From Auanema rhodensis (taxonomy: Eukaryota > Animalia > Nematoda), in assembly GCA_964057225.1 (NCBI GenBank), contig OZ059899.1:7192001-7256000 (forward strand): DNA of 64,000 nt. The letters run 5' to 3'. This document shows, in pieces, positions 1-64,000 of the stretch. Positions within the stretch are counted from its first letter, which is position 1. Every line of letters starts with the position of its first letter. The notes beneath the pieces were generated by a model. It was not told where the DNA came from and searched no databases. It saw nothing but the letters and a program-made list of their open reading frames with translations. The position numbers and the translations under genes were made by a program.

Positions 1-130
1 AACTTTGAACTAAGCGTTAGCATTTACTAATGAAAAACTAATAGCAACTAAACACATAAAGACTAAAACTACAACTACAAAGGTTGATACTAATGATAAG
101 CCATGTCAAGCTATGAAAAGCTTTACTCAC

Positions 131-223
131 AGCATCAGGACTTCTTTGACCTCCTAAGAGTCCGATAGATCGCGACGGCGGAGAATCTGAGGCCGTCGAG
201 CCGTTAGGGCTAATCAATGGATA
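131..223 (-). CDS. daf-12: daf-12 hinge exon ([31 protein letters not shown])
   Basis: TTCTTCAG acceptor, GTGAGT donor, 93 nt, phase 0/0; resembles C. elegans YPLTSPVGSSASDSPPNRS. Confidence 0.92.
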
Positions 224-3200
224 CTGAAGAAATGAGGTGAATATAAGGCTAATCCTCTTATTTTTTTCTTCTATTCTACATTTTTTTAAATACATATATA
301 ATCATTTAACATTTGTTTTTACGAGAAAAAAATTTCCCAATCAAGAAATTGAAAATTGAAATGTCATATAGGATTATAAACATCATCTCACATCAGGAGG
401 AGGTAAATTAGGTAACTGTAATTTGCATAAAATCACTTCAAAGTTTCTTGATTGGTAATTTGATTGATTATTGTTATAGTAATTTTCTACTTCATACTGA
501 AAACACGTGTCGAGTGATAGCAAATGTTAAACATAACCTACCGCAGCACCAGGAGGGCTGACAAGTGGAGCAGCTACACCACGACCATTCATGGGAACGA
601 GCTAGAAGAAGACGATATCAATACGAGTATGAACATCAGTCATGAATATCTTTTCTCATTCTCGTAAAATAATTTCATTTTCTCTCCAACATTGAAATCA
701 TAGTTCCCATAAAAGTTCTCGGTACTAATTGGTTGATGGAATTCATATTTCCCATAAAATATTACAAGACAACATGAGAATTTTGAGACAATTTCAAAAA
801 TAATTTTTGCCCTACTATATCTTTTAACCAAATATAGTATATATAGTATATATAATATATAATATAACATACTTAATAACTGTACTTTATGTTGTAACAT
901 TCGCAATCATTTTTTTTACACTTTTGAGAAATAAAAAGAACTCGCAAATATCAATAAATTCGAGATTTTTCAAAATCAATCTCGATAATTTATTTCTCTA
1001 TATCACAATAATGAGCAAACATGTCAACGTGTTGATCGGCTAAATGATCAGAGTATAACTGATGAGTAAGCTATTCTGACATAATAGTCATCTAAGTCTG
1101 CTGATGTAAATGAGTTTGTCTGTTACTGAAATGAATCCTGCGGTGTTTTCGACAGGATCATAATCAAAGAAACTTTTTGACAGAAACTTCACTTTGTGCT
1201 TACAATTGGAAATATGGTATTTTAGTTCAAAACAACAAAAATAAAAAATTAGATGATAGTAAAGACAGCATTTACATCAATCAATTTCCTCCATAAACCT
1301 TGCACACTATATCTTTTAAAGTTGTTTTTAAAAATTTTATAAAGTATAAACTCTGAAGATAAGATATACCTGAGGTTGCTTCATCTTGTTTTGATTTGCA
1401 AGATTATTCAGTCGGGAATTTTTCCTTCGTCTTAATTGCTCATCATTAAGAATCCATTCTTTCTTCATGCCAACCTACAATGTTATTTTCAATTCAAATT
1501 TTCGAATGAATTTTGTATAAAACTTACAGCAAAACATTTCCGTAAACGACATTTTTGGCAGAAGCGACGGCTAACTGCATTAATTTCGCAATCTTCAGAA
1601 TATGGACATTTGAACTCCTGAAACATTTACGAAATCAATAAACTAAATTAGTATCGTTTTATGAAACATAAAAATGGCCATCAATTGAATAGTTTTCCAT
1701 ATATTTAAAAAATATGCAAACCGTTCAAATTAAAATCAAATTAAATGAAAAATTTGAATTTAGATTGTGTATCGCCGAAGACTTCTATGACCCTCGGGTA
1801 TTATTAAATCAATGAAAATGTTTCACAATTGAAATTCTTGATGAAAAAAACAAAAGTTCTCAACAACAAACTTCGGAGACGTCGACAAAAACAAAAAATA
1901 TAGAGAGAAACAGAGAAACTCATGATACTTTGACATCATCATGCTATTGGATATCGTACCTTCGGTCGCAATGCATTCCTTCGGAAGAAAGCTTTACAGG
2001 ATTCACATGTAATAACATTGAAGTTGTACCCCGTGGCATGATCGCCACAAACCCGACATGTTTTTTGACGACGTCGAGAGTCCTGTAAATCATTTTGTTT
2101 AGAAGAACATGATATATGAAAGAATAGTAGAAAAATTAAACAAAACAAATCTCACTTCACTGGAGTTTGGATCAATTGATGTTGCTTCTGGAGAACTACA
2201 ATTTTGAGCTACTCCCTCTTCAATTTTTGTTATTTGATTTGGATTATAGCCTGAAAACTAGAAAATAAATTTTGAATATTGTTAAGAGTATAGAGTTAGC
2301 AGCGTTTTCATTAAAAAAGTATGACCTCAAAATAAAAAAAGCGATTAAGAAGTTATACGAAAACGTGGGTTCAACAACCTCTAATATTTTTCGTGTTTTG
2401 ATGTGATATATAGAAAAAGAATATAAATAAGTTATAAAGTTTTGAGATTTTAGAATATTTTGTTTGTTGATTATGATTTGATGAAAGATTACTTTTACTG
2501 TTACATCGTAAATGCTATCAAGAATGTCTAATAAAATTCAAAAAAAATATAATTTTCTAACTTTTGCTTAAACGAGAGAAGAAGAGAACAGACAGGAATG
2601 TGCAAAATGAAGAATAGATTGACTATGTGAAATAAATTAAAATTACTTCTCAAGGATAATATATTCAGATGAAATATTGAAATGAAAAAATGAATCAATG
2701 AGTAGCAAAATCATTCATAATACAGATTGAGATAGGGATATAGAGAATATGCAATTCGTTATAAATGAAACATAAACAATAGAAATTCTAATTAGAAATC
2801 TTATATTTTTCAAAATAAGAAAAAATATGTTGGCTTAGCATTAGGTTAAACATATAGAGGGAGAGATAGAGATAGAGAGAGAGAGAGAAAATAATAATGT
2901 TGATGTTAATGAATTGAATTACACGCACCGTTCATAAGTTGACTGCCGAGTGATGGAGGAGAATGGATTACCGGATCATCCGGTGTGCTCATTTGCGGCT
3001 GAAAAAAGAAACAATTAGCAATTAAAGCTTAATCCATATTTATGGTTGTGGTTTCCGTTCTGTTTTTGCATTTTTTTTTTGTTTGAAATAGTCTTATTTT
3101 CATTACCGAGACTTGCAACCCACAGCCACCCCCACCAATTTTCTTCGGTTCTCGTTGAACCAACGTCTAGGCACTTGGCCATACTCTTCGCGTACCACTA

Positions 3201-6200
3201 TTTTATGCAATTTTAATATAGCTCTATATACCAAAGAAGATGTAAATGGAAGAGAACAGACGGAGAGAACGAGAGAACAAGACTTTGAGCATGTTAAAAG
3301 AACAATTTGTCACCCCCGAATGTACCATTTATCTATTTGAAACTAACCGAATATTCATGTTTTATTCTGCAGTCAATAAACCTAAACTCCTCGCTTTCTC
3401 TCATATTTTGCCTTCCTTCATTAATTTCTATTATCAGTAAGCAGTGGCACTGTAAGCCAATAAAAAACAGATATGTTGAAAGACAAAGAAAAGGAACGCA
3501 GAAAGAAACAAGCTGAGAATAACAGAAGGTATTTGCTAAAAAAAAAGTATTTGGACGACTATTTTGTTAGATGATTGTCAATGTGATTAAAACAAACAAT
3601 AAACTTCTTTAAGTACAAAAATATTTCAATACTTTACTCACTATATATGTAGAGTGAATATGACTAAATGTACTTCTCCTCATAATAATGTGAAGATCAT
3701 TTGAATGGTTCAAAAGAATAGATAGAAAATCATGATCATGTTGTGAAGGTAGAAAGAGCAGAGAAAAAAAAAGATTAAAAAAAAAGGAAAAAAAAACAGA
3801 AACATACATAAATGGAAATTTTGTAGACCTAGTGGCAGGCAAAGAGGAAGCGAAAGAGTGAAAAGACTGTGTAAGCAATAAGAGAGATGGGGACGAGACA
3901 CGAAGGGAAGAAGAGAGACGAAGATATGGAAGCAATTGGAATGTTTACCACTATGCGGTTTCTACTATTTTTGTCTTTAACTCTCGTTTCCCGCCTATTC
4001 ATTTCAGTATTCCATCACCGTTCTCTATTCCAACTATGTTCACATCTATTCCCATCGCCTTCTTGCCTTCTTTTCATTTCTGTGTCTTGGTCCAAATGAA
4101 TATGAGACCGTGGTCGTGAAGACGTTGTCGTCGACAAGAGTAGCTACAGAATGAAACATACTAAGTCATGAAAAGAACGAAAAGAGGCAAGAAGCAGAAG
4201 TAAAGAATCAGGGAGAGAGAAGAGAGAGAAAAAGAGAAAGATGGAGAGGAGAGAGAGAGGGAGGCAGAAAGAGAAAGAGAAAGAGAGAGGGTCAGATGAC
4301 AGCTACGCCACACACAGGCAAAACGAAAAGGAAAAACAACTTTTATTCAATGCAGAAGGGGAATGGCTGCGAAAATAACTGGAGAGTGATTGAGAGATAG
4401 GGATGAAGGTAGAGAGAAACAACTCATAGCAAATAAAGAACCTTTCACAGTCATTGAAACTTCTGATCTCATGTGTTCCTCTCAACCTTTAACTCGCTTC
4501 AAGCGATGCGTTATAGCATCCTACATAGATTCAAGCTCAATACCAAAATCACGATTGAGTAAATGACAAACCGATTGTAGAGTTCGAGCATTGATTGATT
4601 GTGCCTGACATACGGTTACGCAATCAGACGGATTGTACGGCTGGTTCCACGCATACTGGCTGCTCCACAACATGCCCCCGAGGCAATCGGAGAAACAGAA
4701 CAGATAGACGTTTCACAGCGTTAGATTGAATATAATGCCGCCTCTATTCCAGTAGACGTAATATATGCTAAGAAGGTATAATTCATGTTGATCAACTTTG
4801 AAAAAGCAAAAATATAATCAGAAAAATCGAGCAAAAACTTGATAAGTTAAGGAAAACAATACGAGAAGAAACAAGTTGTCTGCTATTCATGAGAAGAGCA
4901 ACAGCATATTTCAAGGAACCCGAAGAACTGGAAGATCTGCGAGTTGAAGAGCAGAAAAGGGAGGAGTAGTGTTGAGATGGCTATGCCGTCGGGATGAAAA
5001 AGACATGCAAGAATAAGAAAAAAGGAAGAACAGAGCAGCAGTCGTGGAGCGAGCGAACGAGAAGCGAGGGAGAACGTCCCAAAACCAAGCCGCTGCTGGC
5101 TACGAAAACAACAACAACACTACTAGGCAGAGGGTTCAGAGAGCAGACTTTTTTGTCTTTCATCCTCTCCCTCTCTCCATAGTTGTTTGGCAGCTTTTTT
5201 TCTCTCTTTAACCCTCTAGTTCTCACAAACATTCTCTCGCTAGTTCCCCACTCTCTCACTTTCCATGTGCCTCGAGTCGCAACACGCTCGCGGCACATCG
5301 TCAACGACGTTGTTCTGTTTCTCCACTTCTCTGCTCTGCCCTCCATTTTTCCATCAGTACCGTTCGTTGTTGTCGTTCCATCTTACTTTCTTTTTCATTC
5401 TCTCCTCTATTTTCACTCTACCTCATCTGATCTATTTTTTATTCTGTTGTTTCTTTTCTCCCTTTTCACATGCTATTTGCCAGTGTCAGTTCCTTTCTTT
5501 CTGTTCTCTTTTCTACATTGCAACATAGATGAAAAGAGTTCGACAGATAGTGAGAGAAAAAAAGAAAAAAAAGAGAACGATGAAAAAGAAGGAGGAACCC
5601 ACATGTTTCACCAAAAACAGAAATGCTATTCAACTAGGCTGTTTTTTTCTTTGTCACTGTTGCTTACTACAACCATTTCGTTAATGGAGCCTGCTGAAGG
5701 TTCTGTTCAACATGTTTCAAGGACTTCAGAATTTTTCAATTTTGCAATATTTAAGTTTGAGAGCATGTATAGCTTTATGAGATTGGTTCCACCATTTCAT
5801 ATTTCGTTAATCTTTAGAGGAATGGCAATCAGATAGAATATTAGATTTATCAATCGACTTCATCTACATTCCAACGACAGACAAAATATAAATAGTATTG
5901 ATATTGTACTCCAATTAATGGAACAATCTTAATCCATTTTCTCAATTAACCAATCAATTTATGAATATAGTATATAAATATATTATTTTGACCGTTATCG
6001 GTATCTTCGTTTTTCCATTTGGACAAAAAATTGAATCTAAATTGTCGAATGGAACAGAGTACACAACGTTCTGATTATCGAACTTTCAAACAGCTGATGA
6101 TGATGCTTGAGCTTTCACATTCAATTCCGCTTCAACTCTTCAAGATTTACAAAACGCAGTTTTAACACTCACGTGATTCTACATTTTCATTCTTCTTCTT

Positions 6201-9200
6201 TTCTTTCTTTGGTAGGCAATTTATAATATATTTTGAATAATTTGCTTATATTTAACTAGGTAAGAAAAGAAAAAATATTTCTATATATCATGTGAGTATA
6301 AAAATATGTTCTATATGATATTAATTAAATTTGAATGATATTATACCGGCAAATAAACTAAATCATCAGTCTAATAATCACCCTTCAGTCTTCAATCTTA
6401 CCTTCCCATAGAACTTGTTTAGCATGCTCCAACTGAGATAGTTCTGTGTTGAAAGCAGATTATTAATATCCACCATATTACGAAAAATATTTCGATGTGG
6501 CCAGACAGAGGAAGATGATGATGAAGTGTGAATTGAGTTTGTTCAAGGAAAGAACAAAGAAGAATTTGTGTCTGGCTCTTACACACTAACGCTTCGACGG
6601 CAGATACTCAGATCATTTGGAGCACCTTCAAGTAATCAAAGACTATGATAAACGCAATTTAAAAAAAGAAAGAGAGACAGAGAGATAAATATTGAAATAA
6701 GAATAAATAAAGTACATAATATAAAATTAAAGATTCTAACAAGTTAAGGAGAAATAGCAAAAAGCAAAATGCCACTCACTGCTATTAGAATTAGGTTAAA
6801 ACTGAATTAAAACAAAGATGTGAAATGTTCTTGTGATCAAGTTGAAAATGGTAAAGGTCGAAGAACTCGACATTAAAATCAAAATGTAACTTATCGTTTA
6901 CGCGGAGAAGAAACATGCTAACAAACGCTGGCGACAGTTCGCTAGGTTTCAAAATCGGCATTCAAGAGCAGGTTTCACGTAAGAATGAAAGCGTTCGAAA
7001 TAGAAAGTTCATGTAATTATGGATTGTTTGGGAGAGAGTAAGAGAAAAACCAAAAAAGGGGATGCAATTAAGGTAAATTCTTGAAAACATGGCAGAGTAA
7101 ACTATTTTAAGAACTTTAGCTTTCTTTAAGAAACTTGAGATGAAAATTAGTCAACTACAGCTGAATAACTATATTGTAATAGAAATATTACGTAAAGAAC
7201 ACAAATCATAGAATTACAGATGCAGAATAGGAGAAGCTGGTGAAGCTTTCGATTTATTAGGTTAGATAATCTGCTAACTATATGCTGATTGTTGTCTCTA
7301 TTATCAATTACTGGTAACGATGCGGAATTGAGACAAGAAAAAATCAAGTTAGTTAATGAAAAAAAGATTTAAACTATTAAGGTTACGATGCGAAATAATA
7401 GAATAAGATAGATATAAACATATAAACAAAATAAATTGAGAGAGAGAGAGAGAGTGAGAGAGAGAGAGAGAAGATGAAGAAGAACATAAAGGTACAAAAG
7501 GATTAATAGTTCAGAAAAGTTTTGTTTCAGTCCGTAAACGACAGTGCAAATAACTAAGTCTAGACATTTCAAAGAGATGCAGGTGTACCTACATACATGC
7601 ATCATTCCTAATTTGAACACTCAGCTCATCTCAACTGCTAAGTCGAATCGAAATTTCGCTTGTAATGATTTCACGGACATTTGATTCGTACTAGGATGGT
7701 TAATGGAAACGATCGGCATTGAAGGAATACAAGCTGTTTTATGGCTCAGCATAGTCAAGACATCATCATCATCTTGGCACAGCTTATCAGCTATCATATC
7801 ATATTGCAATCAATTCATTTCAATAGAAGCATCGAATAATATTTACGATTAACAAGGACAAACCATCGGGGAGAAAAAAAAGAGAAAAAAGACAAAAAAA
7901 AGAAAAGATTTGTTGTTGATAGAATATTAGATTGTTCAAAAATCAAATGAGCAGTTAAATCTGTTTCGAAAAAAAAATCTGATGCTGTATATGATCATAG
8001 CTAAAGCAGTGAAACCGAAATTATTTTGTGAAAAATCGGCAATAAGGGCAGCAAACGGACAAACGAACATCAGCAGCCAATATACGTATACACGCACACA
8101 ACCCATCAGCCATTATAGACTGGAGTGCTGATGGTCGAAAAAACTTGCAGTTAGCTTGGCCAGGGGGGGGGGGGTGAGTTGCTATACGAGTTTCGCCTAT
8201 TCCTTCTCTCTCTCACTCACTCTCTCTCTTTCTCTCTCTCTCAATCTCTCTTTATATATATACAAATGTATATAATATATAAATTAAAGATAATTCTTTT
8301 AACTTATCAATAACACCCTTTGAATCATCATTGTAAAACATTTAAATGATCGAATTGTTAATAAACAGTTTGGATGATTACCTATTTTCATCACCGTTCG
8401 GCTTTATATTAACTCTAATAACGTTATTAAAAAAAGCTGACTAGATACATAAATGTTAAAGTCTACTTTGAAACAAAAATCAATCAGATATTTGGTTGGT
8501 TCGATCATATTGAGATTGAGGTGAGCTCAATGATCTCATAGCGGGGAGTACTGGCGATGATGTTCATATTTTGACTTCAACCCATTTATAAACTTCCATT
8601 TGTGAAGTGAGGTTCCCTTTCAATCTACTCTACTCATTATCAGCATGTTTTCTACTGCTTCATCACTATCAGTATTAACAGCCTAAAAGCTTTTACCAAC
8701 CTGTGACATAAAGACGAACATGTTGTGTTTAGTGCGTTTTTCAGAATAGAATAGATACACGGAATGCGCTTCACTTACTTACTCACCAGTACATACACAT
8801 ACACACGGAACAGCAGATTACGAGGCTCCTCCTATTTCTGATCAAATTATGATCAAAGAGTTTCTCTTAAGCACAATGCCGGAGACGGAATATGAATAGA
8901 TAACCGTGTGTATTCAGACGTAAAGTTTTGTATGTGTGAGTGTGCGTGTAGAATTGAGATAAATGAGTGCAGCTGAAGGCAGAGTTTCAGACGAATCGAG
9001 TTTTCGCGAACACTTGTTCAGATGCAGAGCTTTCAAAACCAAGAAGATGCGAATACGAAGTGACTTATGAAATACAAAGAGCCAACATGGGCGAGGAAAT
9101 AGTTGTCCACACCTGAGAAAGTTGGGCTTTAATGCCAATTAAGAGAAATAGAGAGGTGACAGAAGGAGAGCGAATATATACAGCTACTTTGTCAGTGAAA

Positions 9201-9843
9201 AATATACAAAAATAAGAAAGAAAAATATAAAAAATAAAGCTGAATGTAGGATTAGAATGAAAGCAACAGTAAGTCGGAAAACGATAAAGTAGGAAAAAAA
9301 ACAAAATTAGATTGTATGTATTAAACGAATTCGGCAGCAGTACATTTGATGAAATTACCCTATTAAAAAAACATTTGAAAATACTGCCAACAAACAGCAA
9401 GTACCCATAAAATGAGCTGAAAAGGAAAAAAAAAAGAAAGAAAGAAAGGATATATATCCAGTAAGATCATAGATGTAAGACAAACGAAATAATAGTCAAT
9501 ATAATTTATATACAAAAGATAGGTCATAATGAGCTCCGTGGCTCATTAGTTAAAAACTGCTCATTACTGTTTCCATTATTTAAGTATCCGGTGTTAGTAA
9601 AAGATAGTAAAAAAAAGCGAACGGCCTTGTCAACCATATGAACAACGGCGTTGCTATTCTCTATCCTCTCGCCTGTGCGGTCGATAGATTGGCCGAAAAA
9701 AACCTTGAAAACAGCGCTAGCAACAGAAACTATAGAGATTTTGATGACAAGAATGGATAGTATAAAGATAGGGTGTTTGACGTCGCAGAGATATAAGAGT
9801 GAAGAAAATAGGGAGATCACAGGTGAAGGTAAGAAAAAGAAGA

Positions 9844-9895
<52 letters not shown>

Positions 9896-12800
9896 CATAG
9901 AAAGTTAAATATACAGATGAGAGAGGGAGATGTTCTTCGGGGATCTTTCTCCAAATGAACTGTATGACAATGGTTTGCAAAAAGAACGCCCTGAAGGAGA
10001 GAATGAAGAGGACAAGGAAAGCGTCGTCTACAAGGAGAAACCAAAACGCGCTAGATATAGTTAACGTGTCCTATAAAAAGACGAGGAACGACAACGAACA
10101 CGAACGCATAGATAGGTCAAAATGGCTGTTGGCCTTAGACTGCATGGGCTACCAGCAATGGAATGAAGAACAACGCGTTTCTGACGGTGTTCAAGCGATG
10201 GTTTGGTTCAAGTAAGCTAGCACAACAAGAGTAAAATATATGATAGGTCTTCATAAAGAGAGCGTACTTGATACGTGAACACCTATTTCTTGAAAAATAA
10301 AAAAATACGAAATGACAGCGAATTTGATGGATTCAAAATATGCTGAACATTTTTAGTGAGCACAAATGTTTGAATTGACGAGAAACAAAAAAGTCAACTG
10401 AAAAAACAGGTGAACCTATCGTCGACGACGTCTTAGATTTCGTCGTTGCCGTTGCCGTCGTCGTCAACGCCAACGTTGTTGTTTTGAGGACGTAGTTGTG
10501 GAAAAAAGTGGCAACTAAGAAAAACAAGTGAAATGTGTATGTATGTGTGAGCGCGTATGCGAAGATCAAAAATCTACGTCGGTCTCTAAGTCTACTGGAT
10601 CTGAAAAACAACACAAGAGGGGCACAAAACCATTGGGACAGCTAGTGTGTGTTCATGTGTCTTAGTCTGTGAATGGAAGTTGGAAAAAATATAAAGAGAG
10701 AGATAGAGAGTTGGAAACACACCGATGAAGGGAAAGCAAAATCTGGAGAGAGTGAAAAGATGGAAACGTGGAGGTAGACGCAGAGTGCGAAAAAGGGAAA
10801 AAAAGAAAAACAGATAGAAAAACGGAATAAGCTCAAAAAAAATGAGAAAAACAACCAAGCATATTGAGTAGAGGAGGTCCTAGGCAGACGACAACAGGAG
10901 GACAACAACTAGCGAACACTGAATGTGTTTCTGCACGACGCCCTTGCAGCTTTGAAGCTAGCACAACAAAAAAGGAAACTTTGCGATTGGAGGGTAAGTA
11001 AAAGCTTCCACAACAATATCATTTAACTCGCTGAAGCAAGTTCCGTTGCCCAGATGAACAAAATTGTTTAAATGTATTCTCAATATCGCAATTCAAATTT
11101 TAAGCAAAATATCTTGAAAACTATCCAATATTAGTATTCATGATAACATTTTTACAGCTGTAATGTAGAAAAACCATACTATTGTGTTTTATCTACTGTA
11201 ACTTTTATTAAAAAGCTGCTCGCAGCTATTTAGTTCTTTTTTTTTTGAAAATAGTTGTAGTCTGGATATCTTGAGATAAAACAGGAGCGACCGGAATAAT
11301 TACAAATAAGCTTCAGATATTTGTATTATATAAAAATCTGCTGTTTGGGATTCAAACAAGTGAGCAAAAACATGGTATAAACATGTAAGTAGGATATATC
11401 TATATCTATATCTATCCTATATATATATATATATATATAAAATCTGGCAAAGAATTGTAAAGGCTGAAGTTTTAAATACAAAAAAAACTTCAAAGCTGGC
11501 AAGAAGTTTTCATTGTGGTGAGAGGTAAAGTACGTGAAAAACATAATAAAATCTTGAGAACAGATTTCAAGCTTCAGGAGAAGGGAAAAAATAGATGAAA
11601 TTCAATCAAAAATACAGTTGTTTCTGATCTTTTTCCTGGTATGATAAGGTAGAGACGTGACCTGTGTGTTGAAGTTGAAACTCTAAACAGCTGTAGCACG
11701 GGCGCCTGAAGGCGCCATTAAGCTTCAACAGCTGACAACATACATCAGGAGCAAAAACGAATTCAAACTTCATTGAAAAATTGAAAGGACAGAATGCCTG
11801 GGGTATAGAAACTTATCAAGTTTGTCCCAATTATAATCCGAACAGGGTATTTAATAAAAAAACTGTGAGAGAGAAAGAGAAAAAAACATCAACTAAGAAT
11901 AAATGGAACAAGTTTGTCAGTTTAAGAACATACTAGCACGATTACAATATCAAACAGTACAAACTTATGATGACACATAAAGGGAGAGTGAAACAGACTG
12001 GGAAGCTTTAAATGAAGGGTCGTTCAGAACAATATTGTGTGCATGATCACTGAGTACCGCCCATCATTTAACAAATGGGCGCATGATACTTTCAACCTAA
12101 GTTCCGAAACAACTTCATTATATGCATTAGCGTTTGACGTGCATTGTCTAAAAATTAACTAAAAAATGGAACCAACACAAAAAAGAATATAGTGATCATA
12201 ATGATAAATTGGAGAGAAAAATATGTGAAAACAAACGATAACCATCGAATTAGCAAATGTTTTCTCGATGAAAAATTGTAGTGCACAGCGGAATCAAAGC
12301 TTTTTTGGAAATAGTATAATGATATGAGGGACAGAGATAAGTTGACCAATTAATGTTAAATCATCCTATAGGATATTGTGAAAAAAATATAAATATACTT
12401 TCATATTAAGAACTTATGTATAGGACTAGGATTGGTTGAGCAGTAAGAAATGGAATAAATGAAATGACATGCGGGGTAAAGTGGCAGCAAGCAGACAACA
12501 AAAATTGGAGTAGTAGAAGCAAATAACAGGTTGTCCGTGTAGGCCGTGGGTCCTCAACAATGTAAAAAAAGAGAAAAAAAAAGGAAAAAAAATTAAAGAA
12601 CTCGAGAAATAGAATGAAGAAAACATAGGTTGATGACTAGGCAAAACGAAAACGAGGACCGACTATTGTCGTTCGGCTGGCCCCACCTAAGTGTGTTCTT
12701 TATGTATTTTAACTTTGTTGCAGGTAAGTCTTAAAAACATGGTAAATCAAGAAATGAACTACAGAGGAAGGTAGATTTTAAAAAAAAACAACTAAAGAGT

Positions 12801-15800
12801 AAAAGAATTTAAGGGCACAGAAAACAATATGATGCAACAAAGTCGGTAGAGCAATAATCCTATGATGACAACTAGCAAACTTGATAATATTCGATATGTA
12901 AGTACTACTGTTTTAGGCAAAGTATATAAATGAGAAAGTTAGTATCGTTTAATATTTTAACATGATAACAGTGTAAAATGAAACTAAAATGAAAAAACGA
13001 GCATATTATAACAAACGAAGCAGAAGGACAAAGAACAGCGTACATTTCTGTGCATTGCATATTTCGCTTTATTGTTGAGAGCACAAATTTATTTCCTGAT
13101 GAGAGGAGAAAATAGGGAGAGAAATGGAAATATTAAGAGTGACAGAGAAAACGAACAACGGGGAGAGTAAGCCAAAACGAGCACGGAAAATAAAGAATGC
13201 CAACATCATATGGCAAATTTCCGTTAAAGTTCAAGACTATATTTGGTAGTTGTTGTGATCACATGAGAAACTAAACAGAATTACTATCGTAACAATAGTG
13301 TTGTTACCAATGAACATAAGCATAATACACTTTTTTTTTCATGGTAATAGAGCACAGGCCGGAAAGATAAATGCAAGTAGATGAAGACGAGTAAAAAGGC
13401 TCTACAGATGGAAACATAATGCAACATAATGGCAACAACATCAATAATATTTATCTGTCCTGTTTACTGTTATGTACCTCGCAAAATGTAATTAAGATAT
13501 CGTTGGAGAGAATAAGCTGATATAGTAGGAGGCGGATAGGAAGGAGAAATAAAAAGAAAGAAAGCAGAATACGAAACAAAAAAAAAGAGAATGAAGTAAG
13601 AATTTTCAACAACCAACAAGTAGAAGGAGTAGAAAAGGGGAGGAGAAGGAAGAGGTACTGACGAAGCGGAAAATGCAGTACATGGAACTATTTTCTTTTC
13701 GATTCATGCTGAACGAAAAACAACTAGATTTACGGATATAAATATGAACAGATAATCCATTTCATCCGCTTCAGTTCTCTTCTATAATTTCTGAATGATG
13801 TAAGAAGAGTATATCAAGAGAAGAAAACTATCTATAAGTTATTCCAAGAAACCAATTCATTTATCAGGTGATAATCATATCAACATCGATCACAAGGGAG
13901 TAACATTCATTTATAATCAAGTTGAGCATTTGCAACTTTTTAAACAGCCTTCATAGCCTTCATGTGCAAGATAGATAAGTAAACCATACAGACAGAGTAT
14001 CATTGTGAAATGTTGATGAATATCCGTCCTTATACAGATCTACAGTCAGCTTGACAGATATTTGACTAATTACCTGCTTCATACAGTATACTTATCCCCG
14101 TTCCGAATTATGCAAACGATGAACTGCTCTTGCAATTGTTGAGGAAATGAAAGCAAATGTCTATTCCTTGAACAACAGTTCTTCAAATTGCATTCTTTAC
14201 ATGAAAGTTTTGCGTGTATGTGTGCGTATGCATGTTGTCATCAGGAACAGCATAACAGCTATATGACGACCTCATTCATCTGCGAACCCGAACATCGACA
14301 AGGACGTCAATGTCGTTTTCGAGAGTGCCAATGAGGATAGACCAAGATCTTCAATAGAATGACTGCCTGCTTCTCACAGTAGAAAGAAGGAGCATGAAAA
14401 ACAACATAGCACTCAAACACTCCTTCCACTGCACCTCAGAGAGAAACGAAAAAGAGCTGAAGCCTCTATCCTTTGCAAGTCTCTCTATCACACTTTCTTT
14501 TTTCTCTCTTTTTCCTTTTTTTCTATTTCCCATTCCCCACATTGCTTGGCCAGATCAATTCAAAATGCAAAAATAACGGTGCGAGATAGATGATATTAAC
14601 GAATGGCACTAGGCCAAAACATCCGACGAGCCAACATAGGAAAACAACGCGTGCTCTTTGATCATCATGGACTTCAAATGCAGAAGTGGAGAATATTTAA
14701 AATATTGAAGAAACTATAAATAGTTTTCATTTGTCAATAGTATATGAAAGCTGAGAAACCTATTTTAGTTGAAAATTCCAGGTACTCAAAGCTATTCCCC
14801 GTTCGCCTGATATTGGTATAACTGTACATCTGTTTTAAAAACATTTCTGAAGAGTTGCAGAGCAATATACAATTCTTGATAAACTCAGATGTATATACAA
14901 GATTAGCATATAGATGTTGCATTTTCATGCTTTCAATGCACTAGGAAAGTTCAACAAACTCGAAAGCCAATATGATCACACTAATTGCAACGATGTCACC
15001 TGTAAGTGCATATTCATTCTATTTTTTGCTATTTTGAAGAAATGATGTTTATAATTACATAATACGCATGTAGGAAAACCAAAGCCTCTCATTTCTATTT
15101 GTAGCTCCTCCTACTTTTCAGATATGTGCTAGATAGAAAAATTGAGTGAGACACCGTATGACATGCACACGCTGAATGCTATCATTTCTTTCACTTTTTA
15201 TCTTCTATTCTCTCATAAGGAGGGAGGTATAGAATAGGGAAATTTCTTCAGATACACCACGAACATCAGCAACATCGAAATTAAAAAGATGCGAACGTCG
15301 CGTATGAACTTCATCAACCCGCTAGTCTGTTAACTAACCATGCACATATAGACAGACACGGGCCCACGGCGGACTACGGTAGTAGTCGTGTTATTCTCGC
15401 GATTAAATACACGTCGTCGTCAAGTGAAAAACAGGATTGATGATGGCAACTATGTAGCAACAATCAATAGAAGCACAAAAACAGCACAAAATGAGTAGAG
15501 AGCAGGCTTGCGTGAGAGACGACCGAACGCGAGAACGTGGCGCCGCTGCCTCGACACAAAAACAAGCTAGGAACGGGCGGGCACAGCGATATTTTTAAGA
15601 CGGGGGAGCTAGGGCAAGGACAAAAAAGGGACAAAAAAAGAGTTGAGAGCATAGCGATAGAAAAGGAGGAGAAACTGGGAGGGCTACACCAATGATTCTC
15701 TATCCAGTACGTAGACAAGAACATCAAAGTCTTTGTCTCCGGAATCAACATCTTCCTAATGGATTGCTGGTCTCCGCGAACGCAATAGTTCCAAAAGAGA

Positions 15801-18800
15801 AGATCATTTCTTTCTATTCCTATAACATATTTCACGGAATAACTGAAAGGTCAGATTCTACTGATCAGCAAGCTATAAAGAAGCACGTGATCACATGGTA
15901 TAACTAAACATTTAAGAAATGTTGATTTGTCTGACCTAGAAGTATGAAAACCAGAAAATACAATACCTAAGAATTTGTATTCAAATTGCTCAATACCTCA
16001 TATAAGGTAAAGTTTGAGAAGGTGAATAATTGAAAAGTTCAAAAGCGCAAAGAGAAACGACGATCTATAAAGGAAAGAAAGCGTTTAGCAATTAAGATAT
16101 TTCAGATCAATCCAAGTGCAGAAATACAAAAATACCTCGATATCATTGATGTAAAAGTTATTAGCTTTACTATTATATTTATATGTAATATACATGCAGC
16201 ATATGTATAATTGTCAATTGCTACAAGGGATACGTTTTTTTTTTTCGTTTTGTTTCTCTTTTATGCTCTTTATGAGTTCAACTCATACGATGATTGGACC
16301 TGGACTGGTATATTTCAACAGCATTCAGTCCCTTCAGTCTCCAACACAACCCCAGAGCTACCCCATCGATGGAAGGGGAGAGCTCAACAACGAAAAACAA
16401 AAGTACAAAAAAAGTACAAATACCCATTGTCTCAACAGAGATGCTACTGCGCCTGTTTTAGAGAGGAAGGAGGATGAATTCAGAGAGAAAAAGAAAAAAG
16501 AAGAGAAAGAGATACAAAATAAAAAGTAGAGTGTCTACAATACAGTAACCAAGAGAAAAAAACGAGAACACAGAGTGAAACAGAGTCATCTATAGTTGCA
16601 AAACAAAAGATAATAAAAAAATCGGAGAGTGTTAGAGAAAAGAGGAATGAAAAACTTGGGAGAGGCTTTCATTTTTAATCACATTGCTTGGTCCCTGCTC
16701 GTTAGAAGGTTATGTCAAGCAACGTAAAAAAATTTAAAAATCTTTATCTGGGGATAACGATTACTTATACAAAAGGAAAGATAAATGATCAGCTATCTAT
16801 ATACCATATACGTGCATATGAAACAGTAGATGCAACAGGGTTCATCAGCATCCTAGAGACAGGACGTCAGAGTACACAGATGACATGACGCCGGATGGCG
16901 AAATGTTGAAAACAACGATGGAAGCTGTAGGGCCAAAAAAACAGCTGACACGGACATCAGACGATGTCAACGACATTCTGCTTGTGTATGTATCAATGTA
17001 GTGAAATGATACCTTCGTATTCGTGAATATATGATGAATGAAGGGGGGGGGGGAGAGAGAGAAACGGCTGTGGATCGGGGGAATATTAAGAGGTTAATAG
17101 AAAAGCTCGAATAAATAGAAGAAAAAAAATAAGGAATATATATATATTATTGTCTCTATTTTATTTCAATGTGTTACATGAAAACGTGTCCTCAAAATAT
17201 GCTAATAATATAGTTTTAAATTCATATTTGTATGCGGTAAATATGCCTTGTATATGACACTATGTAAGCATTGTATATATATATTGCACGTTTGCTTGAC
17301 TACACAAAGTTCGTTCGACTAGTCTTCTGATGCTCGATTTAGGATCAAAACAATCTTGGTAGCATCAATGAGATCAGTACTAGTTGTCCATCCATTCCGC
17401 AAGGGCAGCAGGCCCGCATGCACTTGCGGCGGAGCAGTCCGAAAGGTTCAGGAGGTTCGAGCTGGTTGCAAGGCTCACCATGCTTTCCGCAGAGTACATT
17501 CTAACGAGCAAGCTATTTCGAACGAACGATGAACGTGGTGATGTGCGATGAATACATGGAAAATTAAAAAAAAAGAAAATTAGAAGAATAAATAAAGCTC
17601 TGGTTAACATAAATAATGGTCGAGAGTATATCTACGCCATTCATGACAAAGTCCAGTATACAAGGGATAACGACGAAAACAGTGCGTAAGATTATGGTGA
17701 TCCGCATATCTATAGATGGCGAGGATGAAAAAAAAGATGTGATCAACTAAATTGTTTAAAGCGGCTCTTCGACGTGCTCCGTCGTTGCATAGTCGTTGTC
17801 AACTAGTTCTAGTGTGAGTTTCAAAAACACTGACGATGGGAGAAACGAAGAAGACGATGGCAAAGAAGAAGCACTTTTCTGGAGCGGAAAACATAATAGA
17901 AAAAGAAGTAAAAGCCGCAGAGCAGGAAGAGACGGGAGACCCAAGTCAGGACCAATTCCCCACATGAAGCAGGAGAGGAGAAATAGACGAACATGCATGA
18001 CAACAAAAAGAACGAAATAGGAAAAAAAGAAAAAAAGGGTAGTAGATACAGAGAAAGAGCAAGAGAGGGCCAGAGATGGAAAGAAAGAGAAAAGAGAGCG
18101 AGCAGTAGTTTTCCCCCGCTTGGCTCGTTCTGTTTTTGTCTTCGAACATAGAGAGGGATTGAAAGAGCCGAGAACAAAATTGATATAAGGGACGAAACAA
18201 ACTATGCGAAAAAATGATAATAACGATTATCAGTTTCAGGTTTTTTTAGTTATACAATGCAATCATAGTTGAAAGTAGTACATAAGCACTTGACAAGAAG
18301 ACATTTTTAAAATTTTGGTTTATATACAAGTGATGGGAATATAATTGTATGTTCATATGTATTAATATGGATAAAGCTAAACGATCAACTTTATAAATCT
18401 CTTAATAGATTGTTATATATGTGATTGATTGAATATACATAAAATGTTTTTTCAAGTAAAAACAAAAATACTTGTGATGAACTGTATGCTTGAACGAATA
18501 TAGTTAATCTGAGATAAGTAGAATAGAATACAGAAGTTCGGCAACATTTTAAATGCGGACAGCATTATTGACTACATATGCAAAAGCATGTAAAAGTGCC
18601 ACAAACTAATTTAAAAACAAAATAAATTGAATTACTGTTTCAAAATTATAAAATAAGTATTGTTTTTTATAGATGTTTGAATTTGATATGCTGCTTTTGT
18701 TTCAAGCATACAAGTATTTCGTCGCAATTTGACAAGTTTTCTTAATGTTTCGTCAATTACAGTATACTGACAGATGAACAGTAATACAGAAATATAAAAT

Positions 18801-21800
18801 AAGAGAAACTTTAATCAAATAAAGAAAATAAATGTTCGCAAAATGAAATAGAGAATATATAAAGAAACATTAAAACAGATCAGTAGTCCAAACAAATATC
18901 TAGATTTATCAAGCATATATGATAATCATAAAGCCGATATTATCATTTCATTTTAGTATGTATATGTATATACATATAAGCATATATATATATAAACATG
19001 AATTCATATGGCTGTGGATATATTTCCCATTTGAGCACAACAGGATCAATCTTACTAGTACTTCTTTACTTGCCTTCTGTTTTTTTTAAGATTGAGTATT
19101 TAATGTTGGAAAACAAAATAGAAGTGGTAACGTCCGATAAAAATGGGAATGCCTAGTAAATGCAAAAAAAAATCAAGAATAAGATGAGAACAAGAGAGGA
19201 AAAGGGAGAAAGGCGAATATTTCTGATACGGAAAGCTGAAAATGAAAGAAGAAACAAGGGGGGATTGATAGCCCAAGAGAGCTGTCACAAAAAAATGAAA
19301 GAAGAACTAGAAAACAGATTCGAAGCAGGTCACTTTTTGAAGCACTAATAACAAAAAAAACAGAAGCTAGATACACAGAGAAACATCACAAATGTAGAAG
19401 CTGCAACTCAAATATCATAAAAAATGTTTAAATAGTGAAGATAATGAAAGAAAAAAGAAAGAAGCCCATCCATACAAATCTCGATACTTTTCAGTACATA
19501 TTTTAGAATAACTTCATAATCAATAATATATATTGTATGTCTTGCTTATTCATATCATCTCGAAGTCTAATATACCTGTTTTCTATATATTAGGTTTAGA
19601 AAACTTACATATGGCGTAGCATAAACATCATGATAGAGCATTGTATCCACACACAAAGCGTTACAGATCATGGGTACAGACAACTCTGTAGCCGTCGAGC
19701 GTCTATCAGGCAAGTTTGAAGTCAAAGAAGGTGTGAAGTATGAAGCACTAACAGCTGACAACGTTGTGTCAAAAGTGGTGGCTACTGCACTGGCATTCGT
19801 TGGTAACAACTGAAGAAGCTGCGAAGATGATGATGGCAACTGCGCAGTGGCTGAATTAGATATGGACCACAAGTTGCCTGATACACCAGGAATTGGCAGG
19901 CCTGAACAGCTCACGCTGGAAGCAGACGAACCGGCAGAATCCGAGAAAGCGGCCGTTACGAATGGTAAAAACGACGTCACTTCTACTGTTGAGCTTGGAA
20001 TGTCAAATACGACACCCGCACTGAATAATTAGTAATTCAGAAAATATTCAGATAGTAATGATGTATTCCAGAAGATCGCTTGAGATTGTAATATGATCAG
20101 TTCGAATATCTGTTCACTTTTTGTGGACTATTAGAAGCAGCAAAAACCGATCAGCAACAGCAATGAACGGTAAATGTAGGTAGCTTGGAATGGAATACAG
20201 AATACAGTTGAATGGACACTCTTGAATCAGACTCAAAATAGTTCAAAAAGTATATTGCCACATACAAGATGCAATGAAGTAACTGAAGCTACAAGACAAA
20301 AATGTATAATTAGTTTTGATTCATCTGATATCATACCTGTCTGCTTTGGCCTCACAGATGTCGCACAAATAAGAATGAAAAACGTTAGAAAACGAATAGC
20401 AATTGTTTTGTGATTCCCAACCTCACGTGCGTATTAGTGATAGACGAACCCTTCTTAACTTATCGTGATAGAGTGTTCTATGTAGATACTCAACGACGTT
20501 AGAGTAGGTAAGTAGGATGGACGATAGATAGATATATTAATATAGTATTATACCAAATTATTGATAGAAAATGATTGAATATCGTCACTTCAAATAAAGA
20601 AAACGAATACACACTTCGACACAGACACAAGACAGCCAGCCGAAGAGGCTGGGACACTAGTAAAGAGCCGAAGAGAGACTTGTTGTTCTTATTCGCTCTG
20701 AAAGTGCGAACTGACAGAGACGCATGGCCACATTCACTAGTTCTATGTACGCCTATCATGCGCCTGAATAACCGAGTAGAGCGTTACTGAAGTCAGCCAG
20801 AAAGTTCGTAAAAATTCCTTGCAATTACCAAAATCCACCTTTCCTTACACATTACTTGATGAAATATCACTTTTCATTTGTTTTTTCATTTATCAATTTA
20901 AAAAAAAAGATAAATGGAGCATTTTCGCAAATATCAGAGTGCAGCAATTTTAGACTTGGAAACGTTGATCCTCTGAGATCCATATTTCAAACTGTGGAAA
21001 AATATTGACGAAAGACTTTCGCATAATGCAGACGCATATCGCATATAGTTGAAGAACGAGTAGTATTTATGCTACAAATATATTCAAAATCTCTCTATTA
21101 TCAGCTAGCTTAAGCGATATATTAATATAGTGATAGGTTAGAGCCTTGGCCGATAAAACAATAATACTTTGCATGTTAAGTTGATAATAAAATGATTTTA
21201 GTTGTAATAAAATCACAATTATTTTGTCAACATTCGATTTAGAATAATCCGACTGTGAACATATGAATACCTTAATTCCATCTATAATTATGCAAATACT
21301 AGAAAACTGTATAAGAAGTATTTATAGTTATTCATCATAATCAATAATTCTTTTATCGTAGATAATAGTGGTCAAAGTGTTTTTTCGTTTTATATTCAGT
21401 AGTAATGAAATACTAAAAATATTTAAAGGGTTCAAAAGCATCTTGTAAGTCTGATGAAAGAGGGGCAAGACCAGCATACAAAAAATATTTGATATTTTCT
21501 ATTCTGTACGTAAGCCATTGGCTCGCAACTGCTTTTACAAATCAAATTAACGAAAAGTGATAAGAACTCGGGTTTGTTGAGTACATGCTTTGAATAACCT
21601 TTTAAACATACATATACTTGACTATGTATTATATTATTTATATGTATACTTTGTAATTTAGTGATGATTTGATGGCACACAGGGTATTGAGTGGTAAAAT
21701 GAACCTCACATCCCACATGAACAGCCAAAAGATTCGAACTGAAACATATACAAAGAACAAGGAATTGAAGGTCAGCCTTGCGATGAAAGACTGGCAATTT

Positions 21801-22701
21801 CGATAGAGGAACACACAGCTGATGTTGCGATATGAAGAACAACTGCTCAATGCTGCAACCTTTGCGGAGGCTTAGATCAACAATGGATATACATATATAA
21901 AATGCATATTTTGTATTCCATCAGGTAAGCTTACAGCTATGTTTCCAGAAACTAGTTTAGACAAAAAGAACTTTGGAATAGTTTCTTTCAATTGATAAGA
22001 AGAGAAATCAAAAAATCAACTACAAAAGACAATTAATCCTAGAATTTGATATATCCGTAGAAATAGAAAAAGAACAAAACGAATAAAAATTGTAGCTTCT
22101 GAACCCAGAAAGAAAGAAAACTGAAAAAAAAGTGTGAGGAGATTGAATGAGCTAGAAGGAGAGGACGAAAGAAAGAGGGCAGGATACACAAGTAAGCAGG
22201 GCAAGGGCGCCATACCCTGTCCAAATTAGGCTATAGACTTTGTTCGAACGCTTGTAACGAACAACAACAAGAAAAACGTATACATGCTGAATGGGTGGAG
22301 AAAGGAAAGGAGAGTAGCTGTATGGCTGCTAGCTACTTGCTTGGGACTAAAAGAACAGAAGAAGAGAGTCTGATTGAACAGAGAACCCAAAAGAGAGCTG
22401 TAAGAGAAAAAAAGTAGAAGGAGATGGGGAGGGAAAGAAAGAGGAAAAAAGAAAGTGAGAGAGAGGGATGAAGCGAATGAGAGAAAGAAAAGACTATGGA
22501 AGAACAGAAGTAGTAAACAACAAGAACGGGCGGACGAACGGACGGATGGACGGACGACAACGCGGCCAAGAGGTTGCTTGAAAGAATGGAAGAACTAAGA
22601 GGCCAAAAAATGACCAAATACAATTTTCTTTAGATGGCCAAAACAAGCATGATGGATGGGGTTCAGACAACTGAACTTTTCGCACTCAGATTCAACTATA
22701 A

Positions 22702-22744
<43 letters not shown>

Positions 22745-25700
22745 TATATATATATATATAGACATAAGTATAGCTTTATTTTTTTTACTGCTAAATGCCG
22801 AATGTTATAAAAACTTGCATCATGCCACTCATCAACACTATTAGCAAGATCTTCTCAATTAATGCTCTGGAACTCGAATTAACAGAGATGATGGCGCTAA
22901 TTAGATACCTTACTTGCATATACAGAAAATCTGAGAAGCATAAGTAAGCTGCTATGAAAATAAGAGCGAGCAATTGAGAAGAGCTCAACGTGAAAAATAA
23001 TATCCTTCATCCTTCAGATGGACATTACACACAAAGCTGATGTTCACATTTAAGACATGAATTTATTGAAAATAGACATTACAAGTAAAAGCTGTGAATC
23101 GGTAGATAAAACAACTTATAAAAATTAATATGATATGATATAATGCCGAGTAAAATTGAGATTTAACTACAAAACAATTACATAGTAGAAAAAATGTTTC
23201 TCACACCTTCAGTTTTTTTTTCAAAATGTCAAGGAATAAAGTGGAATGGCCACATGTTCGTCGGGTTTGGACGAAGAATGGCTTTAAGTTTTCTGTCTCG
23301 AACGACAAAAAAGACAGAGCATTTCTTCTCTGAGCAAGATCAAGTGAAGAAAATTATACCTTCGGACAGGTGACCAACTTTTCTTCAACTATTAAAGCAA
23401 GATTAAAGACAAATTAGTGCTTTTTAAAAGAACTTCGAGTTTGGCATTACAACTGGTAGAGTTAAATGAGTGATGAAGTGTTCAGAAAAAAAAGAAAAGA
23501 AAAAGGAGATGAAAGAAAATGTTGTAGAATTAAAACGATGATTAGGAACGTTGAAAAGATGAGGATAAAGACAAGAAATGAAATAAAAGAAGAAAAAAAC
23601 TATTGAAACGTATGAGAAATAAAGAGAAGGAGAGAATAGTGAGGTTAAAAGAGATAAAGCAGAATGCTGTGAGACTGAACACGAACAAGCCAAAGATACG
23701 AGAATGCCGAGAAATGACGACGAAGACACAAAATGCCATACGCATCCTCTCAGAAAAAGCTGTTGGGGACAGACATTCGAGTGCGGAAGAAAGAGGAGAA
23801 AGAGAGGCAAAGGAATTAATAGTCACCGGTACAACGGGACGGGAACACACTCAAGAACAACTGCCTTGAAATAGCAAAGCTAGTTGATGGAGATGCGAAT
23901 AGAGAAAGAAAGCCAACAAAGTCAGTACTATACATGTTCGAATAAAGTGATTTAGTGTATGAAAATACAATAGAAACATTGAAAATACAGAAAAACGTTT
24001 CATTGTGATTGGATAAGGAGTAAGAAGATGAATATCCCAAATGTTTCATTGTTGGATAGATCTACGAGCAATCTAATACAAACACAAAAATTAGTCAGGA
24101 ACGAACACGAAAAATATAAAATATTTGCTATGCAGATCATAACGTAGTAATACTCAAAGTATTCCAACTTGAAGAAAAACAGAAACGACAATACAGTTTT
24201 ATGTGAAAGTTTTTTTCTTATTTCACGAAGTTTTGAAATGTATAAAAAGAAGTATTTCTACAATCTTTACTCAGTTAGTACTAGCTTTCACTTCTGTTCA
24301 TAGTCAAATGATGGTGCCAGCAGTGATAGTAAGTTCTATCCCATCACCTTCACAAAAGCTTTGAACAAGAGCTTTAAGGGTGCACGAATTACAGCAGAGT
24401 CAGTAGTATTATAACAGAAGAGTGATGATCAATGACTGAGCTGAGTGCTGAGAACCATTGCATATAACTTGTGACAAACGGCACGACAGATAAAAAGATC
24501 ACAGCAGATCTTACATCGGAAGCAAAATAGTTATTTTCGAATTTCATATAAGTGATTATGATGAAAATCGACATTTATATTTCAAAGGAAGGAAAAAAAT
24601 AGTTCTTTGAAAAAATATAAAAAGCAAAACATTTTGCAAATCAAAAGAAAAAAATCTGCTAAACAATTAAAATGACAAGACAGTGCTTCTATTTAAGCTT
24701 TCATGATAAATAAAAAAAAGGCAAATGTGGATAAGCATATCTATCCAAATTAGAAGCATCAACTGCGCTATACAATAATCAAAAAGAAAACCTTAAAAAC
24801 CAATAAATAGAAAAATATAAATTGAAAGAATTTTATATACTATTAGATATTTTTGTAGTTTTCATTACGAATTTCAAGTATAAAACGTTGTTAATATAAA
24901 TGGAAACAACACAGAGTGACTTCAATTTTTTCTTTCAAAAAAAAAAAATCAAATAGCAATACCGTGTTTAGTAAATTTAAAAGAATAAAAATGAATAGTA
25001 CTAGATCACAATGAAATTAAAACAAATGTAAAACCATAGCAAAAATTAAGATCTGTATTTTGGCTCATATGATTAAATGTATTCGTTTTAGCAAAATGTT
25101 AGTAATTGACTAGTACTAAAAGCAGTTCCAGAGCAAATATATATATATACATATATATATATACAGCAAGCTTTTTATTTTTTTGTCGAGCACAAACATT
25201 TAAATGCACATGCGTACCTTTATTTTTTTACCTTCTATCTAAGAGTTTTTTTTCGCTCTTTCTGCCCTTTTCTTTGTTGTCAGGTTCAGTCGATTGTGAA
25301 CGAGTAAGTCTAGATTTTGTTTACAAGTAAATACATTACTTGCAGGTGAGTTGATATATTTCTTTCCACATCCGCTTAATTAAAAGCTTCTCTCAAAAAT
25401 GTTTACAATCGTAGTAGGAACAGCAAAATCAACAAGTATTTGCAGTATATAGTTATCTTGATTTTAGCCTATTTTCTGAACGTAGGAGAATAGTTCATAC
25501 AATCGAGAGCAAAAGAAGAAAAGAGATAAGTAGGCGATCAAAGATACAGCTGAATGAGATAGATAGAAGGTTGTGACATTGAAAAAAAGAGCAGACGAGT
25601 GATGTTCTGTCAGTGATGATCAGTAAACTGGCCAACCATATAGTGGATCTGATAAAGCTAACGTTGAGAAAGCACAATCAGGCTGAAAAGGAGCAAGCGA

Positions 25701-28700
25701 TTGACTAATCGTGAAATGCTCTAGCAATAATGCAGATGAAGTACGTAGAACAATCGTTAGTCCGGTGCACTACAATCGCAAAAAACAAAACGAAAGGAAT
25801 CAATGGTATGTGTTTAGATTGTGTCTGGAACAGAAGAAAAGCTAGCAAATCAAACATAAAAGCAAGGCGTCCAGTAAGCACATCGAACGAAGTAAAGTTG
25901 CCGTTTTAATGATAACAAGTTGATAATATTTGAATATGAGAAGTGAACAGGGAGACGCTGAATACATACCAGTTATCATTAAATTTAAATAAAAGGTAGC
26001 GTTATTAACAAATATAATAGTTACATTTCAATAATATCATATTCCTCAAAACGTCAAACATCTTAAGAACATGATTACGGAAGACTAGCAACCTTCAAAA
26101 TCATGATAAGCATATTATCTAGCTTTACGTGAATTGGCAGATAGCAAGGCGTTCGAAGCATAGGTACTGGGTTGATACTGGTCAACTTATATATTTGTCG
26201 GTTTTATATTTAACTGATACGATCATAAAAACCTCCGGCCAAATTACAAAAAAAAAGACAAAGAATTTTTTTTCTTGTGCAAAATTTTATATTCAAATGG
26301 CTGAGAGATACCTTTAAATTGTATAGATATTTGTATACTTCCTATTTGTTATTATTGACAATTTTCAGTAGTATTTTCGCATAGAAATGAACTAAATGTG
26401 GATAAAAAGAGAGGGCATTCGCCTTCGGGTTTTGTGTACAAATAGGCCTCGTGTAGTCAGCGCGGTACATGACACTTGTCAACAACCGATAAACAATTCG
26501 AGTTCATTTTAACGAGCTTCCCAACTGCCTCCTGTCGTTCTAAGGGATAACAAAAATCCTCATTGAAAAACTAGAGACAAAACAAGGTCACAAATGGATT
26601 GATTCAAAACCCTTGCAAGATCGAAAATGCACATTTGATGATTCTTTCGTTCGATCATGATAATGAAACATGGATTAACCTAGAGAAACTCGTAAACAGA
26701 GAATGATTTAACATTCAATAACATCATATGCGTTACTTTCAAGTATAAAAAACTAGCTATAATCTTTCCTTGACAATTCGAATCAAGATCATGTAACTAT
26801 GGATATCATCATTATAGATTGTTCACCTTGTTTCAAATCAACAGACATGACAGTAAAATGCTTTTTTCTCTACCACGTATACGTTTTCCTTACTGAGGAC
26901 GACACCGACGTTGACGAAGCACGACAACGACATAGCCACCGTCCATAGCAGGCCGACACCGCTCCAAATGGACCGGTTTGTCCTCTTCTATGCGAATGGT
27001 TAACGTAATAGATGTGTTCCATCTCAAGCACACAACATATATGGCCTTGAAATGGTTCAGTCCAATGAAGGTAGGGTATGACAATCAGGACTTCAGGAAC
27101 TGCTAACTGCAGCGCCTCGAGGTATCGTAGCAAGACCACGAAAATGACTATGCGAATTGTATATACATAGACAACGCATTAGACATTTTTGTATCTTTCC
27201 GTCTCTTTCTTTTTTCCTCTCTTTCCACAGCAGATAGCATTCAATGGCAAATCCCAAAGTATTGCTTTTCGGTTGAGACGTAGAAAGCGTCTATTCACTT
27301 GTAATTCGTTTTTCTAGGACGTTCTTCAACGGAATACCGTACTAACAACTTAATATATACTGAACGATTCCGAGAGTGAAAATAATAAAAGAAGATATGG
27401 AAGAGAAAATGCAAGAACACTAGCGTACTGTGACAGTAACATATTGGCATAGTAAAGAGAAGACAGTAATCACAGAACTAAATGACTAAATGACTAACAA
27501 TGGACATGGTGTCAGAGTCATGCAGGAACAAAAGAGAAAAGAAAAAGATAATGAAAACACAAAAAAAAAGAACATCAAGAGTGAAAAAAACTGAATGTTT
27601 CCTTTTTTTTTACTTCAAAGTTCAAAAAAGTTCAAAATCTAAGGAAATCGGAATCGTAAATTCCATATATCCCACATATTTCAACACTATCTATCGTATT
27701 TGAAATTAGATTTCGTAAGTAGCGAACAAAACTATAATCTTCAGAAATATATTATTTCTCAATTATATATTAAGAAAATTGATTTGTTAAATTCTCAAAT
27801 AGTACAATAAGATCTTATTAGGTGATAGATGTTTTCAGTACTTCTGAACCGTTTAAAAAGATACGAACTGGATAAGAGAAATCAGTATATACGAAGAGCA
27901 TAGCACGATCAATATATAAAACATAATTTCATAAAGTATTATAATAAATATTGACTGATTGTCATTTATATAAAAATAAAAATAAAAATATATAAATATA
28001 TCTATATATATATAATCTCTCTCTCTATATATATATATATTATGAATGAGCAGCATTTTCACCTGCATGTTTTCAATAGGAAACAAAATTATAAGCTGTC
28101 AATGATATAAACTGAATATAATGTAAGCTAGCCAGATGGCGTATTAATGTATATACCAATAAAACGAGATATATGCAAAGATTGCGGCAATGAAGAAACT
28201 TTTTTTTTTCATCCTGCTTCCGATAGTATAGATCTACTTACAATCTACAGATCCATTGTTACTAACGTGAGGTTTGTTCAAAAATCATAAATTTATCTAG
28301 ACATCCTTTCATTGAAATTAAGTACTTAGCGTTGCCTTTCCTTCTCCACTCCATTAACTGGTGATGCTAAATGACATCGTTCATCATTCCTCGCAACCCC
28401 CCTCCATCGGTCCGGTTGGCTTCCGCCAATAGCAACCTTATGGAAACTTCCCTCATTATTCATTTTTTGATGTCTACGAATTTTCATTTATATTGAAAAC
28501 AAAGCAATTTTGTAAGACGAAATCAGTATTTTTTGACATAATTTCGCACTCAGAAAGCCCTCAAGTTTCAATCTATTTGATCAGCTAAGGATTCCAGATT
28601 AGGCTTAGATTAGGCTAGAGCAAATAAAAAAAATGTTATAAATCTCTCCTGATGTTATTATCTGGAATTTCACCACAACGTATGAACACGATTATATCGA

Positions 28701-31700
28701 GTAGTAATTCAGAGAACAGAAACGCATGGTAGTTACTGAACAACGATAGAGTCGATAGAGAGGTCAAGCAAGCCCTGGGTTTCGTCGCAACCGGGTCGAC
28801 GACCGAACGTCGATTATGCCCTCGACAAAACTGTCGCGATTGTAGTGGTAACGAAAACTGTTGTATAGCTTTGCGAACTTCTGAAGAGGTATAAGTGATT
28901 GAAGTTTAAATGAGGCAAGCAAGGCTGATGTTTAAGAGATATCACATAAATTGTATCTCGGGAGAGAGTTGAAGAAGTTAGGAAAATAGAGAAACCAGAC
29001 AGACTCAATAAAATACGAACGCCACTCCTACGTCGGGTTTTGCTCTGCATTTCGCAGTATTATCAATGGCAGAGAGAACGAACGATAGTTTCGGCATTCT
29101 GGATTTTTTTTTCTCTCGAACTGTTCGTTTGTAAGCAAAGGTTCGAGCTTACTAAGCGGACATTCGAGAATAGTTCAAAAACCGAAAATCAATATTGAGC
29201 ATTTCTGCAGCTAAGAAATAAGTTTAGATTTCTAAAGTTGAAAACTCATCACCTTACTCGAAGAGTTTTTTTACATTTAATTGCCGTAATTCAACGACAT
29301 TGTACCAAAAATATCAAGATCGAATAAATAGTCAGCAAAACATCAAATTATGATTGAAAATTCGATAACCATACTTACCAAAAATGCCTGCAGCAGCATT
29401 TCCAGAGACATAACTGGAATAGCTGTTGCTGCTCTGTCTTCGTTTTACTGAAAAACAGGTACTGTCTACGTATGCTACAGAACTGAAGCTATACGTACAG
29501 TCAGGATAATAATGCTGGAATCAGTTTGAATGACTTTTGCCAGCAGAACAGAAGACTCACATAGTTATGTTCAACGTTTCAAAATAGCCAATAAAATTAG
29601 TTCACCTCAGGCTTATTCAGAAAAGCTTCAAATTCAGGAGAAAAATATCTAATAGAAAACGTAGATATAGAGAATATAAGAGCGCCTGTACGCGGTGTAG
29701 TCTTGTAGAACACCACTGCCTCTGGCGGTCTGTTTACGTTTATGTCTGTGTTCACTGTTCTTTTTCTCTTAAACTTTCCCCCCTGCGAGTTCAGTTTTAT
29801 ATATGTATATGGTAAAGAAGCGACCTTGAGAAGGAACGCATAGTCAGCGATGGGCTGCAGCATAGTAGAGATGAACAGCTAGCCATCTTATGGGGCACAT
29901 ACCCAAAGCGCCTCCAAGGACATTGCAGGAGGAAAACGAGACGATAACTACGTATGTCGATTTAAGTTACTTCAGGGACAAGTCCTATTGGCTCAAGCAG
30001 AGACATGTATTTTTCGGATAGACGTAGATACAACATAAAGCAGTTAGAAGGATTAAAAGAAAAGTGGGGAACCGATCGTTGCCAGGCTACTCGGAAATTG
30101 ATATAATGAATAGTGCAATTAAGGTGAGCTAAAAAAAGATTTTATGAATTTTGCTGTGGGTCAAAATTGCAAGTATGAGAAGTTGGAAAATATGAAGTCG
30201 GTGAGAGATAAGAGACTGCTACTGGTCAGAGCAGCAAAAATTCAAAAAAGAAGTGAATACTATAGAGCTACACATTTTCAGTGGTTACGTCCACGTTTCA
30301 TACAAAAATGTATTGAATAGACCGTCGACATAATATGGCTCACGTTGAATTGTAAAATTTTCATAGAAAAAGGAAAAAGAGGCAAGCTGTTGGATAATAC
30401 TAAAAAGACAAAAGATGGGTTGAGACAGCTGAGAGCACCATTCCTGTCGGACAAAGACTTTGAACCATGCCCGACTAGAATGACAACGGACGCATATGTG
30501 AACGAAAAAGGCAAGTAAATTTTGCTGTCTCTCTCTATCTGTACTGTCATGCTGTCAAGTATGGAGAACTTCCAAAAAAAAAAATGCAACACTCATTTAC
30601 AAAGATATAAAGCCAAAATTAGAAATCTGTCAGTTAGAATGAAAAATATTAGAAATTGTAAATTGAAAAAAAGGAATATGAAATAGAAATGATAAAATAT
30701 ATATATTAGAATATACAAAGATGGAAGCTATATTTACAAAACAAAGAAAAAATATGAGCGTTAGTCGTATTAAGATATTTGCTTGAACTCGTAGATATAT
30801 TGAATTTTTTTTATTACCGATAACTATACTCAATTACGAAAAATTCGGACACGAATTTACGCATGTTGTTGTCGAGCGATACTTTAAAACTACAAACACA
30901 CTTTCGAAAAGCCCCCGTGGAATTTATCTTTTCACCACATTACATGTCCCAAAACGAGTTAAGCTATGTAACTCCAAAAACAGAAACTTCAACCGATTAC
31001 CCCCGAAAAATGTAAGGAGAGCGCACCTCTTCGACTTCGTCCTCGTCGCTAACATTCGTGGGAGGACTTAAGGTTCCATTGATTTCTTTGCTCTTTCCTG
31101 CTTTTCCACTGATCTGAAATATATAGTTGTTATATCATAGAGATTAAATAACCATCTTTTATAAATTACTTCGAGAAAATTCATTAAGATTACTACAAAA
31201 AAGTTCTAATTTTGAAAGCGTTGAAGTCTGACGTATGCTTCATATTTAATATTTTTTCAATTATTAATTTTTAGCAAAACGAAATAGCATGTACTTAAGA
31301 TATGGTTATATATATATAAAACATTATTTCACTCCATGATGACTTTGGTAATTATTCAATTATATTGTGAATGCTTTTTGAATTTCTCATACAATGAAGT
31401 GAAATATCATGAAACTAGAAAAAGATGAATGCAATACTATTGTCCTCTAGTTGATGTTTGCAAAAAATTGATTTTTTTTGTTAGCGAACAGACAACCGAA
31501 CATCGTTCTTGCGATGCTTCACTATATCCCATACCCTCTCTCTCTTTTTTTTCTTTCCTTACTCTCTTTCTTTTTCGTCATCTCTTTCATTCTCATTTCC
31601 TCTCCTTTGTAATTCTTTAAAATAAACAGCCTTAAGCAAAGACATATAAGTAGAAAAGCTCAACATATTTTTTATAAATTAAAATATTATTGCTGAATAT

Positions 31701-32072
31701 TTTATTTATACCTTTTTTCCTGTAGCTGTATTTAAATCAGATTCATTATCTGTTTTAGCACTCCCAATAACTGTTGGAGACATTTTATTAACGGAAGCGG
31801 GTAGCGTCCCCCCGGACGCTTCTCGCACCAAACACTAGAATATATGGTTATATATTTTATATTATAATCAAGTCAAGAAGATGAAAATGTTGCGATTTAA
31901 ATATCTTCGTGAATAGCACAAATGTATACAAAATACTTCACAGTAAAAGTACGAACACGAGCAGAAATGAAAGTATAGAAAACGGTAGAAGACAGTGAGA
32001 AAGTTTCATACGGGCTCACAAGATGAGGACGACACAGTAACATCCAACACATACATATCAAATATCAAGCAC

Positions 32073-32125
<53 letters not shown>

Positions 32126-35100
32126 TTAGAAAGGCCATAGCATCGAAAAGTAATAGTGGTATAAACACCTAGCATAACTTGAGGCAATAAACGGAAATTA
32201 GTACGCAGCTATATGTACGTCTAGAGGACGCGAACTTTAAGCTTAGCAGAATAGCTTGTATGTATGGCTTTTTTTGGCTCAGCAGCTCTGCTAGTCTGCC
32301 TAACTGGCTGCTGGAACTTCGAATGACAGATCAAAAGTCATGGCTTCCCATAGTTTGCTCACAGAAAGCGCGACGCTGCATTCGAGGCCCGAAAGAGAAA
32401 CCAATAATTTCGCATCGAACGACGATGATGACAACGAGAATGAGTAGAAGGTGTATAAAATGAGAAAGAGACATTGTAAGCAATGAAAAAAGATGCATTT
32501 TTAGCACGACAGAGAATAGGAGAACTCTTGAAGGTTGCAAAAGTTTGAGTGCTCCAATTTTTAAGAATTTAAATGGACGAGTCGGGCAACACAACACACG
32601 TAGATTGGAACAGGAATCGCGAACGTTAGGAACAAGCGATTGTATGGTTTGGAGATGATCTAGAGCAGTTAGTGAACGCAGATAGTACGAGTTTTTTTTT
32701 GAGAACAGCATGCAGAGAGTTTCAAATGAAGAGAGAGAAGGAGAGAGATACAAACATGGGATTTAATACGAGGTTTTCGGCCTGAGTTTAACATAGACTT
32801 TTGATGAATTTTACAACATTTCGGGGAATTAAAACAAAAACTGATTACTTTTTTGGTTACAACGATATGTTCAAAAAACCGAACGAGAAAAAGAGAATAC
32901 AACAAAAACCTAAATCATGGTATTGAAAATATTTTTTTATTGTTCTCAAATGAGCTACGCTAATGATAGTAGTCATTTTTTTATATAAAAATCTTAATTA
33001 AATGTTTTCGCAAAAGTATGAAATGTGTGCGAAACGAACTGAACGCATTCAACTCTGGTTCGAAGGACGGCCGCTGAGCAATACATGAGGAACCAGCAAC
33101 ATAGAGAAAGAAGGATCCAAGTGAAATAAACAGAAACTGAGCGAGAAATAGAGAAAGAACGCATATGAGAGAGTCCAAAAAGAACAAACATTCGTAGAGG
33201 GCGGAGTACGAGAATATGATAGAAGTGTGGTACTACGAAGGCCTAAGTTCATTCCGATTTTGAGCACCAAATGTTGCCAAGACTAGAAAAATTAAAGGCA
33301 TTTGTTGCAGACTTGCTATTCAGAATACTTCAAGAGGAAAGCTCAACCTACGATATAATCATCGTATTCAAGAAAAGAGGTTAAAATCCATCTACTGACT
33401 TACAAATTGAAAAATTAAATTAAATTATTTACAAAATCCAAAACCTCGGAAATATAAGTGAACAGATAGTAAAAATAGGAACATTTCATTTGCACTGCCA
33501 AAATTTGGATGACCGCAGACTTAGAGTGCCTGCTGCGGACGACAACTGAAAATCGAACACTTTGGCGCGATTCGTTTAAGCCCGAAGATGGATGCGCGTT
33601 AATCGAAGCAGCTCTTTTCTTGGCTAGCATCACATCCTTTCTTTTACTTAAATGGAACATACCAAAAACGATGTCAGTTTAGCAATGTTTTATACTTGGC
33701 TATAATAGAATTTTTGGAACAGGTTCCTGCTCTTTGGAACATATATAGAGGTTTGCTTGATCAGCAATTATATAATACGACATTAGACTTTTCAATTTGA
33801 TAGCTAAACACTTTTACCAATCACGTTTTTAAGTATACAAAGCAGAAACCGTGATAGGAAATAATACTGTGCCACGAAATTATAATTACTACATGATAAC
33901 CAACAATTATTATTCACAATAACTCAAAGGTAAAAAAGATATCGTATAAAAATTTAATACGGACTCAGATTTTGGGCATTTATAAAGATATTTTGCTATA
34001 TAGAGAATATAAATTAATTCACTTCAAATGTTTTCTATTCAATTAAAAAAAAGGAATTGTGAACACATATGACCCTGGAACAGAATATAGCTTATTTGAT
34101 CAGCTTAAAAAAGCGTATCGCTAGTTTTAAATCTTTCTCAATATGTTGTTATTTGTATTGAGACAATTATCATTCATAATTCAAACATCTAGTGTTCGGA
34201 ATAAAAGAGAACGGATTTGCGTAAAGTAGTTTTATGTTGCATTGAATAATGTTCAAATACAATTTAATACAATGAAATATAAATTTTACTCAAAATTATA
34301 AAACAATTACTTTAATAATAACTAATAATCTCCCTTTTTCATAATTAATAATAAAAAAAGTTTATCAGAAATAGCTACAGATTGGAGATTATCAATATAT
34401 TGAGCACTTGTTTATCATTTGTTGACTTCACGTCACTGCAATCAAACTTTTTCATGTTCACTGGGCGAGATTGACCTTGCGGGCAGTAGAACTAACATAT
34501 GCAAGTGAAAACTTGAAATGTATTCTTAGGCTTGGCTCGAGTTCGCTCGCCGCCCTCCTTGTGTCTCTTAGCTGAGCCACCGTTCAGGCGCTCTCCAGTC
34601 TCCGGGTGCCGGGCGGTGCCTGCCGTTCGCCCGTTCTGCTTCGGCACTATGACCTATGGCCGATGTTGGCGACGACGACGCCTGAGCATTCACGACAATA
34701 TCAGACAAACAACAAACAATGCAGAACGACGATGTTGATGATGTTTAGAAGAATTAAAAGAGAGGAATGAAGATAAGGACAATGAGAGTGCCTACGGCTA
34801 GAACCACAAGAGAAATGAAAATACGCCATATAAACCATCAAGCTAATTAGAATTAATCGATCAAAAATGGCTAAAACACAAAATATATGAACTTTCATAT
34901 TAATAGCATCATATTAATAACCAAAAACAAAGTATTTTTAATTCTAAATGCGAACTTTTAACAAGTAAAAAAGCATGCATTGCTAAAATAAAGAGTCAGA
35001 ATCAATACTTCAAGCTCTACTCAAATTAGAAGCAGTGCGAAATTTCCACTCAAAACGAATTACAAACAGAGAACGGAAACTGATACATAATGCTACTAAA

Positions 35101-38100
35101 CGTACTTCGGGCAAATGAAACCTTAAAAAATCAGTAAAACGGATTAGCAGACTTAAATAGTACGCATGTAATCGCATCTTCAAGAGTATCCTTATTTGAT
35201 TGAATGATAAAACTTGCAACATTGTCGAAATAATTCCGAGCATAGGAATAGAAAAACATAAATAACACAAAACTACTTGTAATATTTGCATATTGATGAA
35301 AAAAGCTTAGCAGTTATAGCAGAAGCCATAACTTCTCAGTACACACCGATAGCCTCATGGCATTAAATAAAGTTTAGATGATGTGAAATATATTCCTTAA
35401 TTTGATCGAAATCCACACATCTCGAAATTTTAGTGCATATCCAGGAGATGATATTAAAAGGCTACTACTTGAAGGGTTGTAAGGGTCAGTAGCTAGAGAG
35501 CACAACGGCCTAGCCAAAGATTAGAAAAGGAAAGACATCGGCGGGGTAGTAGAGAGCGTGAGTTAGAAGAATGATAATAGAAAGAACATGAGAGAAAAAG
35601 AGCGTAAGGAAGAAATGGAGATTAAAAAGCTATCTTCAATAAATAGGAATGTAGAAATTTCAGAAGGAGACAAAAAAATATGAAAAAACTGAAGAGCACA
35701 AGAGCACAACAAACTAGTCGAGGGGCTATATAAACTATTTCAGTACTATTAATTTGTTTTACAAACCCTCGAAAAGCCGTGAAGTACAACAATCAATCAA
35801 ATGTCAAGTTTGATAATTCAAAAGATATAAGCATGAAGGTCATACCATATACGTGTTCATAAGAGTTATTATAAAGAAAATATTCAAGATATTTTCAATA
35901 GAAAATGCAAAAAAAAAGTACAAAAAAATTAGCTGATAAAACCACTATGACAACGTGTTCATATGACTAATTTAGCTCTTTATGCAAACAGAAATAGACC
36001 CCAGCAACAACGCACTTTGCAATTCTGAACAAAATGACCTTGTGGTTAAGCTTTATTTTTGTCAATGATATAAAAAATAATATCAAACGATAAGCTTGCA
36101 GAGGTTAGAATACCTTTACTGTGAGATTGGTGTAATACGCAACATAAAGGTGTTATCAGGAAACAACCTAAACCAGTGGAATTGAGTATCGCTTTAGATA
36201 TTGTGAGAACATTATCAGTGCAATCAACTCAAAATTCGAAAAAGTTTAAACGATATATTCTATGGTTTGATATGGCTCAGTAAAGTGAATCGAATAAATC
36301 AATTCTGGCGCCTTTAGGAGAAGAATCAGTTTGCATTTAAAAAATTGAAAGCGTAGAGATTGAGCACATGCTCAAAACCAATTTTCGCAGCGCTGACTGA
36401 GGATCAAATGTCTGTACAAAGTAAAGGCGGAATACTCATGGTTAACTTCAGAAATGTCTCTGAATCAATTGAATAATCACTAATACGCATCTACAAACAG
36501 TTTCAATGGAAATCAATAGCATTATAAATCATAATATTTTAAAAGAAAATAAATGCAGTGCAGTCAATAAATGATCGTTACTCGTAAACCGAAAAATATT
36601 GAGCATTTTGCAACATTTTTTAATCATAAAAAAGCTCATAAAAGCAGAAAAAGAGGAAAACATAAGTGATAGCTCTTTGATTTCTTTCTATCAAAAAATG
36701 TATATGCGAAAATATCGATTTTTACGGACCAAAGCGTTCCGAAAATTAAAGATAATGAAGTGAAGAACAGAATGACTAGACAACAAAATATTTTTGAGAT
36801 CTTGAAATAGAAATAATAGAAAAAGATGATTAGAAATCATAACTATATAAATAAAATAGCCGGAATAATTGAACTTGCTTGGTGAATAGTATAAATCATG
36901 TAATTCAAATACGAATAAAATGGAATACCAGATCTTGCATTTGCAAACAAAGCGAAAGAGAGATAGAGAAAAGCATGTGAGAACAAGATGAACAATAGAA
37001 AACTTATGATAAAGCATTTAAAAATGAGATAACTGAAAGGAATTGAGGTAGTATAAATCTACAAACAAATATGAATTTGTAGTCTTCATAGAAAACAATT
37101 ATATAAGCTATACCAACAACCAGAGGAGTCGAATACACTATTCTTTTAAGAATAACGATGAGTAGCGTATGTCTTGATCATTTCTGACCTAGAATCCGTC
37201 AACGTTACAAGACACCGTGAAGATCGCCGTGGAAGGACAGGTCAAAATTGGTGTCAACGGTTCAGGAATAGATCGAAACCGCAAGTGAGGCTGGAGCTTG
37301 GCTCGTAAGCAATGGTAACCTTAAAATATTACCAAAATTTTGGATAAATTAATAATTGAAATATTCAAATTTATCCTAATAAAAACGCTAGATAAAATGT
37401 AGGAGCCCATTTTTGTTCAATGAAGTAAGTCCGTAATTCAGTTTTGTGCTCATATATCTCTTTATAAATGCCAGTTGGCTATCCTAAGTCTGATTACGAT
37501 TTATGATCCATCTAGCTGAGAATTGTCATTTATCTGCTCTCCACAGCCAAAATCACATTCACAGTATACCAAGGAATTTACATTATCCCCCCCCCTTTCT
37601 CGTTGACAAATTTTGAAAAGCGCCATAGACGAAATCCCAACACTGATTAAAATGCTAATCTTTTTTTTTTCTCGGTAAAATAATTCTATCGTAACTTGAA
37701 AATAAAAATCATCGACCAATTTGTTTGGAAGCGTTCATTGACATCTCATTTTCAAGAGAAAAAAGAAATTCAGGTAAAACGAAGATGATGAATTTAGAGT
37801 TGAACGACAGAGATTAAAACACAGTAAGATGAACATGATAATTAACGCTCAATGCGACTTATGAATTCTTATTTTATACAGAAAAAAAAGAGAGAGAGAG
37901 AGATCGAAACACAGAGATTATAGAATAAATCCAAATATGATTGAAATTAATAGAAAATTATCATACCCGACTTTTAAGCAGCAATAGCATTTGTTGTAAT
38001 TCTTTTATTTCTGTAATATTGTTGCGACCAATTCAGTCGGTGTTACAATTCAAAATGAAGCCATTTTTGCATTATTAGCGCGTTCTACGTGAACCCCACG

Positions 38101-39310
38101 CAAATTCAAGCATGAACATAATATGTTAATCATGTCATGGAATGCCATAATTGAGCTTCAATGGCATATTACGATTAAGATGAGTGATTTAACGATAGTA
38201 ATATATTTCAGGTTCATTAAAATACCAAAGTTGGTTAGGAAAGGCTTAAAGCCGGATTTTCATTCATCACCACACTCTCTGCCTACTTAATCTGATATCT
38301 GAATGCAGGTGGAAACTGCAGTTATTCGAGATAAGCTACCATAATACTAATCACATGTGCCAGCTGCAGGTGCTCACGCTTATACGTTGCTTTACCTTTT
38401 CGATAACTAGCATTCAACATGACCAAGCTATGAGCAACGCGGAGTATTGAAATATGAAGAAATAATAGGAAAGAAAAAGACAAGAAACTTCGCATAAATG
38501 TAGTTACACCACAATTATGATTATGACCACTAACTTCGCTTTTCAGTGAGCAGTTTTCAGAAAAGGAAGAGCTGAATCAGTGAATTAAATTAGAAGAAAA
38601 TTATAATTATAGTCACAAACTTGATTGCTTCAGAAAAAAGTTGCAGAACAAGGAAGAAATGAATAAAACAACTACAATCTTCACGAATACCACTAGCACA
38701 ACAAGAACGAAACGTACTTCGAGCAAACAGATAGATATAGAAGGTATCAGAGAAGTGTATTCAGAAACCAACAAGACGGTGAAAACAAAATTCTTACCTT
38801 AGATATAAAATCATGTACGGTTTCAGATGGTTTTAAAAGCCAACTTCCATTTTCGGAGAGAAGAGAATGTAGAAATAGTTGTTGAATATGAGCAGGATCA
38901 GGATAGTTTTTTGGAGCTGCAGAAGTGGCTAAATCTTCAATGTTGCGAAACATTGAAATCTTCTTGCTTGGAGAATCTTTGTTCATAGATAAGTTGATGC
39001 CATCAGTCGCATCAGACATGGGCAAAGAAGTCTGCTGGGTGATCTGGATCATGGGTGGTTCTTCACGTTCAAGACCTCGAACACATGGTGAATGGATCAT
39101 ATCAGGTTCCTTTTTCCGTTTCCGTCTTGAAGAGCCCACAGAACTCGGCCTATATATTGGAGTCGAAGTCAATGATGCTATCGATGTTGAGGTAGATGAG
39201 AGTTCAGCTAGCCGAGCTAGTAACTTGTCGACATCAAACCCAGTTCCTTTCGATGGCAAACCGCAATTCATATAGTTTATACTGCCTCTGCTGTTGGCGC
39301 CTGAAGACAT
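131..39310 (-). CDS. daf-12: Nuclear hormone receptor DAF-12, 5' part of a multi-exon gene (LBD exons lie beyond the left window edge)
   Basis: Spliced minus-strand exons give ...[15 protein letters not shown]|[18 protein letters not shown]...|[41 protein letters not shown]|[30 protein letters not shown]|[24 protein letters not shown]...[19 protein letters not shown]. This is near-identical to the C. elegans DAF-12 DBD (CESCKA P-box) and its flanks as I recall them. All junctions are GT-AG and phase-compatible. Confidence 0.95.
542..601 (-). CDS. daf-12: daf-12 hinge exon ([20 protein letters not shown])
   Basis: TTCTTCTAG acceptor, GTAGGT donor, 60 nt, phase 0/0; resembles C. elegans PQLISPPGAQ. 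Confidence 0.85.
1370..1474 (-). CDS. daf-12: daf-12 exon, DBD C-terminal extension ([24 protein letters not shown]...)
   Basis: TTGTAG acceptor, CAG|GTATAT donor, 105 nt; conserved GM-KKEWIL motif. Confidence 0.95.
1528..1617 (-). CDS. daf-12: daf-12 exon, second zinc finger
   Basis: [30 protein letters not shown]; TTTCAG acceptor, GTAAGT donor. Confidence 0.97.
1960..2082 (-). CDS. daf-12: daf-12 exon, first zinc finger
   Basis: [41 protein letters not shown]; TTTACAG acceptor, AAG|GTACGA donor. Confidence 0.97.
2156..2250 (-). CDS. daf-12: daf-12 exon N-terminal to the DBD ([32 protein letters not shown])
   Basis: TTTTCAG acceptor, GTGAGA donor, phase 1/0; aligns by eye to C. elegans GYHGSGVKLEESSGACGSPD. 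Confidence 0.9.
2929..2998 (-). CDS. daf-12: daf-12 first common exon ([23 protein letters not shown]), phase-0 acceptor
   Basis: TTTTTTCAG acceptor at 2999, G|GTGCGT donor; near-identical to C. elegans [18 protein letters not shown]. Confidence 0.93.
4614..4673 (-). CDS. Candidate alternative first exon of daf-12 ([20 protein letters not shown])
   Basis: GC-rich island, ATG at 4673, 20 codons, ACC|GTATGT phase-0 donor, 1.6 kb above the common exon. Confidence 0.4.
8163..8174. repeat. G12 homopolymer (others: G11 17043-17053, G10 44398-44407, C11 54097-54107)
   Basis: Read directly. Confidence 0.9.
9847..9894. repeat. (AG)24 microsatellite
   Basis: Perfect dinucleotide run read directly. 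Confidence 0.95.
19609..20020 (-). CDS. Candidate alternative 5' exon of daf-12 (Ser/Thr/Ala-rich, ~137 codons)
   Basis: Long open frame of higher GC in an AT-rich intron; TATTCAG acceptor at 20021, TAT|GTAAGT phase-0 donor. The start codon is unresolved. Confidence 0.5.
22704..22760. repeat. Interrupted (AT)n microsatellite
   Basis: Read directly. Confidence 0.95.
29379..29447 (-). CDS. Candidate alternative first exon of daf-12 ([11 protein letters not shown])
   Basis: TTTTTCAG acceptor at 29448, 36-nt leader, ATG at 29411, 11 codons, TTG|GTAAGT phase-0 donor. Confidence 0.5.
31027..31113 (-). CDS. daf-12: daf-12 upstream internal exon ([29 protein letters not shown]), not in the ORF track
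   Basis: ATTTCAG acceptor, GAG|GTGCGC donor, 87 nt open, phase 0/0. [11 protein letters not shown] resembles the LTPPNSDDD that precedes PQMSTP in C. elegans DAF-12. Confidence 0.8.
32077..32113. repeat. (TA)n microsatellite
   Basis: Read directly. Confidence 0.95.
38798..39310 (-). CDS. daf-12: Probable daf-12 first coding exon (171 aa Ser/Pro-rich N-terminus with basic RRKRKK cluster)
   Basis: ATG-initiated 513-nt frame ending AAG|GTAAGA (phase 0); TTTTCTCAG acceptor at 39407 upstream. No other downstream partner gene is visible on this strand, and the phase matches the 31113 exon. Confidence 0.7.
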
Positions 39311-42290
39311 GACGGGTCACCCGTAGAGGGGAGTGTGGCAGATAGACAGGCAGAGCAAGAGGCGGGAATGGGAGAGAAGTTTATCAGCTCAAGAAGAAGC
39401 ACCAATCTGAGAAAAGTGCTAATCGATAGTTTGAAATAAGTAGTAATAGACGTAGCAAGTAGTTACAAGTTGAATAAGACGCAAAAATGTGTTCAAGATG
39501 AAACTTGTAGTTGGTTGAAGAGACGACGCACACCGCAAATGAATCAGCTACTGGAGGAAAGAAGGTGACGAATCAAAAACAGTGGCTGGAAGAGAAGATG
39601 CTGAACAAATGGGAGGAGCGAAAACCATAATTATCATGTATACGCAGGAATGGATTTGAAGTTAACGGATATATAGCGATTGAAAAGCCAAACTGAGCAC
39701 CAGCATTCCTAAGCTCTGATAAACCGCTTGGTTGCTAAAAACGCCAGATTCATCAAAAGAAACTGAAATGCTAGTAGGCTTTACAAACTTGTACCCGAGC
39801 AATTACGCTGAGTATATTTCTGATAACGTGGTTGCCGTGCGATTGATTGTCATGAAAAGAGCAGAAGTCGAAAAGCCGTTAAATGAACAACCAAATCTAA
39901 GAAGCATGCTTAACAACATGATAGTTGAAGAAATAGCAACTAGCTGAATATTTTTTTCAATCTTCTTGAAAATATATTTAGAAACATTTGAACTTTCATT
40001 CGATCGGAATAAAGGGATGTCACTTTGCATACTCTCATAGCAGTTGAGAGTAAGGTGTACAAAAAGAAAGAGGTAGATCCTCAATATATATGATTCGAAT
40101 AAAAAAAAGAACTGATTTCCCGGCAATTTTTGAAATACCTGCAGACACTCTATATCGGCAATCAGCGATAAGAATGTTGGTTATGCTAGGAGAAATCTTA
40201 GTTCAAATAAGTTTGTTTCAAGCTAGCCTAGATAATATAGAGATAAGGAAAAGTATGCAAAAAATAAAAAAATATATAAAACAGAAAGAAAATAATAGAT
40301 TTTTAAAATAATTTTACATTATAACTTTGATACAGAATAAGCTGTCTCTTGCTAAAATGATTAGAATATTAATCAGGTTTACGTTAGATAACTAATTTAA
40401 TTTTATGAAGGAAAACGGCAACCGCGTTATTTTATTAAAATACTCACGCTTTTACTAGTTTCGAAAAATTGTAAAGATTGAATATAAATGGAACAAAATG
40501 AATTCATAAGGAAACCTCATTAGATCACTAAGGGTCAGCCTACATTGCTTTGATCATAAGGGGCGGATCTCATGAGCTTAACAAGCACTCGTCCGCCCAT
40601 AGAGAAAGAGAAAGAGAAAGGCGGATACGGCATATCGCTTTCTAAATATCTTCACCCAACCACCATATGCAGACAAAGTAGCATAAGAATTTAGATATTT
40701 GAATGAATCCACACTTTTTTTCAAATATGTTTCAAGGATCAGCACAGCAAAGGTTAGCTGAAAGCTCCATAGCTATTAAATTAGTTCAATTTTGGAGGGT
40801 AAAAGATTTAGTGGGAAACCGCTTATCGACGTCGTGTGACCATTAATACATGCATCTCATTCTATTTAAAGGATAGTGGCCAAGGGACTGACTTGCTTTA
40901 CACCTCCTTTTCTCTTACACCCGTATCCAGTGCTTATAACCGCTAAAGTTTAAGGCAGAGTGAAATGTCTGAGTATAAGAGGACAAAGTCATGGTTATAT
41001 TTCTTAAATGTCGAAGACAAATCTGACCAAAAGTTAAGCAGCTGTTGAACATGCGTGAGCATGATCTCCAAATTAGTCAAATTCCTAATGAGATAACGAC
41101 AAAAATCTTCAATCGCGTGTATCCCATTTCAACAAATTGCAGAATGAGCATCTGTAGGAGAGAAGCATTAAGATAACGGATGAGTAAGCAGCAGCTTAGC
41201 AACATCAAATGAAAAATTAATAAATAATCAGATTACCAAAAAATAGGCAAGTTAAGCTTATGGTTTCAACTTAATGGGTTATTGGAAAACAAACAGAAAT
41301 TTCATCTGCATTTTCAGTTCAATCCGGAAACACTATGACCAGCGCGGTAATCCAAAAAGGATTTCTAAACAGTGGAAGAAAGAAGACAAAACCAAAGAGG
41401 ATCTGCCAACGTCATTAATAATTCAAGCATTCCAATGTCGTTCATTGACGCTGTTGGTCTATAATTGGTAAACCGGCCCGGAAAACTAGAGACACAAGGG
41501 AAAAGAATTTAAGAACAGAGTATAGAGTATGAATAGCGTGTGAATAGAGATAGAAACTAACATTTAAAATTTGATAATGAAAAGGTAAGGTGTGTAATAG
41601 AAAAAGGAAATATGCAGATTGGAATTTTCTTATATTTGCAGTAAGCATGTTTAAAGGAGAGACAATAAAGCATGATTATTAACTAACAAGATTCATAATT
41701 CCAAAGTAATGATACCAGTATACATACTAATTAGTGTGCAACTTCAAGAGCAGTAACATTCAAGCAAGCAGCGGATCAGACTATTAATAAGCATATTTGG
41801 ATATGACTGATGCTTTCAAGCTCAAATTGCTTTGTTCACAAAGCCAATTAAATATTAAGATGTCAAGTTCATAGTAATATTCCGATATTCATAATCAAAT
41901 AGACACATATAGCCATATAATAACTAGATATAAGCGAGAAAATGTATATTTATAACCTTTCATATATTGAACAAGGATGTTAAAATCGAGTTGAGCTAGA
42001 ATTTAGCTTTGATGATAAGCTTGCATAAGAACTTTTTTAGTTGTATAAACCATGCTTAGAAAGAGATCAAAATTAACATTGACATCAATAAGAATATATA
42101 CGTAATTTTCTAAACGAATACAGAATACGGCATATCTGCAAGGTACAAACGATTACCATTGACAGAGCAGCTGACGGAGAAAAGTGAGATGAAACGTAAC
42201 GATAAAGATAAAGTGCGTAATAATAAATGAGATTAGCAAAGCAAAAAAACGAAAAAAAAATATATATGGACTAGACTGAGGGGCACCATG

Positions 42291-42325
42291 AGTGCAAGCT
42301 GACCTCTATGAGTTCAGCATGAACT
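42291..42325. promoter_or_regulatory. Tandem IR3 nuclear-receptor response elements (AGTGCA-agc-TGACCT, AGTTCA-gca-TGAACT)
   Basis: Four NR half-sites in 35 bp, about 3 kb upstream of the putative daf-12 first exon. Confidence 0.5.
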
Positions 42326-43520
42326 AGCAACGAAATACTTAAGGGAGAGATCAGTAAATAGCGGGAGAAGTTCTGAATAATCTTTGAAAAAATATGTTTT
42401 TTTGGTTAAAAAAATTGGGATAGTTGATCATCGTAGTTGAGCTTCCTATGTTTGTGTCTGCTTGTCTGTCTATATGTGTGTCTATGTGTATGAAAGAGTA
42501 TGTATGTGTGTGACGGAAACCCTCGCAAAAGTGCAAAATCAATAAGACTGGTCGCACTTGCTGGCACTGGCGGGGCGCAATACACAGCCAGCACGTCGAC
42601 CACGAAACAGGGAGATGGAAAAAGAAAAAAGAGAGAGAAGAAGAAAAACATACGAGCGGAGTGCTGAAAAGTTAGATGGAGAGAGAGATAGAGAAAGGGA
42701 GAGAAAGAAATAAGAACAAAGACAGCATGAGGGGAAAGCGAGGGAGATAGAAGGAAAGAAGTGAAACATAAAGAGAGAAAAACGGAGCGGATCGGCGGCC
42801 AACAGAAGACTCACAGTCTCACACTAGATGGACATTGCAGAGCTAGAGCACGTTACGATTCAAATCTTAAATGTTTAAGGTATTTTCTGCTTAATCTGAT
42901 TTTGGCTGCAATTAACCCTGTTCAAACATCGCAGCATTCATTATACAACAGGTAGTTTCTTCATACGTAGCAAAATATAGCTTAAATAGTTTCAAACAAC
43001 GTAGCTGCGCGGAAAACGCTACGAAGTTTTCAATGAAGTTTTTCGTAGCCTGTTGTCTATTCTTAAACGCTCTCATCTCAGTTGTTTCCCTTTTGTGCTA
43101 AGGCTTATGTAAGGAACAACTACCTCACTTTCGAGAAGAAGTGGCTTGCAACAACCTATGGAATGATCTATCTCATCCACATCTTTCGTTTTACCTCTTC
43201 TCTATTTCTTCACTATCTTTCATATTCTCTCTCTTTCTCTCTCTCTTATTTCATTGTACTACTCTTTGCTATTTCAAATGGCCTAGCACTCTCTCTTTCA
43301 CTCTTACACACAATTTTATCTTCATTGGCTTATATACCGCTTATGATGTACCCCGGTACCAGAGTACTTACTCTCCGTTTAGTCCATTAGTCAAACCCCC
43401 TGTTACATACGTTATCCTTTTTTGATTACGAATGTCAAGCATTATATTATCTATAGAGATAATTTCCAGCAACGTTGTGACAAAAACTCTAGTACGCATA
43501 AATAAATAAATATAAATATA

Positions 43521-43523
<3 letters not shown>

Positions 43524-43551
<28 letters not shown>
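43524..43551. repeat. (TA)n microsatellite
   Basis: Read directly. Confidence 0.95.
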
Positions 43552-46500
43552 CTCGATATTAGAATTCGATATAAAGAGAGAAATAGAGTTATGATTACTA
43601 TACAAGCTGCTAATACATGAGCAATAGTTAGTCTTTCCGCTATCTTTCATATAAACCTCAACCAATTTCAATACATTCGTTGGTCTACCGATGCGTATAT
43701 AATACATAAGCTGTATCCCATTTTGATATAACAACTAATACTATTGTTTAAGGCACAGCTTTCAAGATTAAAACATTCTCATGAGGATGTAGACAAGAAA
43801 GATCTGATGAAGCAGCTTAACTCGGCAGAAAAAAGCATCATGAAAAGCATCAAGACTCATATTGCGTTAAAATGCCAAAATGAGTAAAATATTAGTGTCG
43901 ACAAGTGTATAAACTTCATACGTATGATCAGAAATCTCTGAGCGCATAATATTGATCTCGCAACATATCTGGCTCAGGTCTTAGTTCAAAAGCTGAGCAA
44001 TATGGTGTCAGTTGTAAAGAACTTTGACGTTGACATAGATTCGAAGTGCGCTTGCGTTGAGCCATCTTCTCTATGAAATAAAAGAAGTTACTAGAAATTG
44101 AATTACGATCGCCTTTCCTTCCAAACGACTAACCATAGTTTTTCCAAGTACGAGATACGTGTAACTTGTATAAAACTGAAGCAACTATTGTGCAATCTCA
44201 AACTACTAGCCAATGCAGAATTTTTGAAACAAATTGTCTCGCAAGGAAACAGTATCCCTATTTCATTATCCATTAATTTCCTCAAAATGCCGTCCAATCA
44301 GTAACGGATGCTTCATAGACCAAAAGCGAAATGACGAAATAATAAGCGGGATTATGAAGTATCGGATCAATGAGGTTGCTGTTATATTCATTAGTCAGGG
44401 GGGGGGGATAAAAAGCAGAACATGACAAGAAATGAGGACAGGCGCGACGACAAGTTTCAAGAAAAAACGACTTCAATTCTAAAGGTCAACCTTGAAAGGA
44501 CAAAAACTACCATACGTAATCGCAACATAATAATTCAATGGTTGAAACAGTTGAAAGTTTGCAATTGGTTGTGTAAACTTCAAAGGTAGTAATTAGCGCT
44601 AAAAAGGGATAGGCAATTAAAAACGACTTAAAACATCAAGGGAGTTGTTGAATCAAGCATTATTGATGAATTACTTATCAATTAGTTAGCAACATTAACA
44701 TTGATGCATAGTTGAATTATTATTACATACTTTTATCGGATAATTAAAATTGCATATCCTGACTGAATTATATATGCATATATGTGTATATATTACTATT
44801 TTTGTCGTTCGCTCTCAATAATGATAGGTCATCTGTGATAATATAATGTTGAAAGAAAGATTAGTAGTGAGGCAGATATGATCGTTCAGGGATTATCTAG
44901 TGTGCAATGCATATTCTTATATCAAAAACTCGAAATGAAAAGCCTTGAACACACATTTAGTAACACTGCTTACGGCGGTTGAGGGAAATAAAATCAGAAC
45001 AAAAATAAAATTATAAATGCTAAAAGATATTTTTTGAAATTTTTAAAAATTCAGGTAAATTCAGGAAAACAGAATGGACCTCTGGTTGTGGAAGCACTGA
45101 AACAGTTCTTCTCTTGGACCAAGTGCGTTGTTTCTCAAAATAATATGACTCTGATCCATAGATTATAATCCTGACTGAATACAATTAGTGTTCTCAATAA
45201 TACAATTTACTCTAAGTGAACGATACTACCTAGTTTACTGGCAATGCTTTTCACAAATCTTTTTGGAGTTTGCATAAAAATTTCATTAGAGAACTCGTAG
45301 GAAAACTGTTTCTTACAAAATATTGGATGGTTTTCAAAGTACTTTGATTCACAATAAATCTCCATAATACTTTTTTTTATAGCGTCCGTCGAAAATGAAG
45401 TAAAAATCAAATTGCAAGCCATCTCCTCACAGGAGTTTAGAGGGATAAGAAAGATGTATCATTCATAAGGCGATTATATAGGGGTTCAAGAAGATTTCAC
45501 ATTCATTATATTCTTGGAACTTGTTACATGTTTGATCTGCCTACTATGGATAATGGATAAATCTCTGGATAAAGAATGTGCAATAGTTCATACGACGAAA
45601 AAAACCAGGATAGCTTCTTTTATACAATTTGTATTCCTTTGTAATACTGGAAAGGTGATATGAGTCGGCGAAATTTGAAAAACGGATCGACAGAAATGAA
45701 AAGAGACGCAGCGGTAAAAGAAAATTAAATGTTGGAAATAAACTGGAGAGCAGAAAAGAGAAGAACAATCATCTCGTAGTCGTGAGAGAAGTATCTACCA
45801 GCCTACATACGTATTTGGGCTCATTTTGCATTGGTCTAAAAAATAACCAAACAGACTTTAAAATGTAATGATTTTTAAAAACATCCATAATTTTGTTTGA
45901 ATTATAGAAATTAAATCTTTAAAATGTTATGCTATAGCACAGGATTGGGTAGAATATCTTTGTACTATGAAAAGAGACATCAGAGAACAGGATAGAGAAG
46001 ATATGAAATGTTACTACATGAAGAAAAATGTGATGAGAAGAAACTGATTTTCAAACGGAATCTGAAGAAAAGAGGCCATCTGCAGGAATAGAAAACCATC
46101 GATGGCAGACGTCGTAGACCTCCCGGGTGGTAGTCTGGAACAATGGCTACGTAAGCCATACACAAAATCGAAGACTTTGGCAGATCGGAAATTAGAAAGC
46201 CGACAATGGCCAATAGTTACATACATATAAACTATGGAATGATTGAGAATGGTTTCAAACTTCTAAACAGAATGTGGACAATTCCTAAGAAACTGTGTCG
46301 CAAAGGACATAGACTATGCACCTGTCCTTGCCAATCAGCGCGCGTTTTCTGGGCCGATTGATTTGAAGTAACATTGCAAGACATAATATTTCATGAGAGA
46401 GCCAACTATTTGACCTTATAAAAAACATGAAAGTTTGCATATGCATGTGCTTATAAGATATATACAATCCCCGTGCTTCAAGTCCAATTCTGAGACAGCG

Positions 46501-47210
46501 CTTAGCTGTCGCTTTAGTAATATTAATATCTAATAACTTTATTAGAGCGCAAATCCAATAGTGAATTAATCAGTGAAACTGAAATAACATAACTAACCAA
46601 TTCATAAAAATCATCAGTATCAATAAATATTTCCTCATCTTCGAACCATTTGTAACAGTAAGATGGATCGAATTGAACTACCTCCATACTTCTTCTGAAA
46701 ACAGGTCTTCAAGCTATCAATCACATCTGCTAAGAATAACTAAAGTGCTACCAACACGAAACCACAAAAGTAAAAAATCTAGAATTTATTATTCTGATCA
46801 CAAAGTTCAACAGTGGACAAAACTAGATTTATCGAAAATATCTTGTATACAACACAATCCTAGGGGAAAAGCACCCAAGTAAAGTATAAATATATGAATA
46901 AGCACATGTTAGAAAACAAATTTTCACAATTATCACACTTTGAATACCAGTGGAATCCCTTAATAGCCTGCAAATAAAAGGTAAACTATTCCCAAATTAT
47001 GCATAAGAAATATAACTGTATATATAACAAAAAGAAACAAATCTAAATTATTAGGCTCTAGGAGCAAAAAAACACAAAGATGTTGAGTTACGAATAGTTG
47101 ATATAAAAAACTAGCACTATTATGACTAAGTTTCTAAAAGAAATATTAACAATATGAATGAACTTTCCAATTATAAAGTCTAAAAAGGACTGAGAAGTAA
47201 TTAAGTCACA

Positions 47211-48921
47211 TCAGCGTGATTTTTTAATATTCAGCATCTTCATGGTCTTCATCATTAGGGCTCCCTTTTTAGGACCCTGTTTCTTACTTTCTGACTTCGC
47301 ACCAAGATTACTATTCCGACTGAGAACAACATTAGGAATAGCTTTCAACGACGATTTAGAGCCTACAATTAGCCATTATAATAAAATATTCAATTAAATT
47401 AACGTACCACTCTCGAATATCTGCCTTCTTGCTTTTGTTACATCCAATGCATGTGGAATAAGATGTGAACCCTGAGTAGTGCCGTTTTTCATTTGCCGTA
47501 TTCTGACATCTCGAGGTGCCTTAGCATCAGCAAGTAAAGCTTTCCTCTGAGAAGTATCCATAACAGCCTTATGTGAATTACCAATCTTTTTACTAAGGCG
47601 TTTCAACCTTTCTTCGTCTTCTTGTTTCATTCTGTTTTAAAATATATAATAAAAATACTATGTAGTTGGATACCTAATAAATGTCTCTTTCCATGTTTCT
47701 TGTTTACCAGGTCGTTTTCCAGGATACTTTTTTGAAACAAATTTCTCCCAGATAGGACCACTGTCTTCTTCAAGATACTGAACAAACGTGATCAGAATAA
47801 ATTCAACAAACAAATTTTAACAGACTGGATTTCTTTGTTCAATGTACATAAGTTGTCGATCGTTGCATTTTTCGAGTACCGGCTGTAAAATGTCATAAGG
47901 AATATCACCAGTATCTTCGATTGCTGAAAAACTCTAATTGCAAAATTATTTCGAAATAAAACAAACCGTCAATATTATTCCCAACCACTCTGATACACAT
48001 ACTGAATAAAGAGGGAATTTCGCTTTGCACTACAACTTTTCGTCTACCAGCAAAAACTTTGCCTCGCTCATTGCGAGGTTTAAACATTTTCTCAGGGTTG
48101 AATTCTTCTTCTGAAGTGAAAGCTTAAATTTAAATACTTCAACTATAAAAACCTGGAGGTGGTGCGGAAGATTTAGAAGCAACTGCTAAAGCGGGCAGTG
48201 GACGATAATTTAAATCCACTTCGGGTAAATCCAATACAAATTCCTTTTTAGTTTTCTTTGGTTTTGGTTTAATTACAGAGCTAGCTAATGCTTGCTCGAA
48301 TAAAGTTGGTTCTTCCTGTAGTAAATGGTATAGATGTTGCATAAATATATGGTTATCACCTTTACTTTCTTTGCTTTCGGTTGGCTGGGCCCCTCATCCG
48401 ACTTTTTATAAGCTTCATCATGCTCCTCTGTTTTAATTTCGCGTTTTAAAACAGGAGACTCTGACCTTTGTCTCTTTCTACCATCTTTATCGTCTGATCT
48501 TTCATTTGAACTTAAAAAAAACAATGACTCAGCAATGGCTATTATACTAACCTGGAAGGATAGTCATGTGAATTTTGTTCAACTTTTGGTACAACTCCAT
48601 TTTCTTTAGCTATTTGTTTCCATTTAGTAACTATCCTTCTAGCATCTTCGCCATATAACTCATGAGACTGCATTCTTCAAAAAGCATGATAAGAAATAGT
48701 GAATCAATTTTAAGCGTACTTGTTAACAACTTTACCAACTTTAGTTTTTTGCAAAAGATCAAGAGTCATATCCACTTTCTCTAGCTTTTTCAAAGCTTTT
48801 CCAATCTGAATATTAATCTTAGTGCTACTCAAATATAAAACACTACTTTATCATCAACTTCTAGCATTTGTATATATCTTTTAATTTTCTCAACATCTTC
48901 AGAAACGCTAGACCGAGCCAT
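47211..48921 (-). CDS. tceb-3: Elongin A (RNA Pol II elongation factor subunit), multi-exon
   Basis: N-terminal TFIIS-N-like domain (MARSSVSEDVEKIKRY...LDLLQKTKVGKVVN...ARRIVTKWK), BC-box IPSLFSMCIRVV, Elongin-A core (GDIPYDILQPVLEKC...EERLKRLSKKI) and C-terminal GALMMKTMKML. TTTTTTCAG acceptor at 48958; TGA at 47211-47213. Confidence 0.9.
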
Positions 48922-49819
48922 TGAACCACTAACAACTTCTTACTTTAGGTATAACACCTGAAAAAATCATCTGTTAATTTAACACAAAACGTTTCAGAGA
49001 ATCATATTGCGAATGTTTCCAAAAATTAAAAGCATAATTAACTTTATATGCTAATATCCAATGATAGCAAAAATTTGTGATGAACAGCACGAGAAAGGTT
49101 TCTTGCAAGGACATCACGCACACCCCGTAAACAGCAAGCAGTTTTTTTTCGCTCTGTCACAGCATTAACAACAAAAATACACTAGTATCCTGCTGAGAAA
49201 AATAAATAAATGGGGGTAAAAAACCCTCTTTGTTGACTTAAATATCATAACAAAAATAAATAATTATGGTGTTACATATATCTCAGTTCCCGGAGTTTTT
49301 ACTTGATCATCTCTCTAAGAAAATGCACTTTATTATAATTTTTTAGAAAGGTTAAGAGCAAAAGAAAACCAAGAAAAAAGTGTATTACACAGTGAGTAAT
49401 TGCTTTAAAAAAACTACATCACAGTATATACAAATGATAGAAAAACGTTTAAAAAGTTAACTTTTACAGTATGAATCAACTGATCAGTTTCAGTATACTA
49501 AAGCGAAAAAAAGAAATAATAAGTAGAGGAGTTAGTACCTATGAATAGCCAGTTGATCTTTTTGAATAATTCAAAAACAGAAAACAACCATCAAAAATTA
49601 TGATAATGCCGCAATTAATAAAAATAATTATCATACGTGAGAACATAATGAAGTCAAGAGAAATATTGATTAGCATCTTATCTGCTTCATATTTATATAT
49701 AGTAATATCTTTTCCAACCTTTTCCCATAAAAAAATGATATTCAATAAACATTGTACTACACTTCATATATTAGATGTATCTGCGTTTTTAGGTTATAAT
49801 GTTTAACTTTTAATTCAAT

Positions 49820-49850
<31 letters not shown>

Positions 49851-50655
49851 CATATTAGTAAAAACGAAACTAATCTGATAAAAATTAATTACAAGATAAT
49901 GAATCTGGCACGCAAAAGAGCTTTATCAATTATTGAATAAACAATTTTACAGACGAGAGAATTCAATTTGAGGTATATTATGTAACTTATAAGAATTGAC
50001 ATCATATAACTCATGAACAAGTCAACCTTATAAGGAATCAAACTACAGCCAACCAACATTACTATAATTATTTTAATTTTTGTGATAAAGAATTATAATA
50101 TCAACTCTTATTTTTATAAAAACTTAATTTATTTTTTTAGTTATTTTTTAACATTTCATGTCATTTACGATTTTGAAGGTGAGTGATCATCAAGATAGCT
50201 GTTGGCTCAGATAATTTTTCATTCACCTACATATTATAATTAGCTATTCACTTAAATCGTTTCTTCAGAAGGCACTCCTGTCTTAATCGAAAAAATCATG
50301 TAAAAGAGGAAGCAACATTTTCCTGTTCATTGGTTAAGTAGAGAAGGAAACCGGCTGGCGTCAACCGTCTTTCCCAATAACCGTCGTCGATTATTGTTAA
50401 TATGGGTCAACTTGTGTCTCTTAGACATCTTACCTCTCCGGTTGTCTATGTTGGATCTTAGCGGTGAGGTGTGTGCCTCATCCGATGTTCATCTAATTTT
50501 AATCTCACATACTTTTATATTCTTTTAATTTTAATGCACTTTTATTTCTAAGAATTTAAATAAAAACTCGAGAGAACTGATAAGCTACAGCTTCTAGCAT
50601 ATTATATTTTATTGTTATTTTCTTATTCTAGAATTCCGATGTTAAGGGCGATGAC

Positions 50656-52820
50656 ATGAAACATACACTACTCTTTATTTTTCTTTTGTTTGGTAACTCT
50701 CTAACCGAAGATCAACCTATAGGTATTTATTTGTTTACTGTTCTAGATGTATAAGTATCATTCCAACTTGTTCAGAAAACCTATCACAAAACTCTTGGAA
50801 CGCAAAGGTTTTGCATGATTTCATAAGAGGAAAAGTTGTTCAAGACATTTGAGAATGAAGATCTATTCTGTTTTATAGGGTCGTGGAAGCGTGGCTAGGC
50901 TATCTCTTCAAGATGCACTTTCTCAACCAAATTTATTCGAAGATGAGGAACAACCTTTATTAGATTTGAATGATCCTAGCATTGTGAATGCTGGTGGAAT
51001 TGTAATTGATTTTTTTGTGCTTATTTTATTTTCAAATTGCAGTATTCCGATACAAAGCCACAAATTCAGCAGCAGCAGCAACAACAGCCTAAATCACCTA
51101 AAGCATTCAGTCAAATAATAATGCCTACATCGATTATTGCTCCAGCATCATACCTGGCAACCCTCAAAAAAAACCCAATAACAATGAAAGCAACTGTTAG
51201 AAAACTTAATGAATGAAGTTTTATCCAAGAGAATATATATTTCAGCGGCTCTCAAGCAATGAACGTCCAACTCCTATAACAGTAGTCAGAGAATCACAAG
51301 AGCCACGGAATAGAGAGAGAATAAATGTTGTAGAATCATCTGAAAACATCCTTCAAATAACAAATCCAACTGTAAAAAAAGTTGTAAGAAAGAAAAATGC
51401 TCAGGTAAACACAAGTTTACCACCATTTTTATATGAAACTTCTTTAGGTAGCCACCATTAAAAAGGAATCTGAGCCTTCTATTGAGTCTTTCAAAGAATT
51501 AGCTGGATTATTTCAAGTAAGTGAGCTTAAACATTAAATATCATTTTAACATTGCAAAATTATTTTAAGCAGTTTTTAAACAAGAAAAAGTCTAAAAGTA
51601 GCCAAATCGACGAGACATCTGTTCAAACTGTTTATAAACAAACAACACCAAAACAACCTCAAACTACGGTCTTTCTATTATTGTTATAACTATGAAGTTT
51701 TAATTTTCAGTCGGCTATTGGTCAATGGGAATCCATGGATCCTAATGATGAGGTGCTAGATGAAGATGAACTTATGCCTATGAATAAAGATGCCTGGGAA
51801 CAAAAAATGAAACAGCTTAGTGAACAGTTAAGCCAAGTATTGAAGCAAATCAAGCAAACAAAAGATCAAGGGAAACCAGTGCAACCTCTCAAAGAACCTG
51901 GTTATGGAAAAGACGGACCAATTGTTACAGTTCTACGAAACGTTGGTTAGTTTGATTTGAAACCTATTAAATCATTTTGGTTCAGGGTTCGGCTGAACAA
52001 TCAGCAGATGGATCATATATTTTTCTTGCAACAATTACTCTCGTTCAAGATGAAGGAAAAAATATTTTGATTGATACAGGTCTAGGCACTGATATTAACG
52101 GCAGAACTAAGCTACTTAACAGTATAAATTATCAAAATTATTAATTTTATATTGTTTTATATTTTTAGAACTTAATAGCATGGGTTTGGCACCACCTAAT
52201 ATCAATATTGTTATAACAACTCATGGACATCCAGATCATATAGGAGGAATTCATGATTTTCCGGATGCTGATCATTATCAAGGATGGTATCAACATCGCG
52301 GAACAAGATTCAACCTATCAGAACTGTTTGAGGTTTGGTATATTGCTCTTCTCCCATTGTTATAGAAGCAAGTTAATACAGAGTGATCGCCTTCAATTAA
52401 CGTCACATATTCATCTCATCAGAACTCCTGGACATTCTTCGGACGATATTGCGGTAGTGGTACGGCAAGAGAAAACTATGGGCACAGTAACTATTGCAGG
52501 TAATTGTTATTACTTTTTCGAGAATCAAGTTAAAATTAGATGATTTTAGCTTGACTAACAACATTTATTTTTTGAAATCTTTTGTTTAGGAGATACTTTC
52601 ATCCGAAAAGAGGATATAGATTACCCAATGATGTGGCAGCCATTAAGTGCTAATGAAGTAGATCTCGAAGAAGCTTTTTCTCATATAATATTCATTTTAT
52701 CAGACTCAACAAGCTGAATCTCGACGCCGCCTTATTTGCTCAGATACAGCATGGATAATACCTGGACATGGACCACCATTTCGTGTAAATTCTTCAATTA
52801 AAAGCCGGTTTAAGTGTTAG
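50656..52820 (+). CDS. swip-10: Metallo-beta-lactamase-fold protein (MBLAC1/SWIP-10-like) with signal-peptide-like N-terminus and long low-complexity linker
   Basis: MKHTLLFIFLLFGNSLT hydrophobic start; C-terminal ILIDTG, THGHPDH (HxHxDH), TPGHS, AGD and IIPGHG motifs; TAG at 52818-52820. The symbol rests on domain layout plus adjacency to rml-2 (both on cosmid F53B1 in C. elegans, from memory). Confidence 0.8.
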
Positions 52821-55506
52821 TTATAAGTTGATCCCACTATGTTTATAAGTATATTGTATCTCTTTCTTTTTTGGATTCTAATCATTAATAATTTGATCAG
52901 AGAAAAATACAATTTTTCATGTTTTGGATGTACATATTAATGAAAGTTAACACTATTTTTATCAGATGAATGACAATTTCAATGTATCGCACTGTATTGA
53001 AATTTCAAGATAAATGACAAACTAGAGCTTGAAATGATATAAACAATATTTTATAAAATAGAAAAGAGATTGTAATCATTTAAAGTCAGTCTATTTAGGA
53101 GCATAGATATCAAACATAGATTACAATATGATTTTTTAGAAATAAAATGTTCTGTAACTAGTCGTACAGTTATGCTAAAGGCAAATCAGAAGTTAATTTT
53201 CTAACTTGAGCTATGATATTACACACTTCGTAACAAGAGGCTGAGAGAAAAAAAAAGATATAAGGTTGAACACAAAAAGAAAATGAATGATGTGTATCAA
53301 CATCGACTATAAAGAGGTCGTATCTTTAGTCTGTCTTTATTAGCGCCACGACAAGCGTCCGAAACCCCCTGAATCTTTCAATGCACATCGTTTCTTTTTC
53401 TCTATTCAATTCTAACTCTATATCTTTTCCTCCTACATTTTGCCCTCTTTCTTGCACACATTCTTTTACGTTATCTCTTTTTCTGTTATCTGCCTTGATT
53501 CTATATCTATATTCTTCTAAGTTTCTCACACATTTGGTAGTGTTCATTTTCTTTCTAATACTGTCTTTTTCTCCTGATCGCATCCACACTCTATATACAA
53601 TATGGTCGTTCGCTACTTTCCCTTCCATGATTTCGACTTTCTTTTGTAGCTTACTGGCTGCGGATTGTTTTCTTCTCCATCAGATATCGTAAAGTTGGTT
53701 GATTTTTAAATTAATTCATAATTCATAGTTAATAGCTAATTATTTGTGAGATTTTTAGATAAATCTATTAGCAATTTTTTTGAAGATTTTTTACACGAAG
53801 CAAAAACAATTAAAAATCAAATTAAATAATTGTATGAAAGTACTTAATTATAATATGTTTGTGTATAATAATTATAAAACATTTGAAATTAAAACAATGT
53901 TAATGATATTTTTGAATTATATTTCATCGATCAAAAAAAAGTAATTAGTCACATTTTTATCATTAAACAATACCCCTAAGGCTTTTTCTTTCATTAGAAC
54001 GACGAATAACCTTTCTACTTTTCTATTAATTTGTTGAAAATCTTATCTCTTTCTAACTGATCATTTCTTGTCTCCCGTGTCCTGAATGCGTATCCACCCC
54101 CCCCCCCTCACAACACAAGGAACAGTAATTTGCCCCTGGGGTCATAGAGTGAAATTTCGTGTAGGCAGAATGTGACATTCTCGTTCTTCCATACAATAGT
54201 GAGTGTTTAAAACTATTATTGCACTTATAATCTTATTTTCAACGATTTTGAATCGAACAAATCGTTTCATTATCTCTTAAATGCTCTCGACTAGAGATCT
54301 TTGAATTCTAGCAGAAACAAAGCGGACTGTTCTTTCAAATCGTAAACTTCATGTGGTAGTTTCTCCGGTTTGAAATATCAACACTAGTTCAAAACCGTTC
54401 GTATGTCGTATTTGAGTCCGGCACCTGTAAAATAGCATTTTCTCTGCAAATCCACTGGTCAGTTCATTTCCCACGCCAGCCACATCTGGCTTCTTGGGCG
54501 TCTGCTGTTGTTGCTGCTGCTGGTTTCAGACAGAAAGGCTCTTGTGATCCTGATTTGAACCATTTCTTCTTCTTAATCTTCGTCGTCTTGTTCTCTTTTT
54601 TTCATTTACTCTAACTGTCTGCTTATCATCTTAATTAGAGATGTGGTCGTTCACCTTCCACTCTATATATCCATGTTCCCTTTTTCTGTTAAAACGTTTC
54701 TCCCACATTTACCTTATCATTTTTTTTAAATTTTAGCAAATTACTTTAGTTTAGAGTTTTTTAGTTTTTGCCAATATAATGAATACTCCTACTACTACTA
54801 CTTGTATTTGCTATTATTTTTCCTTAACGAAATTTATCTCTTAATCTGATTAAAAAAGTTAAGTCGAACCGGCTTTTACCCGAAAAATGTACCGGAAAAT
54901 CCAATTATTTCAAGTGAACTTGTTGACCCTGCTCATCATGGAGATCAATTCTCTTTCACTTTCTCTCATTCTTATTTCTATCAATGGTTATCGGAAAAAT
55001 ATTAGAAAACAATAAGAATTGGTGTTCCAGAATTGTATACAAAGAGGAAAACCTTTTCAAATTACGAATCTTTCTGTTTCGAGAGCAATTTAGAGAACAT
55101 TGGCTATTTACCTAAAACAATTTATTATTCAATTTCTACTTCTGAATCTCTTTTGAAATGATGTCAGAAAATAATGATCAAGAATATTAGAAACCCGATT
55201 TAAAACTTTAAAGTTTTCTATTGAGAATACTTTTAAAAATATAAAAGATATATGATTAATTATTTAATTTTTTTACTTATTTTATCCAACTTCACGTGCA
55301 AAAATTTCAATTTTTACAGCCACAAAGCTTCAATAAACCGTTTAAATCAATATAGTTCAGATAAAATAATCTAAACACTTGTCTGGAAATTATTCATAGT
55401 CTAACTAATACTAATATCTCCCAATTTTTTGAAAATCCATTCCAACAGGTTTGTAAGAAAAAAAAATCACTTTCTCCAATTCTAAAAATTATATGAATTT
55501 ATATGC

Positions 55507-55537
<31 letters not shown>

Positions 55538-56644
55538 CTAATATAGATCTTACGAGAGCGAAATTCCAATCTGTATATCTGGGCAGATGGATAGAAACCC
55601 GTTATCTTTTCATCCTTACGTAGGCGACTGCTATTCTCTGAACTAGTTTGATGTCGATATCTCGAAAAAATGCCCCCGCACTCTTGTTCGTTGTCATCCT
55701 TCCAACCCATGATTTCCATTCGCTTAGTTCGTACAGCTCGTTAGCAAATCAATTCGGGCAATCATAGTATCACGAAATCACTAGAGATGTCTGGCAACCA
55801 CTTTTATCCTCAGTTTTTGTCGAGGTTTATCAAGCGATTGATGTCAATCAGATGACTTGACATGAGCGACAGGATGCAGAAGAAATCAACAAGCATCATT
55901 AATCAACTAGTAATCTGTTGAAAGACAGTTAAAGAACCAATAGTATTGTGGAAATGGAAAAACTTGTAAATGAAAATGAATTTATCGGCTGTTCTGTGAT
56001 ACATGCGAGGGGACAAAACAAAGTAGAAACTTTCACTAAAGTACCAGATTAAGGCTACTCAGTTTTTTTGATAATCACTACACAAAACTTTATAAATGTT
56101 TGAAACTCCTCGATCAAATATCTGAATTCGAAACAAACGAGAGTATAAAAAGATAACGAACAATAAGTTTGCTCATTCTCGCAATATTGTCTTATCTATC
56201 ACATGCTTTCTAATGTGATGGCTACATCTATCCCCTTCCTAATCTTTCTATTGGTCAGTTTCTGAACATCTCCTCCTTATCCACTTTCTATATTCAAAAT
56301 GTTGGTGTTGACGTCAATCCGAAACATAGAACGAATGAGACTTGAGCCCGTTCTGGTCAAAGGATGTCTTCGCCGCAATCTTGTGGTCGTGACACGATGG
56401 TTGATGTATATGAAACCAGATCGCGAAGCATTGATTAAATTCCGATACCAGATACCCTAAGCATACGATAACCATCACCAAATCACTCTCCGTTTTCGGT
56501 TTATGTTTCATTTATTTCATTACTTTTCACATTTCGGAATGTTATGTTTCCTATCGTCATGCTATATCTTATAAATAAACCGAGAATTTCTTCTTTTCTT
56601 CTAGCTTTATAAAGCATATTTTTGAATTAGGCATCCCCCAAGAC

Positions 56645-58022
56645 ATGGCCACAAATTTGAATGAACCCTCGTGTGTTCTTATAACTGGAGGATGCGGCTT
56701 TATCGGCTCAAATTTCATTAACTATATGTTTGATAAATGGACTGATTGCAAGTACGTTTGTATCAATTTAGTTGGAAAGATATGTTGTTTTTCTTTTTCG
56801 TAGGATTGTTAACTATGATAAACTTGCTTTTGGTGCTTCTCCAAAGCATATATTGAAAAGGATAAGAGATTCTGGACGCTATGTTTTTATCGAAGCTCGC
56901 TTGGAAGATCAAGAAAAATTAGATCAATGCTTGCATGAACATCAGGTAATTTTATAAAGTTTCACAAGAAGAAAATGGAAATTTATTAAAGGTGGATATG
57001 GTCATACATTTTGCTGCCATTACTCACGTTGATGAATCTTATACTGATAGAATAGGAACAATTCAAGATAATGTTATATCAACTACAACCCTGCTTGAAA
57101 GTCTAGCTAATCGTAACTACAAAGGATTGAAAAGACTTGTTCATATCAGTACAGGTACGTAGTATCTTAAAGCACAATGATAAAGCTTTCAAGAAACTTA
57201 TAGATGAAGTTTACGGTGACTCTTTTGCTGATAGTTCCCCAAAGACTGAACAATCATTACCAAACCCAACAAATCCTTACGCTGCTAGCAAAGCTGCATG
57301 CGAAATGATTATTAGAGCATATTGGGTATTTCATTTTATCCTAGTTTATAGTAGTTTATGACTACTTTAAGCATTCATACAAACTTCCATATGTTATGGT
57401 TCGTATGAACAATGTGTATGGTCCCCGGCAAGCTACAACTAAACTTATTCCAAAATTTGTCAAACTAGCTTTGGAAGGAAAACCTTATCCATTGATGGGT
57501 GATGGACTTCATACAAGGTAACTAATTCTTAATTCATTTTCCTTGCTTTGACGAGTAATTTAATAGAAGTTGGATGTTTGTGGCAGATTGTTCAGAAGCC
57601 ATTCGTCGGGTTGCAGAAGAAGGAACTTTAGGTGAAGTATACAACATTGGAACTGATTTCGAAATGACTAATCGCGAACTAACTTGGAAAATTCACGCTA
57701 TCGTTAATAAACTTCAGAATAGGCAAGTTCAAAGTTTGCTCCGGATTCATTAAAAAATCCTGTTTAGAAACGCATCAGAACCCGCATTGATACATATACC
57801 TGATAGACCCTATCATGATCGTCGCTACTACATAGATTTTTCTAAGATTAAAAATGCAAGATAAAAATACTTATATTAAAATAATATTTAAAAAGTTTTT
57901 AGACAATGGGATGGCAATGTACTACATCTTTTGACTTAGGCCTTATGGAAACTATTGAGTATTACGTTCAAGAGCATCGAAAAGAAAAGAGCAAGCTGAC
58001 AGAATCAAGAATTCAAGGATAA
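56645..58022 (+). CDS. rml-2: dTDP-glucose 4,6-dehydratase (RmlB-like, dTDP-rhamnose pathway), multi-exon
   Basis: GGCGFIG Rossmann motif, HFAAITHVDES, HISTDEVYG, PTNPYAASK (YxxxK), NNVYGPRQ, DRPYHDRRY; closely matches C. elegans RML-2 as recalled. Confidence 0.93.
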
Positions 58023-58926
58023 AGAAACAATATTACAAGTACCTTAAGTTATAATTCTAAATTTAGTATTGTTTTTCTTTTTAATGTGCAATATGTTTTA
58101 CTTTGTTTTTTTTTCTGGAAGTTTTATCCATCAGCGTCATTTATTAAATCAACTAGGCCTCTTATAGCTACAACTTCCTCCTCAAAATTATAATCAGACG
58201 CTGGCAACTGATTTCTTTATAATATTTTCATCAACAATACTTTTAATGTTACTTTTTCCATTTTTCCTTTATCCTTAGAAGAATTTCATACCGCTTTCCC
58301 AATTTAAGCACATGTTACGTTTTGCCGAAAATAGTTTGGTTAGGTATCTTTAGACAGAATGGGCCAGATGGTATCTGCCTTGAAATTAAGCTGAATGTCT
58401 TGTCCCTTTATTTTTTCTTTATCTCTTGTATATTTAGCATGAAGGGCTTGACGATTCTTTCATAAGTGACAGCGTTTCCCATTTTTCTTTGCCAGTGATC
58501 TTTTTCTCTTTTATTTTGTCTTTCAATTAACTTTCTATCTATATAATATGTCATTAGATTCGCAAGAAAGTGCATCTCCATAATTGCGTGGACTAAATTA
58601 TTTCTCATGAGACGAGTTAATTAAAGGAAAAATATTATCATATCAGATTTAGCAGAACTTAATGAAAGCGCAATTCGATATTTACAAAATCAGATAAATA
58701 TTATTAATATATAAAACATTCGATTATTTTTTTTTAATTCAAATTCATTTAATAATAAGAAATTAATTAATTTCACATTACAGCAGTTATAATGTATACA
58801 TTAATATCTAGAGATAATAATCATGTTTACAAAATAAAAAACAAAGCATTATATAATTATAAATTCGTTTTTAATAATCAGAAATTTATTTATGTATAAT
58901 AAATAAATGAAATTCAAATCATTGCT

Positions 58927-60375
58927 CTATGTAACTGTACCATGTTTAACATAAAATATACGATTAGATGATTTCATTATATGTACAATTGACATTTTCC
59001 AAAAAGGTTTAGTGATAGCTGAAAAGAATGAAGCTTTAATTGTTAATAACGACTTTGTTATCACCTCTTTTTACCGGATAAATGATTAAAGTAAACAAGA
59101 ATTGACGATAACATTTCCAAAAAAATAAAGTTGTAATTGAAGATATCACCGGATGAACAGAAGCAGCCAAAATAACTCCCATATTAAAAACTGAAAATTT
59201 CGAACAAAACTTATAATTTGCGACTTGCTTTATCTTTGAATTTCTTTCAAAAACTCAAAATTGACCCTACTTCCGCTAAAACGAGTATACACTTCCGCAG
59301 TAATAATAGTAGCCATATATAACCCAGGAACTCCTAACAACCAAACAGGCATAATTAACTTGAATAAATTATTAAAATAATAAACATATATTAATGAAAC
59401 CTGGCATATTAATGTGTTAGTAAACCTTTTTTGTAATTTTTTTGTCTTCGCACTGGTAGCATTATTATTAGTTATTTTTGAAGATACAAAGATAACTAGA
59501 ATAGCAATTACAATGCATAAACCTATCAAAAATATTTTATATATTGATATACTCGTGTTATTCAACAAACTGAATGATATTAATATATTTAAAGTGAAAT
59601 ATAAGATGGCTGTATCATGTCTTCTAGCAAATATATGTGAATGATCCATAACTACTTTTAAAAATGGATACATCTATAATTATTTTATAAATTAATTTTA
59701 TAAATATTATAATTCTACTTTTGTAATAACAGCTCTTTCTTCCTTTATATTAGTTTTTAAAGCATAAACGGAAAAGAACCCATTTAATGTAGCAATTGAA
59801 AATATAATACCAGATACAGTATGAATATGCTCCTCATTTTTGCATTTGAAAATATGCCCAATAGGTAATACAGTTTGACATCTATAGAATAATGTTGTTA
59901 TTATTGACCAAGCCGTACCATGCAAGAACGCTATCAAAACACTCTAAGAAAAAATTGTTAATCTCAAGATAAAATATTTAGAAAATAACTGTTTGAACTA
60001 TAGCTGATAAAAACAAGTTAAGAGGACCATTTGTTATAACTATAAAAAATGGATAAAATGTAGCAGGCTGAACAAGCCCACTAATCCATATACTATTAAA
60101 CATTATACATAACTAAATATTAAATATATAGAAATTTAAAACTAAAAACTGTATACCTGATGCCATATTAGGTATTTTCGAACTGTCACAATAGCACGAT
60201 GAGTTTTGGCATAAATAGCGTAGAGAGTAAGAAAATTGAAAAATGCGGAAAGGGGTAACAGAATATTACTATAAGTTACAATATTATTCAAAATATGTGG
60301 ATATTCAAGAGCTTTTAACTTCTCCACATGTTGATGGGAGAGCAACAGTATGCTTGAACTATTAATCGTGCTCAT
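58927..60375 (-). CDS. Serpentine 7TM chemoreceptor, Str superfamily (Srh-like), multi-exon
   Basis: Multiple hydrophobic segments; family-like motifs SAKTKKLQKRFTNTLICQ and HPVISSITTLFFWKCYRQF; exons join in frame to TAG at 58927-58929. Confidence 0.8.
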
Positions 60376-60552
60376 CACGAGCGATCACGATTGTTATGCG
60401 ATATTTAATAATAGTTTCTTTGTTCATTATTACTTTTGAAATCTTAAGTTCATTATACGTATAATTAATATGTTTTCTTAAGTTTTAACAATTTTCTATA
60501 ACTATTTTAATATAATCTACTGAGGAAACTCTATATGTATACATAAAATCAA

Positions 60553-62000
60553 TTACGAGTTTTGTACTAAATATTTAAACTGTTCTTTTGAATAGTATCT
60601 TGGCCCCATATTTGGTATCCATTTACCATCAGTTTTTGAAAATGTGGATCTTGCTCGATTGTGCTCATTATCACCACAGTCATCCAAATCGAGCACAGGA
60701 GTGACACAAGCATTTTTTCCTAATTAATTCATTAATAGCTGATAACGAAATTTTAAAAAACCTTCAAAATATTTTGCCCACTCATCTCTTGTATTTTTTA
60801 GAAATAAAGATTCTAATTTTACTGTTAATTGTTCCGGATCATCCTTGATAAGGTTAACTTCATCATCAATTCCGAGAGCTGAAAATGGCTTATCAACCTG
60901 TTGCTCATTTGTCGAATACCTTCGAGCAAAGCCTGACTAAACTTTGACTCTAAAGCCCCAACTGCTATATGCTTATTATCTTTTGTAAGATATGTCCTAT
61001 TCGAGAATAATACATTACTGAATCTGTATATAAAACCTGTAAATCGGATATTTTCCTCGAAAAATAGCATTGTTTCCCTTCCAAAATGAATCAACATCTT
61101 GAAAAGCATTAATGAAGGTTCCCAAATAGGCCAAACCATCGACCATAGAGCAATCAATTATGCATCCTTGATTATCTTAATCACTCGGCTTATTCCTCAT
61201 CAATCTTTTGTTGAACACACCGTTCGAATTACGCCCAAAGATTGCAACCATAATTGCAAATGCTGCAGTCAAGCCACCACCAGCAAAGTCTGCCAACAAA
61301 TTCGCTGGAGGCCATAACAATTTCGAATTATGTGAACCACTTATTATAGGTAGTAAACCTTAATATTATATAAATCATAGACAAAGAAATGATAGATATG
61401 TGCGAAACCTGATAAAGCAACATAGTTAATATCATGACCGGCTTCTTGGCTTAACGGACCAAACTGACCGTAACCAGTTAAACGACACACGATTAACTTT
61501 GGATTATCCTATAGAATTATGATAAAGATGTGAATATCATAATACGAAACTTCTAGCAGCTGCAGAGGATTTAACCCTAATCTCTCTAAAACGCCGGGTC
61601 GGTATGGATCAAGCAAGACGTCGCTGTCTCGAATAAGAGATCGGACTTTTTCAATGTCAGAATTTAACTTCAAATCAACTGTCATATACTTTTTTCCTCT
61701 TGTGAGTCTTTGGTCAACAAAATCCTCGCTCTAAAAATATAATAAGTTATATTGGTATTCATTCCAGCAATGAATTTCGTAACAATACCTTCGATTTAGC
61801 AATCACGGTAACATTAGCTCCAGCATCAGAAAGCATCAACCCACAATGTGGAACAGGAGCAAGACCAGCCAACTCAACTACTCGTAAACCATTTAATAAG
61901 CCTTTGGCACTAAGTTTTATAAAGATATAATCAATCAAAATTATCCAAATTAACATTAGAGAAAGAAAAAAACCAACCAATTTTGAATTGTGAGATGCAT
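60553..62000 (-). CDS. Alpha-methylacyl-CoA racemase (CoA-transferase family III), multi-exon
   Basis: [51 protein letters not shown]...[12 protein letters not shown] (catalytic His), [10 protein letters not shown] (catalytic Asp), AVGALE, ACVTPVL. Confidence 0.92.
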
Positions 62001-62556
62001 TTTACATTGATTTGGCGAAACTGAGTTACTATCATTGATAGGAAAGCTTATAAGAATAGAGCCAAAAATTGATAAAAGTCTATTTTTTTAGACAATCGTT
62101 TGATACGAATAAAAAAAAAGCTATTATATGCCTTGCAAAGTCCTATTGTACAGATAACCCCTTTCATTACTTTTCGTAACAATTGATTAAGATGTATTAA
62201 ACTATTTAATACATGACAAATTCAAACATTATATATAAAAAATCTAGATCACCCATTTACAATGTATTATAGTTTTAAAGAGGCTAACATAACAAACTAT
62301 AAGAAATACTGAAACTGATAGGGATTGTGATCACGGTTTATTATTGATATATAAAAAAAGGCTGAAAATGTCAATGATAAAACAAATTTAAGGAAAACAA
62401 ATAAAAATCTATTAAGGGTAAATCAAAAGTAAAGAACGAGCTAGCTCACTACGAATCCCTGTATTCATGATAGCTATGACAGACTAGGCAAAGCGATAAT
62501 CACAATTAGGCGCAAAACGGCAAATAGGCGCCTAGACCCGTAAAATCGTTGAAGCA

Positions 62557-63929
62557 TTATACTTTCTTCTTTGAGCTACTTTTCCTGCTTTTTTCTTTTA
62601 CAGAAGTTTCTTTTTGAGTTAATGATGGTGATGATGGAGGAGAAGGAGATTTTGAGGAAAACATGTTAGGCATCTTGATTGATAATGGCATTTCAAATTC
62701 ATTAGGAACCTATAATATCAAGTTAATTTCAGATTGCATAAAACAAACGTACTTTTCCCATACTTCCAGCCTCGAAGAACCAACCAAGTGGAAACCATAA
62801 ACGAATTCTGTCATCAGTTGCTGTCAAATTCGCATGATTATAAGCGTAAGCATGGTAATACAAGAACATTCTCGAAGAAATATAGAAAGCTGAAAACGGA
62901 TTTTATATAAATGAAATCTAATAGAAAATAACCTATAAAAACATCTATAGAGTAATGCTCATGCCCGGCTAAGATAAAGAATATTCCAAATAAATTCATT
63001 ACCCAAGTACCCGTATGCAAGGTGGTCCATGTTGATGGAGTATCTTAACCAGATATATTAAATATATATTAAGTTGAAATCAATTCTTACATTCAGTGAC
63101 AAAATGATTCAGTAACGTAATAGCAGTAGTATGACCACTAAACATGTAATCACCACATGTTCGAACTCCCTTAATATAATATATAATTAATATACATGTA
63201 CACAAATTACTTGAATCGACATCCCTAATTTGGACCATATATGGAAAGCTTGGACTATCTTTTCTTGGAAACTGCCATAACTCTTAATCACCATTAATGA
63301 ACTAACCATATAAAATGTATAGAAAGTATACCTTTGCTCGACATTCCAAATGAACTCCAGGGACAGAGAGAGAAGTGATTAGCATTGTTATACATCTAAG
63401 TAAAAATACAGTTCCAACTAACGAAAACATTCTACGCATTATTACAACTCTGAAAATTTTCAAATTAAATAAACTCAAATATTTAAAATTAAGTACCTAT
63501 GTTTGTGAAACACTAATATAGTAAGCCATATAACACTTAGAGCAACTCCAATCAACTCACACATCTCAAAAGCCCAAGGAATGAGAGGTAAGTTATCCAA
63601 CACAATATCAGGAAGAGGTGGATAGGTTTTCATATCTGGAAATCACTGAATGTTTTGCAATACAAAAACGATACATACCAGGCACTCGATCATGTACAAG
63701 TACCATTACAAACGCAGTTATTAATAGAGACATAAGACAATAAAGGAAAGAGATCGTTAATTTGGCAAAACTTTTACTAGGGGTATCAGGACTTTCAACA
63801 GTACGGATAAGCTAAAAATTGGGAATACCATAATAGTAAAACTTGCTAAACATACCTCATCTCTAGATATAAGTCGAACAGATTGGATATCTCCTGAATT
63901 CGAAAAGGTATCTACTAACTCTTCCTCAC
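62557..63929 (-). CDS. sms-2: Sphingomyelin synthase-related protein (SMSr/SAMD8 type); 5' end probably outside the window or at ATG 63942
   Basis: [41 protein letters not shown] and HEHYSIDV catalytic motifs; ends KKKV-stop. The family call is firm; the symbol is less so. Confidence 0.85.
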
Positions 63930-64000
63930 TTAAAATATACATACTTAGAGCATTATAAATAAAAATGTATTACGTTATAATTGCGTTCTGCTTAGTGGTA

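Follow-up and report, generated by a model that had tools for sequence, protein, structure and literature searches.

Corrected exon chain for the 5′ half of daf-12 in Auanema rhodensis, with a very long second intron and a conserved candidate alternative first exon

The minus strand of the window, that is, the whole 64,000-nt stretch of A. rhodensis DNA analysed here, carries the 5′ half of a daf-12 orthologue of a rhabditid nematode, as judged from its domain content and gene order. A preliminary description of this DNA had read the 28 kb upstream of one of the exons as an array of seven interchangeable first exons. Our analysis leads mainly to a corrected annotation, namely, the exon chain of daf-12, a putatively regulatory 28-kb intron and a conserved 8-codon candidate alternative first exon, whereas the seven 'alternative first exons' look like chance start-to-splice-site frames. 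The features of the gene are given below, using Auanema sp. JU1783 (GCA_943334845.2, contig CALQYR020007501.1), whose annotated gene is the nearest relative at hand for this locus, as the term of comparison.

38798-39310, minus strand: coding part of exon 1, encoding the long N-terminus, 171 codons from MSSGANSRG to DFISK, with a gtaaga phase-0 donor (open frame and JU1783 similarity)
38275-38374, no strand assigned: conserved non-coding block, ~89% identical to JU1783 (blastn, alignment)
37967-37990, minus strand: putative alternative first mini-exon, MLLLLKSR, read from ATG CTA TTG CTG CTT AAA AGT CGG and followed by gtatga, a phase-0 donor
31027-31113, minus strand: exon 2, 87 nt, 29 codons, phase 0 at both ends, donor gtgcgc (RNA)
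2999-31026, minus strand: intron 2, 28,028 nt, with 13 GC-elevated islands (joint from 31027 to 2998 in three runs)
2929-2998, minus strand: exon 3, the 'common exon' of the preliminary description, 70 nt, 23 codons plus 1 nt (RNA joints, three runs)
2156-2250, minus strand: exon 4, 95 nt (RNA joints)
1960-2082, minus strand: exon 5, first zinc finger of the DNA-binding domain (RNA joints, Pfam zf-C4)
1528-1617, minus strand: exon 6, second zinc finger (RNA joints, Pfam zf-C4)
1370-1474, minus strand: exon 7, C-terminal extension of the DNA-binding domain and start of the hinge (RNA contigs)

The transcript data consist of contigs assembled from three small runs of a single study (X1, X2 and X3), a kind of assembly that drops rare or stage-specific variants, and contig joints were mapped over positions 1401-7400 (~6 kb). 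Each of the three runs yielded one spliced contig, at a depth of 29-45 and with identical joints, following on the minus strand the chain 31113-31027, 2998-2929, 2250-2156, 2082-1960, 1617-1528 and 1474-1370. The 28 kb between exons 2 and 3 are thus a single, ordinary, very long intron, the mRNA passing directly from exon 2 to exon 3 and on to exon 4 and the zinc-finger exons. The loose ends past 2998 are, in all three contigs, the reverse complement of the 3′ end of exon 2; they are ragged (210, 215 and 218 nt, that is, exon 2 plus about 125-133 nt), as expected of a true transcript end, and the 30 letters read of each lie entirely inside exon 2. On the other side, the contigs of X1 and X3 both end exactly at 1370, as at an assembly fork, and the mRNA contig of X2 extends 3.7 kb past the mapped part of the window.

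Receptors of the DAF-12 class have a C-terminal ligand-binding domain (Hormone_recep) that binds dafachronic acids. This domain lies beyond the window, and the colinear JU1783 gene, an 800-aa receptor with zf-C4 and Hormone_recep, has a PF00104 match, which is weak. Within the window, zf-C4 (PF00105) is matched by exon 5 (E 6.5e-13) and exon 6 (E 1.1e-6), and the 13-residue recognition helix in exon 5 is identical to the string given for C. elegans and D. immitis DAF-12 (PMC7343802). The class assignment is made on these two C4 zinc fingers and the recognition helix, rather than on a tree that sets it apart from NHR-8 and NHR-48, and orthology is further indicated by colinearity with the annotated JU1783 receptor gene. 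The JU1783 locus piece used (L001), which ends 520 nt into intron 2, has in the same order an upstream Elongin-A/Med26-like gene, counterparts of exon 1, the mini-exon and exon 2, and more than 15 shared non-coding blocks. From end to end, exon 1 shares 41% identity with a JU1783 product (P0001), the similarity ending exactly at the donor, and exon 2 shares 26 of 29 residues with L001 20000-20083. The JU1783 annotation differs in that the exon-1 counterpart is a separate product of 201 aa (P0001) and the receptor model begins at the mini-exon; intron 1 measures 9.5 kb in JU1783 versus 7.7 kb in A. rhodensis.

Returning to intron 2, all seven ATG-to-GT frames with phase-0 donors are present at the positions first given for them, as are the tttttcag 36 nt 5′ of the ATG at 29411 and the phase-0 acceptor at 2998 (ttttttcag, followed by CCG CAA ATG), behind which an in-frame ATG forms codon 3 of exon 3 (2992-2990). 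The seven candidates are as follows.

29379-29411, minus strand: 11 codons, donor gtaagt; outside the GC islands; codon log-likelihood ratio -0.34 per codon; unsupported
26894-27022, minus strand: 43 codons, MEHIYY to SVSSS, donor gtaagg; codon log-likelihood ratio -0.22 per codon; unsupported
19609-20020, minus strand: Ser-rich open frame of 137 codons, donor gtaagt; without usable start or phase
17479-17499, minus strand: MYSAESM, donor gtgagc; 7 codons, not distinguishable from chance; unsupported
6402-6425, minus strand: MLNKFYGK, donor gtaaga; no contig and no joint at the candidate
4614-4673, minus strand: 20 codons, MLWSSQ to DCVT, donor gtatgt; transcribed at low depth, donor read through unspliced
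3642-3683, minus strand: 14 codons, donor gtgagt; no contig or joint; codon log-likelihood ratio -0.45 per codon

Their proposed use as first exons feeding 2998 finds no counterpart in the contigs of the three runs, where the sole partner of 2998 is 31027 and none of the variable exons is seen spliced to the common acceptor. Joints from the donors at 3642, 4614 and 6402 are absent from these contigs, and for the candidates at 17479, 19609, 26894 and 29379, which fall outside the mapped 6 kb, an alternative loose end at 2998 was looked for and none was seen. The only RNA over any candidate is an X3 contig of 208 nt (depth 3.8), contiguous on 4572-4769, which runs through the 4614 donor with no joint; at least one island is transcribed. 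As for the 'long Ser-rich frame', it is indeed open over 137 codons, yet its first in-frame ATG, at 19671, leaves only 21 of them, while the ttattcag acceptor at 20021 is mismatched in phase to every known upstream donor, and entry in phase 0 reads CGCRI followed by a stop. This frame has neither a Pfam match nor a homologue, and the candidate at 26894-27022 has no Pfam match; LxxLL-like strings occur in 19609-20020 and 29379-29411. The placement of the candidates 'mostly' in GC islands holds for four of the seven, the other three lying outside. The seven-exon array is thus unsupported rather than refuted, because contigs drop rare variants and the comparison with JU1783 stops 520 nt into intron 2.

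How many such frames should be expected was estimated with a second-order Markov model, counting ATG-started phase-0 frames that end at GT on the minus strand of intron 2, with the following results.

Any GT donor: 451 frames observed; Markov 397 ± 28
GTR donor: 178 frames observed; Markov 156 ± 14
GTRAG (strong) donor: 15 of 34 donors with a frame; Markov 6.7 ± 2.3 (observed about twofold)

The excess of GTRAG frames over chance is modest, because the local base rate of 29% already gives about 10 of the 34 donors. The frame excess follows the CT-rich, stop-poor sense strand, and frames that stay open for 100 codons or more in intron 2 number 16 on the minus strand, the Ser-rich block at 19609-20020 among them, versus 3 on the plus strand. 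The seven candidates are a small pick among hundreds of equivalent chance frames, and the quality of their donors is no discriminator, since the splice donors that daf-12 actually has are themselves weak and varied (gtgcgc, gtgcgt, gtacga, gtatat). In a codon log-likelihood test 14 of 16 real exons scored positive, and none of the seven candidates showed coding-like codon usage, all of them being at or below 0.03 per codon. Taken as a set, the proposed variable exons neither stand out clearly from chance frames nor look coding.

What the GC-rich islands may be is suggested by intron 1, where the blocks shared with JU1783 have a GC content of 0.42, versus 0.31 elsewhere in the intron, and are matched by tblastx in every frame; judged by this conservation, the islands of intron 1 are conserved non-coding blocks. 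Intron 2 yielded no match to an Rfam family, no long coding ORF and no dispersed repeat, and its islands are by analogy probably of the same kind. One of the intron-1 blocks, at 38275-38374, is not coding, since its tblastx matches fall in all frames. It holds two CACCTGCA E-box-like motifs and sits some 300 nt 5′ of the mini-exon, and is a candidate internal promoter or enhancer.

The mini-exon is the sole set of ATG, frame and donor within intron 1 that is conserved with JU1783. Its counterpart at L001 11421-11444 (MLLLLKTR, followed by gtacga) differs by 5 nt, comprising four synonymous changes and one Ser/Thr replacement, and belongs to the exon with which the annotated coding sequence of the JU1783 receptor gene begins (from L001 11364). 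The ATG, the frame and the GT are kept in both species, whereas the frame upstream of the mini-exon is not. The putative 5′ UTR contains two short upstream ORFs, and the flanks are conserved too, as exemplified by an invariant 20-mer at 37920-37901. Both exon 1 and the mini-exon end in phase-0 donors, compatible with the acceptor of exon 2, which is phase 0 as well. From this conservation we infer that the mini-exon is used in A. rhodensis and that it feeds exon 2, not 2998. The joining of exon 1 to exon 2 we likewise infer; exon-1 words are found in the RNA runs, with 31-mer shares of 0.93, 0.74 and 0.64 (64-74% in X2 and X3), and their patchiness in X2 and X3 despite a deep main contig fits a minor exon-1 isoform. 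The earlier proposal of several promoters giving different N-termini therefore probably survives in a minimal form, with two conserved first exons (exon 1 and 37990-37967), elsewhere than was claimed and not at 2998.

We consider it fairly probable that the locus as a whole comprises the 5′ half of daf-12, a long regulatory intron 2, chance frames within it and two first exons joining onto exon 2. According to this model, the GC islands of intron 2 would be conserved cis-regulatory DNA, like the frameless islands of intron 1 and of the upstream region, and the seven ATG-to-GT frames would be the chance yield of a CT-rich, stop-poor sense strand. N-terminal diversity would arise 5′ of exon 2, from either the 171-codon exon 1 or the 8-codon mini-exon, both with phase-0 donors. 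An internal promoter close to the conserved sequence at 38374-38275 may drive the mini-exon, and the major transcript in the three runs probably begins at the mini-exon, exon 1 being the minor form. A simpler gene, with exon 1 as its sole first exon, contigs that break within exon 1 by accident, and a mini-exon that is conserved non-coding DNA mispredicted as the JU1783 start, has perhaps a minor share of the probability. It would agree with the conserved flanks (20-mer 37920-37901), with leucine codons that favour synonymous change, with the two upstream ORFs ahead of the mini-exon ATG and with the exon-1 words in the RNA. However, it sits poorly with the ragged contig 5′ ends seen in each of the three runs (depth 29-45), with exon 1 being patchy in X2 and X3, and with an ATG, frame and GT that both species keep where the upstream frame is lost; moreover, a gene predictor would be unlikely to propose an 8.5-kb first intron unless it had intron evidence.

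Two other explanations place the diversity at 2998. We regard it as unlikely that intron-2 promoters with non-coding first exons, or a spliced leader placed on 2998, make translation start at the codon-3 ATG of exon 3 (MSTPDD...), giving a short N-terminus for which the open frames are irrelevant. The strong ttttttcag acceptor with its in-frame ATG (2992-2990), the low-level transcription of the 4572-4769 island, and the seven S. stercoralis transcripts that encode only three proteins are all compatible with this idea, yet among the contigs of the three runs there is none that stops at 2998 or has another joint there, and the transcribed piece is unspliced at a depth of 3.8, as for pre-mRNA or enhancer RNA. 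It is very improbable that the seven frames include several genuine coding first exons of low abundance, stage- or tissue-specific, with their own promoters and different AF-1 domains, joining onto 2998. In favour of such exons are the phase-0 donors and acceptor that are present, the 15 GTRAG frames against 6.7 under the Markov model, the four candidates in GC islands, one transcribed island, and a precedent in S. stercoralis daf-12, with several promoters and three N-termini (PMC3493385). Against them stand the missing junctions in three runs and a contig at 4614-4673 that is unspliced at the donor, the hundreds of equivalent chance frames, the non-coding codon usage, a biggest block (19609-20020) with no start, compatible phase or homologue, and the similar islands of intron 1 that are conserved frameless. 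A still fainter prospect is that at least one intron-2 island, for instance 19609-20020 or 29379-29411, is a first exon restricted to a stage, dauer-fated larvae for example, that the three runs do not represent. In Auanema-like three-sexed nematodes hermaphrodite fate is associated with passing through dauer, and it is tempting to speculate that, if such an exon existed, a switch in the N-terminal isoform of DAF-12 could join the sexual-morph decision.

Returning to the model that we favour, with two first exons onto exon 2, the mini-exon points to two promoters that would yield N-termini of two lengths, one short and one long, and the corrected annotation should be of use for designing daf-12 reporters or knock-ins in Auanema-like species. 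In insects, alternative promoters and first exons of EcR and E75 vary the A/B (AF-1) domains ahead of common exons. These belong to another receptor subfamily and their isoforms are experimentally established, such that the likeness here is in principle only. Among nematodes the two-promoter layout of daf-12 is known, and our results open no new question. C. elegans has the same receptor, with an identical recognition helix (PMC7343802), and multiple isoforms, namely, DAF-12A isoforms and DAF-12B (Antebi et al. 2000, Snow & Larsen 2000, both as cited in PMC3656731), although its B isoform is without the DNA-binding domain and arises further downstream. S. stercoralis has another nematode DAF-12 locus with several promoters, whose seven transcripts (Ss-daf-12a-g) specify three N-termini (Stoltzfus et al. 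2012; PMC3493385), which implies that several of its 5′ exons are non-coding variants. The N-termini of S. stercoralis were seen in RNA-seq, whereas in A. rhodensis one chain is seen and at most two N-termini are predicted, within a daf-12 whose 28-kb intron is far longer than in S. stercoralis. Publications on both S. stercoralis (PMC3493385) and C. elegans (PMC3656731) already describe multi-promoter variation of the DAF-12 N-terminus.

A nuclear-receptor gene, a daf-12 orthologue of Auanema rhodensis, has its 5' half on the minus strand of window positions 1-39,400. Three sequencing runs holding this gene (X1, X2 and X3) are from RNA, because their contigs are spliced, and the GT-AG joints of these contigs define the exons from 2998 onwards.

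Features of the 5' half of the receptor gene in the window.
39310-38798, minus strand: exon 1, first coding exon, 171 codons
37990-37967, minus strand: mini-exon, ATG CTA TTG CTG CTT AAA AGT CGG, then donor gtatga
31113-31027, minus strand: exon 2
2998-2929, minus strand: exon 3, by RNA joints
2250-2156, minus strand: exon by RNA joints
2082-1960, minus strand: exon by RNA joints, first C4 zinc finger of the DNA-binding domain (Pfam zf-C4, E 6.5e-13)
1617-1528, minus strand: exon by RNA joints, second C4 zinc finger (Pfam zf-C4, E 1.1e-6)
1474-1370, minus strand: exon 7, by RNA joints

The zinc-finger exons include the 13-residue recognition helix, a string quoted as identical between C. elegans DAF-12 and D. 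immitis DAF-12 (PMC7343802). A search of 1.84 billion representative proteins gave exon 1 only one true relative, 41% identical over its full length and recorded for Auanema sp. JU1783 as an "unnamed protein product". Word searches, run with single exons rather than a joined (spliced) model, gave no match for exon 1 alone and only this protein for the alignment of the two, and exact look-up of the exon-1 read-through frame found no recorded protein. The JU1783 locus (L001; GCA_943334845.2) holds, in order, an Elongin-A/Med26-like gene, the exon-1 counterpart and an 800-residue zf-C4 and Hormone_recep gene, and blastn showed it to be colinear with the window throughout intron 1 and the entire upstream region. 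This kinship points to a rhabditid of the Auanema group, which need not be a parasite. The upstream neighbour in the window is an Elongin-A/Med26-domain gene (46847-48964, minus strand), colinear with L001 539-2260 at 67% DNA identity. The JU1783 annotation treats the exon-1 counterpart (L001 10001-10606) as a gene of its own, of 201 aa, whose frame continues past the donor into the intron; the receptor model of that species probably lacks its long N-terminal isoform.

The preliminary description had proposed that seven interchangeable first exons within intron 2 (31026-2999) feed exon 3. All seven frames exist where they were placed, each running from its start to a phase-0 donor, and the acceptor at 2998 is indeed of phase 0. 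RNA contigs were examined over 1401-7400, which covers this acceptor, the zinc-finger exons and three of the candidates. One contig per run was found, at depths of 45, 29 and 32, with identical joints in all three. Past 2998 each contig has a loose end. Its first 30 letters, when reverse-complemented, equal the 3' end of exon 2, which demonstrates the 31027-to-2998 junction in every run. The donors at 3642, 4614 and 6402 showed neither a joint nor a spliced contig in this interval, and the other four candidates, expected as alternative loose ends at 2998, were not seen in any run. The cassette array is thus unsupported, 31027 being the only partner of 2998 in contigs that, since assembly drops rare variants, show the dominant form only. 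The third codon of exon 3 (2990-2992) is moreover an in-frame ATG, so that a non-coding first exon or a spliced leader on 2998 could still yield a receptor starting with MSTPDD. Downstream, the X1 and X3 contigs end exactly at 1370, the exon 7 donor, and the 4343-nt X2 contig goes on; the shared stop resembles an assembly fork, a hint that the hinge region immediately following the DNA-binding domain is alternatively spliced.

Transcription of one candidate was detected in another form. A 208-nt X3 contig (depth 3.8) lies contiguous and unspliced on 4572-4769, through the donor of candidate 4614-4673 and within the GC island 3999-5498. Candidates for this RNA are pre-mRNA, enhancer RNA and a small unannotated transcript; Rfam gave no match at E<=1 over 4300-5000, and folding of the transcribed piece gave no signal above shuffles.

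The preliminary description had itself warned that short ATG-to-donor frames arise by chance, and counting such frames against a second-order Markov model of the sense strand of intron 2 revealed how many there are.

ATG-started phase-0 frames ending at a donor, sense strand of intron 2.
Any GT: 451 frames observed, 397 +/- 28 expected
GTR: 178 frames observed, 156 +/- 14 expected
GTRAG: 15 of 34 donors observed, 6.7 +/- 2.3 expected

The antisense strand gave 13 of 61 for GTRAG. The sense strand is CT-rich and stop-poor: frames that stay open for 100 codons or more number 16 there versus 3 on the other strand. At its local base rate of an ATG before a stop, 29%, about 10 of the 34 strong donors would be expected to end such a frame. 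From this large chance population, which shows a modest excess at most, the seven candidates were picked by hand. Nor is a good-looking donor evidence for a candidate, since the gene's authentic donors are weak and differ from one another (gtgcgc, gtgcgt, gtacga, gtatat, gtatga). No candidate exceeded 0.03 per codon in a codon-usage test that gave positive scores to 14 of 16 real exons, a weak test given its small training set and the mere +0.04 per codon of exon 1 itself. The long Ser-rich frame at 19609-20020 is open for 137 codons, but its first in-frame ATG comes only at 19671, and no known upstream donor is in phase with its ttattcag acceptor; neither Pfam nor a homologue word search returned anything for it. 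Strings of the LxxLL type are present in exon 1 (LHSLL, 38864-38850), candidate 29411 (LEMLL, 29403-29389) and the 137-codon frame (LLQLL, ~19750); conservation was compared for the exon-1 string alone, which reads LHSLI in JU1783.

Of the seven candidates, which were said to lie mostly in GC islands, only four do so. In intron 1, blocks aligning with JU1783 at 75-89% identity have a GC content of 0.42 versus 0.31 elsewhere, and their tblastx matches fall in all six frames; these blocks are conserved non-coding DNA. The 13 islands of intron 2, into which the JU1783 comparison extends 520 nt, would most simply be the same kind of element. They are not transposons or duplicated cassettes, as the repeat search returned only TA and GA/CT low-complexity runs and no dispersed repeat; Rfam at gathering score found no family in the whole window. 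Upstream of the mini-exon, block 38374-38275 (~89% identical to JU1783) carries two CACCTGCA E-box-like motifs, and an invariant 20-mer, TAATCTCTGTGTTTCGATCT, lies at 37901-37920, ~50 nt into the intron past the mini-exon donor. Large conserved non-coding blocks also occur upstream of exon 1 (40511-42692), with 85% for 42692-42434 and, over 1 kb, 68% for 41515-40511. Farther upstream, ~0.8 kb downstream of the Elongin-A-like gene, a 100-nt block (46383-46284, 90% conserved) has a CTGATTGGC CCAAT-like motif; when 46270-46400 was folded, no signal rose above that of shuffled sequence.

When intron 1 was screened for sets of ATG, frame and donor conserved in both species, exactly one was returned, the mini-exon (MLLLLKSR), an alternative start with better support than the seven candidates. 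Its counterpart (L001 11421-11444; ATG CTG CTG CTG CTG AAG ACT CGG, then gtacga) differs at five positions, four synonymous and one Ser/Thr, and falls within the annotated first coding exon (start L001 11364) of the 800-aa receptor model. The phase-0 donor of the mini-exon is compatible with exon 2, whose acceptor is also of phase 0 and whose residues match between the species at 26/29 positions. Conservation of exon 1 runs to its own phase-0 donor and stops there; most simply, exon 1 would also be spliced to exon 2. Conservation is stronger past a second conserved GTGAGC, at 32362, than before it, and this site was therefore not accepted as a donor. Two short upstream ORFs (38030-38066) lie in the putative 5' UTR of the mini-exon.

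As to which start predominates, the 5' loose ends of the contigs are ragged. They measure 210, 215 and 218 nt, equal to exon 2 and a further 125-133 nt, a pattern that fits a true transcript end. Of the exon-1 words, X2 and X3 contain only 64-74%, even though the main contig is deep. Because of these ragged ends, the patchy exon-1 words and the stop at 1370 shared by X1 and X3, we consider the mini-exon form a reasonably good bet as the major form in the three RNA samples.

The variable-first-exon idea therefore survives in principle, as alternative conserved first exons, but with different exons and a different hub, exon 2 instead of 2998. Such a two-promoter daf-12 would follow a known design, given that S. 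stercoralis daf-12 has seven transcripts from several promoters (PMC3493385), and that C. elegans has several DAF-12A isoforms together with a B isoform without the DNA-binding domain (PMC3656731).

Follow-up and report, generated by a model that had tools for sequence, protein, structure and literature searches.

The window, which is the whole 64,000-nucleotide stretch of Auanema rhodensis DNA that was analyzed, contains, on the minus strand, the 5' two-thirds of an NR1J-type nuclear-receptor gene that is probably an orthologue of C. elegans daf-12 and not of the paralogues nhr-8 or nhr-48; the ligand-binding domain lies beyond the window. The searches turned up Auanema sp. JU1783 as the nearest relative. 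Both C4 zinc fingers are located within 1528-2082, with a Pfam zf-C4 match on 1960-2085 (E = 6.9e-13), and the syntenic gene of JU1783 gives a zf-C4 match and a weak Hormone_recep match. The exon at 2998 and the hinge presumably match those of C. elegans DAF-12. The features are listed in Table 1. Since phase 0 is found at every donor upstream of the common exon (38798, 37967, 31027, 29379, and 19609) and at both downstream acceptors (31113 and 2998), a layout of interchangeable N-terminal exons is consistent in frame, and the common exon is in frame with the exon starting at 2250.

Table 1. Coordinates of exons, candidate exons, and motifs in the daf-12 5' region (a slash marks a splice boundary)
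Feature	Position	Strand	Description
Exon 1, distal first coding exon	38798-39310	-	ATG at 39310, 171 codons, phase-0 donor AAG/gtaaga at 38798
LHSLL pentamer	38858-38872	-	Exon 1 residues 147-151, in conserved C-terminal block L-[F/L]-L-H-S-L-[L/I]
Conserved non-coding module	38275-38374	not assigned	89% identity with JU1783; many E-box-like CANNTG sites; exon 1b lies ~300 bp downstream
Exon 1b, second conserved alternative first exon	37967-37990	-	MLLLLKSR (ATG plus 7 codons), phase-0 donor CGG/gtatga
Conserved internal exon	31027-31113	-	87 nt (29 codons); acceptor and donor both in phase 0
Candidate 69-nt exon	29379-29447	-	Acceptor tttttcag/, 36-nt leader, ATG at 29411, 11 codons, donor TTG/gtaagt (gtaagt from 29378)
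LEMLL pentamer	29391-29405	-	Residues 3-7 from first ATG
GC-rich island (44-53% GC)	19609-20028	-	153-codon stop-free frame to donor TAT/gtaagttt (19609); candidate daf-12 exon, status uncertain
LLQLL pentamer	19804-19818	-	Opens with ctt ctt cag (19810-19818), the best local 3' splice-site match
Common exon	2929-2998	-	Acceptor ttcttttttcag/, phase 0; 23 residues; phase-1 donor G/gtgcgt
Exon just 5' of DNA-binding domain	2156-2250	-	Phase-1 acceptor, phase-0 donor
First DNA-binding-domain exon (first zinc finger)	1960-2082	-	Pfam zf-C4
Second DNA-binding-domain exon (second zinc finger)	1528-1617	-	

The JU1783 comparison locus (L001) covers the window only down to ~30.5 kb. Within that part the internal exon at 31.0 kb shows 85% DNA identity with one 3-nt indel, and its edges coincide with a conserved acceptor and donor. 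Exon 1b reads MLLLLKTR in JU1783 with the donor kept, and the annotated JU1783 daf-12 model (800 aa) begins inside this exon, at L001:11364. The module upstream of exon 1b matches JU1783 in all three frames, so that its conservation is at the DNA level and not coding; it is probably a proximal-promoter or enhancer element. The 28-kb intron between 31.0 kb and 2998 is full of conserved non-coding blocks. This map of the daf-12 5' region, checked for frame, is the firmer yield of the analysis; it comprises two conserved alternative first exons, a 29-codon exon, the 28-kb intron, and the common exon at 2998.

The distal exon 1 aligns over its full length, and in one frame only, with a JU1783 protein (P0001, CAI4233120.1) at 41% amino acid identity (E = 8e-32 by tblastn and 1.2e-22 by phmmer). 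All indels between the two are whole codons, the start codon is kept, and the similarity ends right at the shared AAG/GTAAG donor. In JU1783 the orthologous sequence is on the same strand, 760 bp upstream of the gene with the zf-C4 and Hormone_recep matches. Conservation and synteny thus support exon 1 as coding, and we infer that it is spliced into daf-12. No Pfam family was found in exon 1, and database protein searches detected no counterpart outside the Auanema clade. An AlphaFold2 model built from the two-sequence alignment reaches a mean pLDDT of 40 and assigns no secondary structure with confidence to residues 147-151; exon 1 is predicted to be a disordered A/B-domain extension.

A preliminary description of this DNA had proposed that the three best-supported DAF-12 N-termini each encode an LxxLL (NR-box) motif. 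The reverse complement gives LHSLL, LEMLL, and LLQLL exactly where they had been placed, and the exons said to carry them fare differently: exon 1 holds up by JU1783 conservation and its donor, the 11-codon exon at 29.4 kb holds up as a splice pattern only, and the 19.6-20.0 kb exon does not hold up as a motif-bearing N-terminus. The 69-nt candidate at 29.4 kb had the top combined splice score in a crude scan, and its codon score is uninformative. Joined to an upstream phase-0 donor, this exon would open with a TAA codon, and LEMLL is lost if translation starts at the second ATG (29399). Among 27 minus-strand micro-frames (ATG, 5-30 codons, and GTRAG) the only one with LxxLL is the 29.4-kb exon itself. 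An LxxLL within an 11-codon frame has a chance of ~2-4%, an uncommon event that counts against the explanation preferred below.

The minus frame at 19.6-20.0 kb has its first in-frame ATG 42 codons downstream of LLQLL and none before it; therefore the stretch cannot be an N-terminus containing LLQLL. The pentamer could be translated only if the stretch were an internal exon with a weak upstream acceptor. With the acceptor at ctt ctt cag (exon start 19809) the exon begins with LLPTNAS and LLQLL is lost. Because it has no upstream start and overlaps a likely splice acceptor, LLQLL is probably never translated, and we take it as not used. The island has no homologue on either strand and no Pfam family. 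On the minus strand it scores 0.04 bits per codon and on the plus strand 0.18-0.21, compared to 0.15-0.5 for true exons, in a codon model trained on only 753 codons mostly from one charged protein. Minus-strand frames that stay open for 117-162 codons are common in the 28-kb intron, and the GC islands in the part of the intron covered by L001 are conserved in all frames, i.e., non-coding. Two observations count against our preferred explanation: this island is the longest GC island of the intron, and its minus frame runs without any stop to a perfect donor, as fits an exon.

The probability of at least one LxxLL, calculated from the composition of each of the three pieces, is 0.11, 0.17, and 0.13. 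The minus-strand translation is Leu-rich (12.8% Leu, with LxxLL at 0.0024-0.0028 per position), and the motif occurs in 4 of the 17 other stop-free intronic stretches that reach 100 codons or more. The joint chance would be ~1e-3 had the three exons been fixed beforehand, but they were picked post hoc and a conserved fourth N-terminal exon without the motif, exon 1b, was omitted. The preliminary description itself had cautioned that the pattern is post hoc and that LxxLL is common in Leu-rich text. There is no support for its claim of an NR box in each N-terminus, as strict LxxLL is absent from MLLLLKSR of exon 1b and LLQLL has no upstream start. If MLLLL is counted, a Phi-x-x-L-L string is present in 4 out of 4 candidate N-termini; this counts against the preferred explanation, and a real shared feature is therefore still conceivable. 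Only one pentamer is located in a demonstrably conserved coding exon, so a common docking motif mostly looks like an after-the-fact coincidence.

The JU1783 counterpart of LHSLL is LHSLI, with Ser and Gly codons that differ synonymously. Strict LxxLL is thus not conserved in exon 1; what is kept between the two species is the relaxed form L[KRH]x[AIL][IL], which is expected by chance ~0.1 times per 171 residues on the minus strand. It has been reported that DAF-12 ligand-binding domains bind LxxLL peptides in a ligand-dependent manner, that the binding motifs have hydrophobic -1 and basic +2 residues, and that the coactivator consensus is [F/H]x[L/I/T/M]L[K/R/H]x[A/I/L][I/L]; the SRC2-2 type (histidine +2) binds well and the SRC1-1 LVQLL type binds poorly (preprint 10.64898/2026.03.11.711005). 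Among the motifs compared here none matches this consensus completely, and only the exon-1 motif resembles it. L-LHSLI of JU1783 agrees at 5 out of 6 specified positions (a core match) and F-LHSLL of the window at 4 out of 6 including histidine +2 (a partial match); [F/H] at -3 is absent in both species. LEMLL (S-LEMLL, with acidic +2 and no N-terminal flank) and LLQLL (Q-LLQLL-P, SRC1-1 LVQLL-like with proline next) match no flank position. Exon 1 may therefore carry a conserved NR-box-like motif, and overall we view the three pentamers as a post-hoc pattern with one modest lead, the exon-1 motif.

The explanation we prefer, at a probability of about 0.6, is a daf-12 5' region with alternative first exons in which the three pentamers are of different kinds. 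At least two promoters would give rise to alternative first exons, the 171-codon exon 1 and the 8-codon exon 1b, both ending in phase 0, and each would be joined to the 31.0-kb exon of 29 codons and, beyond the 28-kb intron, to the common exon at 2998 and the DNA-binding domain. LHSLL belongs to a conserved hydrophobic patch, Phi-L-H-S-L-[L/I], of a coding, conserved, and probably disordered A/B-domain exon, and we infer that in the long isoform this patch most likely mediates protein interaction or AF-1-type activation. For LEMLL and LLQLL the likeliest origin is the Leu-rich translation of a strand rich in T and C.

The identity of the exons themselves can be read in two other ways. The 19.6-20.0 kb island may not be a minus-strand exon at all, and a conserved regulatory element or a small nested plus-strand gene or pseudogene is a serious though less favored possibility. 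On the plus strand a single frame, opening at ATG 19670 with ttacag before it and closing at TAG 20032, has a codon score above that of the minus frame, and the other GC islands of the intron, where L001 covers it, are conserved non-coding elements. This plus frame, however, is broken by an in-frame TGA at 19811-19813, a homologue was found for neither strand, the minus frame is open throughout and ends at a consensus donor, and the codon score depends on a small training set dominated by a single charged protein. For exon 1, the JU1783 annotation has a separate 201-aa product and begins daf-12 at exon 1b, and no database protein was found that joins the exon 1 sequence to the DNA-binding domain. 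Exon 1 would then be all or part of a separate small gene between an Elongin-A-like gene and daf-12, with LHSLL outside DAF-12. We consider this unlikely: the 201-aa product results from reading past the conserved GTAAG donor into sequence that is not conserved (16 vs. 31 extra codons with no similarity), no further conserved coding exon was found between exon 1 and exon 1b, and exon 1 has the strand of daf-12, a compatible phase, and a conserved position. Distal promoters also give long N-terminal DAF-12 isoforms in S. stercoralis, 947 vs. 722-752 aa (PMC3493385).

The remaining alternatives concern the function of the motifs. That all three pentamers are translated as isoform-specific NR boxes, tuning the dafachronic-acid response by AF-2 docking or coactivator competition, would agree with their presence in the sequence, with candidate exons ending in phase 0 and joinable to the phase-0 acceptor at 2998, with the low joint chance for pre-specified exons, with the ligand-dependent LxxLL binding by DAF-12 ligand-binding domains (10.64898/2026.03.11.711005), and with the N-terminal motif of FXR that touches its own ligand-binding domain (PMC13562826). 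We regard it as highly improbable, given that LLQLL lacks an upstream start codon and overlaps the best local acceptor, that neither it nor LEMLL has the hydrophobic -1 and basic +2 residues of binding motifs, that LxxLL is missing from the conserved N-terminus of exon 1b, that JU1783 (the sole orthologue compared) does not keep strict LxxLL in exon 1, and that the pattern was selected post hoc. A narrower alternative is that only the exon-1 patch (Phi-LHSL-L/I) works as an NR-box-type helix, contacting AF-2 of DAF-12 (N/C contact) or of another nuclear receptor so that the long isoform from the distal promoter would respond to ligand in its own way. L-H-S-L is identical at homologous positions despite synonymous codon differences, the consensus fit reaches 5/6 in JU1783 and 4/6 in the window, and the relaxed motif is infrequent by chance; on the other side, the AlphaFold2 model is of low confidence with no confident helix at the motif, -3 [F/H] is absent from both species, the exon's N-terminal and basic blocks are at least as well conserved as this one, and exon 1 has no detectable counterpart beyond the clade. 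We consider this quite unlikely. More specific still, and very unlikely in our estimate, is that the 171-residue extension is clade-specific and its Phi-L-H-S-L-[L/I] helix docks in the receptor's own AF-2 groove or displaces coactivators, altering the dafachronic-acid response of the distal-promoter isoform. The docking idea is now narrowed to a single candidate motif in a single conserved exon; an isoform-specific intramolecular brake or coactivator competitor, if true, would be a new control layer on DAF-12.

DAF-12 is a steroid switch for dauer entry and exit and a drug target in parasitic nematodes; both it and FXR are members of the NR1 subfamily. In Auanema the DA-DAF-12 switch decides between female and hermaphrodite fate (PMC11796466), and an altered response of the distal-promoter isoform, if true, would matter there. 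Alternative promoters of daf-12 give N-terminal variants in S. stercoralis and C. elegans, with Ss-daf-12a-g encoding proteins of 722, 752, and 947 aa (PMC3493385). The arrangement in the window resembles these genes in having several first exons before a common exon, variation confined to the region 5' of the DNA-binding domain, and one long N-terminus with one or more short ones, although the isoforms here are predicted ones, from sequence, phase, and conservation. Compared to the coactivator NR boxes (SRC/PGC1 LxxLL peptides and S. stercoralis DIP-1), the exon-1 motif is alike in L +1, H +2, L +4, L/I +5, and a hydrophobic -1 (Phe in the window), whereas the -3 F/H is missing in both Auanema species, LEMLL and LLQLL deviate at -1 and +2, and the Auanema motifs are in the receptor itself and not in a coactivator. 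AR, ER, and MR have been named as receptors with identified roles of the N-terminal domain, and an N-terminal motif (SxxLF) contacting the receptor's own ligand-binding domain has been reported for FXR (PMC13562826). The Auanema motif differs from AR FxxLF and FXR SxxLF in reading L-H-S-L-[L/I] and in its occurrence in one isoform-specific exon only; like them it is short and hydrophobic, and it would lie in a disordered N-terminal domain from which it could contact the receptor's own ligand-binding domain.

The minus strand of the window encodes a nuclear-receptor DNA-binding domain in two halves, found by a zinc-finger pattern scan and confirmed by a match to zf-C4, the sole Pfam family among all pieces scanned. 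Part of the hinge extends as far as the window's left edge, thus placing the ligand-binding domain off-window; with daf-12 on this strand, the whole region from 2.2 to ~39.4 kb lies 5' of the DNA-binding domain. The common exon and the hinge presumably resemble C. elegans DAF-12. The exons were queried one at a time. In a search of 1.8 billion representative proteins, the upstream coding sequence had just one relative, a 201-aa unnamed product of Auanema sp. JU1783 (CAI4233120.1; species as given by NCBI), and a word-index search with an exon-1 profile returned this protein and nothing further. The second match of the exhaustive exon-1 protein search, a repetitive non-nematode protein with 40 residues matched, was dismissed. 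The 187-aa exon-1 read-through ORF of the window had no exact record by exact look-up, and this genome appears to be without gene calls in the collections searched. Rfam and tRNA scans gave no matches. The JU1783 locus around the 201-aa product and the window are collinear between the Elongin-A/Med26-like gene (47.2-48.9 kb) and ~30.5 kb.

The gene model was built from reading phase and conservation against the JU1783 locus, which together fixed four coding pieces (see the table). Exon 1 aligns with JU1783 over its full length in a single frame with whole-codon indels (41% identity), and the similarity stops exactly at a common AAG/GTAAG. Read from the sequence, the 201-aa JU1783 "protein" is exon 1 read through its own donor; this copy of exon 1 is located on the same strand, 760 bp upstream of a gene with zf-C4 and Hormone_recep matches. 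Exon 1b reads MLLLLKTR in JU1783, where it is the start of the annotated 800-aa daf-12 model. Conservation of the 87-nt exon is confined between its acceptor and donor, with one 3-nt indel, and the common exon would join a phase-1 acceptor at 2250 before the DNA-binding domain. All upstream donors are in phase 0, as are both downstream acceptors (31113 and 2998); therefore a layout of interchangeable first exons is frame-consistent.

Features of the daf-12 region and its surroundings (window coordinates; splice boundaries marked by a slash)
Feature	Position	Strand	Description
DNA-binding domain, two halves	1960-2082 + 1528-1617	minus	
Common exon	2998-2929	minus	acceptor ttcttttttcag/, phase 0; donor phase 1
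LLQLL	19804-19818	minus	
Open frame antisense to putative 19.6-kb exon	19670-20032	plus	ATG (after ttacag) to TAG; one TGA at 19811-19813
29.4-kb micro-exon	29447-29379	minus	69 nt; candidate exon
LEMLL	29391-29405	minus	
87-nt exon	31113-31027	minus	phase 0 at both ends; 85% DNA identity with JU1783
Exon 1b	37990-37967	minus	MLLLLKSR; donor CGG/gtatga, phase 0
LHSLL	38858-38872	minus	
Exon 1	39310-38798	minus	ATG, 171 codons; donor AAG/gtaaga, phase 0
Elongin-A/Med26-domain gene	47214-48933	minus	directly upstream of daf-12 region; syntenic, 55-86% protein identity with JU1783
Conserved non-coding blocks, examples	42434-42692, 46284-46383, 38275-38374, 34572-34794, 33523-33639		collinear, mostly GC-rich
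Conserved non-coding blocks, further examples	33026-33299, 32251-32407, 31398-31592		collinear, mostly GC-rich
(GA)n/(CT)n microsatellites	9.8-9.9, 7.44-7.47, 4.2-4.3, 2.86-2.89 kb		long Leu-Ser "ORFs"; matches to a comparable repeat at the JU1783 locus

The LHSLL pentamer occupies residues 147-151 of exon 1, within a conserved C-terminal block whose JU1783 counterpart is D-L-L-L-H-S-L-I-A-D-N-G, with Ser and Gly codons that differ synonymously from those of the window. Conservation of the motif in orthologous exons had been put forward as a check; for exon 1 the strict LxxLL is absent from JU1783, the sole orthologue, which reads LHSLI instead. A coactivator consensus for DAF-12, [F/H]x[L/I/T/M]L[K/R/H]x[A/I/L][I/L], was derived in a 2026 preprint on the Brugia and Haemonchus DAF-12 ligand-binding domains, with emphasis on a hydrophobic residue at -1 and K/R/H at +2 (10.64898/2026.03.11.711005). 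The JU1783 L-LHSLI matches every specified position of this consensus but -3, and F-LHSLL of the window matches it at positions +1 to +5; on the minus strand, chance alone would yield the relaxed form L[KRH]x[AIL][IL] ~0.1 times per 171 residues. Exon 1 is predicted to be disordered (AlphaFold2 pLDDT 40), so the prediction gives no verdict on a helix at LHSLL either way. Its look-alikes in the ESM Atlas, with scores of at most 0.88, were disordered transcription-factor fragments alone and were not used as evidence. On sequence grounds, LHSLL in the conserved exon 1 qualifies as a fair candidate for an interaction motif, but for nothing beyond that. Exon 1 also carries a second conserved Leu patch at residues 27-37 (39223-39233 region; V-D-x-L-L-x-R-L-A-x-L, followed by an invariant TSTSI) and a conserved basic RRKRK at residues 62-66, which is likely a nuclear localisation signal.

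The candidate 29.4-kb micro-exon carries the top acceptor and donor pair in a crude splice scan. Since entry from any upstream phase-0 donor would make TAA its first codon, it could be coding solely if it acts as a first exon of its own, such as a trans-spliced one, and it would then provide an 11-residue N-terminus joined to the common exon. LEMLL would take residues 3-7. Preceded by Ser (-1), carrying Glu at +2 and lacking an N-terminal flank, it would fit the consensus poorly; a second ATG in the exon has a better A-rich context, and its use would remove LEMLL. Of the 27 minus-strand micro-frames with this form, it alone carries an LxxLL, and at ~2-4% the LEMLL coincidence is less trivial than those of the other two pentamers. 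The exon lies beyond the JU1783 comparison, as the JU1783 locus ends ~1.1 kb short of it. When the 29.4- and 19.6-kb exons were sought in that locus, which reaches approximately window position 30.5 kb, a single 14-nt match was found: 29396-29409, across the second ATG of the micro-exon, is identical (ggaaatgctgctgc) to positions 11417-11430 of the JU1783 locus, in JU1783 exon 1b, and both encode E-M-L-L. This identity may go back to an ancient exon duplication, or it may have arisen by chance in CTG-rich sequence.

LLQLL lies in a GC-rich island at 19.6-20.0 kb, where an open minus-strand frame of 153 codons runs up to TAT/gtaagttt. The frame has no ATG ahead of the pentamer, and its first ATG downstream is 42 codons away; used as a first exon, this stretch would thus give just 21 residues, without the motif. 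By its sequence, translation of LLQLL must require that the stretch be an internal exon with a phase-0 acceptor. The stretch has only three phase-0 AG sites, and the best of them, ctt-ctt-cag, consists of the LLQ codons themselves, so that splicing there would remove LLQLL. Neither length nor GC content supports the stretch as an exon, because GC islands are numerous in the intron, and the ones within reach of the JU1783 locus are conserved in all frames and are therefore non-coding. Codon-usage scoring tells known exons from shifted frames but does not decide the strand or coding status of this island, where the score is ambiguous with a slight plus-strand preference, nor that of the 11-codon exon. 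The product of the antisense plus-strand frame is acidic and protein-like, with a codon score above that of the minus frame; word-index searches with either frame found no homologue. The flanks of Q-LLQLL-P resemble the SRC1-1 LVQLL type, a weak DAF-12 binder (10.64898/2026.03.11.711005).

The preliminary description proposed that each of the three best-supported DAF-12 N-termini encodes an LxxLL. All three pentamers are found exactly as it placed them in reverse-complement translation, and the strings are real, but the LLQLL piece is not a valid motif-bearing N-terminus and the conserved exon 1b has no LxxLL, though its MLLLL is a Phi-x-x-L-L string. Shuffling the residues of each piece gave probabilities of 0.11, 0.17 and 0.13 for at least one LxxLL, while the strand background gave about 0.3, 0.02 and 0.25. 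By either route the joint chance is near 1e-3, a value that applies to pre-specified exons, and the actual set was chosen after the fact. The accompanying caveat, that this is a post-hoc pattern in Leu-rich text, was borne out: the minus strand is T/C-rich with 12.8% leucine, and LxxLL occurs in 4 of the 17 further minus-strand frames in the intron that run for 100 or more codons with no stop. We concluded that the unifying three-motif interpretation is mostly a post-hoc coincidence.

Outside the coding pieces, 30.9-46.4 kb contains a dense series of non-coding blocks that are 75-90% identical to JU1783, compared with 68% DNA identity for coding exon 1. Judged by their sequence conservation, these blocks resemble an extensive conserved regulatory landscape, both ahead of daf-12 intron 1 and within it. 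The 100-nt block at 38275-38374 (89% identical between the two species) is full of CANNTG (E-box-like) sequences, has one GATA-like site and is located ~300 bp ahead of exon 1b, the conserved exon of 8 codons; it is probably the proximal promoter or an enhancer of the short isoform.

An N-terminal motif that contacts the receptor's own ligand-binding domain has a precedent in FxxLF of the androgen receptor. A second precedent is the recently described N-terminal SxxLF of FXR, which also contacts its own ligand-binding domain (PMC13562826). Our literature search found no paper that connects DAF-12 with an N-terminal LxxLL. The DA-DAF-12 module of Auanema additionally decides female versus hermaphrodite fate (PMC11796466), and given this role an isoform-specific DAF-12 modifier would be interesting, if real. 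The S. stercoralis daf-12 gene has seven transcripts from several promoters (PMC3493385), and the gene layout in the window, deduced here solely from sequence, phase and conservation, corresponds to this published alternative-promoter pattern.
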